Assembly (NCBI GenBank): GCA_013425375.1
Contig: JACCLH010000086.1
Location: forward strand, 1-40,487
Length of the DNA: 40,487 bases
DNA from: Candidatus Micrarchaeota archaeon
Lineage (GTDB): Archaea > Micrarchaeota > Micrarchaeia > Anstonellales > Bilamarchaeaceae
Direction of reading: 5' to 3'
Below, one piece after another: positions 1-40,487 of the stretch. The position numbers were made by a program, and so were the translations under genes. The first letter of the stretch is position 1. The number at the start of each line of letters is the position of its first letter. The notes beneath the pieces are model-generated. The model was not told where the DNA came from and searched no databases. It saw nothing but the letters and a program-made list of their open reading frames with translations.

Positions 1-135
1 ATAAGCCGCGACCTGAACGCCGCGCTCAATATACTCGCAAGAGCTACCGGTGGAACGCCGGAAAGTAACGCTTGTGGAGACGTCTTAATAGAGATGTCCG
101 TGAAACAAGACGCCACGGGCTTTAGCCCGTGGTAG
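1..135 (+). mobile_element. tnpB: 3' terminal fragment of an IS200/IS605-family tnpB (OrfB, RuvC-like nuclease) gene, cut by the window edge
   Basis: Frame +1 reads without stops: ISRDLNAALNILARATGGTPESNACGDVLIEMSVKQDATGFSPW, then TAG at 133-135. RDxNAAxNI matches the C-terminal RuvC-III motif of TnpB/OrfB proteins. It is absent from the ORF track because it is partial and short. Confidence 0.7.
113..132 (+). repeat. Perfect hairpin CCACGGGC-TTTA-GCCCGTGG ending at the tnpB stop; candidate IS right-end or guide-RNA scaffold stem
   Basis: An 8-bp inverted repeat with a 4-nt loop is read directly. IS200/IS605 ends carry subterminal hairpins, and the TnpB guide RNA overlaps the tnpB 3' end (established knowledge). 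The assignment here rests on position only. Confidence 0.35.
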
Positions 136-144
136 TTCACAAAA

Positions 145-1056
145 TCACTTCGCCTTGGCGAGGACGGCTACCATGGCCCGTATCCCATCCGCCAGGGGCC
201 GTGGCGAGAATCCAAGGTCGCTCCTTGCCCTTGAGCAGTCGAACACGCGGTCATATCCTAGTATGGAGACGTGCTCTGCGGTGAGGACCGGCTTTCCCTT
301 TTTTGTCAACTTATATATCGCTTCTCCTGCCACAGCCATGAACATCGCGAGCGGAAGCTGGACAGATTTTTTTGGTGGTTCCACGCCGAGGTCCTGCGCC
401 GCTATCCGGTATATATCCTTCTGGGCGAGCGGCTCGCCTGCTATGACATATGTGCCTTTGCCCCTGCCCACAGCCGCCACCACTGCCGCTGCGACGTCAT
501 CAACATGGACAAAAGGTATCCTGTTGGTCCCCTTGCCTATGCTCCTCATCCTGCCCTTCCTGATCATGTCAATCACCTTGGCATAATCATCGAACTGCGG
601 GCCATAGATGGTGCTTACCCTGAGGATGACATGGTCAGGCCATTTCTCCACTATCTTCTCGGCCTGGTATTTGGAACGCGCGTAATCAGAATCCGGATGG
701 GCCTCGGTGCCCTCGTTGGCAGGCATGGAGGCCAGCTTCTTGCCATACACCGATACTGAGCTGGCAAAAACAATCCTGCACCCTTTCGGCAGGGCATCCA
801 CCAGCCTCCAGGTCAGGCTGACATTGGAGTCATGGAGCGCTTTCTTGTCCGTGGTATCCACAGAACCTGCCAGGTGGACCACGACCTTCGCGCCTATAAG
901 GATGATCTTGAGCTGGTCAGTGGAGAAATCAGTGACCACCTCGTCCTTCAGGCCGCCTGGTTCTCTCACGAGCGGTATGGCGTCTGGCAGCATGGCCATG
1001 ACTGCCCTTCCCAGCCTGCCTGTGGCTCCGGTGACGAAAACCTTATTGCCTGCCAT
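145..1056 (-). CDS. NAD(P)-dependent epimerase/dehydratase (extended SDR family)
   Basis: 303 aa with the N-terminal Rossmann motif VTGATGRLG and a catalytic YxxxK (YARSKYQAEK). The ATG at 1056 overlaps the stop of the upstream ThyX-like gene by 14 nt, which suggests an operon. Confidence 0.8.
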   Translation of the reverse strand: MAGNKVFVTGATGRLGRAVMAMLPDAIPLVREPGGLKDEVVTDFSTDQLKIILIGAKVVVHLAGSVDTTDKKALHDSNVSLTWRLVDALPKGCRIVFASSVSVYGKKLASMPANEGTEAHPDSDYARSKYQAEKIVEKWPDHVILRVSTIYGPQFDDYAKVIDMIRKGRMRSIGKGTNRIPFVHVDDVAAAVVAAVGRGKGTYVIAGEPLAQKDIYRIAAQDLGVEPPKKSVQLPLAMFMAVAGEAIYKLTKKGKPVLTAEHVSILGYDRVFDCSRARSDLGFSPRPLADGIRAMVAVLAKAK

Positions 1057-2701
1057 ATTTCTTCGCCAGCTCCTCCATCTTCCTGTCTATCCTCTTCTCT
1101 GCCTCAAGCCTTTCAAATGCATAGCTTTTCATGTCCATGAACCTCATGCCTGAGGCGAGGCTCGGATGCACCTTTTCTATCTCACTGAACATCTTCTGGG
1201 CAATCTCCCTGTAGTCTATGTGCCCCTGCATGGAGCTTCTCAGTTCCAGCATGTGATATGCTTCCCTAAGGTTGAATGTCATGTACCATCTTATGTTGTA
1301 AGCGAGAGGAATGACATACTGGGCCTGCTTCGGATACTTCTTCGCTATCTGGCCATAGGCATCCTTTGCCCTGTCCATCGCGTCTTTGAACTCCTTATCG
1401 TATCCTGCCTCTGTTATCTCCTTCGGCATCTTATAGCCCAGATAAGGCGTGAGAAGCTGCCTCTGCTGCGTCAGTATCCTGTGCCTGTGCATGTCCCTGT
1501 AGCAGCCGTAGTTCCCGCAGACATCAAACGTGTAATAAGCGTGTTCAAAGGCTCTTCCAGGCTTCTGCCTCCGGTTCTCCCTGTCGCTTATGCATGCCCC
1601 GATGACCGTCTCCTTTTCCTCCTTGCTCATCCCTTTGACGATGGCCTTTATCTCGTTCATCGGCTTCAGCATGTATGGATAGAGCGCGGCCTCAGCAATC
1701 CTGTCCTCTGCGTGCGGGTCGTAATCCACCAACACCGCACCCCCGTCGTTCGCGCCACCCTCACCACCAGAGCCCGCAGGTCTCGCGCCACCGCTCGCCC
1801 CGCTGTATTTCGCGCCTGCATCGGCTATCGCGCCCCTTTGTTTCCTGAAATAGTCCTGCAGGGCGATTCCGTACTTCTCCTTGGCCCTTTTCACGAAAGA
1901 GGGTATGACCTTGGCCAGCTCGCCGTGCATCGCGTCGCCTATATCGCGCATCTCAGCCATGTCATCGGCATAGAGCTTTGTGAGCAGATACTCGAAAGCG
2001 CGTCCGTCACCGAAAAATCCCATGTTGGTGAGTGTGGATGCAGGAAGCAAACCTCTCAATATGTCGCACGTTTTCGCCCGTACCGTGGCAGCATAGGCCC
2101 GCTCGCTTGTCTTGTCGTCCCTTGGCTCCCTTTCCATGATGAATTTGGATATCTTCGGGATGAGGTCGGCATAGGTCTGGAATGCATGGTCGCATGTCTG
2201 CTCATAGAGAGATGCGAATTCAGATGCCATGAGCGTCTTCTCCCTGTGATAGAGCCACCTGCCGTCCCTCTTGTTGTCGAAATAGACATACCTGGTGGAT
2301 TTCTCAAGCGGCGAAAGCCCGATGCGTGAGTCCTCCAGGGTCTTTGTCGCCACGATGGATATGTCCTCTATGGCGATGTGGGCGCCTGCCAGCTCGGCGA
2401 CAGAATCGTCCCCGTAGCCCACCAGCACCCTTTCGTAGAATTCCTCTGCCTTCCTGACCTGGACCGGGCTCCGGGCTTTCTGCTGTGGTGCTGCCATAAG
2501 CACCTCCTTCAGCCCGCTCTCGTCAGAGAGCATGAACTCGTCCAGCAGGACCCGCCTGAGGCTCTTGGTGCTGCGGCTGTACCTTGAGAACAGCGCGCCC
2601 TTGACCACTTCGGGCAGGTTGGTGAGTGCGAAGATAGGCCTGTCCATGTTGGTGACATAAGGCTGGAGCAGCCTCTTCTCCTCCTCTGAGAACTCGTCCA
2701 T
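1043..2701 (-). CDS. Double-length ThyX-like protein (flavin-dependent thymidylate synthase family)
   Basis: 552 aa. The C-terminal half has YRDMHRHRILTQQRQ, resembling the ThyX RHRxxS signature. The N-terminal half has LPEVVKGALFSRYSRS. An ATAAAAAC box lies about 21-28 nt upstream of ATG 2701. The family call is from memory of long ThyX-like proteins and was not searched. Confidence 0.5.
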   Translation of the reverse strand: MDEFSEEEKRLLQPYVTNMDRPIFALTNLPEVVKGALFSRYSRSTKSLRRVLLDEFMLSDESGLKEVLMAAPQQKARSPVQVRKAEEFYERVLVGYGDDSVAELAGAHIAIEDISIVATKTLEDSRIGLSPLEKSTRYVYFDNKRDGRWLYHREKTLMASEFASLYEQTCDHAFQTYADLIPKISKFIMEREPRDDKTSERAYAATVRAKTCDILRGLLPASTLTNMGFFGDGRAFEYLLTKLYADDMAEMRDIGDAMHGELAKVIPSFVKRAKEKYGIALQDYFRKQRGAIADAGAKYSGASGGARPAGSGGEGGANDGGAVLVDYDPHAEDRIAEAALYPYMLKPMNEIKAIVKGMSKEEKETVIGACISDRENRRQKPGRAFEHAYYTFDVCGNYGCYRDMHRHRILTQQRQLLTPYLGYKMPKEITEAGYDKEFKDAMDRAKDAYGQIAKKYPKQAQYVIPLAYNIRWYMTFNLREAYHMLELRSSMQGHIDYREIAQKMFSEIEKVHPSLASGMRFMDMKSYAFERLEAEKRIDRKMEELAKKYGRQ

Positions 2702-2782
2702 GAGCGTTTCTCGCCAAAAGGGTTTTTATGCTGATTGCTCGGGCTTTTTAAATTGTTTCATTTAAAGACAACTAGTGGTTTG

Positions 2783-3343
2783 ATGAAGCACACACTCCTC
2801 AAAAAAAGCATCGTTGCAACAGGCGTGACCCTCGCTCTACTGACTGGCTGCGGCACTGCCCATGCAAAACCGATCAAATACCCGCTTCCCGCTCCAACCG
2901 CCACATGCGTTCTCGCAGCCGCTCCTCTTGTAGAGAACTGGAGCAGGGGCACCTGCATTTTCAAGGACAACGCCCTTACCTACAAAGGACCCAATTCTGA
3001 AAAAACGATTGAGCTTGATACGAAGGTTGAAAATCCGCTGAAAATCATCTGCTCGGACGAATACACCGCGATATTGACTCCTGACAGGGTCGTCATCTCC
3101 CTGGGCGGCAAACGGCTCATCACCGACCAGGTGGAGGTGTTCTGGACGTTCATGGAACGCTTCTATCCTTCCAACATGTATGCGATTGGCATCACAGAGA
3201 TAATGGCTGAGGGCATCAAAGAGGCATCAATAAAGGCCCATAATCTTGTGATCCAGACAAGTAACCGGGAATGGACTGTGGATCTGTCCTATCCTGCGAA
3301 ATGGGAAATTATAAATAATATGGGATTTATACCAAAGTGGTGA
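2783..3343 (+). CDS. Putative secreted lipoprotein, function unknown
   Basis: From ATG 2783 the protein begins MKHTLLKKSIVATGVTLALLTGCG: a basic n-region, a hydrophobic core and a lipobox-like LLTGC. TTTAAA boxes at 2747-2752 and 2761-2766 favour this ATG over the TTG at 2735 used by the ORF track. Confidence 0.6.
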   Translation: MKHTLLKKSIVATGVTLALLTGCGTAHAKPIKYPLPAPTATCVLAAAPLVENWSRGTCIFKDNALTYKGPNSEKTIELDTKVENPLKIICSDEYTAILTPDRVVISLGGKRLITDQVEVFWTFMERFYPSNMYAIGITEIMAEGIKEASIKAHNLVIQTSNREWTVDLSYPAKWEIINNMGFIPKW

Positions 3344-3347
3344 CATT

Positions 3348-3953
3348 ATGAATGGCAAGGGCAGCGTATTCATGCAGAAAGAAGAGGCCAAGCAAACAAC
3401 CATCTACCTCACTAGTATAAACTGCACCGACCCAAAACTTGCCGAACGGCTTCAGAACGCTTTCCATCTGGCTTATGCAAGGACGCTTAATGGCGGGCGC
3501 CCGATCCCGGATGAAAACGCCCCATTGAAGTTCATTAAAGCATGGCACAAAGAGAAATTTAAAACTACCCAGTATATGATGAACTACAAGGAGTTCGCTG
3601 AGGCCTTTGCCAAAGGCATGCAATACAGGATGCAGGAAAACATGCATGGCAAGATAGATCGCGGGACCCCTCCGAAACCATCCTTCTTCTATGCTATGGC
3701 TAAAGAGGACCTTAATATATTGGCAAAAGAGCTTACAGAAATTATCGGAGTTCCGTTCTCTGGAAAGTCGCTGCAATACAATGAAGTCCAAATATCTGCA
3801 GACCACGTTCCTGTTTCTTTCAAGGTAGTTGGTCGAGGCGAGGATACGCATCTCGAGGTTGTCTGGCCCAAATGGATCGGGCAACCACCAGCAGAAGAAT
3901 ATAAGGAGAAGGAACCTACCGCGGTCGTTCCAAGGAAGGTTGGCGGGGCATAA
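3348..3953 (+). CDS. Hypothetical protein (201 aa), no recognisable domain
   Basis: The ATG lies 4 nt after the lipoprotein stop and is preceded by GGTGA (3339-3343), a Shine-Dalgarno-like motif. Both genes share a lower GC than their surroundings. Confidence 0.55.
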   Translation: MNGKGSVFMQKEEAKQTTIYLTSINCTDPKLAERLQNAFHLAYARTLNGGRPIPDENAPLKFIKAWHKEKFKTTQYMMNYKEFAEAFAKGMQYRMQENMHGKIDRGTPPKPSFFYAMAKEDLNILAKELTEIIGVPFSGKSLQYNEVQISADHVPVSFKVVGRGEDTHLEVVWPKWIGQPPAEEYKEKEPTAVVPRKVGGA

Positions 3954-3989
3954 CCTGCCTGTTAATTAAATCCTCTTCCCATACCTGCC

Positions 3990-4460
3990 ATGGAACTCTA
4001 CAAGCTCCTTTACCCGATGAGGATAGTCCTGATAACCGTGCGGAAGGGCAAGTATGAGAATGTGATGGCAGCCGCCTGGTGCTTCCCGCTCTCATTCGAC
4101 CCGCCACTTTTCGGGGTGTCAATAAGCCCGAAGAGGCATACCTTTTCGCTGTTGCAAGGCGCCAAATCATTCGCCATCAACCTCACAGCGCCAGGCATGG
4201 ACGACGCTGTCCTTGTCTGCGGCAGGAACAGCGGAAAAGACACAGACAAATTCGCGAAAAGCGGCCTGACAAAAGAGGAAGCGAAGAAGATAGACTGCCC
4301 GCTGATAAAAGAATCGCCGCTCAGCATAGAATGCGAGCTGGTTGACACGATAAAGGCCGGCGACCATTCTGTCTTCGTAGGCAAAGCGGTGAACGTGATA
4401 AAGAGGAAAGAGGCCAAGGGGCTCTACCAATCCCAGGGCGGAGAATGGATAACTGTCTAG
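3990..4460 (+). CDS. Flavin reductase-like FMN-binding domain protein
   Basis: 156 aa. YPMRIVLITV...NVMAAAWCFPLSFDPPLFGVSISPKRHTFSLL is typical of the flavin reductase-like split-barrel family. A TTAATTAAAT box lies about 20 nt upstream of the ATG. Confidence 0.75.
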   Translation: MELYKLLYPMRIVLITVRKGKYENVMAAAWCFPLSFDPPLFGVSISPKRHTFSLLQGAKSFAINLTAPGMDDAVLVCGRNSGKDTDKFAKSGLTKEEAKKIDCPLIKESPLSIECELVDTIKAGDHSVFVGKAVNVIKRKEAKGLYQSQGGEWITV

Positions 4461-4819
4461 CTTTTCCGGTATCCGAATTTCTTGTCATATACATGGTGGT
4501 CCATGATGTCGAGCACGAAAGCTATTATCTCAATCTCGCTTTCATCATTAGTAAGCGCGTAGAGCATCCTCCAGAATTGCGGCAGCTCCACTCGGAAGAG
4601 ATTCATTATCCCGTATTTTGTCCGGTATTCCTCTGGAATAAGCTTCTTCGCTATCGGATCGCCATAATGCGGATTGGCCTTGATAAGCTCGACCTTCTTG
4701 TTGACCGCATTGAGCAGCACCCTTTCTATCTTTGACCCCGCGGCTTTCTCATTGAGGTCGCGGTAAGCCTCCTCGGCTTCAGGAGACACACTTCCAGGGC
4801 TGAAGCCCCTTTCGAGCAT
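4457..4819 (-). CDS. RelE/ParE-superfamily toxin-like protein
   Basis: 120 aa. The layout ...ELIKANPHYGDPI...NLFRVELPQFWRMLYALTNDESEIEIIAFVLDIMDHHVYDKKFG follows the RelE/ParE pattern: an NP-x-G loop, an R-hydrophobic-x-hydrophobic strand, Y, and a second strand followed by H-x-x-x-Y. No search was possible. Confidence 0.5.
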   Translation of the reverse strand: MLERGFSPGSVSPEAEEAYRDLNEKAAGSKIERVLLNAVNKKVELIKANPHYGDPIAKKLIPEEYRTKYGIMNLFRVELPQFWRMLYALTNDESEIEIIAFVLDIMDHHVYDKKFGYRKS

Positions 4820-4910
4820 GGATGCGGAAGGCGGCCTGTAATGGTGCGCTCTCTACAGACTTACGCAGGCCGCGCACCCTGGGAGTGTGAAAGGATGACT
4901 CTCACTCTTT

Positions 4911-5189
4911 TCATAATTCCAGGCCCCGGGCAATCGCCTTCCGCAGGCGCGGGTTGGTGTTGTGTATCCAGGTAATCCCTTTCATGGTCACGGCTATTTT
5001 GTTGCTCTCCTCAAGATACTCCAGGATGGCCATCAGCGTGTTGTGGTTCACCTGCCTCGGCAGTTTCCTCTTCAGCTCGGCCACGGTTATCAAGCTCTCG
5101 CCCACCCCCTTCAATGTCTCTTCCACCATGAGAACGGTATTAAGCGTAGGTGAGTGGAGCATCCTTTCTATCTGGATTCCTTTTGTCAT
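4911..5189 (-). CDS. Small winged-helix-type DNA-binding protein
   Basis: 92 aa from ATG 5189; the track starts at GTG 5198. ITVAELKRKLPRQVNHNTLMAILEYLEESNKIAV looks like a helix-turn-helix plus wing. It sits behind its own palindromic operator. Confidence 0.5.
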   Translation of the reverse strand: MTKGIQIERMLHSPTLNTVLMVEETLKGVGESLITVAELKRKLPRQVNHNTLMAILEYLEESNKIAVTMKGITWIHNTNPRLRKAIARGLEL

Positions 5190-5202
5190 ATTAATCACTT
5201 TT

Positions 5203-5220
5203 AGTTATCAACTGATAACT
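5203..5220. promoter_or_regulatory. 18-bp perfect palindrome AGTTATCA-AC-TGATAACT; candidate operator of the wHTH gene
   Basis: The palindrome lies between a TTTAAATAT box (minus strand, 5236-5244) and ATG 5189, so it covers the expected transcription start. Confidence 0.5.
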
Positions 5221-5280
5221 ATTTGATACGGAAGTATATTTAAAGGTTTTGTTTATGAGCTGCACGATGATCCTGCCGGT

Positions 5281-6525
5281 TTACACTTTCGGTTTCCCTG
5301 ACGGCACAAGCGCGCTCAGTACGCCCAGCAGCTGCGGCCTTCCTGCAAGCACCTTCGCCACAGGCCCTGCGAACCTGCCATCCATGACATCTGGCATGTC
5401 GTTGTCTGTCAGCGTGTTGAATATGTGGTTCAGGTCATCGTCGCTGACCTTCTCCAGCACCTTCCTGAGCAATAACCTGTTGGCCATATCCTTGCCCAGG
5501 CCAGGCCTCCACTGCTTCTCATATTCGTAAAGCATGGCCTTGCTGTAGTCCTTCCTGGCATGGGCCTTGAGCGCCACTCCTGCTGCCATCACGCCGGTCT
5601 CCATAGCTATGCCTATGCCGCCGCCGTGTATCGGGTCCACCTGCTTGGCCGCAGTGCCTATTATCATGCAGTTGTCCTTCACGAACTCGTCTATGGGCGC
5701 CCCGACCGATATCACGCCGCCGAAGTCCAATAACGTGCTGGCCTCTTTCAGCTGCTTGTCATTCTTTATGAAAGCGTCCAGCAATGTCTTGGGCTGGGCG
5801 CCTTTCACGCCGCCGAGCTTCTCGCTGTTCGCCACGTTCCCGCCTATGCCTATGCCGACATTGGCCTTCCTGTTGGCCTTAGGGAATATCCACACATAGC
5901 CTCTTTTTGCCACTTCGTTGCCGAAATAGAGCTCAATCAGGTTCTCATGGTCATAGGGCTTCATCTCGTATTCGTAGCATGTGTCAACGTCATAGAGGGC
6001 ATGGACCGTCTTGAATCCCATCTGCCTTGCCATCATGGACTCCATGCCTTCTGCAGACACGATGAGCGGTGCGCGTACCTCATAGGGCTCCCTCCCCCCG
6101 TGGCTCACCTTCACCCCGTTCGGTTTCCCCTTCTCATCCCTGAGCACCTCAATCGCCCTGGTGTAGGTATGGACCTTCGCCCCTTTCTCCACAGCCAGCT
6201 CGCACAGCCACTTGTCGAAGAACTTCCTTTCCAGCACCCATCCCCTGGTGCCCTCGTTCTTCCATACGATGGCCTTGCCGTTCGGAGCGACCACCTTGGC
6301 TCCTTCAACCTCAATGGAATAGCACTGCCTCGGAAGGTCAAGCCCCTGCTTGATTATCTCCCCTTTGCCAAGGCCCTCGCCGCACCGCACAGGCACGCCT
6401 ATCTCCTTCCTTTTGTCTATGACCAGCACATCCATGCCGCCTGCTGCCGCCACACGTGCGAAAGTCGATCCTGCCGGCCCGCCTCCTATGACTATGACAT
6501 CATGGTCGTATTTCATGCGCATCAC
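5281..6525 (-). CDS. Geranylgeranyl reductase family flavoprotein (digeranylgeranylglycerophospholipid reductase-like)
   Basis: 414 aa with the FAD fold DVIVIGGGPAGS and VRCGEGL. Possible starts are GTG 6525, ATG 6522 and ATG 6516, all overlapping or abutting the ferredoxin stop. Confidence 0.85.
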   Translation of the reverse strand: MMRMKYDHDVIVIGGGPAGSTFARVAAAGGMDVLVIDKRKEIGVPVRCGEGLGKGEIIKQGLDLPRQCYSIEVEGAKVVAPNGKAIVWKNEGTRGWVLERKFFDKWLCELAVEKGAKVHTYTRAIEVLRDEKGKPNGVKVSHGGREPYEVRAPLIVSAEGMESMMARQMGFKTVHALYDVDTCYEYEMKPYDHENLIELYFGNEVAKRGYVWIFPKANRKANVGIGIGGNVANSEKLGGVKGAQPKTLLDAFIKNDKQLKEASTLLDFGGVISVGAPIDEFVKDNCMIIGTAAKQVDPIHGGGIGIAMETGVMAAGVALKAHARKDYSKAMLYEYEKQWRPGLGKDMANRLLLRKVLEKVSDDDLNHIFNTLTDNDMPDVMDGRFAGPVAKVLAGRPQLLGVLSALVPSGKPKV

Positions 6526-6740
6526 CCTCTCTTCGCCTCAGGGGGCAGGTCATCGGGCTCCTTCACTCCCTTGTACATCTGTATGACATTGGCCGGGCAG
6601 ATTTTCACGCAAAGCCCGCAGTCCACGCACTTCTCAGGGAAATGCTTCATCCTTGTCCCCACTGCCTCTATGGCGCTTGCCGGGCACACAGAAGAGCACC
6701 CGACGCAGAATATGCATCCGTCATGCTTTATGGTGATCAT
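6522..6740 (-). CDS. 2x[4Fe-4S] ferredoxin
   Basis: 72 aa with two CxxCxxCxxxCP motifs (CIFCVGCSSVCP and CVDCGLCVKICP). It is translationally coupled to the downstream GGR gene. GGAGAG lies about 12 nt upstream of the ATG. Confidence 0.85.
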   Translation of the reverse strand: MITIKHDGCIFCVGCSSVCPASAIEAVGTRMKHFPEKCVDCGLCVKICPANVIQMYKGVKEPDDLPPEAKRG

Positions 6741-6757
6741 TGCAAAACCCTCTCCTA

Positions 6758-6947
6758 CCCCACGCCGTGGGGTTTTGTATGTCGCGAACGACGTATCGTT
6801 GTCGTGTTCGACGTTTCGAACACGAACATGCTCGTGAACGTTTCGACGTTCACGACATCGCGAGCATGTTCACAATCATGTTCGTCGTAACGAACATGGT
6901 GCGTCTTGTTCGATTCGTCGAACAAGCCGAGGTCGGATTGCCGACCT
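6758..6947. repeat. Array of six perfect palindromes/hairpins in a 246-nt non-coding gap
   Basis: Six elements are read directly. 6758-6772: CCCCACG-C-CGTGGGG. 6804-6823: GTGTTCGA-CGTT-TCGAACAC. 6824-6871: 11-bp arms GAACATGCTCG/CGAGCATGTTC enclosing TGAACGT-TTCG-ACGTTCA (6835-6852). 6877-6898: CATGTTCG-TCGTAA-CGAACATG. 6905-6926: CTTGTTCGA-TTCG-TCGAACAAG. 6930-6947: AGGTCGG-ATTG-CCGACCT. Confidence 0.75.
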
Positions 6948-6986
6948 TGACATCCCAATCTATCGGCTCCAGCCATTATTTGGCCG

Positions 6987-7502
6987 CTATCTTTTAAGGA
7001 GTTTCGCGAGCTCTACCCCGAACAGCCCGGCGCTGGCCGGACCATCAGCAGTCACGACATTCCCGTCCACGACCACCGGCTCTGCCTTGTAAATCGCGCC
7101 GTTCTCCCGCAGGACGCTTATGGCCTTCCTGTCAGGGAAAACAGTGGCTTTCTTGCCTGCGAGCACGCCGGCCTTGGCAGGCGCTATGGGTCCGATGCAT
7201 ATGGCGCCTATCACCCTGCCTTTCTCGGCCGCGTCCCTGAGGAGTCTCAGCACGTCCTCGTTCTCAGCAAGGGCAGGCGAACCAGGGCCTCCGACAACCA
7301 CTATGGCGTCAAAGAACTCTGGGTTCGCCTCATAGGCTGCCATGTCAGGCTGGATGGTGGCGCCCTTCACTCCGGTTGCCTTGGCCCTTGTGAGGCTGGC
7401 CACCCTGACATTGTGGCCTTCCTTCTCCAGGACCTCCCTGGGCACGAAAAGCTCCTCATCCCGGAATCCGTTCTGGGCCACGATCATGAGAATCTTTGCC
7501 AT
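6987..7502 (-). CDS. DJ-1/PfpI family protein (class I glutamine amidotransferase-like)
   Basis: 171 aa. MAKILMIVAQNGFRDEEL and the nucleophile-elbow Cys in GAICIGP are typical of PfpI/DJ-1. Confidence 0.85.
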   Translation of the reverse strand: MAKILMIVAQNGFRDEELFVPREVLEKEGHNVRVASLTRAKATGVKGATIQPDMAAYEANPEFFDAIVVVGGPGSPALAENEDVLRLLRDAAEKGRVIGAICIGPIAPAKAGVLAGKKATVFPDRKAISVLRENGAIYKAEPVVVDGNVVTADGPASAGLFGVELAKLLKR

Positions 7503-7523
7503 GTCTCAGCATTCGTGTCAAAG

Positions 7524-7531
7524 ATTTATAT
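7524..7531. promoter_or_regulatory. ATTTATAT box; candidate TATA element in the divergent DJ-1/prs gap
   Basis: It lies 22 nt from the DJ-1 ATG (7502, minus strand), giving leaderless geometry. The same AT box faces prs on the plus strand, whose ATG 7592 is about 60 nt away. Confidence 0.4.
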
Positions 7532-7591
7532 GGGTTATGCGGTCCATGCCAAAACGTTCGATTTTTAATCTGTCCGGCGTGTAAAGCAATC

Positions 7592-8482
7592 ATGTACCTG
7601 GTCAGCCCTAATTTCTCGGATTTGATGGCTCCCAATGTGGAGTTCAAGACATTCCCTGATGGAGACAGCTACGTCCGCATGAACGATATCTCCAAATGCC
7701 AGGGCGAAGACGTCGTGCTGTTCCACAGGCTCTATCCAAAGCAGAACACAGCCATATTCAACACCATCCAGATGCTCCACACGCTCAAGCGCGTAGGTGC
7801 CCGCACGACGCTGGTGGCTCCATATCTCCCATATTCCAGGCAGGACAAGACATTCCTGATGGGCGAGTCGCTCTCTGCCCAGGTGCTCTGCAAGCTCTTC
7901 AACGACTTCGGCACTGTCAGGCTCGTAACCCTGGACTGCCATTTCCTGAAGAAGGAAGGCGAGTCTGAATACGCCAACCTCAAGATACAGAACATCAGCG
8001 CCAACAAACTGCTGGTGGAGCATGCGCGCAAACTGGTCGGCCTTGAGCAGCTCGAGGTGATATCTCCTGACCAGGGCGCGAACTATCTCGTCTCTGAGTT
8101 CGGTGGCAAGTCCATGAGCAAGTCCCGCGGTGAGTACGAGCATGCCATGGGGCCGCAGGGCGAGGAGGCCTACCGCACGGTGCAGAAGGTGGAGCGCGAG
8201 TTCGATGTCGCAACCAAGAACGTCCTGATAATAGACGACATGATTTCCACAGGCGGCACCATGATAAAGGCAGTGGAGAACCTACGGAAAGGCGGTGCCA
8301 AGAAGGTGATATGCGCTGCCACCCACGGGTTCTTTTTGAACGGTTCATTGGATAAACTGAGGAAGATAAGCGACAAGGTGTTCACGACCAATTCGATTCC
8401 TAACGAGGCGGCAGAGGTTGACATGATGCCGCTGCTGAAGGCCGCGGCCCCAAACCCGGCGTCTAGCTCCGTTCAACCATAA
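7592..8482 (+). CDS. prs: Ribose-phosphate pyrophosphokinase (PRPP synthetase)
   Basis: VAPYLPYSRQDK and the PRPP-binding loop VLIIDDMISTGGT are present. The start is set at ATG 7592 (MYLVSPNFSD...). The track start at 7496 overlaps the DJ-1 gene start and the promoter gap. Confidence 0.85.
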   Translation: MYLVSPNFSDLMAPNVEFKTFPDGDSYVRMNDISKCQGEDVVLFHRLYPKQNTAIFNTIQMLHTLKRVGARTTLVAPYLPYSRQDKTFLMGESLSAQVLCKLFNDFGTVRLVTLDCHFLKKEGESEYANLKIQNISANKLLVEHARKLVGLEQLEVISPDQGANYLVSEFGGKSMSKSRGEYEHAMGPQGEEAYRTVQKVEREFDVATKNVLIIDDMISTGGTMIKAVENLRKGGAKKVICAATHGFFLNGSLDKLRKISDKVFTTNSIPNEAAEVDMMPLLKAAAPNPASSSVQP

Positions 8483-8528
8483 AAAACAATATTTAAACTT
8501 TTCCCACAATAATTGTTGCAGGCTTACG

Positions 8529-9071
8529 GTGGAACATGTGAAACAAACGTCAAAAATCCAATCCAATCCAGGACAATCCAGTGCTGTCCAGAGAAGCGCA
8601 TCACCGTTCATGAGCCCGAGGCAGGACTGCGGTCCGGACAGGCTGCCAGCGCTCCTGAGGAAGCCGGACGAAGAAACGCAAAAGAGACTGAACGCGAAAC
8701 TCCTCACGGCTGCGAAAAAAGGGGACACAAAGAAAGCGCAGAGGCTTATCACCAAGGGAGCAGATGTCGATGCGAGGGACGAGCTACGCTGGACGCCGCT
8801 TATGTATGCGGCTTATAATGGCCATAGGAAAACAGCAGATATGCTCCTCAGCCTTGGTGCGCTGGTGGATGCAAGGAATAACGTCCAATGGACCGCGCTG
8901 ATGCTCGCTTCCCATAGGGGACGTACTAAAACCGCCGAAACGCTGATTAACCACGGCGCCTATGTGAATGAGACCGATATCGAGGGCTGGACTGCGCTGA
9001 ACTGGGCGATGGGGCATCCTGAGACCTTTGCTATGCTGGGAAGGCACGGGGCAAACATGTTAAGGCGATGA
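8529..9071 (+). CDS. Ankyrin-repeat protein (about 3 repeats)
   Basis: Repeat units are DELRWTPLMYAAYNGHRKTADMLLSLGALVDAR, NNVQWTALMLASHRGRTKTAETLINHGAYVNET and DIEGWTALNWAM. GTG 8529 lies about 30 nt after a TTTAAA box (8492-8497). ATG 8610 is an alternative start. Confidence 0.8.
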   Translation: MEHVKQTSKIQSNPGQSSAVQRSASPFMSPRQDCGPDRLPALLRKPDEETQKRLNAKLLTAAKKGDTKKAQRLITKGADVDARDELRWTPLMYAAYNGHRKTADMLLSLGALVDARNNVQWTALMLASHRGRTKTAETLINHGAYVNETDIEGWTALNWAMGHPETFAMLGRHGANMLRR

Positions 9072-9077
9072 AGCGAT

Positions 9078-10472
9078 TCATGTGCCCTTCGCTATCTTCT
9101 CGTATTCCTCTGCCAGGCGTTTCGCTTCCCCTGCGTTCCTGGCTTCTGCGAAGATGCGCACGTAGGGCTCTGTGCCCGACGGCCTGCATATCACCCATGC
9201 ATCCTTGAGATTGATGCGCACGCCATCGACAGTCACGCAATCGAGTTTCTTGTTTTTGGCGTGCGCGAGCACGCGCTCCACTATCTCCTTCTTGTTTTTC
9301 TCGTCAGCCTCTATCTTCAGCTTGACATTGGAATATCGCGGGACCTCTTCCAGCCATCTGCTCAATGGCTTCTCGCATAATGCTTCGGCGAGCTTCGCCG
9401 CTGTCATGAACCCGTCCTTGGCCATGCTCAGCTCAGGCCATATCACTCCGCCGACCTCCTCCCCTCCCATGGCTGCTGATTTCTTGGCCATGGAGCGGAC
9501 GGCGCCCCGTCCGCTGCTGTCAAGGATGCCCACCATCCTTGCCATCTCTTCGCAGAGGTAAGGCGCGCCTATCGCAGTGTATCTGATCCTGGCACCGTAT
9601 TTCGCAGCCACATCCTCAACCGCCTTGCTTGTTGCGACCGTGGTAACCACATCGCCCTTGAGCTTCTTGCCATCCGCTTTCCATATGATGGACAGCGCAT
9701 AGACCCTGTCCCCGATGACATAGCTGCCTTTCTCATCAACGAAAATCACCCGGTCTCCGTCGCCATCCCAGGCGATGCCTGCATCAGCGCCGCTTGATTT
9801 CACGAGCGCGATGAGCTCCTTGACATTCGCTTCTGTGGGCTCGGACGGCCTGCCAGGGAATCTTCCGTCAGGATGGGAATTCAGGCTGGTTATCTCGCAT
9901 CCCAATTCCTTGAGCAGCCTTGGCGCGATGAACGATGCGGCACCGTTGCCGCAGTCTATGACTATCTTGGGCTTCCTCTTCGCGATTCTCTCAACCTGAG
10001 CCAGTTTCTTAACTGCCTCGATATGCTCCACTGTCCCTGTCTCATATGTCCTTATCTTACCTACCTTGTCCCATCCTGCGAGCCCAGGCTTCTCCATCAG
10101 CCTCTCTATCTCCTCTCCCCGTTCCCGCGATAGTGCGATTCCCCTGCCATCCACAACTTTCAACGCGTTCCACTCAGGCGGGTTGTGCGATGCGCTTATT
10201 ATGATGCAGCCGTCAGCAGCCAGCCGCTTCACCATATATTCAGCTGTCGGCGAGCTGGCCATGCCTAGGTCTATCACCTCGCAGCCGACCGAGGCAAGAC
10301 CCGAAACCACGGCAGAACGCAAAACATCCCCGGTTAGCCTGCAGTCCCTTGCCACCACTATTTTTCCGCCCTTGAAATAGGTCCCTATGGCCTGCGACAG
10401 CCTGAGCGTCAGCTCTGGTGTCAGCTCATCGAACCTGCCCCTGACGCCGTTGGTCCCGAAATACTTCGCCAT
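9078..10472 (-). CDS. Phosphohexomutase (phosphoglucosamine mutase / phosphomannomutase family)
   Basis: From ATG 10472 the protein begins MAKYFGTNGVRG. It has the phosphoserine loop SASHNPPEWNALK, the metal loop AWDGDGDR and the sugar loop GGEEVGG. The 115-aa upstream extension in the track overlaps the trm56 gene and its promoter. Confidence 0.85.
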   Translation of the reverse strand: MAKYFGTNGVRGRFDELTPELTLRLSQAIGTYFKGGKIVVARDCRLTGDVLRSAVVSGLASVGCEVIDLGMASSPTAEYMVKRLAADGCIIISASHNPPEWNALKVVDGRGIALSRERGEEIERLMEKPGLAGWDKVGKIRTYETGTVEHIEAVKKLAQVERIAKRKPKIVIDCGNGAASFIAPRLLKELGCEITSLNSHPDGRFPGRPSEPTEANVKELIALVKSSGADAGIAWDGDGDRVIFVDEKGSYVIGDRVYALSIIWKADGKKLKGDVVTTVATSKAVEDVAAKYGARIRYTAIGAPYLCEEMARMVGILDSSGRGAVRSMAKKSAAMGGEEVGGVIWPELSMAKDGFMTAAKLAEALCEKPLSRWLEEVPRYSNVKLKIEADEKNKKEIVERVLAHAKNKKLDCVTVDGVRINLKDAWVICRPSGTEPYVRIFAEARNAGEAKRLAEEYEKIAKGT

Positions 10473-10496
10473 ACAGGTGAGAATGGGCTTCACATG

Positions 10497-10502
10497 TTTA
10501 AA
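10497..10502. promoter_or_regulatory. Palindromic TTTAAA box; candidate bidirectional TATA for the mutase and trm56 genes
   Basis: It lies 25 nt from ATG 10472 (minus strand) and 23 nt from ATG 10525 (plus strand). Both genes would be leaderless. Confidence 0.45.
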
Positions 10503-10524
10503 TTGGTTGCGATAAATCACCATC

Positions 10525-11052
10525 ATGCAGATAGAAGTTCTCAGGCTCGGCCACCGTCTTCCAAGGGACGAGCGCATAAGCACGCATGTCGCCTTGGTAG
10601 CGCGCGCTTTTGGCGCTTCGGCCATGGCATATACCGGCCAGCATGATGCGGGGCTGGAAGAGAGCATCAGGAGGATTTGTGGGAACTGGGGCGGAGAATT
10701 CCCCATAACATATGAGAAAAGCGTCACAGCTGTCATCAAAAAGCACAAACGTGACGGCTTCACAATAGTCCATCTCACAATGTACGGTCTTGCTCTCCCC
10801 GACGTGCTGCCGGCCATAAAGTCACGCGGGAAAATCCTGGTTGTGGTGGGTTCCGAGCAGGTCCCGCGCGAGATTTACGAGCTCGCTGATTTCAACGTCT
10901 CAATAACAAACCAGCCGCACAGCGAGGTGGCCGCCCTTGCGATGACCCTCGACCGTCTCATGGAGGGCAAGGAGCTCGAGCCGCACGATTTCGGCGGAAG
11001 GATAAGGATAGTGCCGTCAGCCAGGGGCAAGGACGTGGTGGAGACGCGCTGA
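10525..11052 (+). CDS. trm56: tRNA (cytidine56-2'-O)-methyltransferase aTrm56 (SPOUT family)
   Basis: 175 aa. VLRLGHRLPRDERISTHVALVARAFGA and the C-terminal NQPHSEVAALAMTLDRL match the archaeal Trm56 pattern. Confidence 0.8.
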   Translation: MQIEVLRLGHRLPRDERISTHVALVARAFGASAMAYTGQHDAGLEESIRRICGNWGGEFPITYEKSVTAVIKKHKRDGFTIVHLTMYGLALPDVLPAIKSRGKILVVVGSEQVPREIYELADFNVSITNQPHSEVAALAMTLDRLMEGKELEPHDFGGRIRIVPSARGKDVVETR

Positions 11053-11098
11053 TGGCCGCGCGATATGCTGCAGGGGCCTATAGGAAGATTTTTATTAA

Positions 11099-11572
11099 AT
11101 GCCAGCATCTATTGTCCGTGATATTATGCTAGAGCCTATGAGTATCGTTTTCACTAAGGCGGAGATAAGCAGGATGAAGGAAGGCATCCCGAAGGGCGTG
11201 GAGGTCCGGCTCAATGTGGATGCGATGGATCCTGTTGACAACAACTCGCTCACCATGGGATTCACATACCTCGTCACTTACCTCCCAGAAATGGCCCTGG
11301 TCAGGGTCGCTGGCAAGGCGAACTGCAGGGACTCCCCTGAGAACATCAAGAGGGCGCTCATGGAATTCAGGAAGAACAAGGCGCTTCCTGCGGACCTGGG
11401 CGCCACTGCGCTCAATATGATAAACACCAACACCGCGGTCAATGTGATATTCTTCATCAGGCCCTTCGGCCTGATGCCTCCTTTTGTGCCGCCGCCCATC
11501 ATCCCTGCGGCAGCAATTACGGCTGCGGCATCGCCTCCGGCCAAGCCAGCGGTCAAATCAAAGGGCCGCTGA
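11099..11572 (+). CDS. Hypothetical small protein with a Pro/Ala-rich tail
   Basis: 157 aa. A TTTTATTAAA box at 11088-11097 is too close to ATG 11099, so ATG 11126 (MLEPMS...) may be the real, leaderless start. No domain could be assigned securely. Confidence 0.5.
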   Translation: MPASIVRDIMLEPMSIVFTKAEISRMKEGIPKGVEVRLNVDAMDPVDNNSLTMGFTYLVTYLPEMALVRVAGKANCRDSPENIKRALMEFRKNKALPADLGATALNMINTNTAVNVIFFIRPFGLMPPFVPPPIIPAAAITAAASPPAKPAVKSKGR

Positions 11573-11619
11573 TAGGGCCAGGTTGAAACAGGCAGACCGC
11601 GTCGTGGCTGTCCTGATAG

Positions 11620-11640
11620 CCTAAGAAAAAAGACTCAGGG
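11620..11640 (-). terminator. Oligo-T tract (T6) downstream of giant gene E
   Basis: The minus strand reads TAG-ctggcccctgagtc-TTTTTT-ctt, with the T run at 11626-11631, about 14 nt after the stop. Archaeal termination uses oligo-T tracts. Confidence 0.4.
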
Positions 11641-11645
11641 GCCAG

Positions 11646-14600
11646 CTAGAATTGGCCGCCTACGGAAACGCCGACCTCTACTGGCACTTTGCCTTCCTTG
11701 CCTATATACGGTTCTACCCTGGAAACGTCCTGCGCGTTTGACTGGTCAAGGCCAGCGCCAGTGATCGCGCGGCCCCTGCGGAAGTATGCCTTGATATAGT
11801 ATGACGGGCCGAGGCCGCCGCCATAGTCCGGGGTCCACTCCACGCCGACCGCGGTCTCGCCCACCAAAGTGCTGGTTTTTTTGCCTGTTGGCGCCACAGC
11901 TGTTGTTGTCTCTGAAGCCGGTGGTGTCGGCCTCCAGCCGGTCTCCGTGCCCCCTTCGACGTAGAAATGGACGCTGAGCTTGTCGCCTGCCACGAAATCC
12001 GCCTTGGCAACAGTGATGCCGTAGCCGACTGTGGTCCTGCTGATCTCGCTGATGTCGCAGCCGAGCGTCATGCACGCCTGCTTCAGCTCGTCCTTGTCTT
12101 CGAACACGCCACTGCTCGCCACGAATATCTTGTCCCCTTTCAAGAATATGTAGTGGGTAATCGCTTGGTTCATGGTGGATGTATTTATCAGATTTATGTT
12201 GTGGGAGAGCACCACCTTGTATTCATTCCACCTCAGGTCCCCGTACTGCTTTGTGCCGTAGAAAATGCCTCCGAGGAGCTCCTGCTTGTAGTCCTGGAAT
12301 ATGCTCGCCAGGTAGCCTGCGCTCCAGTTGTGCGAGAAGTCATGGTATTTGTAGGCACTGGTCTCAAGCGGCAGGGTGAGCGAGCCGAATGCCCGCTGGG
12401 CTGTTAACCACAGCCCCCTCCTGTCTCCTGAGAACGTGAACTTGTAATCTCCGCTCTCGGTTGCATCTATGTCCAGGGTGAAGACGTCCATGCCTATCAT
12501 ATGGTTGTTTGGGGGCCTCAGCCACTCCTGTAGGTCCTCCTCGTCGCCTACCTTCAGGGCGCCCCTTGCCGGAGCCCCCTCAGCACCGCCGCCGGCCCTC
12601 ACGGTTATCGGTGTGTGCAGCACATAGTATCGCTTGTGGGTGTCATTCTTGCCCTCTGTGGCCAGGTGCGTGCCAAGATACACGTCGTATCTCTCAGGCT
12701 GGTGGCCTTCCCTGGTGTCGGCATCCTTCACTGCCACCAGGACGTCCAGCAGGTTCCTCTCCATGAGAAGCCTGACCTCGGCGCCGGTGAGCTCGCTCTT
12801 CTTCCCGATACCTAACGGCATCGCGACCTCCTCCACTATATGCCTGGCCACGCTTTTCTCCTTGGCGGCCTCGGCTGTGAACTGCGCTACCATCTCGTTG
12901 TCAGGCAGGAGCATCCAGTCAAGGTCAGTGGTCATCTCCCTCACCGCCTCTATCATCTCAGCAGGGTATGCCAGCAGCAGCCGCTGCATGTCCGGCTCGC
13001 TCTTCTTTATCTCCAGGAACACATCCCTGAGCGCCACGGCAGGGTCCTTGGTGGTCCTCTCCTCCAGGATGTTCTTAATCCTGGTCACGCTTGGGTTGCC
13101 CTCGTCCAGTCTCTTGGCGAACTCCCGCTTTATCTCGCTCTCAGGTCTCACCATCCATCCGAACGTGTCACGGGCCTCTTCCACTGCCTTGACCAGGTCC
13201 TTGCCATACACATCCCGGAGCACCAGCGAGTCATATCCTATGCCGCCCATCTCGCGGTAGCAGCGGCGCACTGCGTCCAGCTTGCCCAGCCCCTGTGTGA
13301 GCACCGCCTCCTGCTCATAGCGCACCAGGCCGTGTAGCGGCCACCTCAGGCCACCACCGATGTCGATGTCAGTGTAGAATGTGTCTTTCCTCACGATGGG
13401 GTGGGTGTAATCCGTTCCTGTGGTCGCGCCATTGGCGTCCGCCTTCTCCCGCGCGACCAGCGCAGTGGGGAACATATAGGCATGGGCTGCCAGGTCCACG
13501 AACCCGATTGTGGGCTTGCCGAATATGTACACCGAATAGAGGCCGCCATAGTTTGCCTTGTCTGCCGCGCTGTACCTCCCTGAAGCTATGGTATAGAAGC
13601 TGTTCGCTTCGCCATTGTAGCCATAGCCCAGCGAAACCTTCCATACTGACTTGGCCAGCGACGCATTGAGGTTCTCCGAGAGCGCCTTCAGGATGGACGC
13701 CTCCTCGGTCGGGTTCGCCTGTATGTCAGCCATGGCGTCGTTTATCCTATTGTACATGCTGTCGAAGTTGGGCGCCCTGCTGCCTCCGACGAGAATGTTG
13801 TGCCTCTGGGCCCAGTACATGAACAGCAGGGACGCATAGTTCGGATCCGGCCTGGACGGCGCGTTCTTCTTGTCAGTGATATAGTTGCCGGCAGCATCCT
13901 TGACCGTGTAGTCCTCCAGCTGGCTATAGAGGTAGCTGGCGGCTATCAGGTGGCCGGTCTCTTCGGCGCGGTTCTCAGACCATTGGTAGAACCGCATCAG
14001 GAAGTCCTTCATGCTGGAGTACATCTTGTCCGCATCCTCCATCGCTACCCTGGCCTGGCGCAGGAGGTCCACCTCTGTGCGCGCTACGGTGATGCCGTAG
14101 GCGTCCGTTCTGTAAGCTGTTATCGGGGCCTCTTTCCTGAACCTTCCGGCCACGCTCTGCGGCCAGCCCTTGAGCGTCTTTGTGCCTTCGCCTACATAGC
14201 CCCACCCGGCCCGGAATTCCCATGTGTTCTCCAGCGGCTTCAGGGCAAGGGTCTGCCTGATGTACTGCACGTTGGCCTCTGCGAACGTGGTGCCCTTCAT
14301 CTTCGCCTCATATTCGCCTGCCCTGGGCATGGCCTCCAGCTTCCTGCCTTGTGCATCGTAATATCTCATATCCGCGGTCTGGACGCCGTTGAATAAGAGC
14401 ACGTGGACGTCCCTCTGGCTCTGGTCGTCCCGTATGCGCGTGAAAGCTGAGCCAATGGCCTCCTCCTGGAACACAGGATCCATCGTGCTCATGTTCCTGG
14501 TGAGCTGGCCCACGCCCAGCGCGGAGAAATTGTCGCCCTCGCCGGTCGGTATGGTGAATCCCACTGCCATGCCGCTGAAGCCGCCCTCTGCTTCTTTTGA

Positions 14601-17600
14601 GGTGAACTGCTTCCTGCCTATCATCTTGGCAGAAGCGAGCCAGTAGTCCTCATCCCCGCCGCCATAGGTGTAGTTCAGGAGCTTGGCCCTGGTGTCGTAG
14701 CCATAGGCGACCTGCTCCCAGCTGCCGTCCGGCTTGAACAGTATCAGCCTTGTCTTGACGCGGCCCTCGCCTTCCTGGATGGGCTTCGCCTTAGTGCCCG
14801 CTGCTGGCGGCACTTGCGGCGGCAGGCCTGGCAGCTCCGGAATGTACGTTCCTGAGAAGAAAAACAGCATGTCAATGCCTTTTGTCTTGGCGAGCCTGGA
14901 GCATGTTTCCATCATGCCCTTGAAGCTGCTCTGCGACTCATATGACTTCTCCACCAACGCGCCGGTCTCGCCCACCTGCGGCACTGTGGTCTCTGCCCAC
15001 GCGCCGGTCATCTGAAGGGTGCCTGAATGCAGCCCTCCCTGTTCCTCTGGCGGCAAGCCCTCGGGCTTCAGGGAATTCACCACGCTCTCGCGCATCGCCT
15101 TGCCTGCCTTCTTGGCATCCACTATCGTGACCCCGATGATTTTACCATCTTCGTCCTTGGCTATCTGCATCCCTGTGTTCGCTGCATAGGCAGCGGTGTC
15201 GGTGACGCTCGCGATCTCAGTGTATATCAGCTGGCGCAGGGAGTCTGCCATCTTGGCCTCATCATTGGCATAAACGCTGTCCATGGCCTGCTGGGCCAGC
15301 TTGCCGTCCTCCTTGGTGTCCTTCCTCACCTCGGCGACCGTGCTGTCCAGCAATGCGCTGAATCCACCATGCTCTTCATAGAACGCCTTCGCCTCTTCCT
15401 GGAGCTGGGGCGCCTTCCTTTTTTCCTCTTCCAGTTTCTTCTTCTCCTGCTCCTTCCAGCCCTGGCTGCTCGGCAGGTATGTGATGATCGGGCCCACCAT
15501 GGGGTAGGGCACGCCGCCTGCGGCCGCCGTCACGTCCACTCCCTGCGTCACCTGGCCGCTCGTGCTTTCGCCTTCCCTGCCGGTGCCTATCTTGGTATCG
15601 AGCATCTCCCATTTCGCTTCGCCGGTTCCGCCTCCTGTGGGTGTCTGCAGGCCGCCCATGGCGCCGGTGCCGCCCTTTTTGGTGGTGGATGTCTCTGCGC
15701 CTTCATATCCGTAATAGCCCGCCGCATGTCCGTATCCGCTCAACAGATAGTCTGAGTACTCGGTAGGTATGGGCGGGAACATATGGCTGAGCATTCTCAG
15801 GTAGCTGGACATGCCCATGCCGCCTATCTTGAACTCGACCGGCACCCCGAGGTTGAGCATCAGGGCCGTTTCAGGCAGGAGCTGGTACTTCATCCTCGCG
15901 AACTGCCGCGTGGCGTCTGAATCCACAAGGAACCCTCCAAGGCGGAGCTGAGCCCCGACCGGCGCAATGCCGTGCGGCACAGGCACCTCGGGCCTCAGCG
16001 GCTGTTCGTAGAGCCCAGGTATCTGGTCCAGTTCCTGGCCCCAGTAAATCCCTTTTGTGGAGTGGAAGAGCGGGTTCTCCTGGCCCCAGTTGAGGGCGGT
16101 CCGCTCGGCCATCCTCCTCTCCTCATCCTCCAGGTTGTGGTGGTCGAATGTGCTCACGCGCTTCAGGAAATCGCTCTCTATGCTGGCGAACACTTCCAGG
16201 AAATACCTGCGCCTGTGCGCGATGCTGTAGGATGTCATCGCTGCTTCCTGCTGGTAGAGCCTGGAGACCGTGGTCCTGAACTGCTGTAGTCCGGCTATGA
16301 GGATCTCCTCTGTCTGGGCGCCCTGGACCATCGCTGGCAGGGCCTGGAGCAGGAAGGGCCCGATGAGGTAGGTGTCGCGGTCGGACAATGTGAGTATGGT
16401 GTCCATGAGCGCGTCCACCGCCTTGCTGCCGAACGCGGTCGGCCCGCCTATCTCGTTGATGGCCAGGCCTATGTAGAAGGCATCTATCACCGAGAGCCGC
16501 GCCTTGAGGGCGTCCAGTTTCTCGTCGCTGAGGTCATCTGCGGTTTCAGGGTGGAAGTTCCTGTCCTGCCTGTCCTGCCGGTATCTCTTCTCCAGCTCTG
16601 TGTAACCGCCCTGGCAGCGGCTGATGAACGCCTGGCCGGATGGACTTTGTAGGAATCCTGCGAGCATGTCTGCGGTGAACCTGTTCTCTTTTATGGCTCT
16701 TGCCTTGGCCTCCGGCAGCATGATCGCGCCGGATGATATCTCCATTATCTTCTGGCCGAGCAGCTGGAGGTTGAGGTACTGGTTGAACAGGAAGTCGTTG
16801 CTGCCGAACTGCTCGCGGTAGAAGTTCACAGCCCTGGCGAAATCAGCGCCCACCCTCTCCGGAGGCGAATACAGGGAGAGCGCCTCTCCTACCATGCCAT
16901 AGACGCGCGGTATCATTTCCTGCACATGGAGGAGGTTCTTCATGAAGTTCGTCCTTCCGACCATGGGGCCGCTCTCGAACGCGCTCTGCAGGGCCTCAAG
17001 GACGGCAGGATCCAGGGAGGCGAGGTCCTTGGGCGAGGCGTCCAGCCTCTCAAGGAACGCGAACTTGCTTAGGTTGTCCTTCACATAGTCCACAAGCCGC
17101 TCTCCGTACATCCTCTTCTGCTGGAAAAAGTACAGCTCGTACATCTCCTTGACGCCCTGTTCGGCTGCCTTGGCCGGCTTTGATTTGATGAGGCGGTATA
17201 TGCTCGTGAGCGAGCGGAAGAGCTCCTCGTTCTGCTTGCGGTAGGCGCGCATGAGGGACTTCACGCTCTGCGAATAGGCAGCGGGATACGCCTGGAATAT
17301 CCTGGCCCTGGCAATCTCATCCACGCTCTGCAGCTCGGCAAGGCCTGCGGTCGGGCTGTTCATGGCCCCCAGCTTGCCCTTCTGGTCCTCCACAACCTTC
17401 ACGAACCTCTCGCCGAACAGCTTCACCATCGCATTGCGGTTCTCGGTTTCGGTCGGGCTCACGATGGCCAGGTAGCACCGCTTCACTATGGCTGCGAAAA
17501 GCTCGTTCTCGCCGAGGGCGAGGTCATCTATGCCGGCGCCTTTCTCAAGCAGCTTGAGGTGCTTGGCCTGCGCCTCCAGTTCGGTCACGAACTGCGGGCC

Positions 17601-20480
17601 ATACATCTCCATCAGCGTTGCCCGGTCCTGCCATCCTGTGCCGCTCACGAGCGAGTTGTAGGCGCCTCCGAGCGCCTTGAAATAAGCCGGCTCGTCGACT
17701 CCGATGATGAACTGGAACAATCCGGGGTTCGCATGCCTGGTGACCGCGGCGATGACATCTCCGAGCACCCTCCCCTTTTCAGGGTTCTTGGTGGAGAGGG
17801 TCGTGTAGTCGCCAACGAGATCGTTGAGATCCCGGCGCAGCTTGGCCAGCTGCTCGCGCATGAGCGATGATTCCAGCATCGGCGCGTTCTGGAGGTCCTT
17901 CCCGGTCTCTGCCAGGTGTATCATGCTGAAGGCAATCCTCACGGCCAGCCGCAGCTGCTCAGGCCGTATGATGCTGCCGCTCGCAGGGTCTATCAGGACC
18001 CTCTGCCGCTCGACCAGCCGGTTGAGCTGGGCAGAATCCATGGTGGATTCGGCTTCGGTCAGGATGGTGTCGCTTTCGCGCCTCCACTCGCGTATCCACT
18101 CGCTCATCATGGGCCGGACCGGCTCCATCACGCGGTCGGAGAGCTGGCGTTCCACCCCGCTTATGAAGCTGTCTATGCTTCCGTGCCTGGAGACTATCTC
18201 ATTCCTGAGCTGCTCTGCCAGGCCTGCCTTCATGCCCGGCCGTTTAGTTGATTCAGAATCAGCTATCGGTTTGTTGAACGCGTCACCGTAGGCGTCCCTG
18301 ACGTCCTGCTGGGCCAGCCCTCCCCTCTCGCCTACCGCACGCCTTGTCACTGCGATGGCGCGGAGGAACTGGGATGGTATTATGGGATATGTGTTGGCGA
18401 GCAGCTTCTGGGTGTAATCATCTTTCTTTTCCCTAAGGTCCTTCTCTATGCTGGCGACACTTCCTGAGAGCCATCCCAGGGCCGCCCTGTTCCCTTCCAC
18501 ATAGGACACCAGCGTCTTGCCATAGCTCCTTTCAAGCCGCGCGCGGTCAGGGGCGGCCTTGCCTGTCTCGCCATATATGTCCTTGAGCGCATAGGCGAGC
18601 GTGGTCTCGCTGTATCCTGCCGAGGTGTTCAGCTGGTCCATGAACCTGCTTCCCATGTTGGCGTTCATCTGCTGCCCTATCTGCACCATCGGCCTGAGCA
18701 GCCATTGCATGCTGTCCAGGTTATCCTTCACAGCCTTCACGAGGTCCTTGCCGTACTTGCTCTCTGCCTGGCCGACTGCCTGCCTAACTGCCTTGACCTT
18801 CTGGTATGCCTTGGAAACCGACTCACAGACATCCCTGCTCCTTAGGTCATACTTGGACGCGAGCGCCACTGCGAGCGGGTCTGTCCTTCCCCTGCGCCGT
18901 ATCTCGGCCTGTATCTGCTGCGGGGTGTTGTCCAGCCAGGACAGCTGTTCAAGGTTCTTGCCGATCGTGTCAAGGAGGTCCGGGTCTATGGTGTGCTGGG
19001 CTATCCTCTCCTGCGAGACCGCGGCATAGGCCTCTGCCACGGCGCTGCCTGCCGAAACCCCGGCCGGGAGCTTCAGTGCCGCTGCCTTGAGCGCCTTGGC
19101 GCCTGCGTCATTCATCCTGGCCCGGTTCTCCATCTCGTCGTCGATTTCGCGCGGGTCGCGCACGAGCCAGGCAAGGTCGGCGATGTTGGAGCTCACCAGC
19201 TGGACCAGCCTGGTTCCGTATTCCACCCTCAGCCGCTCCATGTCCGGGCTGCCCATGGCCAGCTCGGCATATATGTCCCTCACCGCTATGGACAGGATGC
19301 TCCTCTCGAACACCTTGTATATCTGCGAGTATAGCCTGCCTGTCTTCATCTCCTGGGCATAGAGCGCGGTGAATGCGCCCCAGAATTCCTCGTTGTGCTG
19401 GACTAGGGGCATCTGCACGACTCCGTCCACCACCTCGGCCAGCTGGCCGTTGAGTATGGCGTTGAACGCATTGAGCGCGATGAGGTCGCCGTTCTCGCCC
19501 ACCTGCCTCATGAATTCCATTGCCCTGGCGGCCATGCCATGGGCGACCAGCTTGAGGAGCGGGTCCACGACATCTGTGCCCTCGTCCTTCCTCAGCCGCT
19601 CCACGCTTTCAACGTTGCCGGATGCTGCCGACTGGTACACTGTGGCGACCATGTCCGTGAATCTGGCTGGCTTCATCTCCCCCTCGCGTTTCGCGGCATA
19701 GGCCTTGATGATGGCCGTGAGCTTCGGGTCAGGGTATATCCTCTCCAGGAACTGCTTCTCAAACTCCTGCAGGAAGGCCGCGGACGGGTTCGCGTCGAAT
19801 ATGGCCCTGAACGTGGTCTTGTCTCCCGGGTCACCTGTGAGCATGAATTCGTGCAATGCCGTGATGGCCATCCGCGCCTGCTGCTCAGGCCTCCGGCTCG
19901 CGAGTTCTGCGGTCAGTTTCTTGCCGTATCTCTCTGCTATGTCAGGGACAGCCTTCCGCTCCTGCTCTTTCATGAGTTCCTGTCTGGCCGCGTCCTCATT
20001 GGACATTCCGGCCCGCACGTCTGCCCTCACCCTGCCTATCGCTGTGTCTGCCTTCACGGCCTTTGCCTTATCCATGTTCTTTACGAACGCGGCCACTTCG
20101 CTGTCGCTGACAGCTATGGCGTTGAGCTCGGAGCGGATGTTATGCACCCTGGTTATGAAGTCTACCTTGACCTCAGGCACCATGATGCCGATATCATCGT
20201 TATACGCCTCCAGGAGCGGGGCGACCTTACTATCGCTTTTCAGCTTGTCCCACTCGTTGCGGAGCGTGCCCATGAACAGCTGATTCTGGTTGAGTGCCTT
20301 CTCCTTGCCATCCTGCGGGTCCCTGGCATTTGCGTTGTATATCTTCCAGAAGTCGGCCCATCTGGCCTCATTGGCGTCGACTATGTAAGCGCGATACGCC
20401 TGGGCCGCCTGAACAGCCATGCCTTTGATCCGCGAAGCTTCCAGCGCCTCTGTACCTATCTTTTTGACGGGCTCTGCCAT
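11646..20480 (-). CDS. Giant protein E (about 2944 aa), unknown function: helical repeat-rich N-terminal half, shared module, beta-rich C-terminal part
   Basis: An uninterrupted ORF. The start is set at ATG 20480 because TTTAAATA lies 21-28 nt upstream, giving leaderless geometry. The track start at 20753 adds 91 aa. I spotted no hydrophobic helices or catalytic motifs by eye. Confidence 0.8.
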   Translation of the reverse strand: MAEPVKKIGTEALEASRIKGMAVQAAQAYRAYIVDANEARWADFWKIYNANARDPQDGKEKALNQNQLFMGTLRNEWDKLKSDSKVAPLLEAYNDDIGIMVPEVKVDFITRVHNIRSELNAIAVSDSEVAAFVKNMDKAKAVKADTAIGRVRADVRAGMSNEDAARQELMKEQERKAVPDIAERYGKKLTAELASRRPEQQARMAITALHEFMLTGDPGDKTTFRAIFDANPSAAFLQEFEKQFLERIYPDPKLTAIIKAYAAKREGEMKPARFTDMVATVYQSAASGNVESVERLRKDEGTDVVDPLLKLVAHGMAARAMEFMRQVGENGDLIALNAFNAILNGQLAEVVDGVVQMPLVQHNEEFWGAFTALYAQEMKTGRLYSQIYKVFERSILSIAVRDIYAELAMGSPDMERLRVEYGTRLVQLVSSNIADLAWLVRDPREIDDEMENRARMNDAGAKALKAAALKLPAGVSAGSAVAEAYAAVSQERIAQHTIDPDLLDTIGKNLEQLSWLDNTPQQIQAEIRRRGRTDPLAVALASKYDLRSRDVCESVSKAYQKVKAVRQAVGQAESKYGKDLVKAVKDNLDSMQWLLRPMVQIGQQMNANMGSRFMDQLNTSAGYSETTLAYALKDIYGETGKAAPDRARLERSYGKTLVSYVEGNRAALGWLSGSVASIEKDLREKKDDYTQKLLANTYPIIPSQFLRAIAVTRRAVGERGGLAQQDVRDAYGDAFNKPIADSESTKRPGMKAGLAEQLRNEIVSRHGSIDSFISGVERQLSDRVMEPVRPMMSEWIREWRRESDTILTEAESTMDSAQLNRLVERQRVLIDPASGSIIRPEQLRLAVRIAFSMIHLAETGKDLQNAPMLESSLMREQLAKLRRDLNDLVGDYTTLSTKNPEKGRVLGDVIAAVTRHANPGLFQFIIGVDEPAYFKALGGAYNSLVSGTGWQDRATLMEMYGPQFVTELEAQAKHLKLLEKGAGIDDLALGENELFAAIVKRCYLAIVSPTETENRNAMVKLFGERFVKVVEDQKGKLGAMNSPTAGLAELQSVDEIARARIFQAYPAAYSQSVKSLMRAYRKQNEELFRSLTSIYRLIKSKPAKAAEQGVKEMYELYFFQQKRMYGERLVDYVKDNLSKFAFLERLDASPKDLASLDPAVLEALQSAFESGPMVGRTNFMKNLLHVQEMIPRVYGMVGEALSLYSPPERVGADFARAVNFYREQFGSNDFLFNQYLNLQLLGQKIMEISSGAIMLPEAKARAIKENRFTADMLAGFLQSPSGQAFISRCQGGYTELEKRYRQDRQDRNFHPETADDLSDEKLDALKARLSVIDAFYIGLAINEIGGPTAFGSKAVDALMDTILTLSDRDTYLIGPFLLQALPAMVQGAQTEEILIAGLQQFRTTVSRLYQQEAAMTSYSIAHRRRYFLEVFASIESDFLKRVSTFDHHNLEDEERRMAERTALNWGQENPLFHSTKGIYWGQELDQIPGLYEQPLRPEVPVPHGIAPVGAQLRLGGFLVDSDATRQFARMKYQLLPETALMLNLGVPVEFKIGGMGMSSYLRMLSHMFPPIPTEYSDYLLSGYGHAAGYYGYEGAETSTTKKGGTGAMGGLQTPTGGGTGEAKWEMLDTKIGTGREGESTSGQVTQGVDVTAAAGGVPYPMVGPIITYLPSSQGWKEQEKKKLEEEKRKAPQLQEEAKAFYEEHGGFSALLDSTVAEVRKDTKEDGKLAQQAMDSVYANDEAKMADSLRQLIYTEIASVTDTAAYAANTGMQIAKDEDGKIIGVTIVDAKKAGKAMRESVVNSLKPEGLPPEEQGGLHSGTLQMTGAWAETTVPQVGETGALVEKSYESQSSFKGMMETCSRLAKTKGIDMLFFFSGTYIPELPGLPPQVPPAAGTKAKPIQEGEGRVKTRLILFKPDGSWEQVAYGYDTRAKLLNYTYGGGDEDYWLASAKMIGRKQFTSKEAEGGFSGMAVGFTIPTGEGDNFSALGVGQLTRNMSTMDPVFQEEAIGSAFTRIRDDQSQRDVHVLLFNGVQTADMRYYDAQGRKLEAMPRAGEYEAKMKGTTFAEANVQYIRQTLALKPLENTWEFRAGWGYVGEGTKTLKGWPQSVAGRFRKEAPITAYRTDAYGITVARTEVDLLRQARVAMEDADKMYSSMKDFLMRFYQWSENRAEETGHLIAASYLYSQLEDYTVKDAAGNYITDKKNAPSRPDPNYASLLFMYWAQRHNILVGGSRAPNFDSMYNRINDAMADIQANPTEEASILKALSENLNASLAKSVWKVSLGYGYNGEANSFYTIASGRYSAADKANYGGLYSVYIFGKPTIGFVDLAAHAYMFPTALVAREKADANGATTGTDYTHPIVRKDTFYTDIDIGGGLRWPLHGLVRYEQEAVLTQGLGKLDAVRRCYREMGGIGYDSLVLRDVYGKDLVKAVEEARDTFGWMVRPESEIKREFAKRLDEGNPSVTRIKNILEERTTKDPAVALRDVFLEIKKSEPDMQRLLLAYPAEMIEAVREMTTDLDWMLLPDNEMVAQFTAEAAKEKSVARHIVEEVAMPLGIGKKSELTGAEVRLLMERNLLDVLVAVKDADTREGHQPERYDVYLGTHLATEGKNDTHKRYYVLHTPITVRAGGGAEGAPARGALKVGDEEDLQEWLRPPNNHMIGMDVFTLDIDATESGDYKFTFSGDRRGLWLTAQRAFGSLTLPLETSAYKYHDFSHNWSAGYLASIFQDYKQELLGGIFYGTKQYGDLRWNEYKVVLSHNINLINTSTMNQAITHYIFLKGDKIFVASSGVFEDKDELKQACMTLGCDISEISRTTVGYGITVAKADFVAGDKLSVHFYVEGGTETGWRPTPPASETTTAVAPTGKKTSTLVGETAVGVEWTPDYGGGLGPSYYIKAYFRRGRAITGAGLDQSNAQDVSRVEPYIGKEGKVPVEVGVSVGGQF

Positions 20481-20500
20481 GACAGTACTTACTCCGAGGA

Positions 20501-20508
20501 TATTTAAA
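20501..20508 (-). promoter_or_regulatory. TTTAAATA TATA-like box of giant gene E
   Basis: The minus strand reads cgaaTTTAAATAtcctcggagtaagtactgtcATG. This spacing matches the other first genes in the window. Confidence 0.55.
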
Positions 20509-20808
20509 TTCGTTCCGCCGGGGAGGGCTGAGGCGCCCACGTTGACCGCAAGGAACCAGGAAAGGAACCTGGACGCCCTTGAACCTGATCTCGCCACTTG
20601 CGTCAGACAGCCTGTCACACAAGCCGCGTCAAAGAACGGCAGAAGACGCGGCTCCGGTGGCGAAATCAGGTTTGAACGTGCCCGGGTATCTTTCAATGGT
20701 CCGGACTCGGCATGATCCGCGCTCTGCCTGTGGAGCAATCTCGGGCCTGACATGAATGGGAACCTTCCAGAATTTGGCTGTCCTGGTGATATTGTGTCAG
20801 GAAAGATT

Positions 20809-20814
20809 AAAAAA
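20809..20814 (-). terminator. T6 tract 31 nt after the stop of gene D
   Basis: The minus strand reads TAA...gtgtgacacctcTTTTTTaatctttcc. This is a candidate end of the B-C-D transcription unit. Confidence 0.35.
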
Positions 20815-20844
20815 GAGGTGTCACACTAAGGGTGCAATTGTGTA

Positions 20845-22812
20845 TTACAGCGGGATACGGATGGTACGGCCCCTGTCGCTTTCCTTCTCCTCTGGCGGCT
20901 TCGCCTGCTGTGCCGGCTGGCCCTGGACAGGCTTCGCGACCTTGACGCCCAGCCTGTCTGCCCATGCGCCTACCGGCTCGTTCGGATTGGCCATCCTCCG
21001 TGCAACGAGCGCGACCGCAGCGATGGTCCGCATGTCTGGCATCCCATCCCTTATGAGCCTGTCGGTCTTGAGGCCAAGGACAGTGCCGGTGAGCAGCTTC
21101 ACGTCGTCCTTGAGCAAGGCGAAGCGGGAATCGTCCTTCCTTGCCGTCATGTCCATGACGAACTCCTGCACAGCTTCTGCCACGTATGTCCTCTGATCCT
21201 GTGTTGAATCCGCGCTGAGCCTGTAGGCGTCATACCCTATATTGGAGTAGTTCTTCCTTCCCCTCACGAACGAGAGGAAGCCATTGTTCTTGTGGAGATA
21301 TTCGTTGAACATCTTGTCGAACGCATCCTGTATATCCGTCCTTCCCAGCTCCTTCAGGGCCGCCTGCAGGTCTGGGTACTTCGTCTTCTTGGGATTCTCC
21401 GGATCCTTGGGTAGGTTGCGTATGATATCTACGACATCCTCGGGCTTCCCTGAGGATGCGGCACCAACTATCCTGGCCGGCAGGTTCTTCCAGTTCTCCC
21501 CTGCGAATTTCTCAAGCTCAGTTGGTTCGCGCTTCGCTGGCTCTTCCACTACCGTAGCCTCTTCGGCCGCTTCGGGCGCCTTCCACACGCTGAGCGGTGG
21601 CTGCTCCGCCACCATCTTCTCCAGCGCCGCCTCTATCTGCTCCTCTTTTTTCCCTTTCTTCGTCAGGCTGCTCCTCAGGTCCTCAATGTCTTTCCATATA
21701 TAACCGCGCCTGATATAGAGTGCTGCTGCGATTATGGTCTCGCTGTCCATCTGCTCTGGCTCTTGGACATAGGGGCGAACGAAACCCGCCCTCTCCTTCT
21801 CGGTCACATTAGGATATGTCCTGGTGCCCTCCACTTTCTCAAGGCGCTCTTTTATCCCGGTCTGCATTATCTCTTCACGGAAATCCGTGTTGCCCGGGGG
21901 AATGATTTTCAGCAGGTAGTAACGTATGAACATGTTTGCCGCGCGGATGGCGTCTGCGTCGGCATATCCGGTCAGCATGCCCTTGGATTTGTTGAGCGCC
22001 AGCTGCAATACGCCGAACTCCGGGAACATGGCCTTGCCGACCTCGCCCGAGGCCTCGGATTTCAGGAAGCTCTGGAACTTCGGTATCTGGTAAAGGGCGT
22101 TGAAGACCGCTATGGTGGCGTCCCGCTGCCCTGTCACGCGCTCTGTGCCGCGCTGTTTCTCTGCAGAGAGGAACTTGTCCACCTGAGCAGAGTTCCGGTA
22201 GAGGTTGGTTGCTGCCAGGCCGGGCGGGTCTTTCTGCTCGTCCTTCCGCGCGTTCTTGAGCATCTTCTCTATCCAGTCTATCGTCACCATTACCTGGGGA
22301 GTCTTGTGCCTGGCCTGCAGCTTGGCCTTATTCTCGGTTTCCTTGGCCTTGCCGATTTCTTCACGTGCTTCAGCTATCCTCTTCAGCGCTTCCGCTTTCA
22401 CTGCCTGCTGTCTCTCTTCCTCCTTCTGTTTCTTCTCCTTGGCCGTCTCAACACTCTCAGCTTTCTTGGGCGCCTCTGGTCTCTTCTCCTTGGGCAGAGC
22501 AGGCCTGGGTTCTGCTTTCTTCTGCGGCGCCGGCGCCTCCTCTGCTTTCCTCGCGCCGACAGGATTGATTATTCCTTTTATCCTGCTCGCCTCGGAGCTG
22601 GCCTTAATCGCCTTCAGCTCCTTGACATGGTCGCCCTGGCTGCCCTCGGCCATCTCGTACACCTGCCTGACATTTTTGATGGCCTCCTTGACCTTGGCCT
22701 CTATCTCCTCAGGCTTCGCAGGGTCTATAGTGACTCCTGCGGCCGCGGTAGTGCTGTCATTGAACTTTATGCTCAGGCTGTTGTTGGATTTGGAATAAAT
22801 CACTGAAGCCAT
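20845..22812 (-). CDS. Protein D (655 aa), soluble-looking, with a K/E/P-rich segment; unknown function
   Basis: ATG 22812 lies 4 nt after the stop of C, with AGGAGAG inside the end of C, so the two are coupled. No hydrophobic helices are seen. Residues about 85-165 are K/E/P/A low-complexity. Confidence 0.75.
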   Translation of the reverse strand: MASVIYSKSNNSLSIKFNDSTTAAAGVTIDPAKPEEIEAKVKEAIKNVRQVYEMAEGSQGDHVKELKAIKASSEASRIKGIINPVGARKAEEAPAPQKKAEPRPALPKEKRPEAPKKAESVETAKEKKQKEEERQQAVKAEALKRIAEAREEIGKAKETENKAKLQARHKTPQVMVTIDWIEKMLKNARKDEQKDPPGLAATNLYRNSAQVDKFLSAEKQRGTERVTGQRDATIAVFNALYQIPKFQSFLKSEASGEVGKAMFPEFGVLQLALNKSKGMLTGYADADAIRAANMFIRYYLLKIIPPGNTDFREEIMQTGIKERLEKVEGTRTYPNVTEKERAGFVRPYVQEPEQMDSETIIAAALYIRRGYIWKDIEDLRSSLTKKGKKEEQIEAALEKMVAEQPPLSVWKAPEAAEEATVVEEPAKREPTELEKFAGENWKNLPARIVGAASSGKPEDVVDIIRNLPKDPENPKKTKYPDLQAALKELGRTDIQDAFDKMFNEYLHKNNGFLSFVRGRKNYSNIGYDAYRLSADSTQDQRTYVAEAVQEFVMDMTARKDDSRFALLKDDVKLLTGTVLGLKTDRLIRDGMPDMRTIAAVALVARRMANPNEPVGAWADRLGVKVAKPVQGQPAQQAKPPEEKESDRGRTIRIPL

Positions 22813-22816
22813 AACT

Positions 22817-25800
22817 TCACTCTCCTTTCTTCATCTGCCTCTTGAGGATGTCAAGACCCATCGTCATCAGGTACGGATTCGCCTTGTGGCTGTCTGTCAC
22901 CATCACCACGTCAACCGCGCCGTTCTTATCTGTCACTGCGATGCCGTTCTCGGCGAGTGTTTTCCTGAGTTTAGGGTCGCCCACCTGCCTCTTGATCTCA
23001 GCGTACACATCAGCCTCGAACCTGGCCCTGTCATCTGGGAGAGGATAGAGCGTCTTCATCATGCCACGTTCAGGGCTCTTCTCCTTCATGGCGTAATGGT
23101 TTGTGACCACGATTTGGGCCTGCACCCTCATGACAGTGTCTGCCATCCCGGAAAGTACGACCGGCGGGGCCTCCCCGGGCTTCGCAACCCTGTTGTAGCC
23201 AGGCAGCCTCACGGGTTTCGGTTTGAGCTCCCCAAGGACGATTTCCTCCATTCCCTTCTCCTTCTCCAGGGGTTTCTCCTCCCCCTTGCGCCTGGCTGAC
23301 GGGGTGGGGATGCTTATGTCCCACCATGCCTCCTCGTTCTTGTAATAATCCGCCTGTCCATCAAGGAACTTCTCAATCTTTGCCGGGTCTTTAGGAACGA
23401 CCGTTCCCTGTTCCTGCAGGCTCTTGAGGATGTTGACCACATTGCCTTTGATGGCCCGCTTGTTGTCCACCAGCCATTTGATCAAACCGCTTTCCGCGTT
23501 CCTGTTCCTGTCCCTGGTTGTCCTTTGCACAGCGAATGCGACCAGCCTTTCGTTTCCTGGCTTGAGCAGCTCCGGGTCAATCTCTGCGAGCGCAGCAGGC
23601 CCTACGCGTCCCTGCTTCATGGCGACTGCCACAATGTCTACTTCCGTGCCCTCTGCGGTGAGCGCACCGAGCGTTATAAGCTCTGCTTTGGCTGCTGCCC
23701 TCGCTGCTGCTGTTTGCGCCACATCTGCCATAGTGGCCCTGAGATTCGACACATTTGTTATGAACTTCGCAAGGTCCTCTGGTTTGCCGTATACTGTCTC
23801 TCCGCCGGATATCATTCCGTCCTCGCCTATGGTTATCTTATTGAGAGCGAACGAATTGAACGCGGCCAGATTCTCGGTGTGCCACCGCTGGTTGTACAGG
23901 ATGGCCTTCACATCCTGTTTTATTCCAGGATTCGTAATCGCGTTCTGGTCAAGCATACCCAGGAACGAGTTGTCTTTTATGCCTTCTCTGCCGCTGACCT
24001 CTATGTAAAAGCCTGCATTTTTCAGGTGCTCCCGCAGCACGACATCAATGGTTTTGGTTGCGGTCGCCTGCTGCCTGAGACCTTCAATGACTGGCTTGCC
24101 ATCTGGCCCGGTCTTAGAGAGGTTTGCCATCACATCTCCTACAAACACGGATGGTATGTTGCCTGCGCGTACCGAGTCGAACATGAACCAGTAAACAGCG
24201 GGATACCAGCGCAGCAGGCTCTCGGCCTTCATGCTTTCCTGCTTGAGCTGTCCACCGAGCACTTCTTGTCTGCCTATGGTTCCTGTGTCTGCGAGGAATG
24301 TCTCAGCTGCCACGTCCATGTATGTCAGGACAAGGCCGCGTTCCATCCAGTTCTTCCTTCTAAGGTTAGCCATGTCTGTTATGTCAAGCTGGTTTTTGTT
24401 CTCACCTGAGAGGAGCCCGTATACATTTCCGAGTTCGATATGCAAGGGTTCCAGTTTTTCCCGGAGCTTTTTCTCAATATCAATAACGCCGCTAATGTCA
24501 TTAGCCTTGGTTTTCGTTTTCCTATCTACCAGCAGCTCGTTTATGCCATCGAGCGCATCTGACATGGCATGGCCGTCAGTGAGTATCTTATCTATCTTGC
24601 GTATGTCATAGAGCACGCCCCTATCCAATAGGGCCCTTACCTCCGTCCAGTCATCCGGCCTGCGTTCGTCTCCCTGCGGGAACGTGTTCACTATATACCT
24701 GAAGAGCGCGGCCCCATCGTTCTTTCTTGGCTTCTCAGCGCCCAGCGCTTCCTTGAATTCCTTGACAAGCTCGTTCTCAGCATCGGCCATGATTTTTTCT
24801 ATCTCTGCCTGCTGCTTGAGGGTGATTGACCCGCCTATTCTCTCTGCCATCTCCTTTTTCAGGTCAGTGAAAATCTGCCTGATGTTTTTCTTCTGCTTGT
24901 CGCTGTCTTTCTCAGCCACCTGCCCCATCAGCCTCTTCTCCGCATTTTCCAGGGCAGTGACCACATCCTGCATCCGGTTGCCTTTCAGCGTCTTGCCTAT
25001 CCCATCAAGTATGTCATCCTTGACATCCACAATCGTTTCATGCACTGTTGTCCTGAGCTCTGCCTGCGCAGAGAGCCCTGTCTTGGTTATCCACCTGGCG
25101 TTCTCATCGCTGCATGCGATGCCGTACCTCTCTTTGCACATCTTTCTTCCTTCTTCCACTGTGGCAGCGCCTGTGAGCGTACGGTAAAACCCGATGGCGT
25201 ACGGACTGCCCCAATGATTCAGCGCCCACCATGCCGCTACCTGCGGCACGATGTACATCCAATTGCTTGCAGCCGCTCTTATCCTTCCGCCTGGTATGGC
25301 GCCTGCAATCCCTTTCAACCATGTTCGGCCGCCCCAATTGGTGAACGGTTCCACATTATTGAGGAATCCGCCTACCACTTTAGCCGCATCCCATATGGTG
25401 TAAAGTATGGGGTGTGCCTGCCTTGCCAGCGTGCTGCCGGTTTCATCTACTGCGCCAAGCACCTGGTTTGCCCTTACTTTGACAGCCCCTAAGATAGAGA
25501 GTTCCTCCATGAGGTCGGGCATCATCTTAGCCGTATTCCACATGGCTTCCATGCCCGGCCGCAGACTGCTATCCATCACTCCAAGCGCCGCATCCACAGT
25601 GCCGACGTTCATAGCTTCTTTGAATGCCTTCCCAGTGCCCCTCCCGTGGACATTTTCCACTGCTCTTGCCACTTCATTGCTTTTCAGGGCATTAAGCATT
25701 GTTGTTTCCAAATTGCCGTCAGGGGCTACATGTCTGATAATGCTTTGCCTCACAGCGTCGACAATCGGATTGCCTGAAGTGGGCAGATTGTTTATGAGCG

Positions 25801-28800
25801 CCTGGGACCTTGCGGTAGCCGCGATCGATTCGCCCATCACCCTTGCCGGGCCCACCGCTTTTATCTCTTCGAATCTGAGCACGACCGCTGCCTTTTCTGT
25901 CGGTGTGAAGTTCATGTCGAAGAGATTCTGGACTTCCTGGACGGCATCTATGCTTATCTTTCTCTTGGAAGCGATCCTGGAAGCATCCCGTCCGCACGCT
26001 TCCATTATGAACTTCGCATCGTTGCCCTCGACGGGTTCTATTGCGCGCGCTGCCATGTATTCGTGTGGTCTGATCCGAACCCCCTCATCCGCAGCTGCTT
26101 TTTCCGTTGAAGTCACTATTTTTAGGACAGCTTTGGCAAGTTCTGAATCTCCCGCTGCGCGGGCCTGCAGCTTGTTCGTCACGTTCCCTTGGGCATCCGT
26201 CACATTTTGTTTGGAATATATATGCCTGAGCACGGTCCAGTATCTGTTGTCTTTCGTTTCAAGCGCTTCCCTGTAGAGCGCTTTCACTATTTCCGCAGTC
26301 TTATCGGGTTGCGTTTCTAATACGTTCTCCAGCGCAGCGCCAGCCCGGTCCGCGACCTCCTCCATGCCTGGAACCACCATCTCTTCTGCTGCCGGCCCGG
26401 TTTTCATCCCCACAGCTTTCTTGATTGGTGCCAGCAGCTTTCCGAAACCGCTAGGTTGGGCCTGCGTAGGGGCAGCCGCCCCGGGCGCTGGTCCTGGTAC
26501 GGCGGTCGGACCTCCTGGAGCTGGGCCTCCAGCAGTCCCTCCTGGCGGAGTCGTAGCCTGCGCCCTGAACCTTGGCATCCCGGCTACCTCTGCTTCCCCC
26601 TTAGGCGCTTCGCCTAGCATCCTGCCCACAGCAGAAACAGGTCCTTCTCCGACAGCGATTTGCTGGCGGGCAGGGACTGCCTCAGGAGCCACCCGTAAGA
26701 GGACATCTGTTATGTTCGCATTTGCCTGGGCAAGCGCATTTGACACATCACGTGTTATCCTGCCGCCCTGAGCGTAGTCTGTGACCTTGACATTCTTTGT
26801 CAGCCCCTCTACCACACTGGCGATTTCCGGGCTCTCTGCCCTTATGGTCTCCACTGTCCTTTTGGCGTCAGCATACCTCGCCATGGCTGCAGGATTCTCT
26901 GCCCTGGCTCTTGCCGGAGTGAGCAATCCCTTCAGCAGTTCTGCCAAACGGTTGCCCTCAACAAGACCTGCGGCTTCTATTTCCCATCTCCTGCCCCTTG
27001 GCCCCCCTCCTGAAGGTCCGGACGGCTTGGGCGCAAACCCTTCTATGGCTTTCAGCAGCACCCTCATGCTGAGCTCATCCGGCTCCAGCCTTTGCGCATC
27101 AATCGCTTTCCTCACCCTCCCGTCCTTCAGCAATGCCTCCATCCTCGGCCTCATGGTTTTCGGCAATGGTGTGAGCAGGTTATCGCGCGTCTTTTTGTCA
27201 GCCGCTGCAAGCTCCTTCAGGAAGCTGAACAGCTCCTGCGGCCTCTGCAGTTCCTCTGCTGTCCTCACTGAAGGCGCCTTGGTCGGTTCTATGCTGACCC
27301 TTGCCGCGCCTTCACCGGCAGCGACATCAAGGACGCTTTCCATATCTGCCCTGGCTTCAGCCTTTCCCGTCACCCTGAGCGCAGGCCCGCGCATCACGCC
27401 TGACCCTGCCGCATAGGCGAACGGGAACAGTCCCATCGCAGCAAGAGCCACCCCCTTCGCGTTCTCTCCTGCACGGAACATCTCCACTGCCTCATATCCC
27501 ATGTAGCCTGAGAATCCCAGGCCGACGCCTAGGGCCCCATACCGCAGCCCGCGCGACAGCGCGCCCAATCTGGCAGCGTATGATGTGGCTCCGGCCTCCT
27601 CTGCCCTGATAGCAGCAGCACCGAACCTGCTGGCCATGCTTACCGCTCCCATGGTCAAAGGCACTGCGGCGAGCATCGCCCATGATGTCCAGCTGGCAGA
27701 GCCTTTCTCACGGTATTCAGTAAGAATCTGGTCCCATGATAAACTGGCGAATATGGCTGCTCCGGCAAGCTGTCCTCCAGGTATCACGCTCACTATCAGG
27801 CCTGTAGCGCCCACGCCTATGTTCGCCCAGAATTTCTTGTCCATGACTAGCTTCTGCATCTCCGTTACCGCCTCTCCGGCTGCTATCATGTCCCCTTTCC
27901 AGACAAGCTCCTTGACCCTGCGCTGCATACCCGCATAGTTCGTGAATACCTGGCTGGCTTCGTGCGCAGGTATGGTGAGCACAGAGGCCTCTATGAGCCT
28001 CGCTCCCCTGAGCATCTTCTCAATCTTCTCCTGGCTCTGGTCGCCTTTGACTATCCCGTACAAGGCGCTGAGCCTGAGCGTCCGGTATGTATCATATCCG
28101 CGGCGCGGCTTTCCAGGTTCTTTCTCCTCGTACATCTCCATGGCCGTGATGGTGTTCAGGATGGCGCTGTCATATGCCATGGCCGCTGTTGTCCAGTCCC
28201 CCTTCAGCATGGCCTTCCCTGCAGCATCCAGCTCTTTGTTTGCCGCGATGAGCTCGTTCTTGGCGAGCGATCCGGCCGGCCCGCTCAGCCTTCCCATGAA
28301 CGCTTGATTGGACCCCATCTCAGAATGGACCTGCCCATAGCCAGCAGCTACCCTCCTCTCGTTCTGCGCATCAGCCAGGAACGTTGCGACATCCCCGAGC
28401 GGGAGTTCGGCATTGCTCCTTTCAGAACCTGCCAGGGCGGCCATGAGCTCCGCTCCCTTCTTCTGGAGCCTTTCAACGGCAATGGCTTTTTGCGTTTCAC
28501 CATCGGACCTGTACAATCTCAAGCTTTCGTGCATGCTCTGCTGGACCTGCGTGATCAGGCCTCTTGTCTCCTCTATGGTCTGCTTCCTATAGGCACGTGA
28601 AGCCACCAAAGCGAATCTTTCCCAGAATGCGTTCCTGAGCTTTCCATATTCCCCGGCATCCCCTCTGTAAGCCGCTGATTCAAGCTTGTCCATGATTGTC
28701 GTGAGCGTGTCGCCCCTGAGCGTCGCATCCTTCGGGTTCTCTGCCTCGTACCTGCGCACGGATTCCATACTGGTGGTTCCTGAATATGTGCCGTCCTCTT

Positions 28801-31162
28801 TCCTCTGTCCCACCGGCACCTGGCCTGGCTGAAGCCCAGTGGCAAGCGGCCGCCTGCCATAATACGCATCGCCTATCATCCTCGCATCCAATCCCATCTC
28901 CCTATAGGTCTGGAGCGATGCCACTGTCCCGGTGCCCATGTCAAACCTCTGGGCCGCGGCCTTCAGTTCAGCCACATTGCGGGCGGCCATGGCCATCCTT
29001 ATGGCCTGGAGCATCTCAGTCCTGCCTTTCTTGCCTGATTCAGTGGCGAACTGCGAGTATCTCCATCCCTCTGCCCTGCCCTCGCCGGCCTGGCCGTAGT
29101 AGTCAGCCACATACTGCAGGATGGTGTTCGCTACGATGATGTCTCCTTCAGCCGTCTTCTTCACTGCCGTGGCCAGCGCAGCGTTTATCTCTTCCCCCCC
29201 CATCTGCCTTTTCGCAGCCAGCTTGCCGAGCCTTTCAGCTTCCCTGCCGACATAGGATGCCTGGGCGGCAGTGTAGCTCTTCATGAACGTGTCCTCTGCG
29301 GGCGCATTGCCACTGGCGACGGCTTTCAGGGTGCTCTCCATGCCTCCGAGCAGCTCTTCGTTCCTGACAGAAACGATCCTGCCGTTCCTCATCTCGCCGA
29401 GCCTTCCGACAGAATCAGCATAGCTGGCTGATAGCCACAGGACTTTGCCTGCCTCTTCGGTTTTTCCCTGCGATGCCAGCGTCTTCGCCCTCCCGAGCGC
29501 ATCGGTCAGGATGCCGAGCCTGGGCTCCATCTCCTTTCCCCAGCGTATGGCATCCAGCATCCCGTCAGCTTCCATGGTTGTGCGGTAATATGCCAGCGCA
29601 TTGCCGAACCTGACAGAGCCGTCCCTGGCTTTCAGCTCGTCATCTATGGCCTTCTCCATGTCCTCCATGCCTGCCCATGGCTTGCCCTTGCCGGCCTTCA
29701 GCAGGTCCGCATAGGAAAGGGCCATCTTGAAAAGCCTCCCGGCCCCTTCCACATCCGGATTATCAGCACGGAGCCTTGACATCGCCTCGTTCGCTGCAGA
29801 CGCCACGCGCCTGCTGCTGTCGCCCTTGCCAGCGCCGTATTCAGCCGCCAGCCCTTCACTCTCCAGGGCCATGGATGCTATGTCGACCTGGCTGGAGAAT
29901 GAGTCCATCATGGCAGGAGTCGCAGTCCGGCCATTGGCCATGGCGTCATGCATGGCCTGATATTCCGGCACATAATCGCTTGACTGTTTCTTCATGCTGG
30001 CGGCAGACCTCTGCAGCATGCCCAGCGAAACTGCAAGCGCTGCCATCTGTATGTCCCCGCGGTCCAGCGCGATCAATGCCTGCGCACCGAACCATCCAGG
30101 GCTGTTGTCAGCCGCTTCTCTCTTGGTGCCCTTGAGCTGGCCGGCCAGCGCCGCGATGTCTGCGGCAGCCTGCTCGTCTCCTGCCAAGGCAGACCTGCCG
30201 CTTATGAGCATGTATCTCGTTGTGATGTCCCTCATCAGCAGCGCATCTATCTCCCGGCCTTTCCTCAGTTTGTCCAGCACCTCTTCCATGCTATCCCTGA
30301 GCTCGGCCATCTTCTTCCTGTTCTGCTCTGTGGCGGCCAGTGCCATGAGGCTGTCCACGCGGCGTATGGCATCATCAAAGAAATCGATATTGCTCATCCT
30401 CACCTGCCTGGCCATCTCCTTCAGGTTCCTGTCGAATGACGAAAGCGTCAGCTTGTCGTCGCTCTCCTGCTTCTCGGTATAATCCATGCCTTTGCTAGCC
30501 TGCTCGCTTCGTTCAGCCACGAAGGTGAAAACCCCATCGCGCTCTTTCATCACCGAAATGTCGTTGGTGTTGTAAAGCTGGACATTATCGGCATAGAGAC
30601 TTGCAACGTGCAATATAGCCTCCCCTCTTGCCTGGTTCCGGGTGCCCATATCCCTGAGTGAAATCCCTATTCCGTTCAGGAAAGATTCGAACAGCCTTTC
30701 GTTCACATTGCTCGGCACACCGCTGCTCAGCACGTTCACCTCTATCTCAAGCACTGTCTCCAGATTTTTCAGCCTTGCTTCCGCACGGGCGAGCATGTCC
30801 ACAGCAGCGCCGAATCTGCCTGCTTCCCCTTCCTTCCTCGCATTGTCTATGTCCTTTTGTATGACGGTCGCCGCATCCCTGAACCACCACTCTGCCACCA
30901 CAGGTATATGCGCCTCTCTCGCTTTGCCTATCGCCTTCAAGAGCTGTGAAGCCCATGGGGATATGACAGCCGCGCTGTTCTCAGGATTCGTCCTGATGCT
31001 CGTGGAATATCCTCCGATCAGGCCCATCTCGCCGCGCACTGCCTGCAATGCCGTCCTGAGTTCCGCTTCCTGGCCCCGCTCCAGCACTGTTCTCATCGGT
31101 ATTATCGTGACAGGTATCCTTTCCGGTTCCTCTGCCCTTTTCCTCACTGTAGTCTCTGTCAT
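22817..31162 (-). CDS. Giant membrane protein C (about 2781 aa), unknown function
   Basis: The track starts at GTG 31171. ATG 31162 is preferred because GAGGTGGG lies directly upstream and overlaps the TGA stop of gene B (31173-31175). A cluster of 4 hydrophobic helices is encoded at about 27400-27840, with another hydrophobic segment at about 25190-25270. Confidence 0.8.
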   Translation of the reverse strand: MTETTVRKRAEEPERIPVTIIPMRTVLERGQEAELRTALQAVRGEMGLIGGYSTSIRTNPENSAAVISPWASQLLKAIGKAREAHIPVVAEWWFRDAATVIQKDIDNARKEGEAGRFGAAVDMLARAEARLKNLETVLEIEVNVLSSGVPSNVNERLFESFLNGIGISLRDMGTRNQARGEAILHVASLYADNVQLYNTNDISVMKERDGVFTFVAERSEQASKGMDYTEKQESDDKLTLSSFDRNLKEMARQVRMSNIDFFDDAIRRVDSLMALAATEQNRKKMAELRDSMEEVLDKLRKGREIDALLMRDITTRYMLISGRSALAGDEQAAADIAALAGQLKGTKREAADNSPGWFGAQALIALDRGDIQMAALAVSLGMLQRSAASMKKQSSDYVPEYQAMHDAMANGRTATPAMMDSFSSQVDIASMALESEGLAAEYGAGKGDSSRRVASAANEAMSRLRADNPDVEGAGRLFKMALSYADLLKAGKGKPWAGMEDMEKAIDDELKARDGSVRFGNALAYYRTTMEADGMLDAIRWGKEMEPRLGILTDALGRAKTLASQGKTEEAGKVLWLSASYADSVGRLGEMRNGRIVSVRNEELLGGMESTLKAVASGNAPAEDTFMKSYTAAQASYVGREAERLGKLAAKRQMGGEEINAALATAVKKTAEGDIIVANTILQYVADYYGQAGEGRAEGWRYSQFATESGKKGRTEMLQAIRMAMAARNVAELKAAAQRFDMGTGTVASLQTYREMGLDARMIGDAYYGRRPLATGLQPGQVPVGQRKEDGTYSGTTSMESVRRYEAENPKDATLRGDTLTTIMDKLESAAYRGDAGEYGKLRNAFWERFALVASRAYRKQTIEETRGLITQVQQSMHESLRLYRSDGETQKAIAVERLQKKGAELMAALAGSERSNAELPLGDVATFLADAQNERRVAAGYGQVHSEMGSNQAFMGRLSGPAGSLAKNELIAANKELDAAGKAMLKGDWTTAAMAYDSAILNTITAMEMYEEKEPGKPRRGYDTYRTLRLSALYGIVKGDQSQEKIEKMLRGARLIEASVLTIPAHEASQVFTNYAGMQRRVKELVWKGDMIAAGEAVTEMQKLVMDKKFWANIGVGATGLIVSVIPGGQLAGAAIFASLSWDQILTEYREKGSASWTSWAMLAAVPLTMGAVSMASRFGAAAIRAEEAGATSYAARLGALSRGLRYGALGVGLGFSGYMGYEAVEMFRAGENAKGVALAAMGLFPFAYAAGSGVMRGPALRVTGKAEARADMESVLDVAAGEGAARVSIEPTKAPSVRTAEELQRPQELFSFLKELAAADKKTRDNLLTPLPKTMRPRMEALLKDGRVRKAIDAQRLEPDELSMRVLLKAIEGFAPKPSGPSGGGPRGRRWEIEAAGLVEGNRLAELLKGLLTPARARAENPAAMARYADAKRTVETIRAESPEIASVVEGLTKNVKVTDYAQGGRITRDVSNALAQANANITDVLLRVAPEAVPARQQIAVGEGPVSAVGRMLGEAPKGEAEVAGMPRFRAQATTPPGGTAGGPAPGGPTAVPGPAPGAAAPTQAQPSGFGKLLAPIKKAVGMKTGPAAEEMVVPGMEEVADRAGAALENVLETQPDKTAEIVKALYREALETKDNRYWTVLRHIYSKQNVTDAQGNVTNKLQARAAGDSELAKAVLKIVTSTEKAAADEGVRIRPHEYMAARAIEPVEGNDAKFIMEACGRDASRIASKRKISIDAVQEVQNLFDMNFTPTEKAAVVLRFEEIKAVGPARVMGESIAATARSQALINNLPTSGNPIVDAVRQSIIRHVAPDGNLETTMLNALKSNEVARAVENVHGRGTGKAFKEAMNVGTVDAALGVMDSSLRPGMEAMWNTAKMMPDLMEELSILGAVKVRANQVLGAVDETGSTLARQAHPILYTIWDAAKVVGGFLNNVEPFTNWGGRTWLKGIAGAIPGGRIRAAASNWMYIVPQVAAWWALNHWGSPYAIGFYRTLTGAATVEEGRKMCKERYGIACSDENARWITKTGLSAQAELRTTVHETIVDVKDDILDGIGKTLKGNRMQDVVTALENAEKRLMGQVAEKDSDKQKKNIRQIFTDLKKEMAERIGGSITLKQQAEIEKIMADAENELVKEFKEALGAEKPRKNDGAALFRYIVNTFPQGDERRPDDWTEVRALLDRGVLYDIRKIDKILTDGHAMSDALDGINELLVDRKTKTKANDISGVIDIEKKLREKLEPLHIELGNVYGLLSGENKNQLDITDMANLRRKNWMERGLVLTYMDVAAETFLADTGTIGRQEVLGGQLKQESMKAESLLRWYPAVYWFMFDSVRAGNIPSVFVGDVMANLSKTGPDGKPVIEGLRQQATATKTIDVVLREHLKNAGFYIEVSGREGIKDNSFLGMLDQNAITNPGIKQDVKAILYNQRWHTENLAAFNSFALNKITIGEDGMISGGETVYGKPEDLAKFITNVSNLRATMADVAQTAAARAAAKAELITLGALTAEGTEVDIVAVAMKQGRVGPAALAEIDPELLKPGNERLVAFAVQRTTRDRNRNAESGLIKWLVDNKRAIKGNVVNILKSLQEQGTVVPKDPAKIEKFLDGQADYYKNEEAWWDISIPTPSARRKGEEKPLEKEKGMEEIVLGELKPKPVRLPGYNRVAKPGEAPPVVLSGMADTVMRVQAQIVVTNHYAMKEKSPERGMMKTLYPLPDDRARFEADVYAEIKRQVGDPKLRKTLAENGIAVTDKNGAVDVVMVTDSHKANPYLMTMGLDILKRQMKKGE

Positions 31163-31172
31163 CCATCCCACC

Positions 31173-31502
31173 TCATGAATATGTCCTGCATATGAGCACG
31201 AAGTCGCGCAGCCTTTTCATCCTCGCTCCGTCATCTGCCTTGCTCCTGGCTTTCACCGCCTCTCTCTCCCATGCCGACAGCTCCTGCTGGAACCTCTTTA
31301 TCCTCTGGACATGCGGATACATGCTCTCAGGTTTCAGGTCCGAAGAATCCCATCTTGAGAGGAAATCCCCGATGGTGCCCAGGGTCCTGTCCACGCGCCT
31401 TATTGTCTCTTCCTCTACAGAAGCAGGGTCTGTCCTTGTCGGTATGCTTCTCACGTCTTTCCGGTATATGGTGGCTTTTGGGGCCGGTTTTCTTTTAGCC
31501 AT
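31173..31502 (-). CDS. Small basic protein B (about 109 aa), unknown function; first gene of the B-C-D unit
   Basis: From ATG 31502 the protein begins MAKRKPAPKATIYRKDV. The track start at 31568 would lie upstream of the TTTATAAA box. Its stop is embedded in the Shine-Dalgarno motif of gene C. Confidence 0.55.
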   Translation of the reverse strand: MAKRKPAPKATIYRKDVRSIPTRTDPASVEEETIRRVDRTLGTIGDFLSRWDSSDLKPESMYPHVQRIKRFQQELSAWEREAVKARSKADDGARMKRLRDFVLICRTYS

Positions 31503-31533
31503 GCGAGCACCTGTACAGTTATACCTGTGCAAC

Positions 31534-31541
31534 TTTATAAA
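31534..31541 (-). promoter_or_regulatory. TTTATAAA TATA-like box upstream of gene B
   Basis: A palindromic AT box lies 32 nt upstream of ATG 31502, within the 126-nt A-B gap. Confidence 0.45.
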
Positions 31542-31580
31542 TATGACCGGGGTTCCATCGAGGTGCACCCTTATAACCGG

Positions 31581-31628
31581 GAAAAAAGGTGGAAAACAAC
31601 AAAATAAAAGATGAAAATAAAGAAAAAA
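31581..31628 (-). terminator. Extended T-rich tract immediately after the stop of giant gene A
   Basis: The minus strand reads TGA-TTTTTTCTTTATTTTCATCTTTTATTTTGTTGTTTTCCACCTTTTTTC, with multiple T4-T6 runs. Confidence 0.55.
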
Positions 31629-34600
31629 TCAGTTCTTGGCCGGAGGTGAGGCTGGTGCTGTGGTCTCCGCAGGTTTCAGCTTCTTGAGCAGATTCAGCAT
31701 GCGCGAGCGCAGGGTCATCCTGGCCTTGTCTGCGTCCTTGACCTCAGCTGCGGTCACCGCGTTTCCTGTGTCCTTGGTGACCAGTATGCCGCTGTCAGTG
31801 GCATAGGTGACGGGGTCCTTCACAGATGCGAAGCCCACATATATCCACTGCTTGAGTGATTCGTCAATGGCCGCAGTCGCGCCTCCGAAGGCGCTTCCCA
31901 TGACCTCCGCGGCGAGCTTGCCGTCTGCGCGCTTGTCCTCGTGCAGCTGCTGTATGGAGAGTTCCACACCCTTGGTGAAGAGCTCCTGGGACGTAGAGGT
32001 ATAGAACCTCTTGGCTTCCTCGCTCAGCTTGGGGATATCCATCCTGCCTTCCTGGGGCGCGGCGTCTGTAGTTATATACCCCTTGCCCACTGCATACTGC
32101 ACCAGGTATCCTGGCGGATCGGTGAACGGGTCGTAGTCTTCGACCTTGCCCTTGGCTGCCTTGTGCTCTGCCAGCTTCTGGATGAATTCCCTGGAACTGG
32201 AGACGCTTGCGTAGTACTTCACGCCGCTCTTCTCGAACTTGCCCAGGAGCCCCACGATATCCTCGTTGTCCTTGGCCGTGAGCACGTCAAGCGCCTGGAC
32301 AGTAGGCAGGTCCAATGGCTTGCTCACATCTATGCTGAGCAGCCGCTTCATCTTGTTGGCTATCTGGTAGCGCCTGAATTCCGGTTCGGTGTTCTCCACC
32401 CAGCCGCTCTTCTCTGCGGCTGCCTTGGTGGTGTCGAACGCCGTGTTGAGCACATCTTCAGGGACATAGGCTATGGCAAGGTTCACTCCAGGTATGGCCT
32501 TCTTCACCTCTGCCATCCAATTCCCGACGAACGCGTCCCTCTTGTCCTCCTTCACCCAGCGCTCGGCCCTCCCCTTCATGCCGCACATGTTGACGAACGT
32601 GCTTATCCTGCCGCTTCCCTGGTTGTGCAGGAACGCGACGTTGCTGCGGTTGGTAGTCTTGATGTTGTCCACCAGGTCCTTCTCCGCTGCCGTTATGAGG
32701 AATCCCTGCGTGGTCCAGTTCATCATGTTGGTCGGATGGGTCAGGAACTTGTGATCCATCACCATCTCGGTATCGCCGACCTTCCCGAGCGCATCAGCGA
32801 AAGCCTTGTTGGCCGGCTTCGCGAGGAAGGCGGCATCCACCTTCGTGTTGCTCTTCTTCAGCTCGGCGAGCTTCGTCATGAAGGCCTCCTTGTCCTTTTT
32901 CTCCTCTTTCTTATCTTTCTTCTCCAGCGCCTGGTCCACAATGCTCTCCACGAACGCTGCGTTCTTCGGGTCTGTGAGGAACCAGTAGTTCACCTTCTTG
33001 GCCTTGCCTTCCAGGGCCATGAGGGTATCCACGAACCTGTCGCTCTCATACCTGTTCAGGACGCGGCCGTCATCTACCGGGTAGGTGCTCAGGTCTATGG
33101 TGCAGCATACGCCCATCTTCGGGTCCCATCCTTCCTTTCCGATGGTTGCCGGCTCGTAATCTGCTATCGCTCTCCAGCTCGCCTCTATGTCAGGTACCTC
33201 GGCCTTCGCATCCTTGTATCTCATGAAGTTGAGCCCGTCAGGGTCCTGGCAGCTCTTCGGTATGGCTTCTTTGGGGTTTGTGCAGTTCTCAGGCCCTGCG
33301 CCGATGTCCTTCACGCTCACGAACCTCCTCATGGAAGTGCGTTCCTGCAAGAACTTCAGCACGTCCGGGTGGTTCTCCAGCCAGTTGAGCCTTTCAGTCG
33401 GCCCGTCACACTGGACGATTCCGCAAAGCCGGTCAGAGACATTGGCCGCGAGCCAGTTGGTTCTCTCGTACTCTTCGCCAGGCAGCGCGTTGCCGACTCC
33501 GTACTGGCTCCTGTAAACATCATATCCTCGCTCAGGCAGCTTCCATGCGATGTCGTAGCTGTCATCTCTGTACGCTCTGGTGTCCCTCTGCGATTCCACA
33601 GGCAGGAACCAGGTCCATGGGTAGTACAGGTGCGAACTCGCGTCATTTATGTAGAGCGGGCCATTCACCAGGCCAGTAGCCCTGATGCCTGCGCTGGGCC
33701 ACGACCACGGCTTGTACCAGTGGCCTTCGCCGCTGCCAACCACGAGGCTGAACGCCGCGGGCAATATGATATACGACTTCAGGCCTGCCCAGAAGACTCC
33801 GCTCACGATGCGTGGTATCGTGGAAACGTGCAGGATGTCATTGCCATCCGCATCCTGGTCAGGCCAGGTTATTTTCTGGAACCAGTTCCTGTACAGCAGG
33901 TCGCCGCCGGTGTATCTCTTCTCCGACTTGTTATAATCACCGAAAAACTGTTTGCCTGGAAGTATGTGAAGGAACACCCGCCGCCCCGTATTAATATATA
34001 CATTCGGATCGAATACATTCTGAAGTATCCAGTTTATCGCGGACTTGAACGAGCCTTCGTGCTTGGTGACCCCATGCTCAGGGTCAGTGGAAATCTCCTC
34101 GAACATCGACCTCGCCAGCATCCTCTGCCCATCGCTTATGCCTAGGGGGTTGCTCTCCTTGCGCTCCTTCGCCTTCTTGAGCGAGAGCTCCACAACCTTC
34201 CTGATGGGCTGGCCATGCGTTTTCCTTATATCGTCTATCTCCCTGGAGATGTATTCTGTCTGCTCGGTCAGCGCTTTTGTCGCGTGGTCGTGCGCACCAC
34301 TGGCATCCTTGACTGCTTTGGGCTTAATCGTGGCTGCGAACTCAAGGTTGCCCAGTGTGGTCGCCATCCATGCGAGCCGTTCCCTTGTCTCAGCCGGTAT
34401 GGGTGCGGCCGCCAGCTCCTGCCTGAACGCCTCCATCTTCTCCTCAAACGCATCTATCCTCTTGCCGAAAACATCGTCATCCGCGACCTTCGCCTGTTTG
34501 CCTGCAACGCCCTCGCTCATCCTCTTCATGAGAAGAAGGCGATCGAAGCTGGCCCTTTCTGTCTTCAGCTCTTCGGCCTGCTTGAGCAGGTCCATGAGCG

Positions 34601-36038
34601 CCTTGTTCTCCTGCCTCTCGGCCATGATATTCCCGATGTTCTTGTCGTCGATTCTGTCCTTTGACCTGAGCAGGTGGCCCTTGAACTCGCGGGTCAGTTC
34701 CTTGGCGATGGATTCAGGGCTGCTGTTTTTCCTGTATTTCTCAAGATCTTTCTGTATCTCAGCCAATTGCGCCTCTGCCTCCTCCCTTGCGCCCCTGGCC
34801 TGGTCCAGCGCATCCCCTGCGGACTCGACCAACTGCGCCAGCTGCGGAGAATCCTTCGCGAGCGTGACCGTTCCTGAGGCGCTGGGCACATCGACGCTCC
34901 CTTTATCATCAGCCTCTGCCTTCATCTTCGCAATATCATCATTCCTTTTCGCAGCGCTCTCCTCAGCAACCATGGCAGCGCCCGCCTTGCCTGCGGCGAC
35001 CCGCGCTTTCTGCTCCTTCTCGCCCAGCGTATTCGCGTATTCCTGGGCATATCCTGGGCAAGGGACCTGAAGCTCCGGATGGAGCCTGTCGGCCGGAGCC
35101 ATGAGCATGGATGTGACATTGTTCTCGAACGCTTCCGAAGCCCATCCTATCGGGCCGACGGATTCCTCGTAGAGGTACCTGCTGATGTATTCTGTGTCCA
35201 CCATCGTCCTGGCCGGGTGCTTCTGCCAATCAGTGAATGTCCTCATCAGGGAAAGGTTGTACACCACAGCGGCACAGAACGGGCCCTCTGCGTTCGGGCG
35301 CACGTCCTGTGCGACGCTCTCCAGGAACATGAAGAACGCCTCGGGCGGTTTCGGAGCGCCTGTCATAGACCATCCCTTCTCATTGTCCCACAGTGCGGCC
35401 TTCCCCAGCATGGTCGTGAATATGATGTCCAGTTCATGGGTGGTGATGTCGCCGACCAGGTAATCCGGATGGGTCCGCGCGTGTTCCAGCTGGTCTGCGA
35501 GCCTATTCCTCTTCTTCAGCATGTCCTTCTCGTATTCGCTGTCAAGCGGCTCCATGGGGGTGGGTATGCCCCTCACCCTTATCGCTTTGACGAACATCGG
35601 GTTGCACACGACCTCCCTGATGAGCGAATCCGAGTCCTGCGCGGACCTGTTCTCGCTCCTCCTGATGGCTGCTTGCAGGCGGTTCTTCACGATAGTGGTG
35701 TCTGCGCCCTGTTGCATCTTCGGGTCAAGCCTCGGCGCGCCTCCTGTGGCCTTCGTCCGGTCCACATTGGCTTCCGTATCCTGCTCACTGCCCTCAAGCT
35801 TTTTCCTCTTATTGAATCTGACTTCCTCATCATGCTCGGATTCAGCATCCGTGATTTTCCGCTTAGCTTCCTTCCTGGGCTCCGCATTGGTCTTGGACCA
35901 GGGATTTAGGACCTGATGTGCGGTTCCAGCGACCTTCACAACCGGATTCCTGCCTGCCCTCTCGCCCCACGCATTCTTGGTTTTGTCCAATGTCCTTCCT
36001 ACGAATCCCGCCATAGTTTCACCTAGTTCTCCCACCAT
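31629..36038 (-). CDS. Giant protein A (1469 aa), one predicted hydrophobic helix, unknown function
   Basis: An uninterrupted ORF. ATG 36038 and ATG 36014 are both possible; the latter has AGGTGA 4-5 nt upstream. One hydrophobic helix (IVSGVFWAGLKSYIILPAAFSLVVGSG) is encoded at about 33725-33815. Confidence 0.8.
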   Translation of the reverse strand: MVGELGETMAGFVGRTLDKTKNAWGERAGRNPVVKVAGTAHQVLNPWSKTNAEPRKEAKRKITDAESEHDEEVRFNKRKKLEGSEQDTEANVDRTKATGGAPRLDPKMQQGADTTIVKNRLQAAIRRSENRSAQDSDSLIREVVCNPMFVKAIRVRGIPTPMEPLDSEYEKDMLKKRNRLADQLEHARTHPDYLVGDITTHELDIIFTTMLGKAALWDNEKGWSMTGAPKPPEAFFMFLESVAQDVRPNAEGPFCAAVVYNLSLMRTFTDWQKHPARTMVDTEYISRYLYEESVGPIGWASEAFENNVTSMLMAPADRLHPELQVPCPGYAQEYANTLGEKEQKARVAAGKAGAAMVAEESAAKRNDDIAKMKAEADDKGSVDVPSASGTVTLAKDSPQLAQLVESAGDALDQARGAREEAEAQLAEIQKDLEKYRKNSSPESIAKELTREFKGHLLRSKDRIDDKNIGNIMAERQENKALMDLLKQAEELKTERASFDRLLLMKRMSEGVAGKQAKVADDDVFGKRIDAFEEKMEAFRQELAAAPIPAETRERLAWMATTLGNLEFAATIKPKAVKDASGAHDHATKALTEQTEYISREIDDIRKTHGQPIRKVVELSLKKAKERKESNPLGISDGQRMLARSMFEEISTDPEHGVTKHEGSFKSAINWILQNVFDPNVYINTGRRVFLHILPGKQFFGDYNKSEKRYTGGDLLYRNWFQKITWPDQDADGNDILHVSTIPRIVSGVFWAGLKSYIILPAAFSLVVGSGEGHWYKPWSWPSAGIRATGLVNGPLYINDASSHLYYPWTWFLPVESQRDTRAYRDDSYDIAWKLPERGYDVYRSQYGVGNALPGEEYERTNWLAANVSDRLCGIVQCDGPTERLNWLENHPDVLKFLQERTSMRRFVSVKDIGAGPENCTNPKEAIPKSCQDPDGLNFMRYKDAKAEVPDIEASWRAIADYEPATIGKEGWDPKMGVCCTIDLSTYPVDDGRVLNRYESDRFVDTLMALEGKAKKVNYWFLTDPKNAAFVESIVDQALEKKDKKEEKKDKEAFMTKLAELKKSNTKVDAAFLAKPANKAFADALGKVGDTEMVMDHKFLTHPTNMMNWTTQGFLITAAEKDLVDNIKTTNRSNVAFLHNQGSGRISTFVNMCGMKGRAERWVKEDKRDAFVGNWMAEVKKAIPGVNLAIAYVPEDVLNTAFDTTKAAAEKSGWVENTEPEFRRYQIANKMKRLLSIDVSKPLDLPTVQALDVLTAKDNEDIVGLLGKFEKSGVKYYASVSSSREFIQKLAEHKAAKGKVEDYDPFTDPPGYLVQYAVGKGYITTDAAPQEGRMDIPKLSEEAKRFYTSTSQELFTKGVELSIQQLHEDKRADGKLAAEVMGSAFGGATAAIDESLKQWIYVGFASVKDPVTYATDSGILVTKDTGNAVTAAEVKDADKARMTLRSRMLNLLKKLKPAETTAPASPPAKN

Positions 36039-36080
36039 CTAGTATTGATTGTATTTTGTAGCATTATGTGTGAGATAGCC

Positions 36081-36088
36081 TTTTTAAA
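36081..36088 (-). promoter_or_regulatory. TTTAAAAA box upstream of giant gene A
   Basis: The minus strand reads acaTTTAAAAAggc about 43 nt upstream of ATG 36038, in the 216-nt ftsY-A gap. Confidence 0.4.
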
Positions 36089-36254
36089 TGTATTTTTTAG
36101 TGGTTTTTTGCGAAAAGTAGGCGGATGGCTCCACAAAGGCTGGACGCATCTCAACGTTCTTCTCTGTTTTCGCCGGGCGGCAAGGTGGCGTGGGTTCCTG
36201 CCATCAAAATGCCACGCCGGCAGACGCTGTCTTCACCGACCGCTGACTGCCTGA

Positions 36255-37679
36255 TTAGTCCACGATTCTGGATGCTATGGCTGAAGGGTCGAACCTTTCC
36301 AGGTCCTCGTACTTCTGGCCGACACCGACATATATTATCGGTATCCCTGTGGCCCTGCTTATGGAAAGCATGGTGCCTCCCTTCGGGTCGCAGTCCAGTT
36401 TCGTGAGTATGACCGCATCCACGCCCACTTCCCTGTTGAACGATGATATCTGCTCTATCATGGCATTGCCGGCTATGCTCTCGCCGATATAAATCGTGAG
36501 GTCCGGCTCTATCACCCTCCTCATCTTCTTCATCTCGTTGATGAGGCTGATGTTGGTGTCCTGCCGTCCTGCGGTGTCTATGAGGACCGCATCCATCCCA
36601 TGGGCCTTGGCGTAATTGACAGCGTCATAGGCCACTGATGTCGGGTCGCTCCCATAGTCCCTTTTTATGACCTTGACTCCGAGCCGGTCCGCATGCACAG
36701 ACATCTGCTCTATGGCAGCTGCCCTGAAGGTGTCTGCCGCAGCGAACACGACCTTCTTATTGCTGTTCATGAGCAGCTTCGCGACTTTCGCTATGGTCGT
36801 GGTCTTGCCAGCCCCGTTTATGCCGATGAACATTATCCTGACTGGCTTCTCAGATGCCTCCACCCTCTCAACGATGTCGAATGATTTCTCGTTGGTCAGC
36901 ACATCCACCAACGTGTCCCTGATGGAGCCGCTCACGAAGGAATGGAGCTTGCCCTTCGCGACCTTGGAGCCGATGAGCTTGCCGCGGAGCTCCTGCGTTA
37001 TGCCCTCTGCCACGCCCATCTCCACATCAGCTTCAAGCAGCTCCAGCTCAAGCCCCTCAAGCATCTCCTTGACGTCGCCCTCGCTTATCTCCACTTCCCT
37101 TGTTATGATGCCCTTGACCGTTCCGAGGATTCCAAGCTTTATGCGCTCCTTCGGCTTCTCTTCGGGTTCAACAACCCCGACCTGCGTCTCGCGTTTCGTT
37201 GCTTCAACAACTACCTCTCCAACTTCCTTCTCGCGTCCAACCTCGCCGCCAACCCCACCCCCCACTTCCGTCTCGCGTTTCGGAGATGTCTCGGGTTTTG
37301 GTTTTACTGGTTTTTGAAGCGTTATCGGTTTCGCGATCTCGGGTTTTGTTTCGATTTTCGGTGTTGGTGCGGGTTTCGCTTTTTCCGGTTCGGATTTTTG
37401 TTTTTCCGGTTTCGCTTTCGGGAGTTCGAGTTTCGGTGCTTTAGGGAGTTCAAGTTTCGGCAGTAATGGTTTCGGTTCTGGTTTTTTTTCTGGAACGGGT
37501 TTCGCTATCTCTGGTTTTTGTTTTGTTGGTTGCACCGGTTTCTCTTTCTCAGGTTCCAGCCTTGTCTCGGGAACCTCTTCCGGCAATCGCTCTGGGGGTT
37601 TTTCCCCGGCCTTCTTCTCTTCCTTCCTGGTAAGGCCGTCTATGAAGCCGCCAATCTTCTTCTTGAGGAAGTCGAACAT
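36255..37679 (-). CDS. ftsY: Signal recognition particle receptor FtsY with a long K/P/E-rich N-terminal domain
   Basis: The NG domain has GINGAGKTTTIAKVA (G1), DTAGRQ (G3) and TKLD (G4). The first roughly 190 aa are K/P/E-rich and include a 24-nt tandem duplication (37420-37460) encoding LELPKAPK/LELPKAKP. Confidence 0.9.
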   Translation of the reverse strand: MFDFLKKKIGGFIDGLTRKEEKKAGEKPPERLPEEVPETRLEPEKEKPVQPTKQKPEIAKPVPEKKPEPKPLLPKLELPKAPKLELPKAKPEKQKSEPEKAKPAPTPKIETKPEIAKPITLQKPVKPKPETSPKRETEVGGGVGGEVGREKEVGEVVVEATKRETQVGVVEPEEKPKERIKLGILGTVKGIITREVEISEGDVKEMLEGLELELLEADVEMGVAEGITQELRGKLIGSKVAKGKLHSFVSGSIRDTLVDVLTNEKSFDIVERVEASEKPVRIMFIGINGAGKTTTIAKVAKLLMNSNKKVVFAAADTFRAAAIEQMSVHADRLGVKVIKRDYGSDPTSVAYDAVNYAKAHGMDAVLIDTAGRQDTNISLINEMKKMRRVIEPDLTIYIGESIAGNAMIEQISSFNREVGVDAVILTKLDCDPKGGTMLSISRATGIPIIYVGVGQKYEDLERFDPSAIASRIVD

Positions 37680-37715
37680 ATTACCAACGAAAATATAGAA
37701 GTAAAACGGGAAAAA

Positions 37716-38168
37716 TCAGATGTAATCCTCGCGGATGTTGCCTTCCACCTTGTCGCTGAGCTGGGTCTGGGTTTGCATCTGCTGGATCTGACCTGCGATC
37801 TCGCGGAGCTTGCTGGCTATCCTGTTGAACTCCTCGTTCAGCTTCTCCACGGCCTTCTTGGTCGCTTCTATGCGCCTCCTCAGCTCGTTCTCGGCATCTC
37901 CTTTCTCCATCTCGAGCATGTACTCGGCGCCTATGGGTATGAGTATCCTGGTCTGGGCTATCGTGCCGCGGACCATCGCACCGCCGCCTATGGGTATGAG
38001 AGCCGACTCGGCGCTCAGGTTCTCCACGGTCCTGAGGGCGTTGGCGAGGTCTATGGTCGTGAGGCTGACCCTTTCGGTCTCGCGCTTTATCATCGCGACC
38101 TGCTCGCGGTACACCGCCAGCTCATAACCGAGCTGCATCTGCATCTCTTCAGCTGAAGCCATAATCAT
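37716..38168 (-). CDS. pfdA: Prefoldin alpha subunit
   Basis: 150 aa with a coiled coil, beta hairpins (LIPIGGGAMVRGTI...ILIPIGAEYMLE) and a second coiled coil. Its ATG overlaps the stop of rplX (ATGA). Confidence 0.8.
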   Translation of the reverse strand: MIMASAEEMQMQLGYELAVYREQVAMIKRETERVSLTTIDLANALRTVENLSAESALIPIGGGAMVRGTIAQTRILIPIGAEYMLEMEKGDAENELRRRIEATKKAVEKLNEEFNRIASKLREIAGQIQQMQTQTQLSDKVEGNIREDYI

Positions 38169-38347
38169 CCCTTAGCCTTCTCCACCTTATCAATTTTAAT
38201 CTTATTCCTGGGCAGGCCGCACGCGGAGCCGAGCAGCGCGTATGTCTTGTGCTTCGCCATATTCTCGCTAGCCGCCTCCACCTGCTTGGAGAACGTCCTC
38301 TCCTCTATACCGAGCGTCATCTTGCCGCTCACATTGAACAAAGCCAT
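38165..38347 (-). CDS. rplX: Ribosomal protein LX (L18Ae/L20A family)
   Basis: 60 aa: MALFNVSGKMTLGIEERTFSKQVEAASENMAKHKTYALLGSACGLPRNKIKIDKV. This fits the LX pattern and the conserved position between aIF6 and pfdA. AAGGTGAT lies upstream. Confidence 0.7.
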   Translation of the reverse strand: MALFNVSGKMTLGIEERTFSKQVEAASENMAKHKTYALLGSACGLPRNKIKIDKVEKAKG

Positions 38348-38367
38348 ATCATCACCTTATGCGAATA

Positions 38368-39030
38368 TCATCTTATGAGCCCGAGCGCTTCCTCGAGCCT
38401 TCCTATCTCGAATGCGGTGGTCTTCTCCCCGACCACGTATCCGTTCCGGTTCACCACGGCGCCGTAGGACACGAACCCTGTGCCTGTGTTCACGGTCCCC
38501 TTGTTGCCGTCCACCTTCAGCGCGCCCCTCAACTCCTTCAGGTCGTGCTCGCTGCAGCCATAGTGCGCCAGGAACCCTGTGTTCGTGGCTATGCATGCGC
38601 TCCCGACGGTAGAATACTCCCCGATTTTCATCGGGACGAGCTCCACTCCGAGGACGTCTTCCATTACCTTGGCTTCTGCCCTGGGTATGTGCGGGTTTAT
38701 GATGCCGCCCTTGTCGTTCACGGCTATGTTGTTGCCGAGGGCGTTGTCCCTGGCCTCGGAGATATGGACGTTCAGGCCGCTCTTCTTCAGGAGCGCCATC
38801 TCCTCCTTCCTGGCTATGTTTGGCAGCACCACGCCGTTGGAGTTCATGGCCGTGTAGATGCCGAGCAGGTTGGAGTCTGCCATGCCGACCTTCACTATCT
38901 CGGTCTTAAGGCTGGCCGCCACCGCCGCATCCAGCTTGTTCACGCTGTCAATCGGCAGCATGGTTACGGAATCGTTGGTTTTGATGAACATCCCTATCCA
39001 GGGATTCCCGAAATATGAGGTCCGTCTCAT
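38368..39030 (-). CDS. eif6: Translation initiation factor 6 (aIF6)
   Basis: 220 aa with the pentein-repeat pattern FGNPWIGMFIKTND...SNLLGIYTAMNSNGVVLPN...NALGNNIAVNDKGGIINP...STVGSACIATNTGFLAH. Its ATG overlaps the rpl31e stop (ATGA). Confidence 0.9.
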   Translation of the reverse strand: MRRTSYFGNPWIGMFIKTNDSVTMLPIDSVNKLDAAVAASLKTEIVKVGMADSNLLGIYTAMNSNGVVLPNIARKEEMALLKKSGLNVHISEARDNALGNNIAVNDKGGIINPHIPRAEAKVMEDVLGVELVPMKIGEYSTVGSACIATNTGFLAHYGCSEHDLKELRGALKVDGNKGTVNTGTGFVSYGAVVNRNGYVVGEKTTAFEIGRLEEALGLIR

Positions 39031-39428
39031 CTGGTTTCCTTCTTCGCAGGCTCGGCCTTGGGCGCCTCTGGCTTTTTCTCTTCCTTCTTCGCCTCAGGCT
39101 TCTTGTCCTTGGCCTCAGCCTTCTTGTCCTCGCCCTTCTTCTCCTCTTTCTTCTTGGGCTCCTCGGGCTTCTCGTCCGGCAGGTACGCCCTTATGGCGCC
39201 ATCATCTTTCACGAGCCTGACCTTGACGCGCCTGGGCGGCTTCTGGATGCTGCGCTCCCAGAGATAGGCGTTCAATGCCGTGCTGAGCAGTATGCGCTCG
39301 CCGTCGGCCTTCATGTGCCTGGCCATGAATGTCCGTATGATCTTGACCGCCCTGGGCACCCTCTTGTTCCTCACCGCATCGTAAGCCTTCCCGAGCGGGA
39401 TTGTGTAAATCCTTTCAAGTTTGGCCAT
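39027..39428 (-). CDS. rpl31e: Ribosomal protein L31e with a K/E/P-rich C-terminal tail
   Basis: The core is MAKLERIYTIPLGKAYDAVRNKRVPRAVKIIRTFMARHMK...VKVRLVKDDG. It is followed by a tail of about 48 aa: DEKPEEPKKKEEKKGEDKKAEAKDKKPEAKKEEKKPEAPKAEPAKKETR. GAGGTGA lies 7 nt upstream. Confidence 0.9.
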   Translation of the reverse strand: MAKLERIYTIPLGKAYDAVRNKRVPRAVKIIRTFMARHMKADGERILLSTALNAYLWERSIQKPPRRVKVRLVKDDGAIRAYLPDEKPEEPKKKEEKKGEDKKAEAKDKKPEAKKEEKKPEAPKAEPAKKETR

Positions 39429-39444
39429 CAGTGTTCACCTCAAA

Positions 39445-39609
39445 TCAATCCGAGTCAGGGATGCGGAGCTTGTCTGTCCTCCAGCTCCTCCGTCTCCTGT
39501 TGACTGTCACCCTCCTGTTCGTCCTTATCATGACAAAGGCAGGTATCCTCCTTATCTTCCTCGCCGCCTTGGCGAGTCTCTTCTTCTTTCCCAATCCTCT
39601 AGCACCCAT
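39445..39609 (-). CDS. rpl39e: Ribosomal protein L39e (54 aa; below the ORF-track size cutoff)
   Basis: Hand translation of the minus strand gives MGARGLGKKKRLAKAARKIRRIPAFVMIRTNRRVTVNRRRRSWRTDKLRIPDSD followed by TGA. This is a classic L39e pattern at the conserved position upstream of rpl31e. Confidence 0.85.
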   Translation of the reverse strand: MGARGLGKKKRLAKAARKIRRIPAFVMIRTNRRVTVNRRRRSWRTDKLRIPDSD

Positions 39610-39654
39610 GAAAAACCCTCTGCATAAAAGGAACCAAGGTTCCTTTTTAATCTT

Positions 39655-39942
39655 CTATTTTTTGTGGAACGTTATCGTTGTTTTGGTCTCGCTCTGCTCC
39701 CGTATCGCGCGGAGCATGGCGAGCGCTTCGGCGTCCGTGAGCTTCCTGCCCATCCTCTTGAAAGCCATGAGGATGTTCCTGGCTGCGGTGAGATAGAGCT
39801 CGCTGTTGGCCACGGAAACGTTCATGAGCCGGTCATAGGCCTGCTCGTCCAAGGCCATCCTGAGGGTGGCCTTGAGCTGCTCCTGGGCCTGTTTCGCCTC
39901 GAGCTTTTTCTGCCTGGCCTGCTCGAGCTCCTCATCTCCCAT
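39655..39942 (-). CDS. PDCD5/TFAR19-like DNA-binding protein
   Basis: 95 aa. ELEQARQKKLEAKQAQEQLKATLRMALDEQAYDRLMNVSVANSELY...ILMAFKRMGRKLTDAEALAML matches the archaeal PDCD5-like family and its usual position next to rps19e. Confidence 0.75.
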   Translation of the reverse strand: MGDEELEQARQKKLEAKQAQEQLKATLRMALDEQAYDRLMNVSVANSELYLTAARNILMAFKRMGRKLTDAEALAMLRAIREQSETKTTITFHKK

Positions 39943-39944
39943 GT

Positions 39945-40352
39945 TCAGACGCTCTCTTTGGCTGCCTCATCCATGAGCTTCCTGCCCCTGGGCGAGATGG
40001 TCCTGCCGCTCTTGCCTTTCAGCAGCAGCCCTGCCTTCTCCAGTTCCTGTATGGCCTTCCTTATGGTGGAGCCGCCGGCCGGCATGTGCCTCTCAGGCTT
40101 CACGCCCCTGCGTTTCCTTCCGCCATAGTGCCTGCGGAGCCTTCGGGTGCCCACTGTGCCGTTGACATATATCTGCCTTAGGACAGAGGCGCATCTGAAG
40201 TACCAGAAATCCTCCTGCCCGGGCGGCCTTGATGCGTGGGCGCCTGTCTTGACCAAGCCGACAAACGCCGGCTTCGCTAGCTTCATGCTTTTCAGCTTCT
40301 CTGCTGTCTTCCCTATGAGCTTGTTGGGCTCAACATCAAATACTGTGACCAT
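39945..40352 (-). CDS. rps19e: Ribosomal protein S19e
   Basis: From ATG 40352 the protein reads MVTVFDVEPNKLIGKTAEKLK...KTGAHASRPPGQEDFWYFRCASVLRQIY...GGRKRRGVKPERHMPAGGSTIRKAIQELEKAGL. GGGGTG lies upstream. The track start at 40421 adds 23 unlikely residues. Confidence 0.9.
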   Translation of the reverse strand: MVTVFDVEPNKLIGKTAEKLKSMKLAKPAFVGLVKTGAHASRPPGQEDFWYFRCASVLRQIYVNGTVGTRRLRRHYGGRKRRGVKPERHMPAGGSTIRKAIQELEKAGLLLKGKSGRTISPRGRKLMDEAAKESV

Positions 40353-40487
40353 CCATACACCCCGCTGATGCAACTCAAACGGAAAATTGGATACGATTTG
40401 CAGAAGTGGATTTAATCGCAATCCTATTAAAATCTATCCCCGGGGTCCGGGAGGCTGTCCGCGTCCTCGTCAAGCATGCACGTCCAG

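Follow-up and report, generated by a model that had tools for sequence, protein, structure and literature searches.

What is a tiny symbiotic archaeon of the DPANN/Micrarchaeota type doing with five genes, three of which encode giant proteins, lined up on the minus strand over 24 kb? This A-B-C-D-E locus lies in a 40,487-nucleotide stretch of Candidatus Micrarchaeota archaeon (GCA_013425375.1, JACCLH010000086.1:1-40487), analysed as a whole and called the window here. An earlier note, made from the sequence alone, suggested an undescribed envelope or cell-contact system. ORF calling recovers all five of its reading frames: A (31629–36038, 1469 aa, or 1461 aa if the second ATG, at 36014, is the start), B (31173–31502, a small, basic protein of 109 aa), C (22817–31162, 2781 aa, the signature giant of the cluster), D (20845–22812, 655 aa) and E, which spans 11646–20480 or beyond. 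Judged by their conservation, the five ORFs are genuine, intact and selected.

B, C and D are translationally coupled, and the junction sequences agree with the earlier description: the B TGA falls within TGAGGTGGG, 5 nt upstream of the C ATG, and C meets D at TGA-AGTT-ATG, with AGGAGAG upstream. The junctions between cluster genes are conserved in relatives. T-rich tracts lie 3' of A (31580–31628) and E (11620–11634), as had been proposed, and also 3' of D (20805–20817). TATA-like boxes had been assigned to A and E; the box of A stands (36079–36090), that of E (ATTTAAATAT, 20499–20510) was rejected since it codes for conserved N-L-N-I residues, and B has one of its own (31533–31542). The division into three co-oriented transcription units, A, B-C-D and E, agrees with that of the earlier note. 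Ribosomal, FtsY and metabolic genes flank the cluster in the window and in five relatives, and the native composition and fixed chromosomal position of the locus are supported. A gene for a 157-aa protein (11099–11572, plus strand) is convergent with E. The protein has no match in Pfam, and its homologues adjoin E-like genes in L003 (45% identity) and L011 (26%) despite rearrangement, and L013 has a 149-aa gene, a candidate counterpart by position, at the corresponding site. It is possibly a sixth member linked to the cluster.

The search for syntenic clusters that the earlier note had proposed found the order (FtsY)-A-B-C-D-E again in at least ten other loci of distant relatives, all Micrarchaeota-type DPANN MAGs (GC 39%–62%), almost always with the S19e…eIF6-prefoldin-FtsY string immediately upstream. 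The part of these loci that stays constant is B-C-D; L011 has no A, L010 lacks D and E beside its C, L012 has a duplicated C, and toxin-antitoxin pairs are inserted within or beside the cluster in relatives. This synteny, with a module common to A, C and E, upholds the earlier view of an evolutionary and physical link between the genes, and the alignments show co-inheritance of five (perhaps six) genes, in three units, at one chromosomal site. The homologues, which come from independent assemblies (NCBI, JGI, ENA and Logan) of differing GC content, are full-length and collinear at 23%–60% amino-acid identity; in the same pairs of loci, the housekeeping genes alongside are 59%–92% identical. 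The cluster diverges at roughly twice the rate of these neighbours. C, D and E contain 0%–0.3% Cys versus 1.2% in housekeeping proteins, no cluster protein is enriched in N-glycosylation sequons, whose density is at the housekeeping level, and the proteins are highly charged, rich in Ala, Glu, Lys and Arg, and predicted to be mostly helical.

No cluster protein has a significant match in Pfam, PHROGs, NCBIfam or PADLOC (including its defence-system models), in the PDB by sequence or fold, in BFVD, or in phage and plasmid collections; tblastn against 50,697 phage records gave no match, and IMG/VR held no such locus. The earlier claim that no recognised family is present thus survives the Pfam and PDB profile searches suggested with it, which place none of the window's proteins in a characterised family. 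The one exception among the family searches is a GDSL/SGNH hydrolase domain present in most D relatives and gone from the window's D. Because no known protein family matches, an undescribed membrane and surface machine is probable.

An exhaustive HMM search of 1.84 billion representatives returned 55 C-family clusters, nearly all of 1700–3600 aa or fragments, whose named members are all Micrarchaeota hypothetical proteins; six distant C relatives contain no Pfam domains. The core of C is modelled as all-alpha. The mid-protein hydrophobic helices reported earlier are confirmed by Kyte-Doolittle scans as a Gly-rich cluster of three to four (27386–27838, minus strand, residues ~1112–1262), present in every C homologue examined with values of 1.4–2.0, so membrane association of C is plausible. 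C has no N-terminal signal peptide, and AF2 confidence is low in the hydrophobic region.

A is the fastest-evolving member and forms a transcription unit of its own, with homologues in P0007 (38% identity), P0008 (27%, Ca. Bilamarchaeum), L001, L005, L009 and L012 and no family match in Pfam, PHROGs, NCBIfam or PADLOC. Alignments bear out the hydrophobic helix followed by a Cys/Trp-rich region that had been noted before. The helix is a segment or hairpin (33714–33821, minus strand, residues ~740–775, Kyte-Doolittle 1.45) conserved in P0007 and L001_A and shorter in P0008; it is a candidate membrane anchor, which makes membrane association of A plausible as well. The region after it (33009–33713, minus strand, residues ~776–1010) conserves C-x4-C, C-x10-C and CC motifs, with C930, C978, C979 and Trp residues invariant; its AF2 model is low-confidence. 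A has no N-terminal signal peptide.

The module, 125–135 aa long, ends both A and C and is inserted inside E. It is alpha/beta, is followed by a basic tail, and can occur twice in A. The minus-strand copies lie at 31653–32063 in A (residues 1326–1462), at 22832–23170 in C (residues ~2668–2780; diverged, hhalign probability 93.5%, E 2.3e-7) and at 15033–15437 in E. The A and E copies share 34% identity (E 3e-16), and in most C-family proteins the module is clear at the C-terminus (iE 1e-5 to 1e-36). The E copy is an insertion specific to this genome, its site being a 95% gap in the alignment with L003_E, which lacks it. Profile comparison did not find the module in D, so the earlier proposal that A, C, E and probably D share it holds for the first three.

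B is the most conserved member, with 55%–81% identity among close relatives, 31%–52% among distant ones and an invariant C-terminus, RLRDFVLICRTYS. It has no PDB or family match; weak, sub-threshold matches were seen to tail-fibre models (Pfam and PHROGs, E 0.015–0.05) and to a PADLOC type I specificity-subunit model (E 0.0085 over 44 residues). D has homologues in L002, L003, L006, L007, L008, L009, L011, L012 and L013 and no N-terminal signal peptide. At 21493–21630 (minus strand, residues ~395–440), alignment reveals a scar where relatives hold a ~190-aa GDSL/SGNH hydrolase domain (Pfam Lipase_GDSL_2, E 2e-27 in L002_D and 1e-8 in L003_D), and the PDB SGNH matches of D relatives are confined to that insert. 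The blocks are intact in L002_D (GDSIT, GVSG, GGVND, DGLHP), and L003_D has GAS in block I. By Pfam and alignment the whole domain is missing from the window's D, and with it the catalytic blocks I (GDS), II (G), III (GxND) and V (DxxH); it has been lost twice, here and in L009_D.

E aligns with P0005 at an even 30%–45% identity over its full length. Its ORF opens at ATG 20753, and both the database call and the earlier note start it at ATG 20480, a choice that is contradicted by conserved coding sequence upstream. There, at 20475–20597 (minus strand), lies a signal-peptide-like N-terminus in which a basic segment is followed by a hydrophobic one, by GGxN(I/L)N and then by V-M-A|E-P, so the start is more likely GTG 20597, giving ~2983 aa (11646–20597, minus strand). 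This N-terminus is conserved in four to five relatives, among them L003_E, L006_E and L009_E; four have V-M-A|E/Q-P, and L013 has ARA|QD and, in its E'', a clearer Sec-like peptide. The earlier statement that E lacks hydrophobic features is thereby refuted, although the signal-like region in the window is weakly hydrophobic (Kyte-Doolittle 1.12) and unusually long. In E, jackhmmer finds a helical repeat of 65 aa at least ten times, with eight copies at 17034–19667 and two more at 12867–13277 (both minus strand; the latter are residues 2493–2629 in 3035-aa numbering), with the consensus LAxAVRDVYAELxxGNPDxxRLRxKYGKDLVDAVEENRADLDWLVRPPAEIEAEL. The repeats are also present in L003_E, and L013 E-like proteins match them.

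Taken together, these observations would be best explained, with a probability of roughly 0.4, by a lineage-specific, membrane-anchored and partly exported multi-protein assembly of the envelope or of host contact in Micrarchaeota-type DPANN archaea. We infer such a surface or cell-contact apparatus from the conserved order and position, the restriction of the C family to Micrarchaeota-labelled MAGs, B-C-D coupling, the shared terminal module, the hydrophobic cluster of C, the hydrophobic segment and conserved Cys pairs of A, the signal-like N-terminus of E, SGNH in D relatives, Cys depletion, and fast divergence relative to flanking housekeeping genes. C (~2800–3600 aa) would sit in the cytoplasmic membrane through its central three to four Gly-rich helices, its large helical arms serving as a scaffold, with B as a cytoplasmic chaperone or adaptor. 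A would be anchored by its hydrophobic hairpin or segment and display a disulfide-type Cys/Trp-rich domain. The module may serve all the giants for docking or sorting, gathering them at one partner or site, the internal copy having been acquired by this genome's E. E may be exported via its Sec-like signal; the N-half with the helical repeats and the C-half rich in Gly and Tyr would form an extended extracellular part. Ancestral D may have supplied an SGNH esterase whose probable substrates would be acetylated glycans or other envelope esters; with that domain lost, D would retain only its flanking domains here and in L009. For obligate episymbionts without lipid, nucleotide and amino-acid synthesis, the likeliest task would be to attach to the host cell surface and remodel it. 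Cryo-ET has shown Micrarchaeota touching their hosts via uncharacterised structures (PMC8975820, PMC11329633). Against this reading count the lack of N-terminal signal peptides in A, C and D, the moderate hydrophobicity (1.4–2.0) and Gly-richness of the C and A helices, the weak, long signal region of E, sequons that are not enriched as they are in typical archaeal surface proteins, and the absence of the esterase, the sole enzymatic clue, from the window's D. Intercellular nanotubes in the ARM-1 system, attributed to the host and not to the DPANN cell, also count against host contact, and no fold backs the model, as the AF2 models are of low confidence (pLDDT 56 and 49).

The same membrane, signal-peptide and Cys-depletion evidence would suit a structure of the cell's own envelope, such as S-layer anchoring or a membrane-stabilising scaffold, serving the integrity and shape of a tiny cell and not host contact specifically. 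A fixed place by FtsY and ribosomal genes and broad conservation in the lineage fit a core structure, and Micrarchaeota possess S-layers whose anchoring is uncharacterised (PMC8975820). However, a core structural element would hardly be expected to diverge this fast, gene content varies (in A, in D/E, in the copy number of C and in SGNH), sequons are unenriched and no similarity to known S-layer families or domains was found in Pfam or NCBIfam, and we consider this reading unlikely. Similarly improbable is a giant intracellular scaffold, whether cytoskeletal, nucleoid- or membrane-remodelling or division-related, with hydrophobic helices that are peripheral or buried. It would be compatible with the missing signal peptides of A, C and D, the charged, helical composition, unenriched sequons, weak hydrophobic segments, and translation and targeting genes as neighbours, but sits poorly with the conserved signal-like N-terminus of the E family and its V/A-x-A motif, the Cys pairs that follow the hydrophobic segment of A, the strong Cys depletion of C, D and E, the SGNH esterase domain of D relatives and the accelerated evolutionary rate.

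A domesticated virus or mobile-element remnant, tail- or injection-like, would cast B as chaperone, C as tape-measure-like protein, D as tail esterase and E as fibre. C is indeed very long and helical with central Gly-rich hydrophobic segments, B weakly recalls tail-fibre models, toxin-antitoxin pairs accompany the cluster in relatives, and phage tails often carry SGNH esterases. BFVD Foldseek matches, mostly to tape-measure and minor-tail proteins, are non-significant and carry no weight (E >= 0.07, TM <= 0.15, rmsd ~40 A). Capsid, portal, terminase, integrase, sheath and tube genes are all absent, no PHROG, IMG/VR, GenBank phage or plasmid match exists, and the chromosomal site is constant across genomes of 39%–62% GC, which leaves such an origin very improbable. 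Least credible is an artefact, be it long ORFs arising spuriously in GC-rich DNA or a chimeric assembly: annotation is missing and long antisense ORFs occur in the region, but collinear homologues in independent assemblies, even conservation along E and conserved gene junctions effectively refute it.

Comparison with known systems places the proposed membrane-anchored assembly beside several of them. The beta-hairpin of the module (…D-x-D-G-K-I-I-G-V-T-I-V-D-A) recalls the C-terminal motif of DUF2283 (PF10049); membership was rejected, since the score is 12.1 bits where the Pfam gathering threshold is 23 (E 0.23, 23 residues only). Like the C-terminal sorting domains T9SS CTD and PGF-CTERM, the module stands at the very C-terminal end of several large proteins and has a basic tail; unlike them it is alpha/beta and ~125 aa long, shares no sequence similarity, and occurs internally in E and up to twice in A, and neither a cognate sortase nor a secretion system was found. 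D relatives carry a genuine SGNH domain with the four conserved blocks, differing from other SGNH/GDSL hydrolases in being embedded between two uncharacterised conserved domains and deleted in the window's D and L009_D. Ether-linked archaeal lipids would be unlikely targets of classical lipase activity. C resembles tape-measure proteins in its length, helicity and central Gly-rich hydrophobic segments, with a small coupled gene before it and an esterase-bearing protein after, but it is 3–4 times longer and has no significant sequence or fold match, and the locus, fixed by FtsY, lacks the other virion genes of a phage tail module. Absent PHROG, Pfam and viral matches and non-viral flanks count against C as a phage tape-measure protein or tail module. 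SPEARE proteins are reportedly single genes defined by serine-protease, adhesion and restriction-endonuclease domains, none of which was found in A, C, D or E (Pfam, NCBIfam) or in distant C relatives. The cluster, a conserved five-gene unit, has no sequence similarity to them. The SPEARE-type giants of Nanohaloarchaeota, also DPANN, are likewise very large and lineage-specific, take up a sizeable share of the reduced genomes of obligate episymbionts, and have a proposed role in host attachment or invasion.

The window, an entire archaeal contig of 40.5 kb, carries between FtsY and aTrm56 all five of the minus-strand ORFs reported in the earlier note: A (31629–36038, 1469 aa), B (31173–31502, 109 aa), C (22817–31162, 2781 aa), D (20845–22812, 655 aa), and E (11646 to 20480, 20597, or 20753, about 2944–3035 aa). 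This cluster is conserved, vertically inherited, fast-evolving, restricted to one lineage, and built of new protein families. Its flank on the FtsY side consists of S19e, a dsDNA-binding protein, L31e, eIF-6, prefoldin, and FtsY; on the other side lie aTrm56, phosphoglucomutase (PGM), an ankyrin-repeat protein, PRPP synthase, DJ-1/PfpI, and geranylgeranyl reductase, along with flavin reductase, a double ThyX, and an epimerase. GC is 0.56–0.61 in the cluster versus 0.47–0.58 in the flanks, which gives no foreign signature and agrees with the native composition proposed earlier.

The junctions were read directly from the sequence. CATTTAAAAAGG (36079–36090) lies upstream of A, and a T-rich tract of 49 nt (31580–31628) downstream of it. 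ATTTATAAAG (31533–31542) precedes the B ATG by about 30 nt, the TGA within TGAGGTGGG serves as the B stop, and C starts at an ATG 5 nt past that motif. The C/D joint is AGGAGAG-TGA-AGTT-ATG, and oligo-T stands behind D and likewise behind E. B, C, and D are translationally coupled, and these boxes, stops, and oligo-T tracts make the three-unit layout of the earlier note (A, B-C-D, and E) correct, along with its placement of the B stop inside the motif before C and its tight C-D joint with AGGAGAG. Scanning the window for Rfam families, tRNAs, and tandem repeats gave nothing relevant.

Several neighboring genes have features of their own. The window's ThyX (1043–2701, minus strand, 552 aa) has two matched Thy1 stretches and is apparently a tandem-domain fusion; its counterpart in the relative's locus L003 has 535 aa. 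The gene for the ankyrin-repeat protein (8529–9071, plus strand, 180 aa, Ank E 2e-23) sits between those of PRPP synthase and PGM; the syntenic region of L003 has no such gene, with MscL beside Trm56 instead. The longest PGM ORF (9078–10817, minus strand, 579 aa) overlaps aTrm56 (10525–11052, plus strand) by about 290 nt; since its Pfam domains begin at residue 118 and the orthologue in L003 is 433 aa long, the true start is probably an internal ATG.

Word-indexed searches over 5.8 billion clusters turned up very few homologues; their contigs, together with two metagenome loci and further family-member contigs, form our synteny set. The homologue contigs and metagenome loci repeat the window's arrangement, bearing out the evolutionary linkage of the genes that the sequence alone had suggested. 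FtsY precedes the cluster in L005 (JGI metagenome; eIF6-prefoldin-FtsY-A-B-C), L007 (Ca. Bilamarchaeum sp., Micrarchaeia; FtsY-117 aa-A-B-C-D), L009 (Micrarchaeota MAG, GC 39.5%; S19e…prefoldin-FtsY-(NTP_transf_2/HEPN)-A-B-C-D-74 aa-88 aa-E), L011 (ENA assembly; S19e…FtsY-B(181 aa)-C-D, then an inverted E-like gene and a w157-like gene), and L012 (Micrarchaeia MAG, GC 62.5%; S19e…FtsY-A-C1-B-C2-D). L003 (JGI metagenome) reads C-D-E-165 aa-Trm56-MscL-PGM-PRPPs-DJ-1-Fd-GGR…ThyX-epimerase, the same neighborhood as in the window. The remaining loci are L001 ('Candidatus ainarchaeum sp.' MAG; A-B-C), L002 (JGI metagenome; C-D), L006 (GC 46%; B-C-D-E), L008 (GC 44%; B-C-D-MazE-PemK-E), L010 (JGI metagenome; B-C only), and L013 (NCBI MAG; B-C-D-E'-(149 aa)-E''). 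The invariant core is B-C-D; A and E are mostly there and are more variable.

When 1.84 billion representatives were searched exhaustively by HMMER with a profile of the C core, 55 clusters (50% identity) came in at E < 1e-3; 41 of the 55 score below 1e-30, and nearly all 55 are 1,700–3,600 aa long or fragments. Named members are all hypothetical proteins of 'Candidatus Micrarchaeota/Micrarchaeia archaeon'. A pattern-based scan of a genome collection matched one species genome and was under-sensitive, as the exhaustive HMM search gave members in several NCBI MAGs. In different relatives, toxin-antitoxin-type genes have been inserted within the cluster or on its borders (MazE/PemK, L008 14462–15051; NTP_transf_2/HEPN, L009 4132–5107; ParE, L011 30339–30491), and L011 also carries seven tandem paralogues of about 146–156 aa without a Pfam match (757–4677), immediately before the S19e string of ribosomal genes.

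In the same pairs of loci, housekeeping proteins are far more alike than cluster proteins. Window and L005 share 83%–92% identity in housekeeping proteins versus 39% in A, 67% in B, and 60% in C; the values for L003 are 61%–74% versus 31% (C), 34% (D), and 35% (E), and for L009, 59%–78% versus 26% (A), 45% (B), 33% (C), 30% (D), and 35% (E). B consistently ranks highest in conservation and A lowest. Identity along E is even over its full length, which indicates purifying selection despite fast evolution. Cysteine makes up 0.1% of C, 0% of D, and 0.3% of E, versus 1.2% of the neighboring housekeeping proteins. Enrichment of N-x-S/T sequons, a marker of surface location, was looked for in the cluster proteins and not found.

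The core of C, the giant signature protein (residues 582–1445), retains 63% identity in close relatives, against about 30% in those farther off. Its AF2 model is all-helical at pLDDT 56, with moderate confidence at core residues 180–480 only. The hydrophobic helix block noted earlier within C proved to be 3–4 Gly-rich, moderately hydrophobic helices at about residues 1112–1262, kept in every homologue examined. L012 (10001–27663) has tandem duplicates of C, of 2825 aa and 2895 aa, on either side of B. A has a conserved N-terminal region (motifs SDSLIREVVCN, THELDII, KPPEAF, and THGQPLRKV), then a hydrophobic hairpin or segment at about 740–775, then, again as first described, a Trp/Cys-rich region whose C-x4-C, C-x10-C, and CC motifs are conserved; the AF2 model of A 690–1469 has pLDDT 49. 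Membrane anchoring of both C and A would fit these segments. The N-terminus of B is basic and its C-terminus, RLRDFVLICRTYS, invariant; the protein may act as a chaperone or adaptor.

A, C, D, and E belong to families otherwise unrelated to one another, apart from a shared module of 125–135 aa, followed by a basic tail, with the consensus P-x-L-s-x-E-A-x-x-F-Y … DG-x-L … I-K-A-E-I-Y-R-x-L-T-S … W-G-I-T-V-S-G-x-G-E … R-N-x-I. It forms the C-terminal end of A (in two copies in L001, L005, and P0007, a database homologue of A) and ends nearly all full-length C-family proteins; in E an internal copy is found in the window's protein only. The earlier note had placed it in A, C, E, and probably D: the first three stand, and D was rejected on comparison. 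GYDxYR and other short strings common to A, C, and D are chance, since relatives do not keep them. We infer that the module is a docking or sorting element.

D consists of two conserved domains of no recognised family. Between the same two domains, most D relatives, L002 (7530–9875) and L003 (6990–9398) among them, carry a GDSL/SGNH hydrolase domain, the sole recognisable domain anywhere in the system. It is found in D or its called fragment in L002, L003, L007, L008, L012, and L013; L011 gives a faint match only, and the L006 protein has an insert of similar size at hand for such a domain. All four SGNH catalytic blocks are intact in L002. Ancestral D thus carried a predicted esterase. In the window this domain of roughly 190 aa is gone, leaving a short remnant at 21493–21630 (residues about 395–440), and the 521-aa D of L009 likewise has a short remnant in its place, which suggests, by sequence comparison, repeated loss in the two lineages independently.

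The start of E needs correction. An N-terminal segment common to E relatives extends upstream of ATG 20480, the start used by the database and the earlier note, so that the GTG at 20597 is most likely the true start; choosing ATG 20480 removes a conserved, signal-peptide-like N-terminus (region 20475–20753). The supposed TATA box of E at 20499–20510 is instead coding sequence with conserved N-L-N-I residues. The segment reads (V53)ARSGSRASRFLSWFLAVNVGASALPGGTNLNILGVSTVMA followed by EPVKK in the window, MPRRLKSFAKWLLPPLTAAQVLIGGININNLSPNEVMA followed by QP in L003, …RRRKSSIFAKYLLAPVVAVSVLLGGNNINDLGINSVMA followed by QP in L006, …RSRWMKYFLSASIGVGTVTNINYFGGNEAMA followed by EQ in L009, and …RSRLKRAVSYILTAATFCAAGTVDKIARA followed by QD in the second E-like gene of L013. 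By sequence its layout resembles a Sec signal (basic n-region, h-region, small-x-small site), and E may be exported. L013 (17203–24984) has two E-like genes, each with the E repeat, of 1590 aa and >814 aa on the contig (the latter called as 1910 aa); only the second has a clear candidate Sec-like signal peptide.

Self-BLAST of A, C, and E showed no repeats; only iterative HMM searching brought out a 65-aa helical repeat in E, with at least ten copies in the N-terminal half and near residue 2500. Gly, Tyr, and beta-formers are more frequent in the C-terminal parts of E. The extreme ends of E (11646–11915) and of P0005, its database homologue, are Gly/Tyr-rich with an aromatic last residue (…VSVGGQF, …LYGRVQW). 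Convergent with E lies w157 (11099–11572, plus strand, 157 aa, no Pfam match), whose homologues adjoin E-like genes in L003 (18040–18537) and, despite rearrangement, L011 (22973–23368). Across these three loci the proteins (131–165 aa) share an INMIN…IRPF…PPF motif and have a basic tail rich in Pro, and w157 may be a sixth component of the system.

The absence of known families claimed in the earlier note held up in profile, PDB, fold, viral, and plasmid searches. Pfam, PHROGs, NCBIfam, and PADLOC scans of A–E, their relatives, and distant C-family members gave nothing significant save SGNH in D relatives. PDB sequence searches, run with A, C, and E as single proteins and with family profiles for B, D, the module, A, and E, matched SGNH proteins only. 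Foldseek comparison of the two AF2 models with PDB and BFVD gave nothing below E 0.07; the BFVD list is rich in tape-measure proteins and was discounted at TM <= 0.15.

We give a probability of about 40% to the cluster being an envelope or host-contact assembly. The observation in the earlier note stands with corrections, and its envelope or cell-contact interpretation is supported in part. The hydrophobic segments of C and A and the signal-like N-terminus of E would be consistent with action at an envelope or host interface. A scaffold of the cell's own envelope could draw on the same features and seems unlikely, as does an intracellular scaffold, for which the missing sequon enrichment speaks and against which the Sec-like layout of E does. 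That the cluster is a domesticated viral or mobile-element module is improbable, given no matches in IMG/VR, GenBank phages, or PLSDB plasmids; an artefact, with the same arrangement recurring across relatives' loci, is the least credible of all.

A bolder and rather doubtful version of the host-contact assembly makes the cluster the symbiont half of the Micrarchaeota-host interface, a phylum-wide and so far undescribed machine made up of five new families of protein. C and A would anchor it in the DPANN membrane, and E would be exported as a repeat-built arm. The ancestral D esterase would open or remodel the host envelope, leading to uptake of lipids and metabolites, and the C-terminal module would serve as a new signal for sorting or docking that B helps to read.

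To our knowledge, no symbiont-side machinery for host attachment or extraction has been identified for Micrarchaeota. The locus is a concrete, conserved, and easily recognised candidate, marked by its position beside FtsY, the B-C-D core, the diagnostic C-terminal module, and the E repeat, and a conserved investment of 24 kb stands out in a lineage with strongly reduced genomes. It can be sought in the co-cultures of Ca. Micrarchaeum harzensis, Ca. Mancarchaeum acidiphilum, and Microcaldus variisymbioticus ARM-1. Even as an own-envelope or intracellular scaffold, it would add five protein families, one repeat, and one terminal domain, all of them new.

The cluster is undescribed in the full-text literature searched. 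Micrarchaeota touch their hosts through uncharacterised structures, and the co-culture studies make no mention of the cluster (PMC11329633, PMC8975820); in the ARM-1 system, nanotubes are ascribed to the host (PMC11329633). Because none of its components fits into known families and no description of a comparable system exists, we rate the cluster as new in kind. Giant, fast-evolving proteins of episymbionts are already a recognised theme, the SPEARE proteins of Nanohaloarchaeota being one example.

Follow-up and report, generated by a model that had tools for sequence, protein, structure and literature searches.

Could an archaeon encode a giant protein whose C-terminus folds like the barrels of bacterial outer membranes? 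The question was raised by gene E, which lies within the window (the whole stretch of DNA analysed, 40,487 nucleotides) on a chromosome belonging to the Micrarchaeota (DPANN). Its coordinates, and those of its parts, are collected in Table 1. About 40 giant relatives of E were identified, and all those with names came from Micrarchaeota; no published description of this family was found in the literature. A Pfam search of the whole protein returned nothing at E <= 0.1; SLH domains were absent anywhere in E by this test, as were S-layer domains. Searching PDB sequences with both the E sequence and the family profile produced no match except spurious helical ones, and none of the Pfam, PDB sequence or profile searches linked E to any outer-membrane protein (OMP) family. 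Translation and AF2 modelling combined to give a layout of three parts: a leader, an arm of ~1,850 residues composed of helical repeats, and C-terminal ~1,000 residues that were predicted to be beta. Judging from sequence, the true start was most likely the ATG at 20753, because the N-terminal 92 residues read from it were conserved in homologues; an alternative start at ATG 20480 was disfavoured for this reason.

The leader consisted of a long charged n-region, a hydrophobic stretch FLSWFLAVNVGASAL (residues 62-76) and then NLNILGVSTVMA, followed after the putative AXA-like cleavage site by EP. This last element was a family motif; in more than 20 relatives, the leader included a 15-18-residue Ala/Gly/Leu-rich stretch and ended in [AV]-M-A-[EQ]-P. 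The leader was also the sole 19-residue hydrophobic segment in E, which had no transmembrane helices, these being present in the neighbouring protein C. It therefore had the form of the Sec-type signal peptide that characterises the OMP class, with a putative cleavage site. This conserved export leader was overlooked in the original prediction, and is consistent with the barrel picture.

Table 1. Positions of gene E, its predicted parts, the peptides originally quoted and the convergent gene (window coordinates).
Feature	Window	Strand	Residues of E	Basis or remark
Giant gene E	11646..20753	minus		3,035 codons plus stop; ORF list and translation
Export leader	20475..20753	minus	1-93	Motif conserved in >20 relatives
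Conserved helix and short strand FKGMMETCSRLAKTKGIDMLFFFSGTYIPEL	14763..14930	minus	1942-1997	AF2 H25-41, E45-50; opens C-terminal domain
Beta meander, part 1	13299..14762	minus	1998-2485	AF2 DSSP; ~22 antiparallel strands of 7-22 residues
Helical hairpin	13656..13757	minus	2333-2366	AF2 H416-449 (E), H427-460 (P0023)
Helical insertion	12723..13283	minus	2491-2677	AF2 helices 574-760
Small alpha/beta subdomain	12363..12785	minus	2657-2797	AF2 elements 740-878; kept in P0023 model
Beta meander, part 2	11652..12326	minus	2810-3034	AF2; agrees with P0023 model
Last strand, VEVGVSVGGQF-COOH	11649..11681	minus		Divergent version of family end motif
Peptide WEFRAGWGYVGEGTKTLKGW	14163-14222	minus	2178-2197	
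Peptide VWKVSLGYGYNG...	13569-13646	minus	2370-2395	
Peptide YGGLYSVYIFGK...	13470-13550	minus	2402-2428	
Peptide KLSVHFYVEGGTETGW	11934-11981	minus	2925-2940	
Peptide VGVEWTPDYGGG...	11766-11849	minus	2969-2996	
Peptide KVPVEVGVSVGGQF	11649-11690	minus		C-terminus of E
Convergent gene, 157 residues, conserved	11099..11572	plus		Sequence comparison across loci

The original prediction held that E changed along its length from a Leu/Glu/Lys/Ala-rich, helical-looking part to a Gly/Tyr/Thr/Trp-rich part with alternating hydrophobic and polar strands. Every peptide that it quoted in illustration was present in the translation of 11646-20753 (minus strand) at the place given. The change in composition was real but moderate: G+Y+T+W rose from 14.3% among residues 94-1600 to 23.6% among residues 1918-3035 (Fisher p = 1.4e-9), or to 26% when the strand regions were counted alone, while L+E+K+A fell from 34.5% to 30.2% between the same segments. 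The alternation was weak in the sequence of E itself, where the best apolar face of the strands had a mean hydropathy of 1.35 (1.13 +/- 0.12 after shuffling within strands) and the opposite face was mildly polar (-0.37). It became clearer in the family profile; here the apolar face had a KD value of 1.66 and 7% polar residues, the opposite face had a value of -0.82, and most strands held a 9-residue window with an apolar and a polar face, similar to the strands of OmpA.

When the C-terminal 1,118 residues of E were modelled with AF2, using an alignment of 42 family sequences, the outcomes named beforehand as contrary to a barrel, i.e., disorder or ordinary sandwich and propeller domains, did not appear. 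Instead, the region was predicted to be one very large antiparallel meander, in which about 31 strands, each 7-22 residues long, were arranged as consecutive hairpins (pLDDT 80, pTM 0.63). A relative, P0023, which is 30% identical to E and lacks the helical insert, was modelled with similar confidence (pLDDT 81.7, pTM 0.65). The segment that opens the domain included residues invariant in homologues (D1961, M1962, L1963, G1968, P1972, E1973 and L1974). The first part of the meander had a pLDDT of 80-96 in most 10-residue blocks, with the same strands in the P0023 model; between two of these strands sat a helical hairpin that was common to all relatives.

The claim that the beta region is broken by two copies of a helical repeat was borne out by the AF2 helices and by a profile match. 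The insertion comprised two copies of the N-terminal arm repeat (YG..LV..V...L.W.L.P), and its HMM also matched the N-terminal repeats of homologues. It was absent from seven relatives (P0018, P0023, P0024, P0028, P0041, P0043 and P0044), and the sheet core was contiguous in relatives that lacked it; on the models, therefore, it is a loop insertion outside the core. The small alpha/beta subdomain, which falls between the two parts of the meander, is a candidate plug or cap. The second part of the meander had 9 long strands of 10-19 residues, and a short helical loop that bears C2894 and C2899; this cysteine pair did not vary in the four close homologues, as would suit a location of E outside the cytoplasm.

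The C-terminus had been likened to the beta-signal of bacterial outer-membrane proteins. E does end in Phe, and a terminal aromatic proved to be a family-wide property: W or F was the last residue in 23 of 42 family sequences, many of these being fragments, which is far above the 5.3% background for F+W, and W was terminal in 13 of 13 complete copies from species-representative genomes. The family end motif was amphipathic (W-x-[ML]-[ML]-x-x-G-x-[IV]-x-[WF]-COOH) and was conserved better by relatives than by E, so that the C-terminal beta-signal of the OMP class was seen in the family consensus and more weakly in E. The last ~50 residues of E were divergent (pLDDT 37-49); the terminal strand had a pLDDT of 41-49 in E, and of about 90 in P0023.

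When both models were compared with the PDB using Foldseek, nearly all of the best matches were giant barrels of bacterial outer membranes, with 22-36 strands (SusC/BtuB among them); the exception was ApoB100. The E model matched SprA (E-value 8.5e-6, prob 0.98), LptD, SusC/RagA, MtrB, FyuA and SlpA, while P0023 matched SprA (E-value 2.5e-5), MtrB (prob 1.00) and SlpA (prob 0.96). TM-scores for both models were low (0.30 or less), which suggests that E matches the fold class and no specific barrel. At the level of fold, then, a resemblance between the last ~1,000 residues and giant outer-membrane barrels is supported by the models. Very large barrel pores of this type are not known to have been described in archaea.

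SlpA of Deinococcus radiodurans and the OmpM-type tethers (8agd, 8ae1, 7zgx) resembled the predicted organisation of E in the order of parts: they have a signal peptide, a long helical N-terminal tether and then a C-terminal barrel of ~30 strands. The SlpA matches had Foldseek probabilities of 0.80-0.96 and the highest query-normalised TM-scores (TMq 0.19-0.24); for 8agd_A (prob 0.95-0.96, TM 0.22-0.23) this was resemblance, not homology. E differed from SlpA in having neither an SLH domain nor sequence similarity, in bearing helical and alpha/beta insertions on the loops of its predicted barrel, in having an arm of repeated helical modules where SlpA has a short coiled coil, and in belonging to an organism without an established outer membrane. 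For a long time SlpA was classed as an 'S-layer protein', and archaea, to our knowledge, have no peptidoglycan for an SLH domain to bind. SprA, the 36-strand translocon of type 9 secretion (T9SS), is a single-chain barrel into which further domains are inserted and which has plug proteins as partners. It was the best barrel match by E-value for both models (6h3i, 6h3j, 8gl6, 8gl8; prob 0.97-0.98), but TM-scores were 0.20 or less, sequence similarity was lacking and no T9SS components were present; we know of no T9SS outside diderm bacteria of the Bacteroidota type.

LptD (plugged by LptE) and MtrB are 26-strand meander barrels that are closed by an aromatic-terminated C-terminal strand. MtrB matched the P0023 model well in probability (1.00, with TMt 0.30), and the LptD/LptE pair, like E, has a small conserved partner gene adjoining that of the barrel; E nevertheless differs from both in strand number and shows no homology to them. 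Type Va autotransporters likewise have an unusually long leader, a 'passenger' of very large size at the N-terminus and an aromatic residue at the end of a C-terminal barrel, but this barrel has 12 strands and their passenger is a beta-helix, where E has ~30 predicted strands and a helical arm. Finally, E was distinct from the PF05123-type S-layer protein (SLP) of Micrarchaeota, which is about 100 kDa and highly abundant, in having a mass of about 330 kDa and no S-layer domains, and from the SLP_Mh type of Gfrerer et al. (10.1101/2021.04.28.441871).

The favoured reading, which is drawn from computational evidence and to which we would give even chances, is that E is an exported envelope protein with a C-terminal sheet of the giant outer-membrane barrel type, which would form a barrel in the outer layer. 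E would be exported by means of its cleavable-looking leader, and its last ~1,000 residues would fold into one very large antiparallel sheet of ~30 strands, the long loops of which would carry lineage-specific insertions, namely the helical hairpin, the two arm-repeat copies and the small alpha/beta subdomain. The sheet may then close into a barrel in the outermost envelope layer, serving as a large pore or anchor, with the terminal aromatic strand both closing the barrel and providing the signal for its assembly. The helical arm would extend inwards as far as the cytoplasmic membrane and may be held there by the giant membrane protein C, which is encoded together with E, and by the partners of C, in an arrangement analogous to SlpA and the OmpM-type tethers. 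Several giant partner proteins are encoded in the operon of E. That E is a pore or membrane-inserting element is something that we infer only, because the envelope of Micrarchaeota is itself disputed: inner and outer membranes have been described (Sakai 2022, PMC8784108), while the outer layer of cultivated Micrarchaeota has been interpreted as a protein S-layer from freeze-etching and cryo-tomography (Gfrerer 2021, 10.1101/2021.04.28.441871; Johnson 2024, PMC11329633).

If the S-layer view, without a second membrane, is correct (and the literature favours it), the domain could be a beta wall or barrel that is soluble and exposed to water, a purely proteinaceous element of the S-layer or pseudo-periplasm, such as part of a canopy or collar, or of the large barrel-shaped envelope structure that cryo-tomograms show. 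The apolar face would then pack against the domain's own inserts, the giant partner proteins of the operon or other copies, and not against lipid. The merely mild polarity of the opposite faces in E looks as if both were partly buried, and a 21-nm barrel-shaped envelope structure is reported in the Micrarchaeon ARM-1 (PMC11329633). However, no soluble beta-wall protein was among the top Foldseek matches of either model, these being outer-membrane barrels and ApoB100, and a family-wide apolar face combined with a strictly terminal aromatic is the hallmark of lipid-embedded barrels; we consider a soluble wall unlikely, if by no means negligible.

The barrel might instead be directed at the host, sitting in the host membrane with its arm on the symbiont and providing a large conduit for lipids and metabolites. 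Micrarchaeota depend on their hosts as ectosymbionts and have a reduced metabolism (PMC8784108, PMC11329633), and the family is limited to this lineage; a lipid outer membrane has not been documented in the symbiont, and the arm is long enough to span two envelopes. This purely inferential idea is improbable, given that no monomeric barrel of ~30 strands is known to insert itself into a foreign membrane, that nothing in E was recognised as a pre-pore or oligomerisation feature and that the intercellular tubes of ARM-1 appear to be host-derived (PMC11329633).

There is a similarly slim chance that the barrel is an artefact of AF2, with Gly/aromatic-rich amphipathic hairpins and a shallow alignment pushing the model towards a meander. 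The alignments for the two targets held only 36-42 sequences, pLDDT ranged from 70 to 80 over five models, and TM-scores to real barrels were low. Against this, two targets at 30% identity shared their strand order (secondary structure agreed at 84% of 829 aligned positions), 485 of the 1,118 residues in the E model had a pLDDT of 90 or more, and indels among family members were confined to predicted loops. ApoB100 is a eukaryotic lipoprotein that encircles a lipid droplet as an open belt. A lipid-binding belt or groove of this kind, or like the bacterial Lpt/AsmA-type transporters, acquiring host lipids, is very improbable: ApoB100 (9e9r, 9ea7), a long amphipathic antiparallel meander like that of E, had the lowest E-value for E (8.3e-7) and recurred for P0023, and a single-layer sheet that has an apolar face would suit lipid binding, but the probabilities of the ApoB100 matches were low (0.10-0.44, with TM-scores of 0.07-0.10) against 0.9-1.0 for the barrels, and a terminal aromatic closure strand is foreign to lipid belts.

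Counterparts of the gene convergent with E, at 41-45% identity, lay directly downstream of E homologues at four loci (L001, L002, L004 and L006); in L003, a copy with 27% identity lay some 3 kb away from the E homologue. The product of the convergent gene had no Pfam or PDB sequence match, and no export signal, signal peptide or lipobox. It is a candidate for a dedicated partner or chaperone of E; a plug role like that of LptE is unlikely because a signal peptide and lipobox are absent.

Membrane-spanning beta-barrels that end in an aromatic signal are regarded as a hallmark of the outer membranes of bacteria, mitochondria and plastids, and we know of none that has been characterised in archaea. 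It is possible, if on balance doubtful, that Micrarchaeota make transmembrane barrels of ~30 strands, equipped with a leader and terminal aromatic signal, having no sequence relationship to bacterial OMPs and assembled without a known BAM machine. It would then follow either that these archaea do have an outer membrane made of lipid, so that the 'two membranes' view would be open again, or that they feed by setting a giant monomeric pore into the membrane of their host. The E family is conserved, lineage-wide and predicted to be exported, and has the terminal-aromatic signature in Micrarchaeota. For that reason it touches on the disputed number of membranes, one or two, around these ultrasmall symbionts, as well as on how such barrels could assemble without BAM and on the means by which DPANN archaea are joined to their hosts. 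Its domain of ~1,000 residues offers a concrete target for study.

The C-terminal ~1,000 residues of E, a giant protein of 3,035 residues, are predicted with good confidence to fold as a giant, OMP-like meander whose loops carry insertions. Its last 1,118 residues were modelled by AF2 with a family alignment of 42 rows, giving a mean pLDDT of 80, a pTM of 0.63 and pLDDT of at least 90 in 485 residues. DSSP identified strands of 7–22 residues each, arranged as consecutive hairpins in two regions (see table). Residue i of E corresponds to window position 20753-3(i-1), and the finding concerns residues 1918–3035. A second model, for the C-terminal 957 residues of P0023 (a relative 30% identical to E), had a pLDDT of 81.7 and a pTM of 0.65, with the last strand at ~90. 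Across 829 aligned positions, the secondary structure of the two models matched at 84%, and their strand order was identical. HMM mapping showed that the repeat insertion was missing in seven relatives (P0018, P0023, P0024, P0028, P0041, P0043 and P0044), in which the two beta parts are contiguous; therefore, the core is one beta domain of ~850 residues, with the helical repeats in a loop.

Giant genes of the cluster (window positions) and predicted elements of the C-terminal part of E (residues of E)
Feature	Position	Strand	Remarks
Giant gene A	31629-36038	minus	no recognisable domains
Giant gene C	22817-31171	minus	no recognisable domains
655-codon giant gene	20845-22812	minus	no recognisable domains
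Giant gene E	11646-20753	minus	no recognisable domains
Beta strands, part 1	residues 1998-2485		about 22 strands; DSSP of AF2 model
Beta strands, part 2	residues 2810-3034		9 strands; DSSP of AF2 model
Helical hairpin interrupting strand regions	residues 2333-2366		AF2
Two arm repeats interrupting strand regions	residues 2491-2677		AF2
Small alpha/beta subdomain interrupting strand regions	residues 2657-2797		AF2

The original prediction, which had been made from the sequence of E, is supported in part. The peptides it quoted were all recovered at their positions in the translation, and the change in composition that it described was confirmed, G+Y+T+W rising from 14.3% (residues 94–1600) to 23.6% (1918–3035; Fisher p = 1.4e-9). 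The proposed helical interruption of the beta region corresponded to AF2 helices at residues 2491–2677, and the profile of this segment matched the N-terminal repeats of homologues. In E by itself, the alternation of hydrophobic and polar residues was weak, with a best face of 1.35 (shuffled: 1.13 +/- 0.12). It was clearer in the family profile, where the apolar face scored 1.66 (7% polar residues) and the opposite face -0.82; this resembled the strands of OmpA, which served as a yardstick. Neither ordinary soluble domains with known homologues nor disorder was found. Beta-sandwich, propeller and solenoid folds were ruled out, as was disorder, the AF2 result being long, hairpin-connected strands of high confidence.

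The terminal Phe was also correctly read, E ending in ...KVPVEVGVSVGGQF. This tail is a divergent form of a C-terminal motif among the relatives, W-x-[ML]-[ML]-x-x-G-x-[IV]-x-[WF], and retains the alternation and the terminal Phe, but its prediction is poor (pLDDT 37–49). A C-terminal W or F occurred in 23 of 42 family sequences, many of which are fragments, against a background of 5.3%, while all 13 complete species-representative copies ended in W. The terminal aromatic strand is conserved across the E family. Elsewhere in the domain, two cysteines (C2894/C2899; window 12055–12072) lie in a short helical loop between predicted barrel strands. The pair (A-C-x4-6-C) is invariant among four close homologues and absent in P0023; it is a likely disulfide, and thereby a hint of extracytoplasmic location.

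When the E and P0023 models were compared with the PDB by Foldseek, both matched large outer-membrane barrels: SprA (36 strands), LptD and MtrB (26), SusC, RagA, BtuB and FyuA (22), Deinococcus SlpA (30), and also ushers and porins. The beta belt of ApoB100 was matched too. Barrel probabilities reached 0.93–1.00 with TM-scores of only 0.1–0.3, and the result is a match of predicted models to a fold class, the giant antiparallel meander barrel; it does not speak for homology or for any particular number of strands. The strongest structural match was an unnamed 'viral' predicted structure in BFVD (A0A5P8D3I5_2; E = 7.7e-9, probability 1.00, 939 residues), which could represent either a further giant barrel or a mis-binned relative. 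Those BFVD matches of barrel fold that do carry a name are OMPs of bacterial type. Derivation of E from a phage or virus was rejected, as tblastn with E had no hits among 50,697 phage records and the named BFVD matches include several bacterial-type OMPs.

E is a real, conserved and lineage-restricted gene with an export-type leader. A word-indexed search identified three full-length homologues (33–36% identity), and HMMER, run exhaustively over 1.84 billion representatives, yielded 41 proteins, 22 at E<1e-30; the full-length relatives are giants of 1,300–3,100 residues, and P0032 (1,374 residues) is a distant one. Every relative with a source name was 'Candidatus Micrarchaeota' or Bilamarchaeaceae. 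Using four close homologues as query against one genome per prokaryotic species, 15 loci were found; 13 had a named taxon (Micrarchaeota, Micrarchaeia, Bilamarchaeum or Iainarchaeum) and two were labelled only 'archaeon'. When the PDB was searched by sequence with the C-terminal part of E and with the family profile, the only hits were spurious, helical ones involving the N-terminal arm (~1,850 residues of helical repeats). A sequencing-run search placed the E locus in only two DNA metagenome runs, both from freshwater sediment, and in no RNA data. Among the papers searched, none combined Micrarchaeota and 'beta-barrel', and the family is taken to be undescribed.

The N-terminal leader is common to the family and kept in more than 20 relatives, comprising a charged n-region, an Ala/Gly/Leu-rich stretch of 15–18 residues, an N-I-N-N-x-G-like motif and, at its end, [AV]-M-A-[EQ]-P. 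In E it is encoded at 20475–20753 (minus), by the 92 codons upstream of the gene-caller start (ATG 20480); gene callers often choose the invariant Met of [AV]-M-A-[EQ]-P as the start. Conservation of the leader argues for translation from ATG 20753 and for export of E. Judged from sequence, ATG 20753 is probably the true start, and a second, leaderless isoform may arise from the internal Met. In the lineage of P0023 (L004 7065–9877; L005 1631–4443), SecD and SecF genes lie next to the E homologue in divergent orientation, consistent with a connection to protein export.

The window is a segment of archaeal chromosome, the giant cluster being flanked by genes for aTrm56, phosphoglucomutase, geranylgeranyl reductase, FtsY, prefoldin, eIF-6 and ribosomal protein S19e. 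Neither E nor the three other giants returned anything meaningful in a Pfam scan. Protein C has transmembrane helices, with a cluster of hydrophobic helices at residues ~1118–1260, and protein A has one at ~748–766; none was seen in the 655-residue protein, and E has no hydrophobic segment besides its leader. Therefore, the four-gene cluster mixes membrane-anchored and exported giants. A module of ~110 residues is common to E (residues ~1790–1900; window ~15050–15405), A and C. Among family members, this E alone carries it, as an insertion: it is lacking in P0006 and P0008, and P0007 carries an unrelated repeat in its place. Directly upstream of P0007, the slot of the 655-residue orphan is taken by a protein of 787 residues that has a GDSL-lipase-like domain (L001 143–2506). 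Directly upstream of P0032 is a gene with a PF01471 peptidoglycan-binding domain (L003 9363–9959), which is odd in a Micrarchaeota genome, the organism being without peptidoglycan.

Convergent with E is an ORF of 157 residues (11099–11572, plus). In L001 and L002 (two paralogues each), L004 and L006, counterparts lie immediately downstream of the E homologue, and in L003 one lies ~3 kb from it; orthologous copies are 41–45% identical, the second paralogues and the L003 copy 24–27%. A motif, RPFNLxPPFxPP, is conserved at the end, followed by a basic tail. No signal peptide was found, and identity as SecB had no sequence-level support in Pfam or PDB.

Inner and outer membranes have been reported in the cultivated Micrarchaeon ARM-1, in agreement with earlier ARMAN tomography (Sakai et al. 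2022, PMC8784108). Ca. Micrarchaeum harzensis is covered by a PF05123-type S-layer protein of ~101 kDa (Gfrerer et al., bioRxiv 10.1101/2021.04.28.441871), and Johnson et al. (PMC11329633) likewise report an S-layer, together with an unexplained, barrel-shaped envelope structure of 21 nm. E was rejected as an S-layer protein on the ground that it has no S-layer domains. Rival readings of its C-terminal domain are a lipid-free structural wall, a host-directed pore, a lipid belt, which the ApoB100 match would suit, and a prediction artefact, for which the low TM-scores speak and against which the agreement between the E and P0023 models stands. Under the preferred reading, the meander would close into a barrel located in the envelope's outermost layer, with the last strand acting as a closure or assembly signal, and the helical arm would connect this barrel to membrane-anchored partners from the same gene cluster. 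Such an arrangement of barrel, arm and membrane partner would resemble SlpA/OmpM.

Follow-up and report, generated by a model that had tools for sequence, protein, structure and literature searches.

A small domain is shared by the giant proteins of one archaeal operon, and this module is a new, autonomously folding domain family, previously undescribed, with a fold that is predicted from models. In the window analyzed here, a 40,487-nucleotide stretch from a Candidatus Micrarchaeota archaeon, giant protein A carries a complete copy at its C-terminus, giant protein E another in its interior, and giant protein C a degenerate one at its C-terminus. The preliminary description had proposed a homologous segment common to these three proteins, and our analysis bears out such an autonomous unit. 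As the best explanation of its role we tentatively favor, at a confidence somewhat short of even, a tethered domain that is specific to the operon and would act in docking or assembly.

The gene cluster

All five genes of the cluster, A to E, lie on the minus strand, a point absent from the preliminary description, and the plus-strand translations are nonsense. Gene A (31629-36038, minus strand) encodes a giant protein of 1469 aa; the module is the usual C-terminal domain of the A family. Gene B (31173-31568, minus strand) lies between A and C and encodes a small conserved protein, ~109 aa counted from Met23, that is 55-77% identical across genomes and is absent from loci L012 and L014. The use of B as a locus anchor yielded few additional loci (2 in genomes and 2 in metagenomes). 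Gene C (22817-31171, minus strand) encodes a giant protein of 2784 aa and gene D (20845-22812, minus strand) a protein of 655 aa. The giant protein E is a 3035-aa ORF (11646-20753, minus strand), which in the public database starts at Met92 (position 20480) and is 2944 aa long. The order FtsY, then A-B-C-D-E, is conserved in DPANN archaea (Micrarchaeia and relatives), and the operon of unannotated giant proteins, ~24 kb in length, adjoins ftsY across Micrarchaeia-like genomes. DPANN genomes are tiny, yet ~24 kb is devoted to this operon.

None of the whole proteins A-E matched a Pfam or NCBIfam family at or above the curated cut-off. Comparison of 23 A-family proteins with curated families gave one coiled-coil match and otherwise nothing, and an A-family profile matched only coiled-coil proteins in the PDB. 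A hydropathy heuristic detected a single moderately hydrophobic segment in A (~aa 735-770) and 3-4 Gly/Ala-rich hydrophobic segments in C (aa 1115-1260); judged by this heuristic, A and C are probably membrane-anchored. Inspection of the cluster proteins revealed no obvious N-terminal signal peptide. We found no description of the operon in the literature searched on Micrarchaeota/DPANN giant proteins and on Bilamarchaeum/Anstonellales.

Complete copies of the module in A and E

The module copy at the C-terminus of A (31665-32036, minus strand; aa 1335-1458) scores 139 bits against the family HMM, matching positions 1-123, and is followed by an 11-residue P/A-rich tail that runs to the protein end. 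The copy inside E (15057-15413, minus strand; aa 1781-1899) scores 135 bits over HMM positions 1-117. The A peptide on which the module was originally defined is exactly the last 132 aa of A (31629-32027), as claimed. The E peptide, which had been placed at 15050-15405, is in fact aa 1786-1899, encoded at 15057-15398 (minus strand), so the original position was accurate to within 7 nt.

The two modules are 34% identical over 113 aa (BLASTP, E=1e-20) with 2 gap positions, consistent with the nearly gapless alignment originally reported. Their Smith-Waterman score of 173 was far above that of shuffled controls (30.7+/-5.6, 2000 shuffles, z=25.5). With either module as the tblastn query, the E and A copies were the only ones found across the whole window. 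As described, FY and DGKLA lie 23 aa apart in E and 25 aa apart in A, while the distance from DGKLA to (D/E)SL(R/K)Q, given as 24 aa, measured 16 aa in both proteins.

A degenerate copy at the C-terminus of C

The last 112 aa of C (22820-23155, minus strand) form a degenerate module, of which the hairpin plus the last helix are well supported (aa 2729-2778; 22838-22987, minus strand). The C peptide quoted in the preliminary description (22820-23030) is indeed the end of C, and the claim that it carries the second half of the module held in a comparison with A: the Smith-Waterman score was 54 against 24.8+/-4.4 for shuffled sequences (z=6.6), and 0 of 2000 shuffles reached it. This match covers 50 columns in the register originally noted, V(K/G)DP...GI.VT.D..GAV...V.D..KA...L..LK. 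The match between E and the C end is weak (Smith-Waterman z=2.3), and BLASTP found no match between the C end and A or E. An HMM of close A-type modules scored 7.0 bits against the last 150 aa of C, a value equaled by 7 of 3000 shuffles; hhalign gave P=0.0027 over 70 columns; the 11-sequence family HMM misses the remnant. Recovery of the C remnant thus depends on Smith-Waterman comparison, the close-relative HMM, hhalign and positional orthology.

Up to its last residue, C aligns colinearly with its orthologues, and these carry a full module at their C-termini; C therefore holds a module that has degenerated in its first half. The modules of the C orthologues match the A/E profile strongly (hhalign 96.8%, E=2.6e-10). 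In the window, the E and A copies match the family profile and motifs, whereas the C copy matches the second half only: its EAxxFY motif is gone and its DGxL loop is deleted. Because half of the domain is lacking, the copy may be dispensable in this window's C.

The E copy occupies an inter-domain hinge

Relative to its orthologues, E carries an insertion at 15054-15470 (minus strand, about aa 1762-1900), which consists of a charged lead-in, KEQEKKKLEEEKRK, followed by the module and a PEGLPPEE tail. When four E orthologues are aligned, L002_E and L003_E are gapped here and L001_E has an unrelated insert; over aa 1801-1900 of E the identity falls to 4%, with 83% gaps. The module is missing from the three E orthologues compared. 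The copy had been described as sitting at the switch from a putative helical half to a putative beta-rich half, and the orthologue alignment confirmed the inter-domain hinge position. The insertion is old, since its GC3 of 0.76 is near the gene-wide value of 0.78 and its nucleotide similarity to the A copy extends over 34 nt only. A neighbor-joining tree failed to place the E copy (40% bootstrap), and most contigs are too short to contain A, C and E together.

The module family is confined to the operon

The module can be traced only through whole-protein orthologues and by exhaustive HMM search; a word-indexed homologue search with a two-sequence module profile returned nothing. The exhaustive HMM search over 1.84 billion proteins (representatives) gave 41 matches, 40 of them true. 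The false positive, P0025, is a 12-fold repeat protein. Bearers belong to the A family or occupy the C position in syntenic loci, with only 2-3 per genome, all within one operon. The module is confined to the proteins of this gene cluster.

The C-terminal location was upheld, with the last module ending at most 26 residues from the C-terminus in 39 of the 40 bearers. In the window, the A and C modules are terminal and follow a linker, and the E module lies 1136 residues from the protein end; it is the sole internal case among the 40. The linkers that precede the module are of low complexity and are either P/A/Q-rich or charged. Tandem modules are present in P0006, P0008, P0009 and P0028, and P0011 shows a segmental duplication involving the module. 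Sister genomes have an acidic second copy in tandem on A.

This distribution bears on whether the module could act as a signal for sorting or export, comparable to the T9SS C-terminal domain (CTD), that a dedicated translocation or anchoring machine would recognize in delivering the giant proteins to the cell surface. The extreme C-terminal position in 39 of 40 bearers, the occurrence on non-homologous, cargo-like giant proteins of one locus and the lack of an obvious N-terminal signal peptide in any of them all fit such a signal. However, no secretion-system gene was linked to the cluster in any locus examined, bearers number only 2-3 per genome in the exhaustive search, the internal E copy and the tandem copies are atypical, and the window's C copy is half decayed in an otherwise intact protein. 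Known sorting domains also differ from the module, although T9SS CTDs (Por_Secre_tail) and PGF-CTERM/archaeosortase signals are likewise conserved C-terminal ends that mark sets of large proteins. The T9SS CTD (TIGR04183/PF18962) is a beta-sandwich of ~80-100 aa found on dozens of Bacteroidota cargo proteins with a linked secretion machine, while the module has six helices and one hairpin (predicted), matches no NCBIfam or Pfam family and occurs in an archaeal genome. In PGF-CTERM, a hydrophobic TM helix and a basic tail come after a short motif; the module is soluble and mainly helical, lacks linked machinery and can lie internally. A hydropathy scan found the C-termini of A (...KPAETTAPASPPAKN) and C (...LKRQMKKGE) to be hydrophilic, with no hydrophobic segment there. 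The lack of an export system linked to the cluster, the non-hydrophobic tail and the internal E copy leave the sorting role suggested in the preliminary description without support, and we regard it as unlikely.

A predicted fold with no relatives detected in the PDB or BFVD

With the E copy as target and only 5 sequences, AlphaFold2 gave a confident model (pLDDT 91.9, pTM 0.83). The predicted fold is compact, spanning about 115-125 aa, with five helices followed by a beta-hairpin and one more helix. A natural tandem was modeled as the same fold twice (pTM 0.62), with ambiguous packing between the modules. The family motifs are P-x-L-[ST]-x-[ED]-A-x-x-F-[YF], D-G-x-[LIM], [IV]-[YF], a G-[IL]-x-[VI] hairpin and a final amphipathic helix. 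Conserved columns are mainly hydrophobic, Gly or other fold-type residues (F-Y, I-Y, G-I-x-V, G-x-G), and the module alignment contains no conserved Cys, His, Ser or Lys column (Ser and Lys in 55 modules). The lack of a conserved Cys, His or Ser column argues for binding over catalysis.

Matching no Pfam or NCBIfam family at threshold, the module is not an annotated domain; one of 11 isolated modules gave a sub-threshold match to DUF2283 (17.5 bits against a cut-off of 23). The module profile found nothing convincing among PDB sequences (best E=0.25), nor did Foldseek with the module model against the PDB (best E=0.67, TM <=0.30) or BFVD (best E=0.11, TM <=0.32 over >100 columns). That the similarity among A, E and C is a compositional or chance artefact, or reflects a common annotated domain, is hardly credible. 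It could appeal to the failure of BLASTP alone to link C to A or E and to the lone DUF2283 match, but these are set against 40 specific matches among 1.84 billion proteins, the profile-profile E-value of 2.6e-10, the confident predicted fold and the absence of a curated family at threshold. For the E-A pair, chance similarity is refuted outright by the BLASTP E-value and a shuffle z of 25.

Another candidate function is more private: each giant protein would carry the module once as a C-terminal folding or oligomerization helper (intramolecular-chaperone-like or capping) with no linking role. Terminal placement in long, probably fibrous or coiled-coil-rich proteins and the predicted independent folding are in keeping with a helper. 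The Peptidase_S74 domains of phage tail spikes and fibers, which act in assembly, are likewise C-terminal domains common to different long structural proteins. Unlike the module, S74 (PF13884) has a known fold and cleaves itself with a Ser-Lys dyad. The module has no conserved Ser/Lys or other catalytic pair for release, no match to Peptidase_S74 or similar families in Pfam or by Foldseek, and one internal copy, which in the middle of E cannot serve as a C-terminal cap. Exchange between A and C copies, described below, would also be unexpected for a private helper, leaving this explanation with a small chance of being correct.

Exchange between the A and C copies

For some genomes, the module on A has the one on C as its closest relative, and vice versa. 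At L014 the modules of A and of the C-position protein share 52% identity and each is the other's best match (Smith-Waterman score 302, with the next at 210-246), and at L012 the best match of the C module is the A module of the same genome. The window's C remnant also finds its best matches among A-type modules, including the window's own A. In Bilamarchaeum-like genomes, C-type modules form a separate old clade that does not follow the A copy; concerted evolution is therefore not universal. Between genomes, module identity is 17-40% and the fold is kept. When net charges were compared, A-type modules were not systematically complementary to C-type ones.

DPANN archaea live attached to hosts. 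The module could accordingly be a distal ligand- or host-binding tip, carried on a linker by giant proteins that would be exposed at the surface of an episymbiont, its rapid, lineage-specific divergence reflecting adaptation to the host surface. A tethered, terminal, sometimes tandemly duplicated domain that diverges fast between genomes while retaining its fold would suit such a tip. But the module is small and mostly helical, with no recognizable lectin, Ig or adhesin fold, and docking explains the within-genome similarity of A and C equally well. We consider a binding tip improbable.

A proposed docking or assembly role

The tethered terminal site, the tandems, the exchange between A and C copies and the lack of catalytic-type residues fit our preferred reading, a docking or assembly tag; this evidence is also compatible with other roles. 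Through the module, giant proteins A and C, and here also E, would attach to one another or to a single shared, lineage-specific partner, and the operon products would thereby form one large assembly.

The proposed logic resembles that of cellulosomal dockerins, which bind cohesins on scaffoldins, on an unrelated fold. Dockerins and the module alike are small and autonomous, and a linker usually ties them to the very end of the protein. Each occurs on large proteins that have no other kinship, is sometimes internal or duplicated, and shows greater similarity within a genome than between genomes; the logic of dockerins, proposed here for the module as well, is that of a common tag that gathers different proteins. 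There is no kinship in sequence or fold: a dockerin has ~70 aa with two Ca-binding F-hand repeats (D-x-D/N-x-D/N-G loops; Pfam Dockerin_1), whereas the module has 115-125 aa, a single DG(K/R)L loop, a different order of secondary structure and no Pfam match. Dockerin hosts are clostridial bacteria; the module occurs in an archaeon and on 2-3 proteins per genome in one operon. PKS/NRPS docking domains, which fix which subunits associate, are also terminal elements on the giant proteins of one operon. PKS docking domains are 20-40-aa helices, the C-terminal one pairing with an N-terminal partner on the next subunit, while the module is the same ~115-aa domain at the C-terminus of both proteins, and no complementary N-terminal element was found.

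A more specific version of the docking reading is possible but doubtful. Here the module would be a lineage-specific address tag whose homotypic or heterotypic binding couples A, C and here E into one very large machine of the DPANN cell envelope, which may contact the host. Homogenization within a genome would keep the tag self-compatible, and in this window's lineage the acidic second copy would have moved to the hinge of E instead of standing in tandem on A, rewiring which proteins are recruited.

A shared tethered domain offers a first handle on possible cooperation among these giant proteins, and the module is a small construct for binding, structural and localization work. If the docking reading is true, the operon would be an archaeal system that assembles by a logic like that of dockerins, with a new fold as its basis. 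The duplication, exchange and relocation of the module illustrate compactly how a domain can be shuffled inside one operon, and its profile detects the operon in metagenomes.

The N-terminus of D was considered as a further relative of the hairpin-helix half of the module and was rejected, with a non-significant HMM E-value of about 3. The orthologues of D contain a GDSL-lipase domain, which is deleted in the D of this window.

A module shared by the giant proteins A, C and E

In the preliminary description, the giant proteins E, A and C were proposed to have a module in common, internal in E and at the C-termini of A and C. The peptides quoted there are real and lie on the minus strand, that of E corresponding to E residues 1786–1899 (window 15057–15398). 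Homology between the E and A copies was borne out by BLASTP (34% identity over 113 aa, E=1e-20) and by a Smith-Waterman score of 173 versus 30.7±5.6 for shuffled controls (z=25.5). The spacing from DGKLA to (D/E)SL(R/K)Q is 16 residues in both proteins, not the 24 originally counted. No additional copy was found in any frame of the window.

For the C-terminus of C, the proposed register and the match to the second half of the module held, on weaker evidence than for E and A. BLASTP did not link this end to the module. Smith-Waterman comparison of A and C in the proposed register gave z=6.6 over 50 columns, with 0 of 2000 shuffles as good; C scored an empirical p of about 0.002 against the HMM of close relatives and P=0.0027 by hhalign. 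In four other genomes, the C orthologues end in full modules with the motifs L-[ST]-x-EA-x-x-FY ... DG ... EIYR-x-LTS ... GITVSG-x-G ... V ... L-x-N-x-I, and their profile aligns with the A/E module profile at an hhalign probability of 96.8% (E=2.6e-10, 109 columns). Colinearity of the window's C with these proteins extends to its final residue. As judged by sequence, the first half of its module is decayed and the DG loop deleted, which is why only a second half had been recognized.

Distribution and predicted fold

Searching 1.84 billion representative proteins exhaustively with hmmsearch (E≤1e-3) returned 41 matches, comprising 40 true bearers and P0025. The latter was rejected as a family member; this 769-aa protein contains 12 nearly identical 57-aa repeats (…RWQRSAGAAAGGRLYVRATVVFSDKEQAQKRVERCLQHLHETTSCESRIA…), which match profile positions 8–53 twelve times, and was judged a repeat-protein artefact unrelated to the module family. 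The true bearers are A-family proteins of 1170–1770 aa colinear with A, C-family or C-position proteins (P0040, P0041, P0020, P0026, P0028 and P0038), and fragments at contig edges. In 39 of the 40, the last module lies at most 26 residues from the C-terminus, the sole exception being the window's E. The module is preceded by a low-complexity linker: A-family linkers are rich in P/A/Q, those of the C family are charged or R/E/Q-rich, and the one in E combines a Gly/Thr-rich stretch with KEQEKKK. Tandem modules occur on A (P0006, P0008 and P0009) and on one C-type end (P0028), and P0011 is a single case of segmental duplication with an extra copy.

AlphaFold2 modeled the E copy from a five-sequence alignment with a pLDDT of 91.9 and a pTM of 0.83, in the order H7-15, H17-32, H36-47, H53-69, H74-81, E83-87, E93-98, H101-116. 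Foldseek searches with this model gave no hit better than E=0.67 in the PDB or E=0.11 in BFVD, and TM did not exceed about 0.3. Eleven modules searched against Pfam yielded just one sub-threshold match, DUF2283, on the hairpin, and no PDB sequence matched the module profile. The conserved positions are fold-type residues; in the module alignment, no column conserves Cys, His or Ser. Both modules of a tandem model were folded, with a pTM of 0.62 that is ambiguous for the packing between them. The existence of a new domain family is solid.

A syntenic chromosomal operon

The five genes are tightly spaced on the minus strand: A (31629–36038, 1469 aa), B (31173–31568, a 131-aa ORF, or about 109 aa from Met23), C (22817–31171, 2784 aa), D (20845–22812, 655 aa) and E (11646–20753, a 3035-aa ORF publicly called as 2944 aa). 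None of the five proteins reached curated Pfam/NCBIfam thresholds, and PDB sequences include no significant relative of A, C or E. The window's gene content is archaeal (aTrm56, eIF6, L31e, S19e, prefoldin alpha, FtsY, geranylgeranyl reductase, ThyX). We recovered orthologues of E (P0002–P0004, 35–37% identity) and of A (P0006, P0007), whose contigs keep the order (prefoldin) - FtsY - A - B - C - D - E - ... - Trm56/PGM. One source of relatives is a Candidatus Bilamarchaeum MAG (Micrarchaeia, Anstonellales), and B of the MAG "Candidatus ainarchaeum sp. STA_81" is 77% identical to the window's B. The locus is chromosomal and syntenic and is not a mobile element. Neither the operon nor the domain was described in the literature covered by full-text searches.

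An ankyrin-repeat protein (8529–9071, plus strand) adjoins the phosphoglucomutase (PGM) gene (9078–10817, minus strand), as it does in the related locus L001. The 579-aa PGM ORF is ~130 aa longer at its N-terminus than its orthologues (433–448 aa); the listed ORF probably begins upstream of the true start codon.

Duplication, exchange and relocation of the module

In the related locus L014, the module on A and that on the protein encoded immediately upstream of D are 52% identical, and among all 55 modules each is the other's best match (Smith-Waterman 302 versus 210–246 for the next). In locus L012, the C module matches the A module of the same genome best (170 versus 160). The remnant in the window's C scores highest against A-type modules (55–54), including those of the window's A and of the closest homologue of that A, and lower against C-type modules (46 and 41). 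Module comparisons thus indicate that exchange between the A and C positions is recurrent. It is not universal, since the C-type modules of Bilamarchaeum-like genomes form a separate old clade.

In a tree of close relatives, the window's A copy groups with the first module of the A-family tandem (copy 1; 58% bootstrap), the second modules (copy 2) form a 99% clade, and the E copy joins copy 2 at only 40% bootstrap. The copy-2 modules (P0006, P0008 and P0009) and the E copy (15057–15413) are strongly acidic (net charge −7 to −10), while near-neutral values (−1 to +4) hold for copy 1 in L006 and P0008 and for the window's A copy. Copy 1 of P0009 is near neutral too; that of P0006 has a net charge of −6. 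This shared acidity hints that the E copy may be the equivalent of the second copy missing from the window's A.

In an alignment of four E orthologues, the stretch at residues ~1762–1900 of the window's E is missing from two of the others and replaced by an unrelated insert in the remaining one. The module site has a Gly/Thr-rich linker on one side and the conserved C-terminal part on the other. The E and A copies share a single nucleotide stretch (34 nt at 79% identity), and the insert has the same GC3 as the whole gene. Thus, the insertion is old and not foreign.

A motif of ~40 aa, [RK]D[IV][YF]...PD..RL...YG..LV..V......L.W[LM], recurs in E at residues 492–535, 724–765, 2513–2540 and 2576–2620 (about 19150–19280, 18460–18585, 13135–13217 and 12895–13028, minus strand). 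The hinge insert of the L001 orthologue (…VVRDIYRL…PNRARLERSYGREFVELIASNRQYLNWALA), unrelated to the module, resembles another copy of this motif. With a motif-like insert at the same place, the hinge of E looks like a hot spot for insertions.

Possible role of the module

Together, these data show an autonomous, tethered, mostly terminal and operon-specific domain, whose copies have been duplicated, exchanged and moved between proteins of the operon. The module could act as a docking or assembly tag uniting A, C and, here, E, or tethering them to a common partner, a role we give somewhat less than an even chance. In its logic it comes closest to the dockerin tags carried by cellulosomal proteins; it shares single aspects with T9SS C-terminal domains, PKS docking domains and the C-terminal chaperone domains of phage fibres. 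Every membership test run against known families and systems was negative. As rivals to docking, the domain may be a signal for sorting, a tip that binds a host or ligand, or a private helper in folding or oligomerisation. As a device, the new domain family would belong to a known sort, the shared terminal tag.

Companion proteins

By a hydropathy heuristic only, A has one moderate hydrophobic segment (aa ~735–770) and C has three to four Gly/Ala-rich ones (aa 1115–1260), with no convincing segment in D or E. Downstream of its segment, the A-family alignment contains a nearly invariant block (window A aa ~799–1000) with the motifs PWTW, DSYDIP..L..RG..YY...YGVG, L.WL...PDVLRFFQER and DG..LN and paired cysteines (C...P..C, VCCTI). 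The block matched no known family and may be the functional core of A.

B is by far the operon's best-conserved protein (55–77% identity, invariant C-terminus FVLICR[TM]YS) and has no family match. It is missing between A and the next gene in L012 and L014, and is therefore not an obligatory partner of the module. A GDSL/SGNH-lipase domain is present in the D orthologues of L001–L003 and L005 (788–819 aa where complete). It is absent from the window's D (655 aa) and from that of L014, where a deletion of ~200 aa in the middle leaves both flanks conserved.

The E ORF runs 91 codons upstream of the public start (20480–20753, minus strand), from which the 2944-aa protein begins MAEPVKKIG. Because this extra stretch is not conserved in orthologues (61% gaps), the shorter call is probably right. 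At the opposite end, the last residues of E (11646–11680, minus strand) and of its L001–L003 orthologues look strand-like and close with an aromatic residue (…VSVGGQF in the window; …GRVQW and …GTMQW in the orthologues), recalling the signature at the C-terminus of bacterial outer-membrane beta-barrel proteins, although the organism here is an archaeon.
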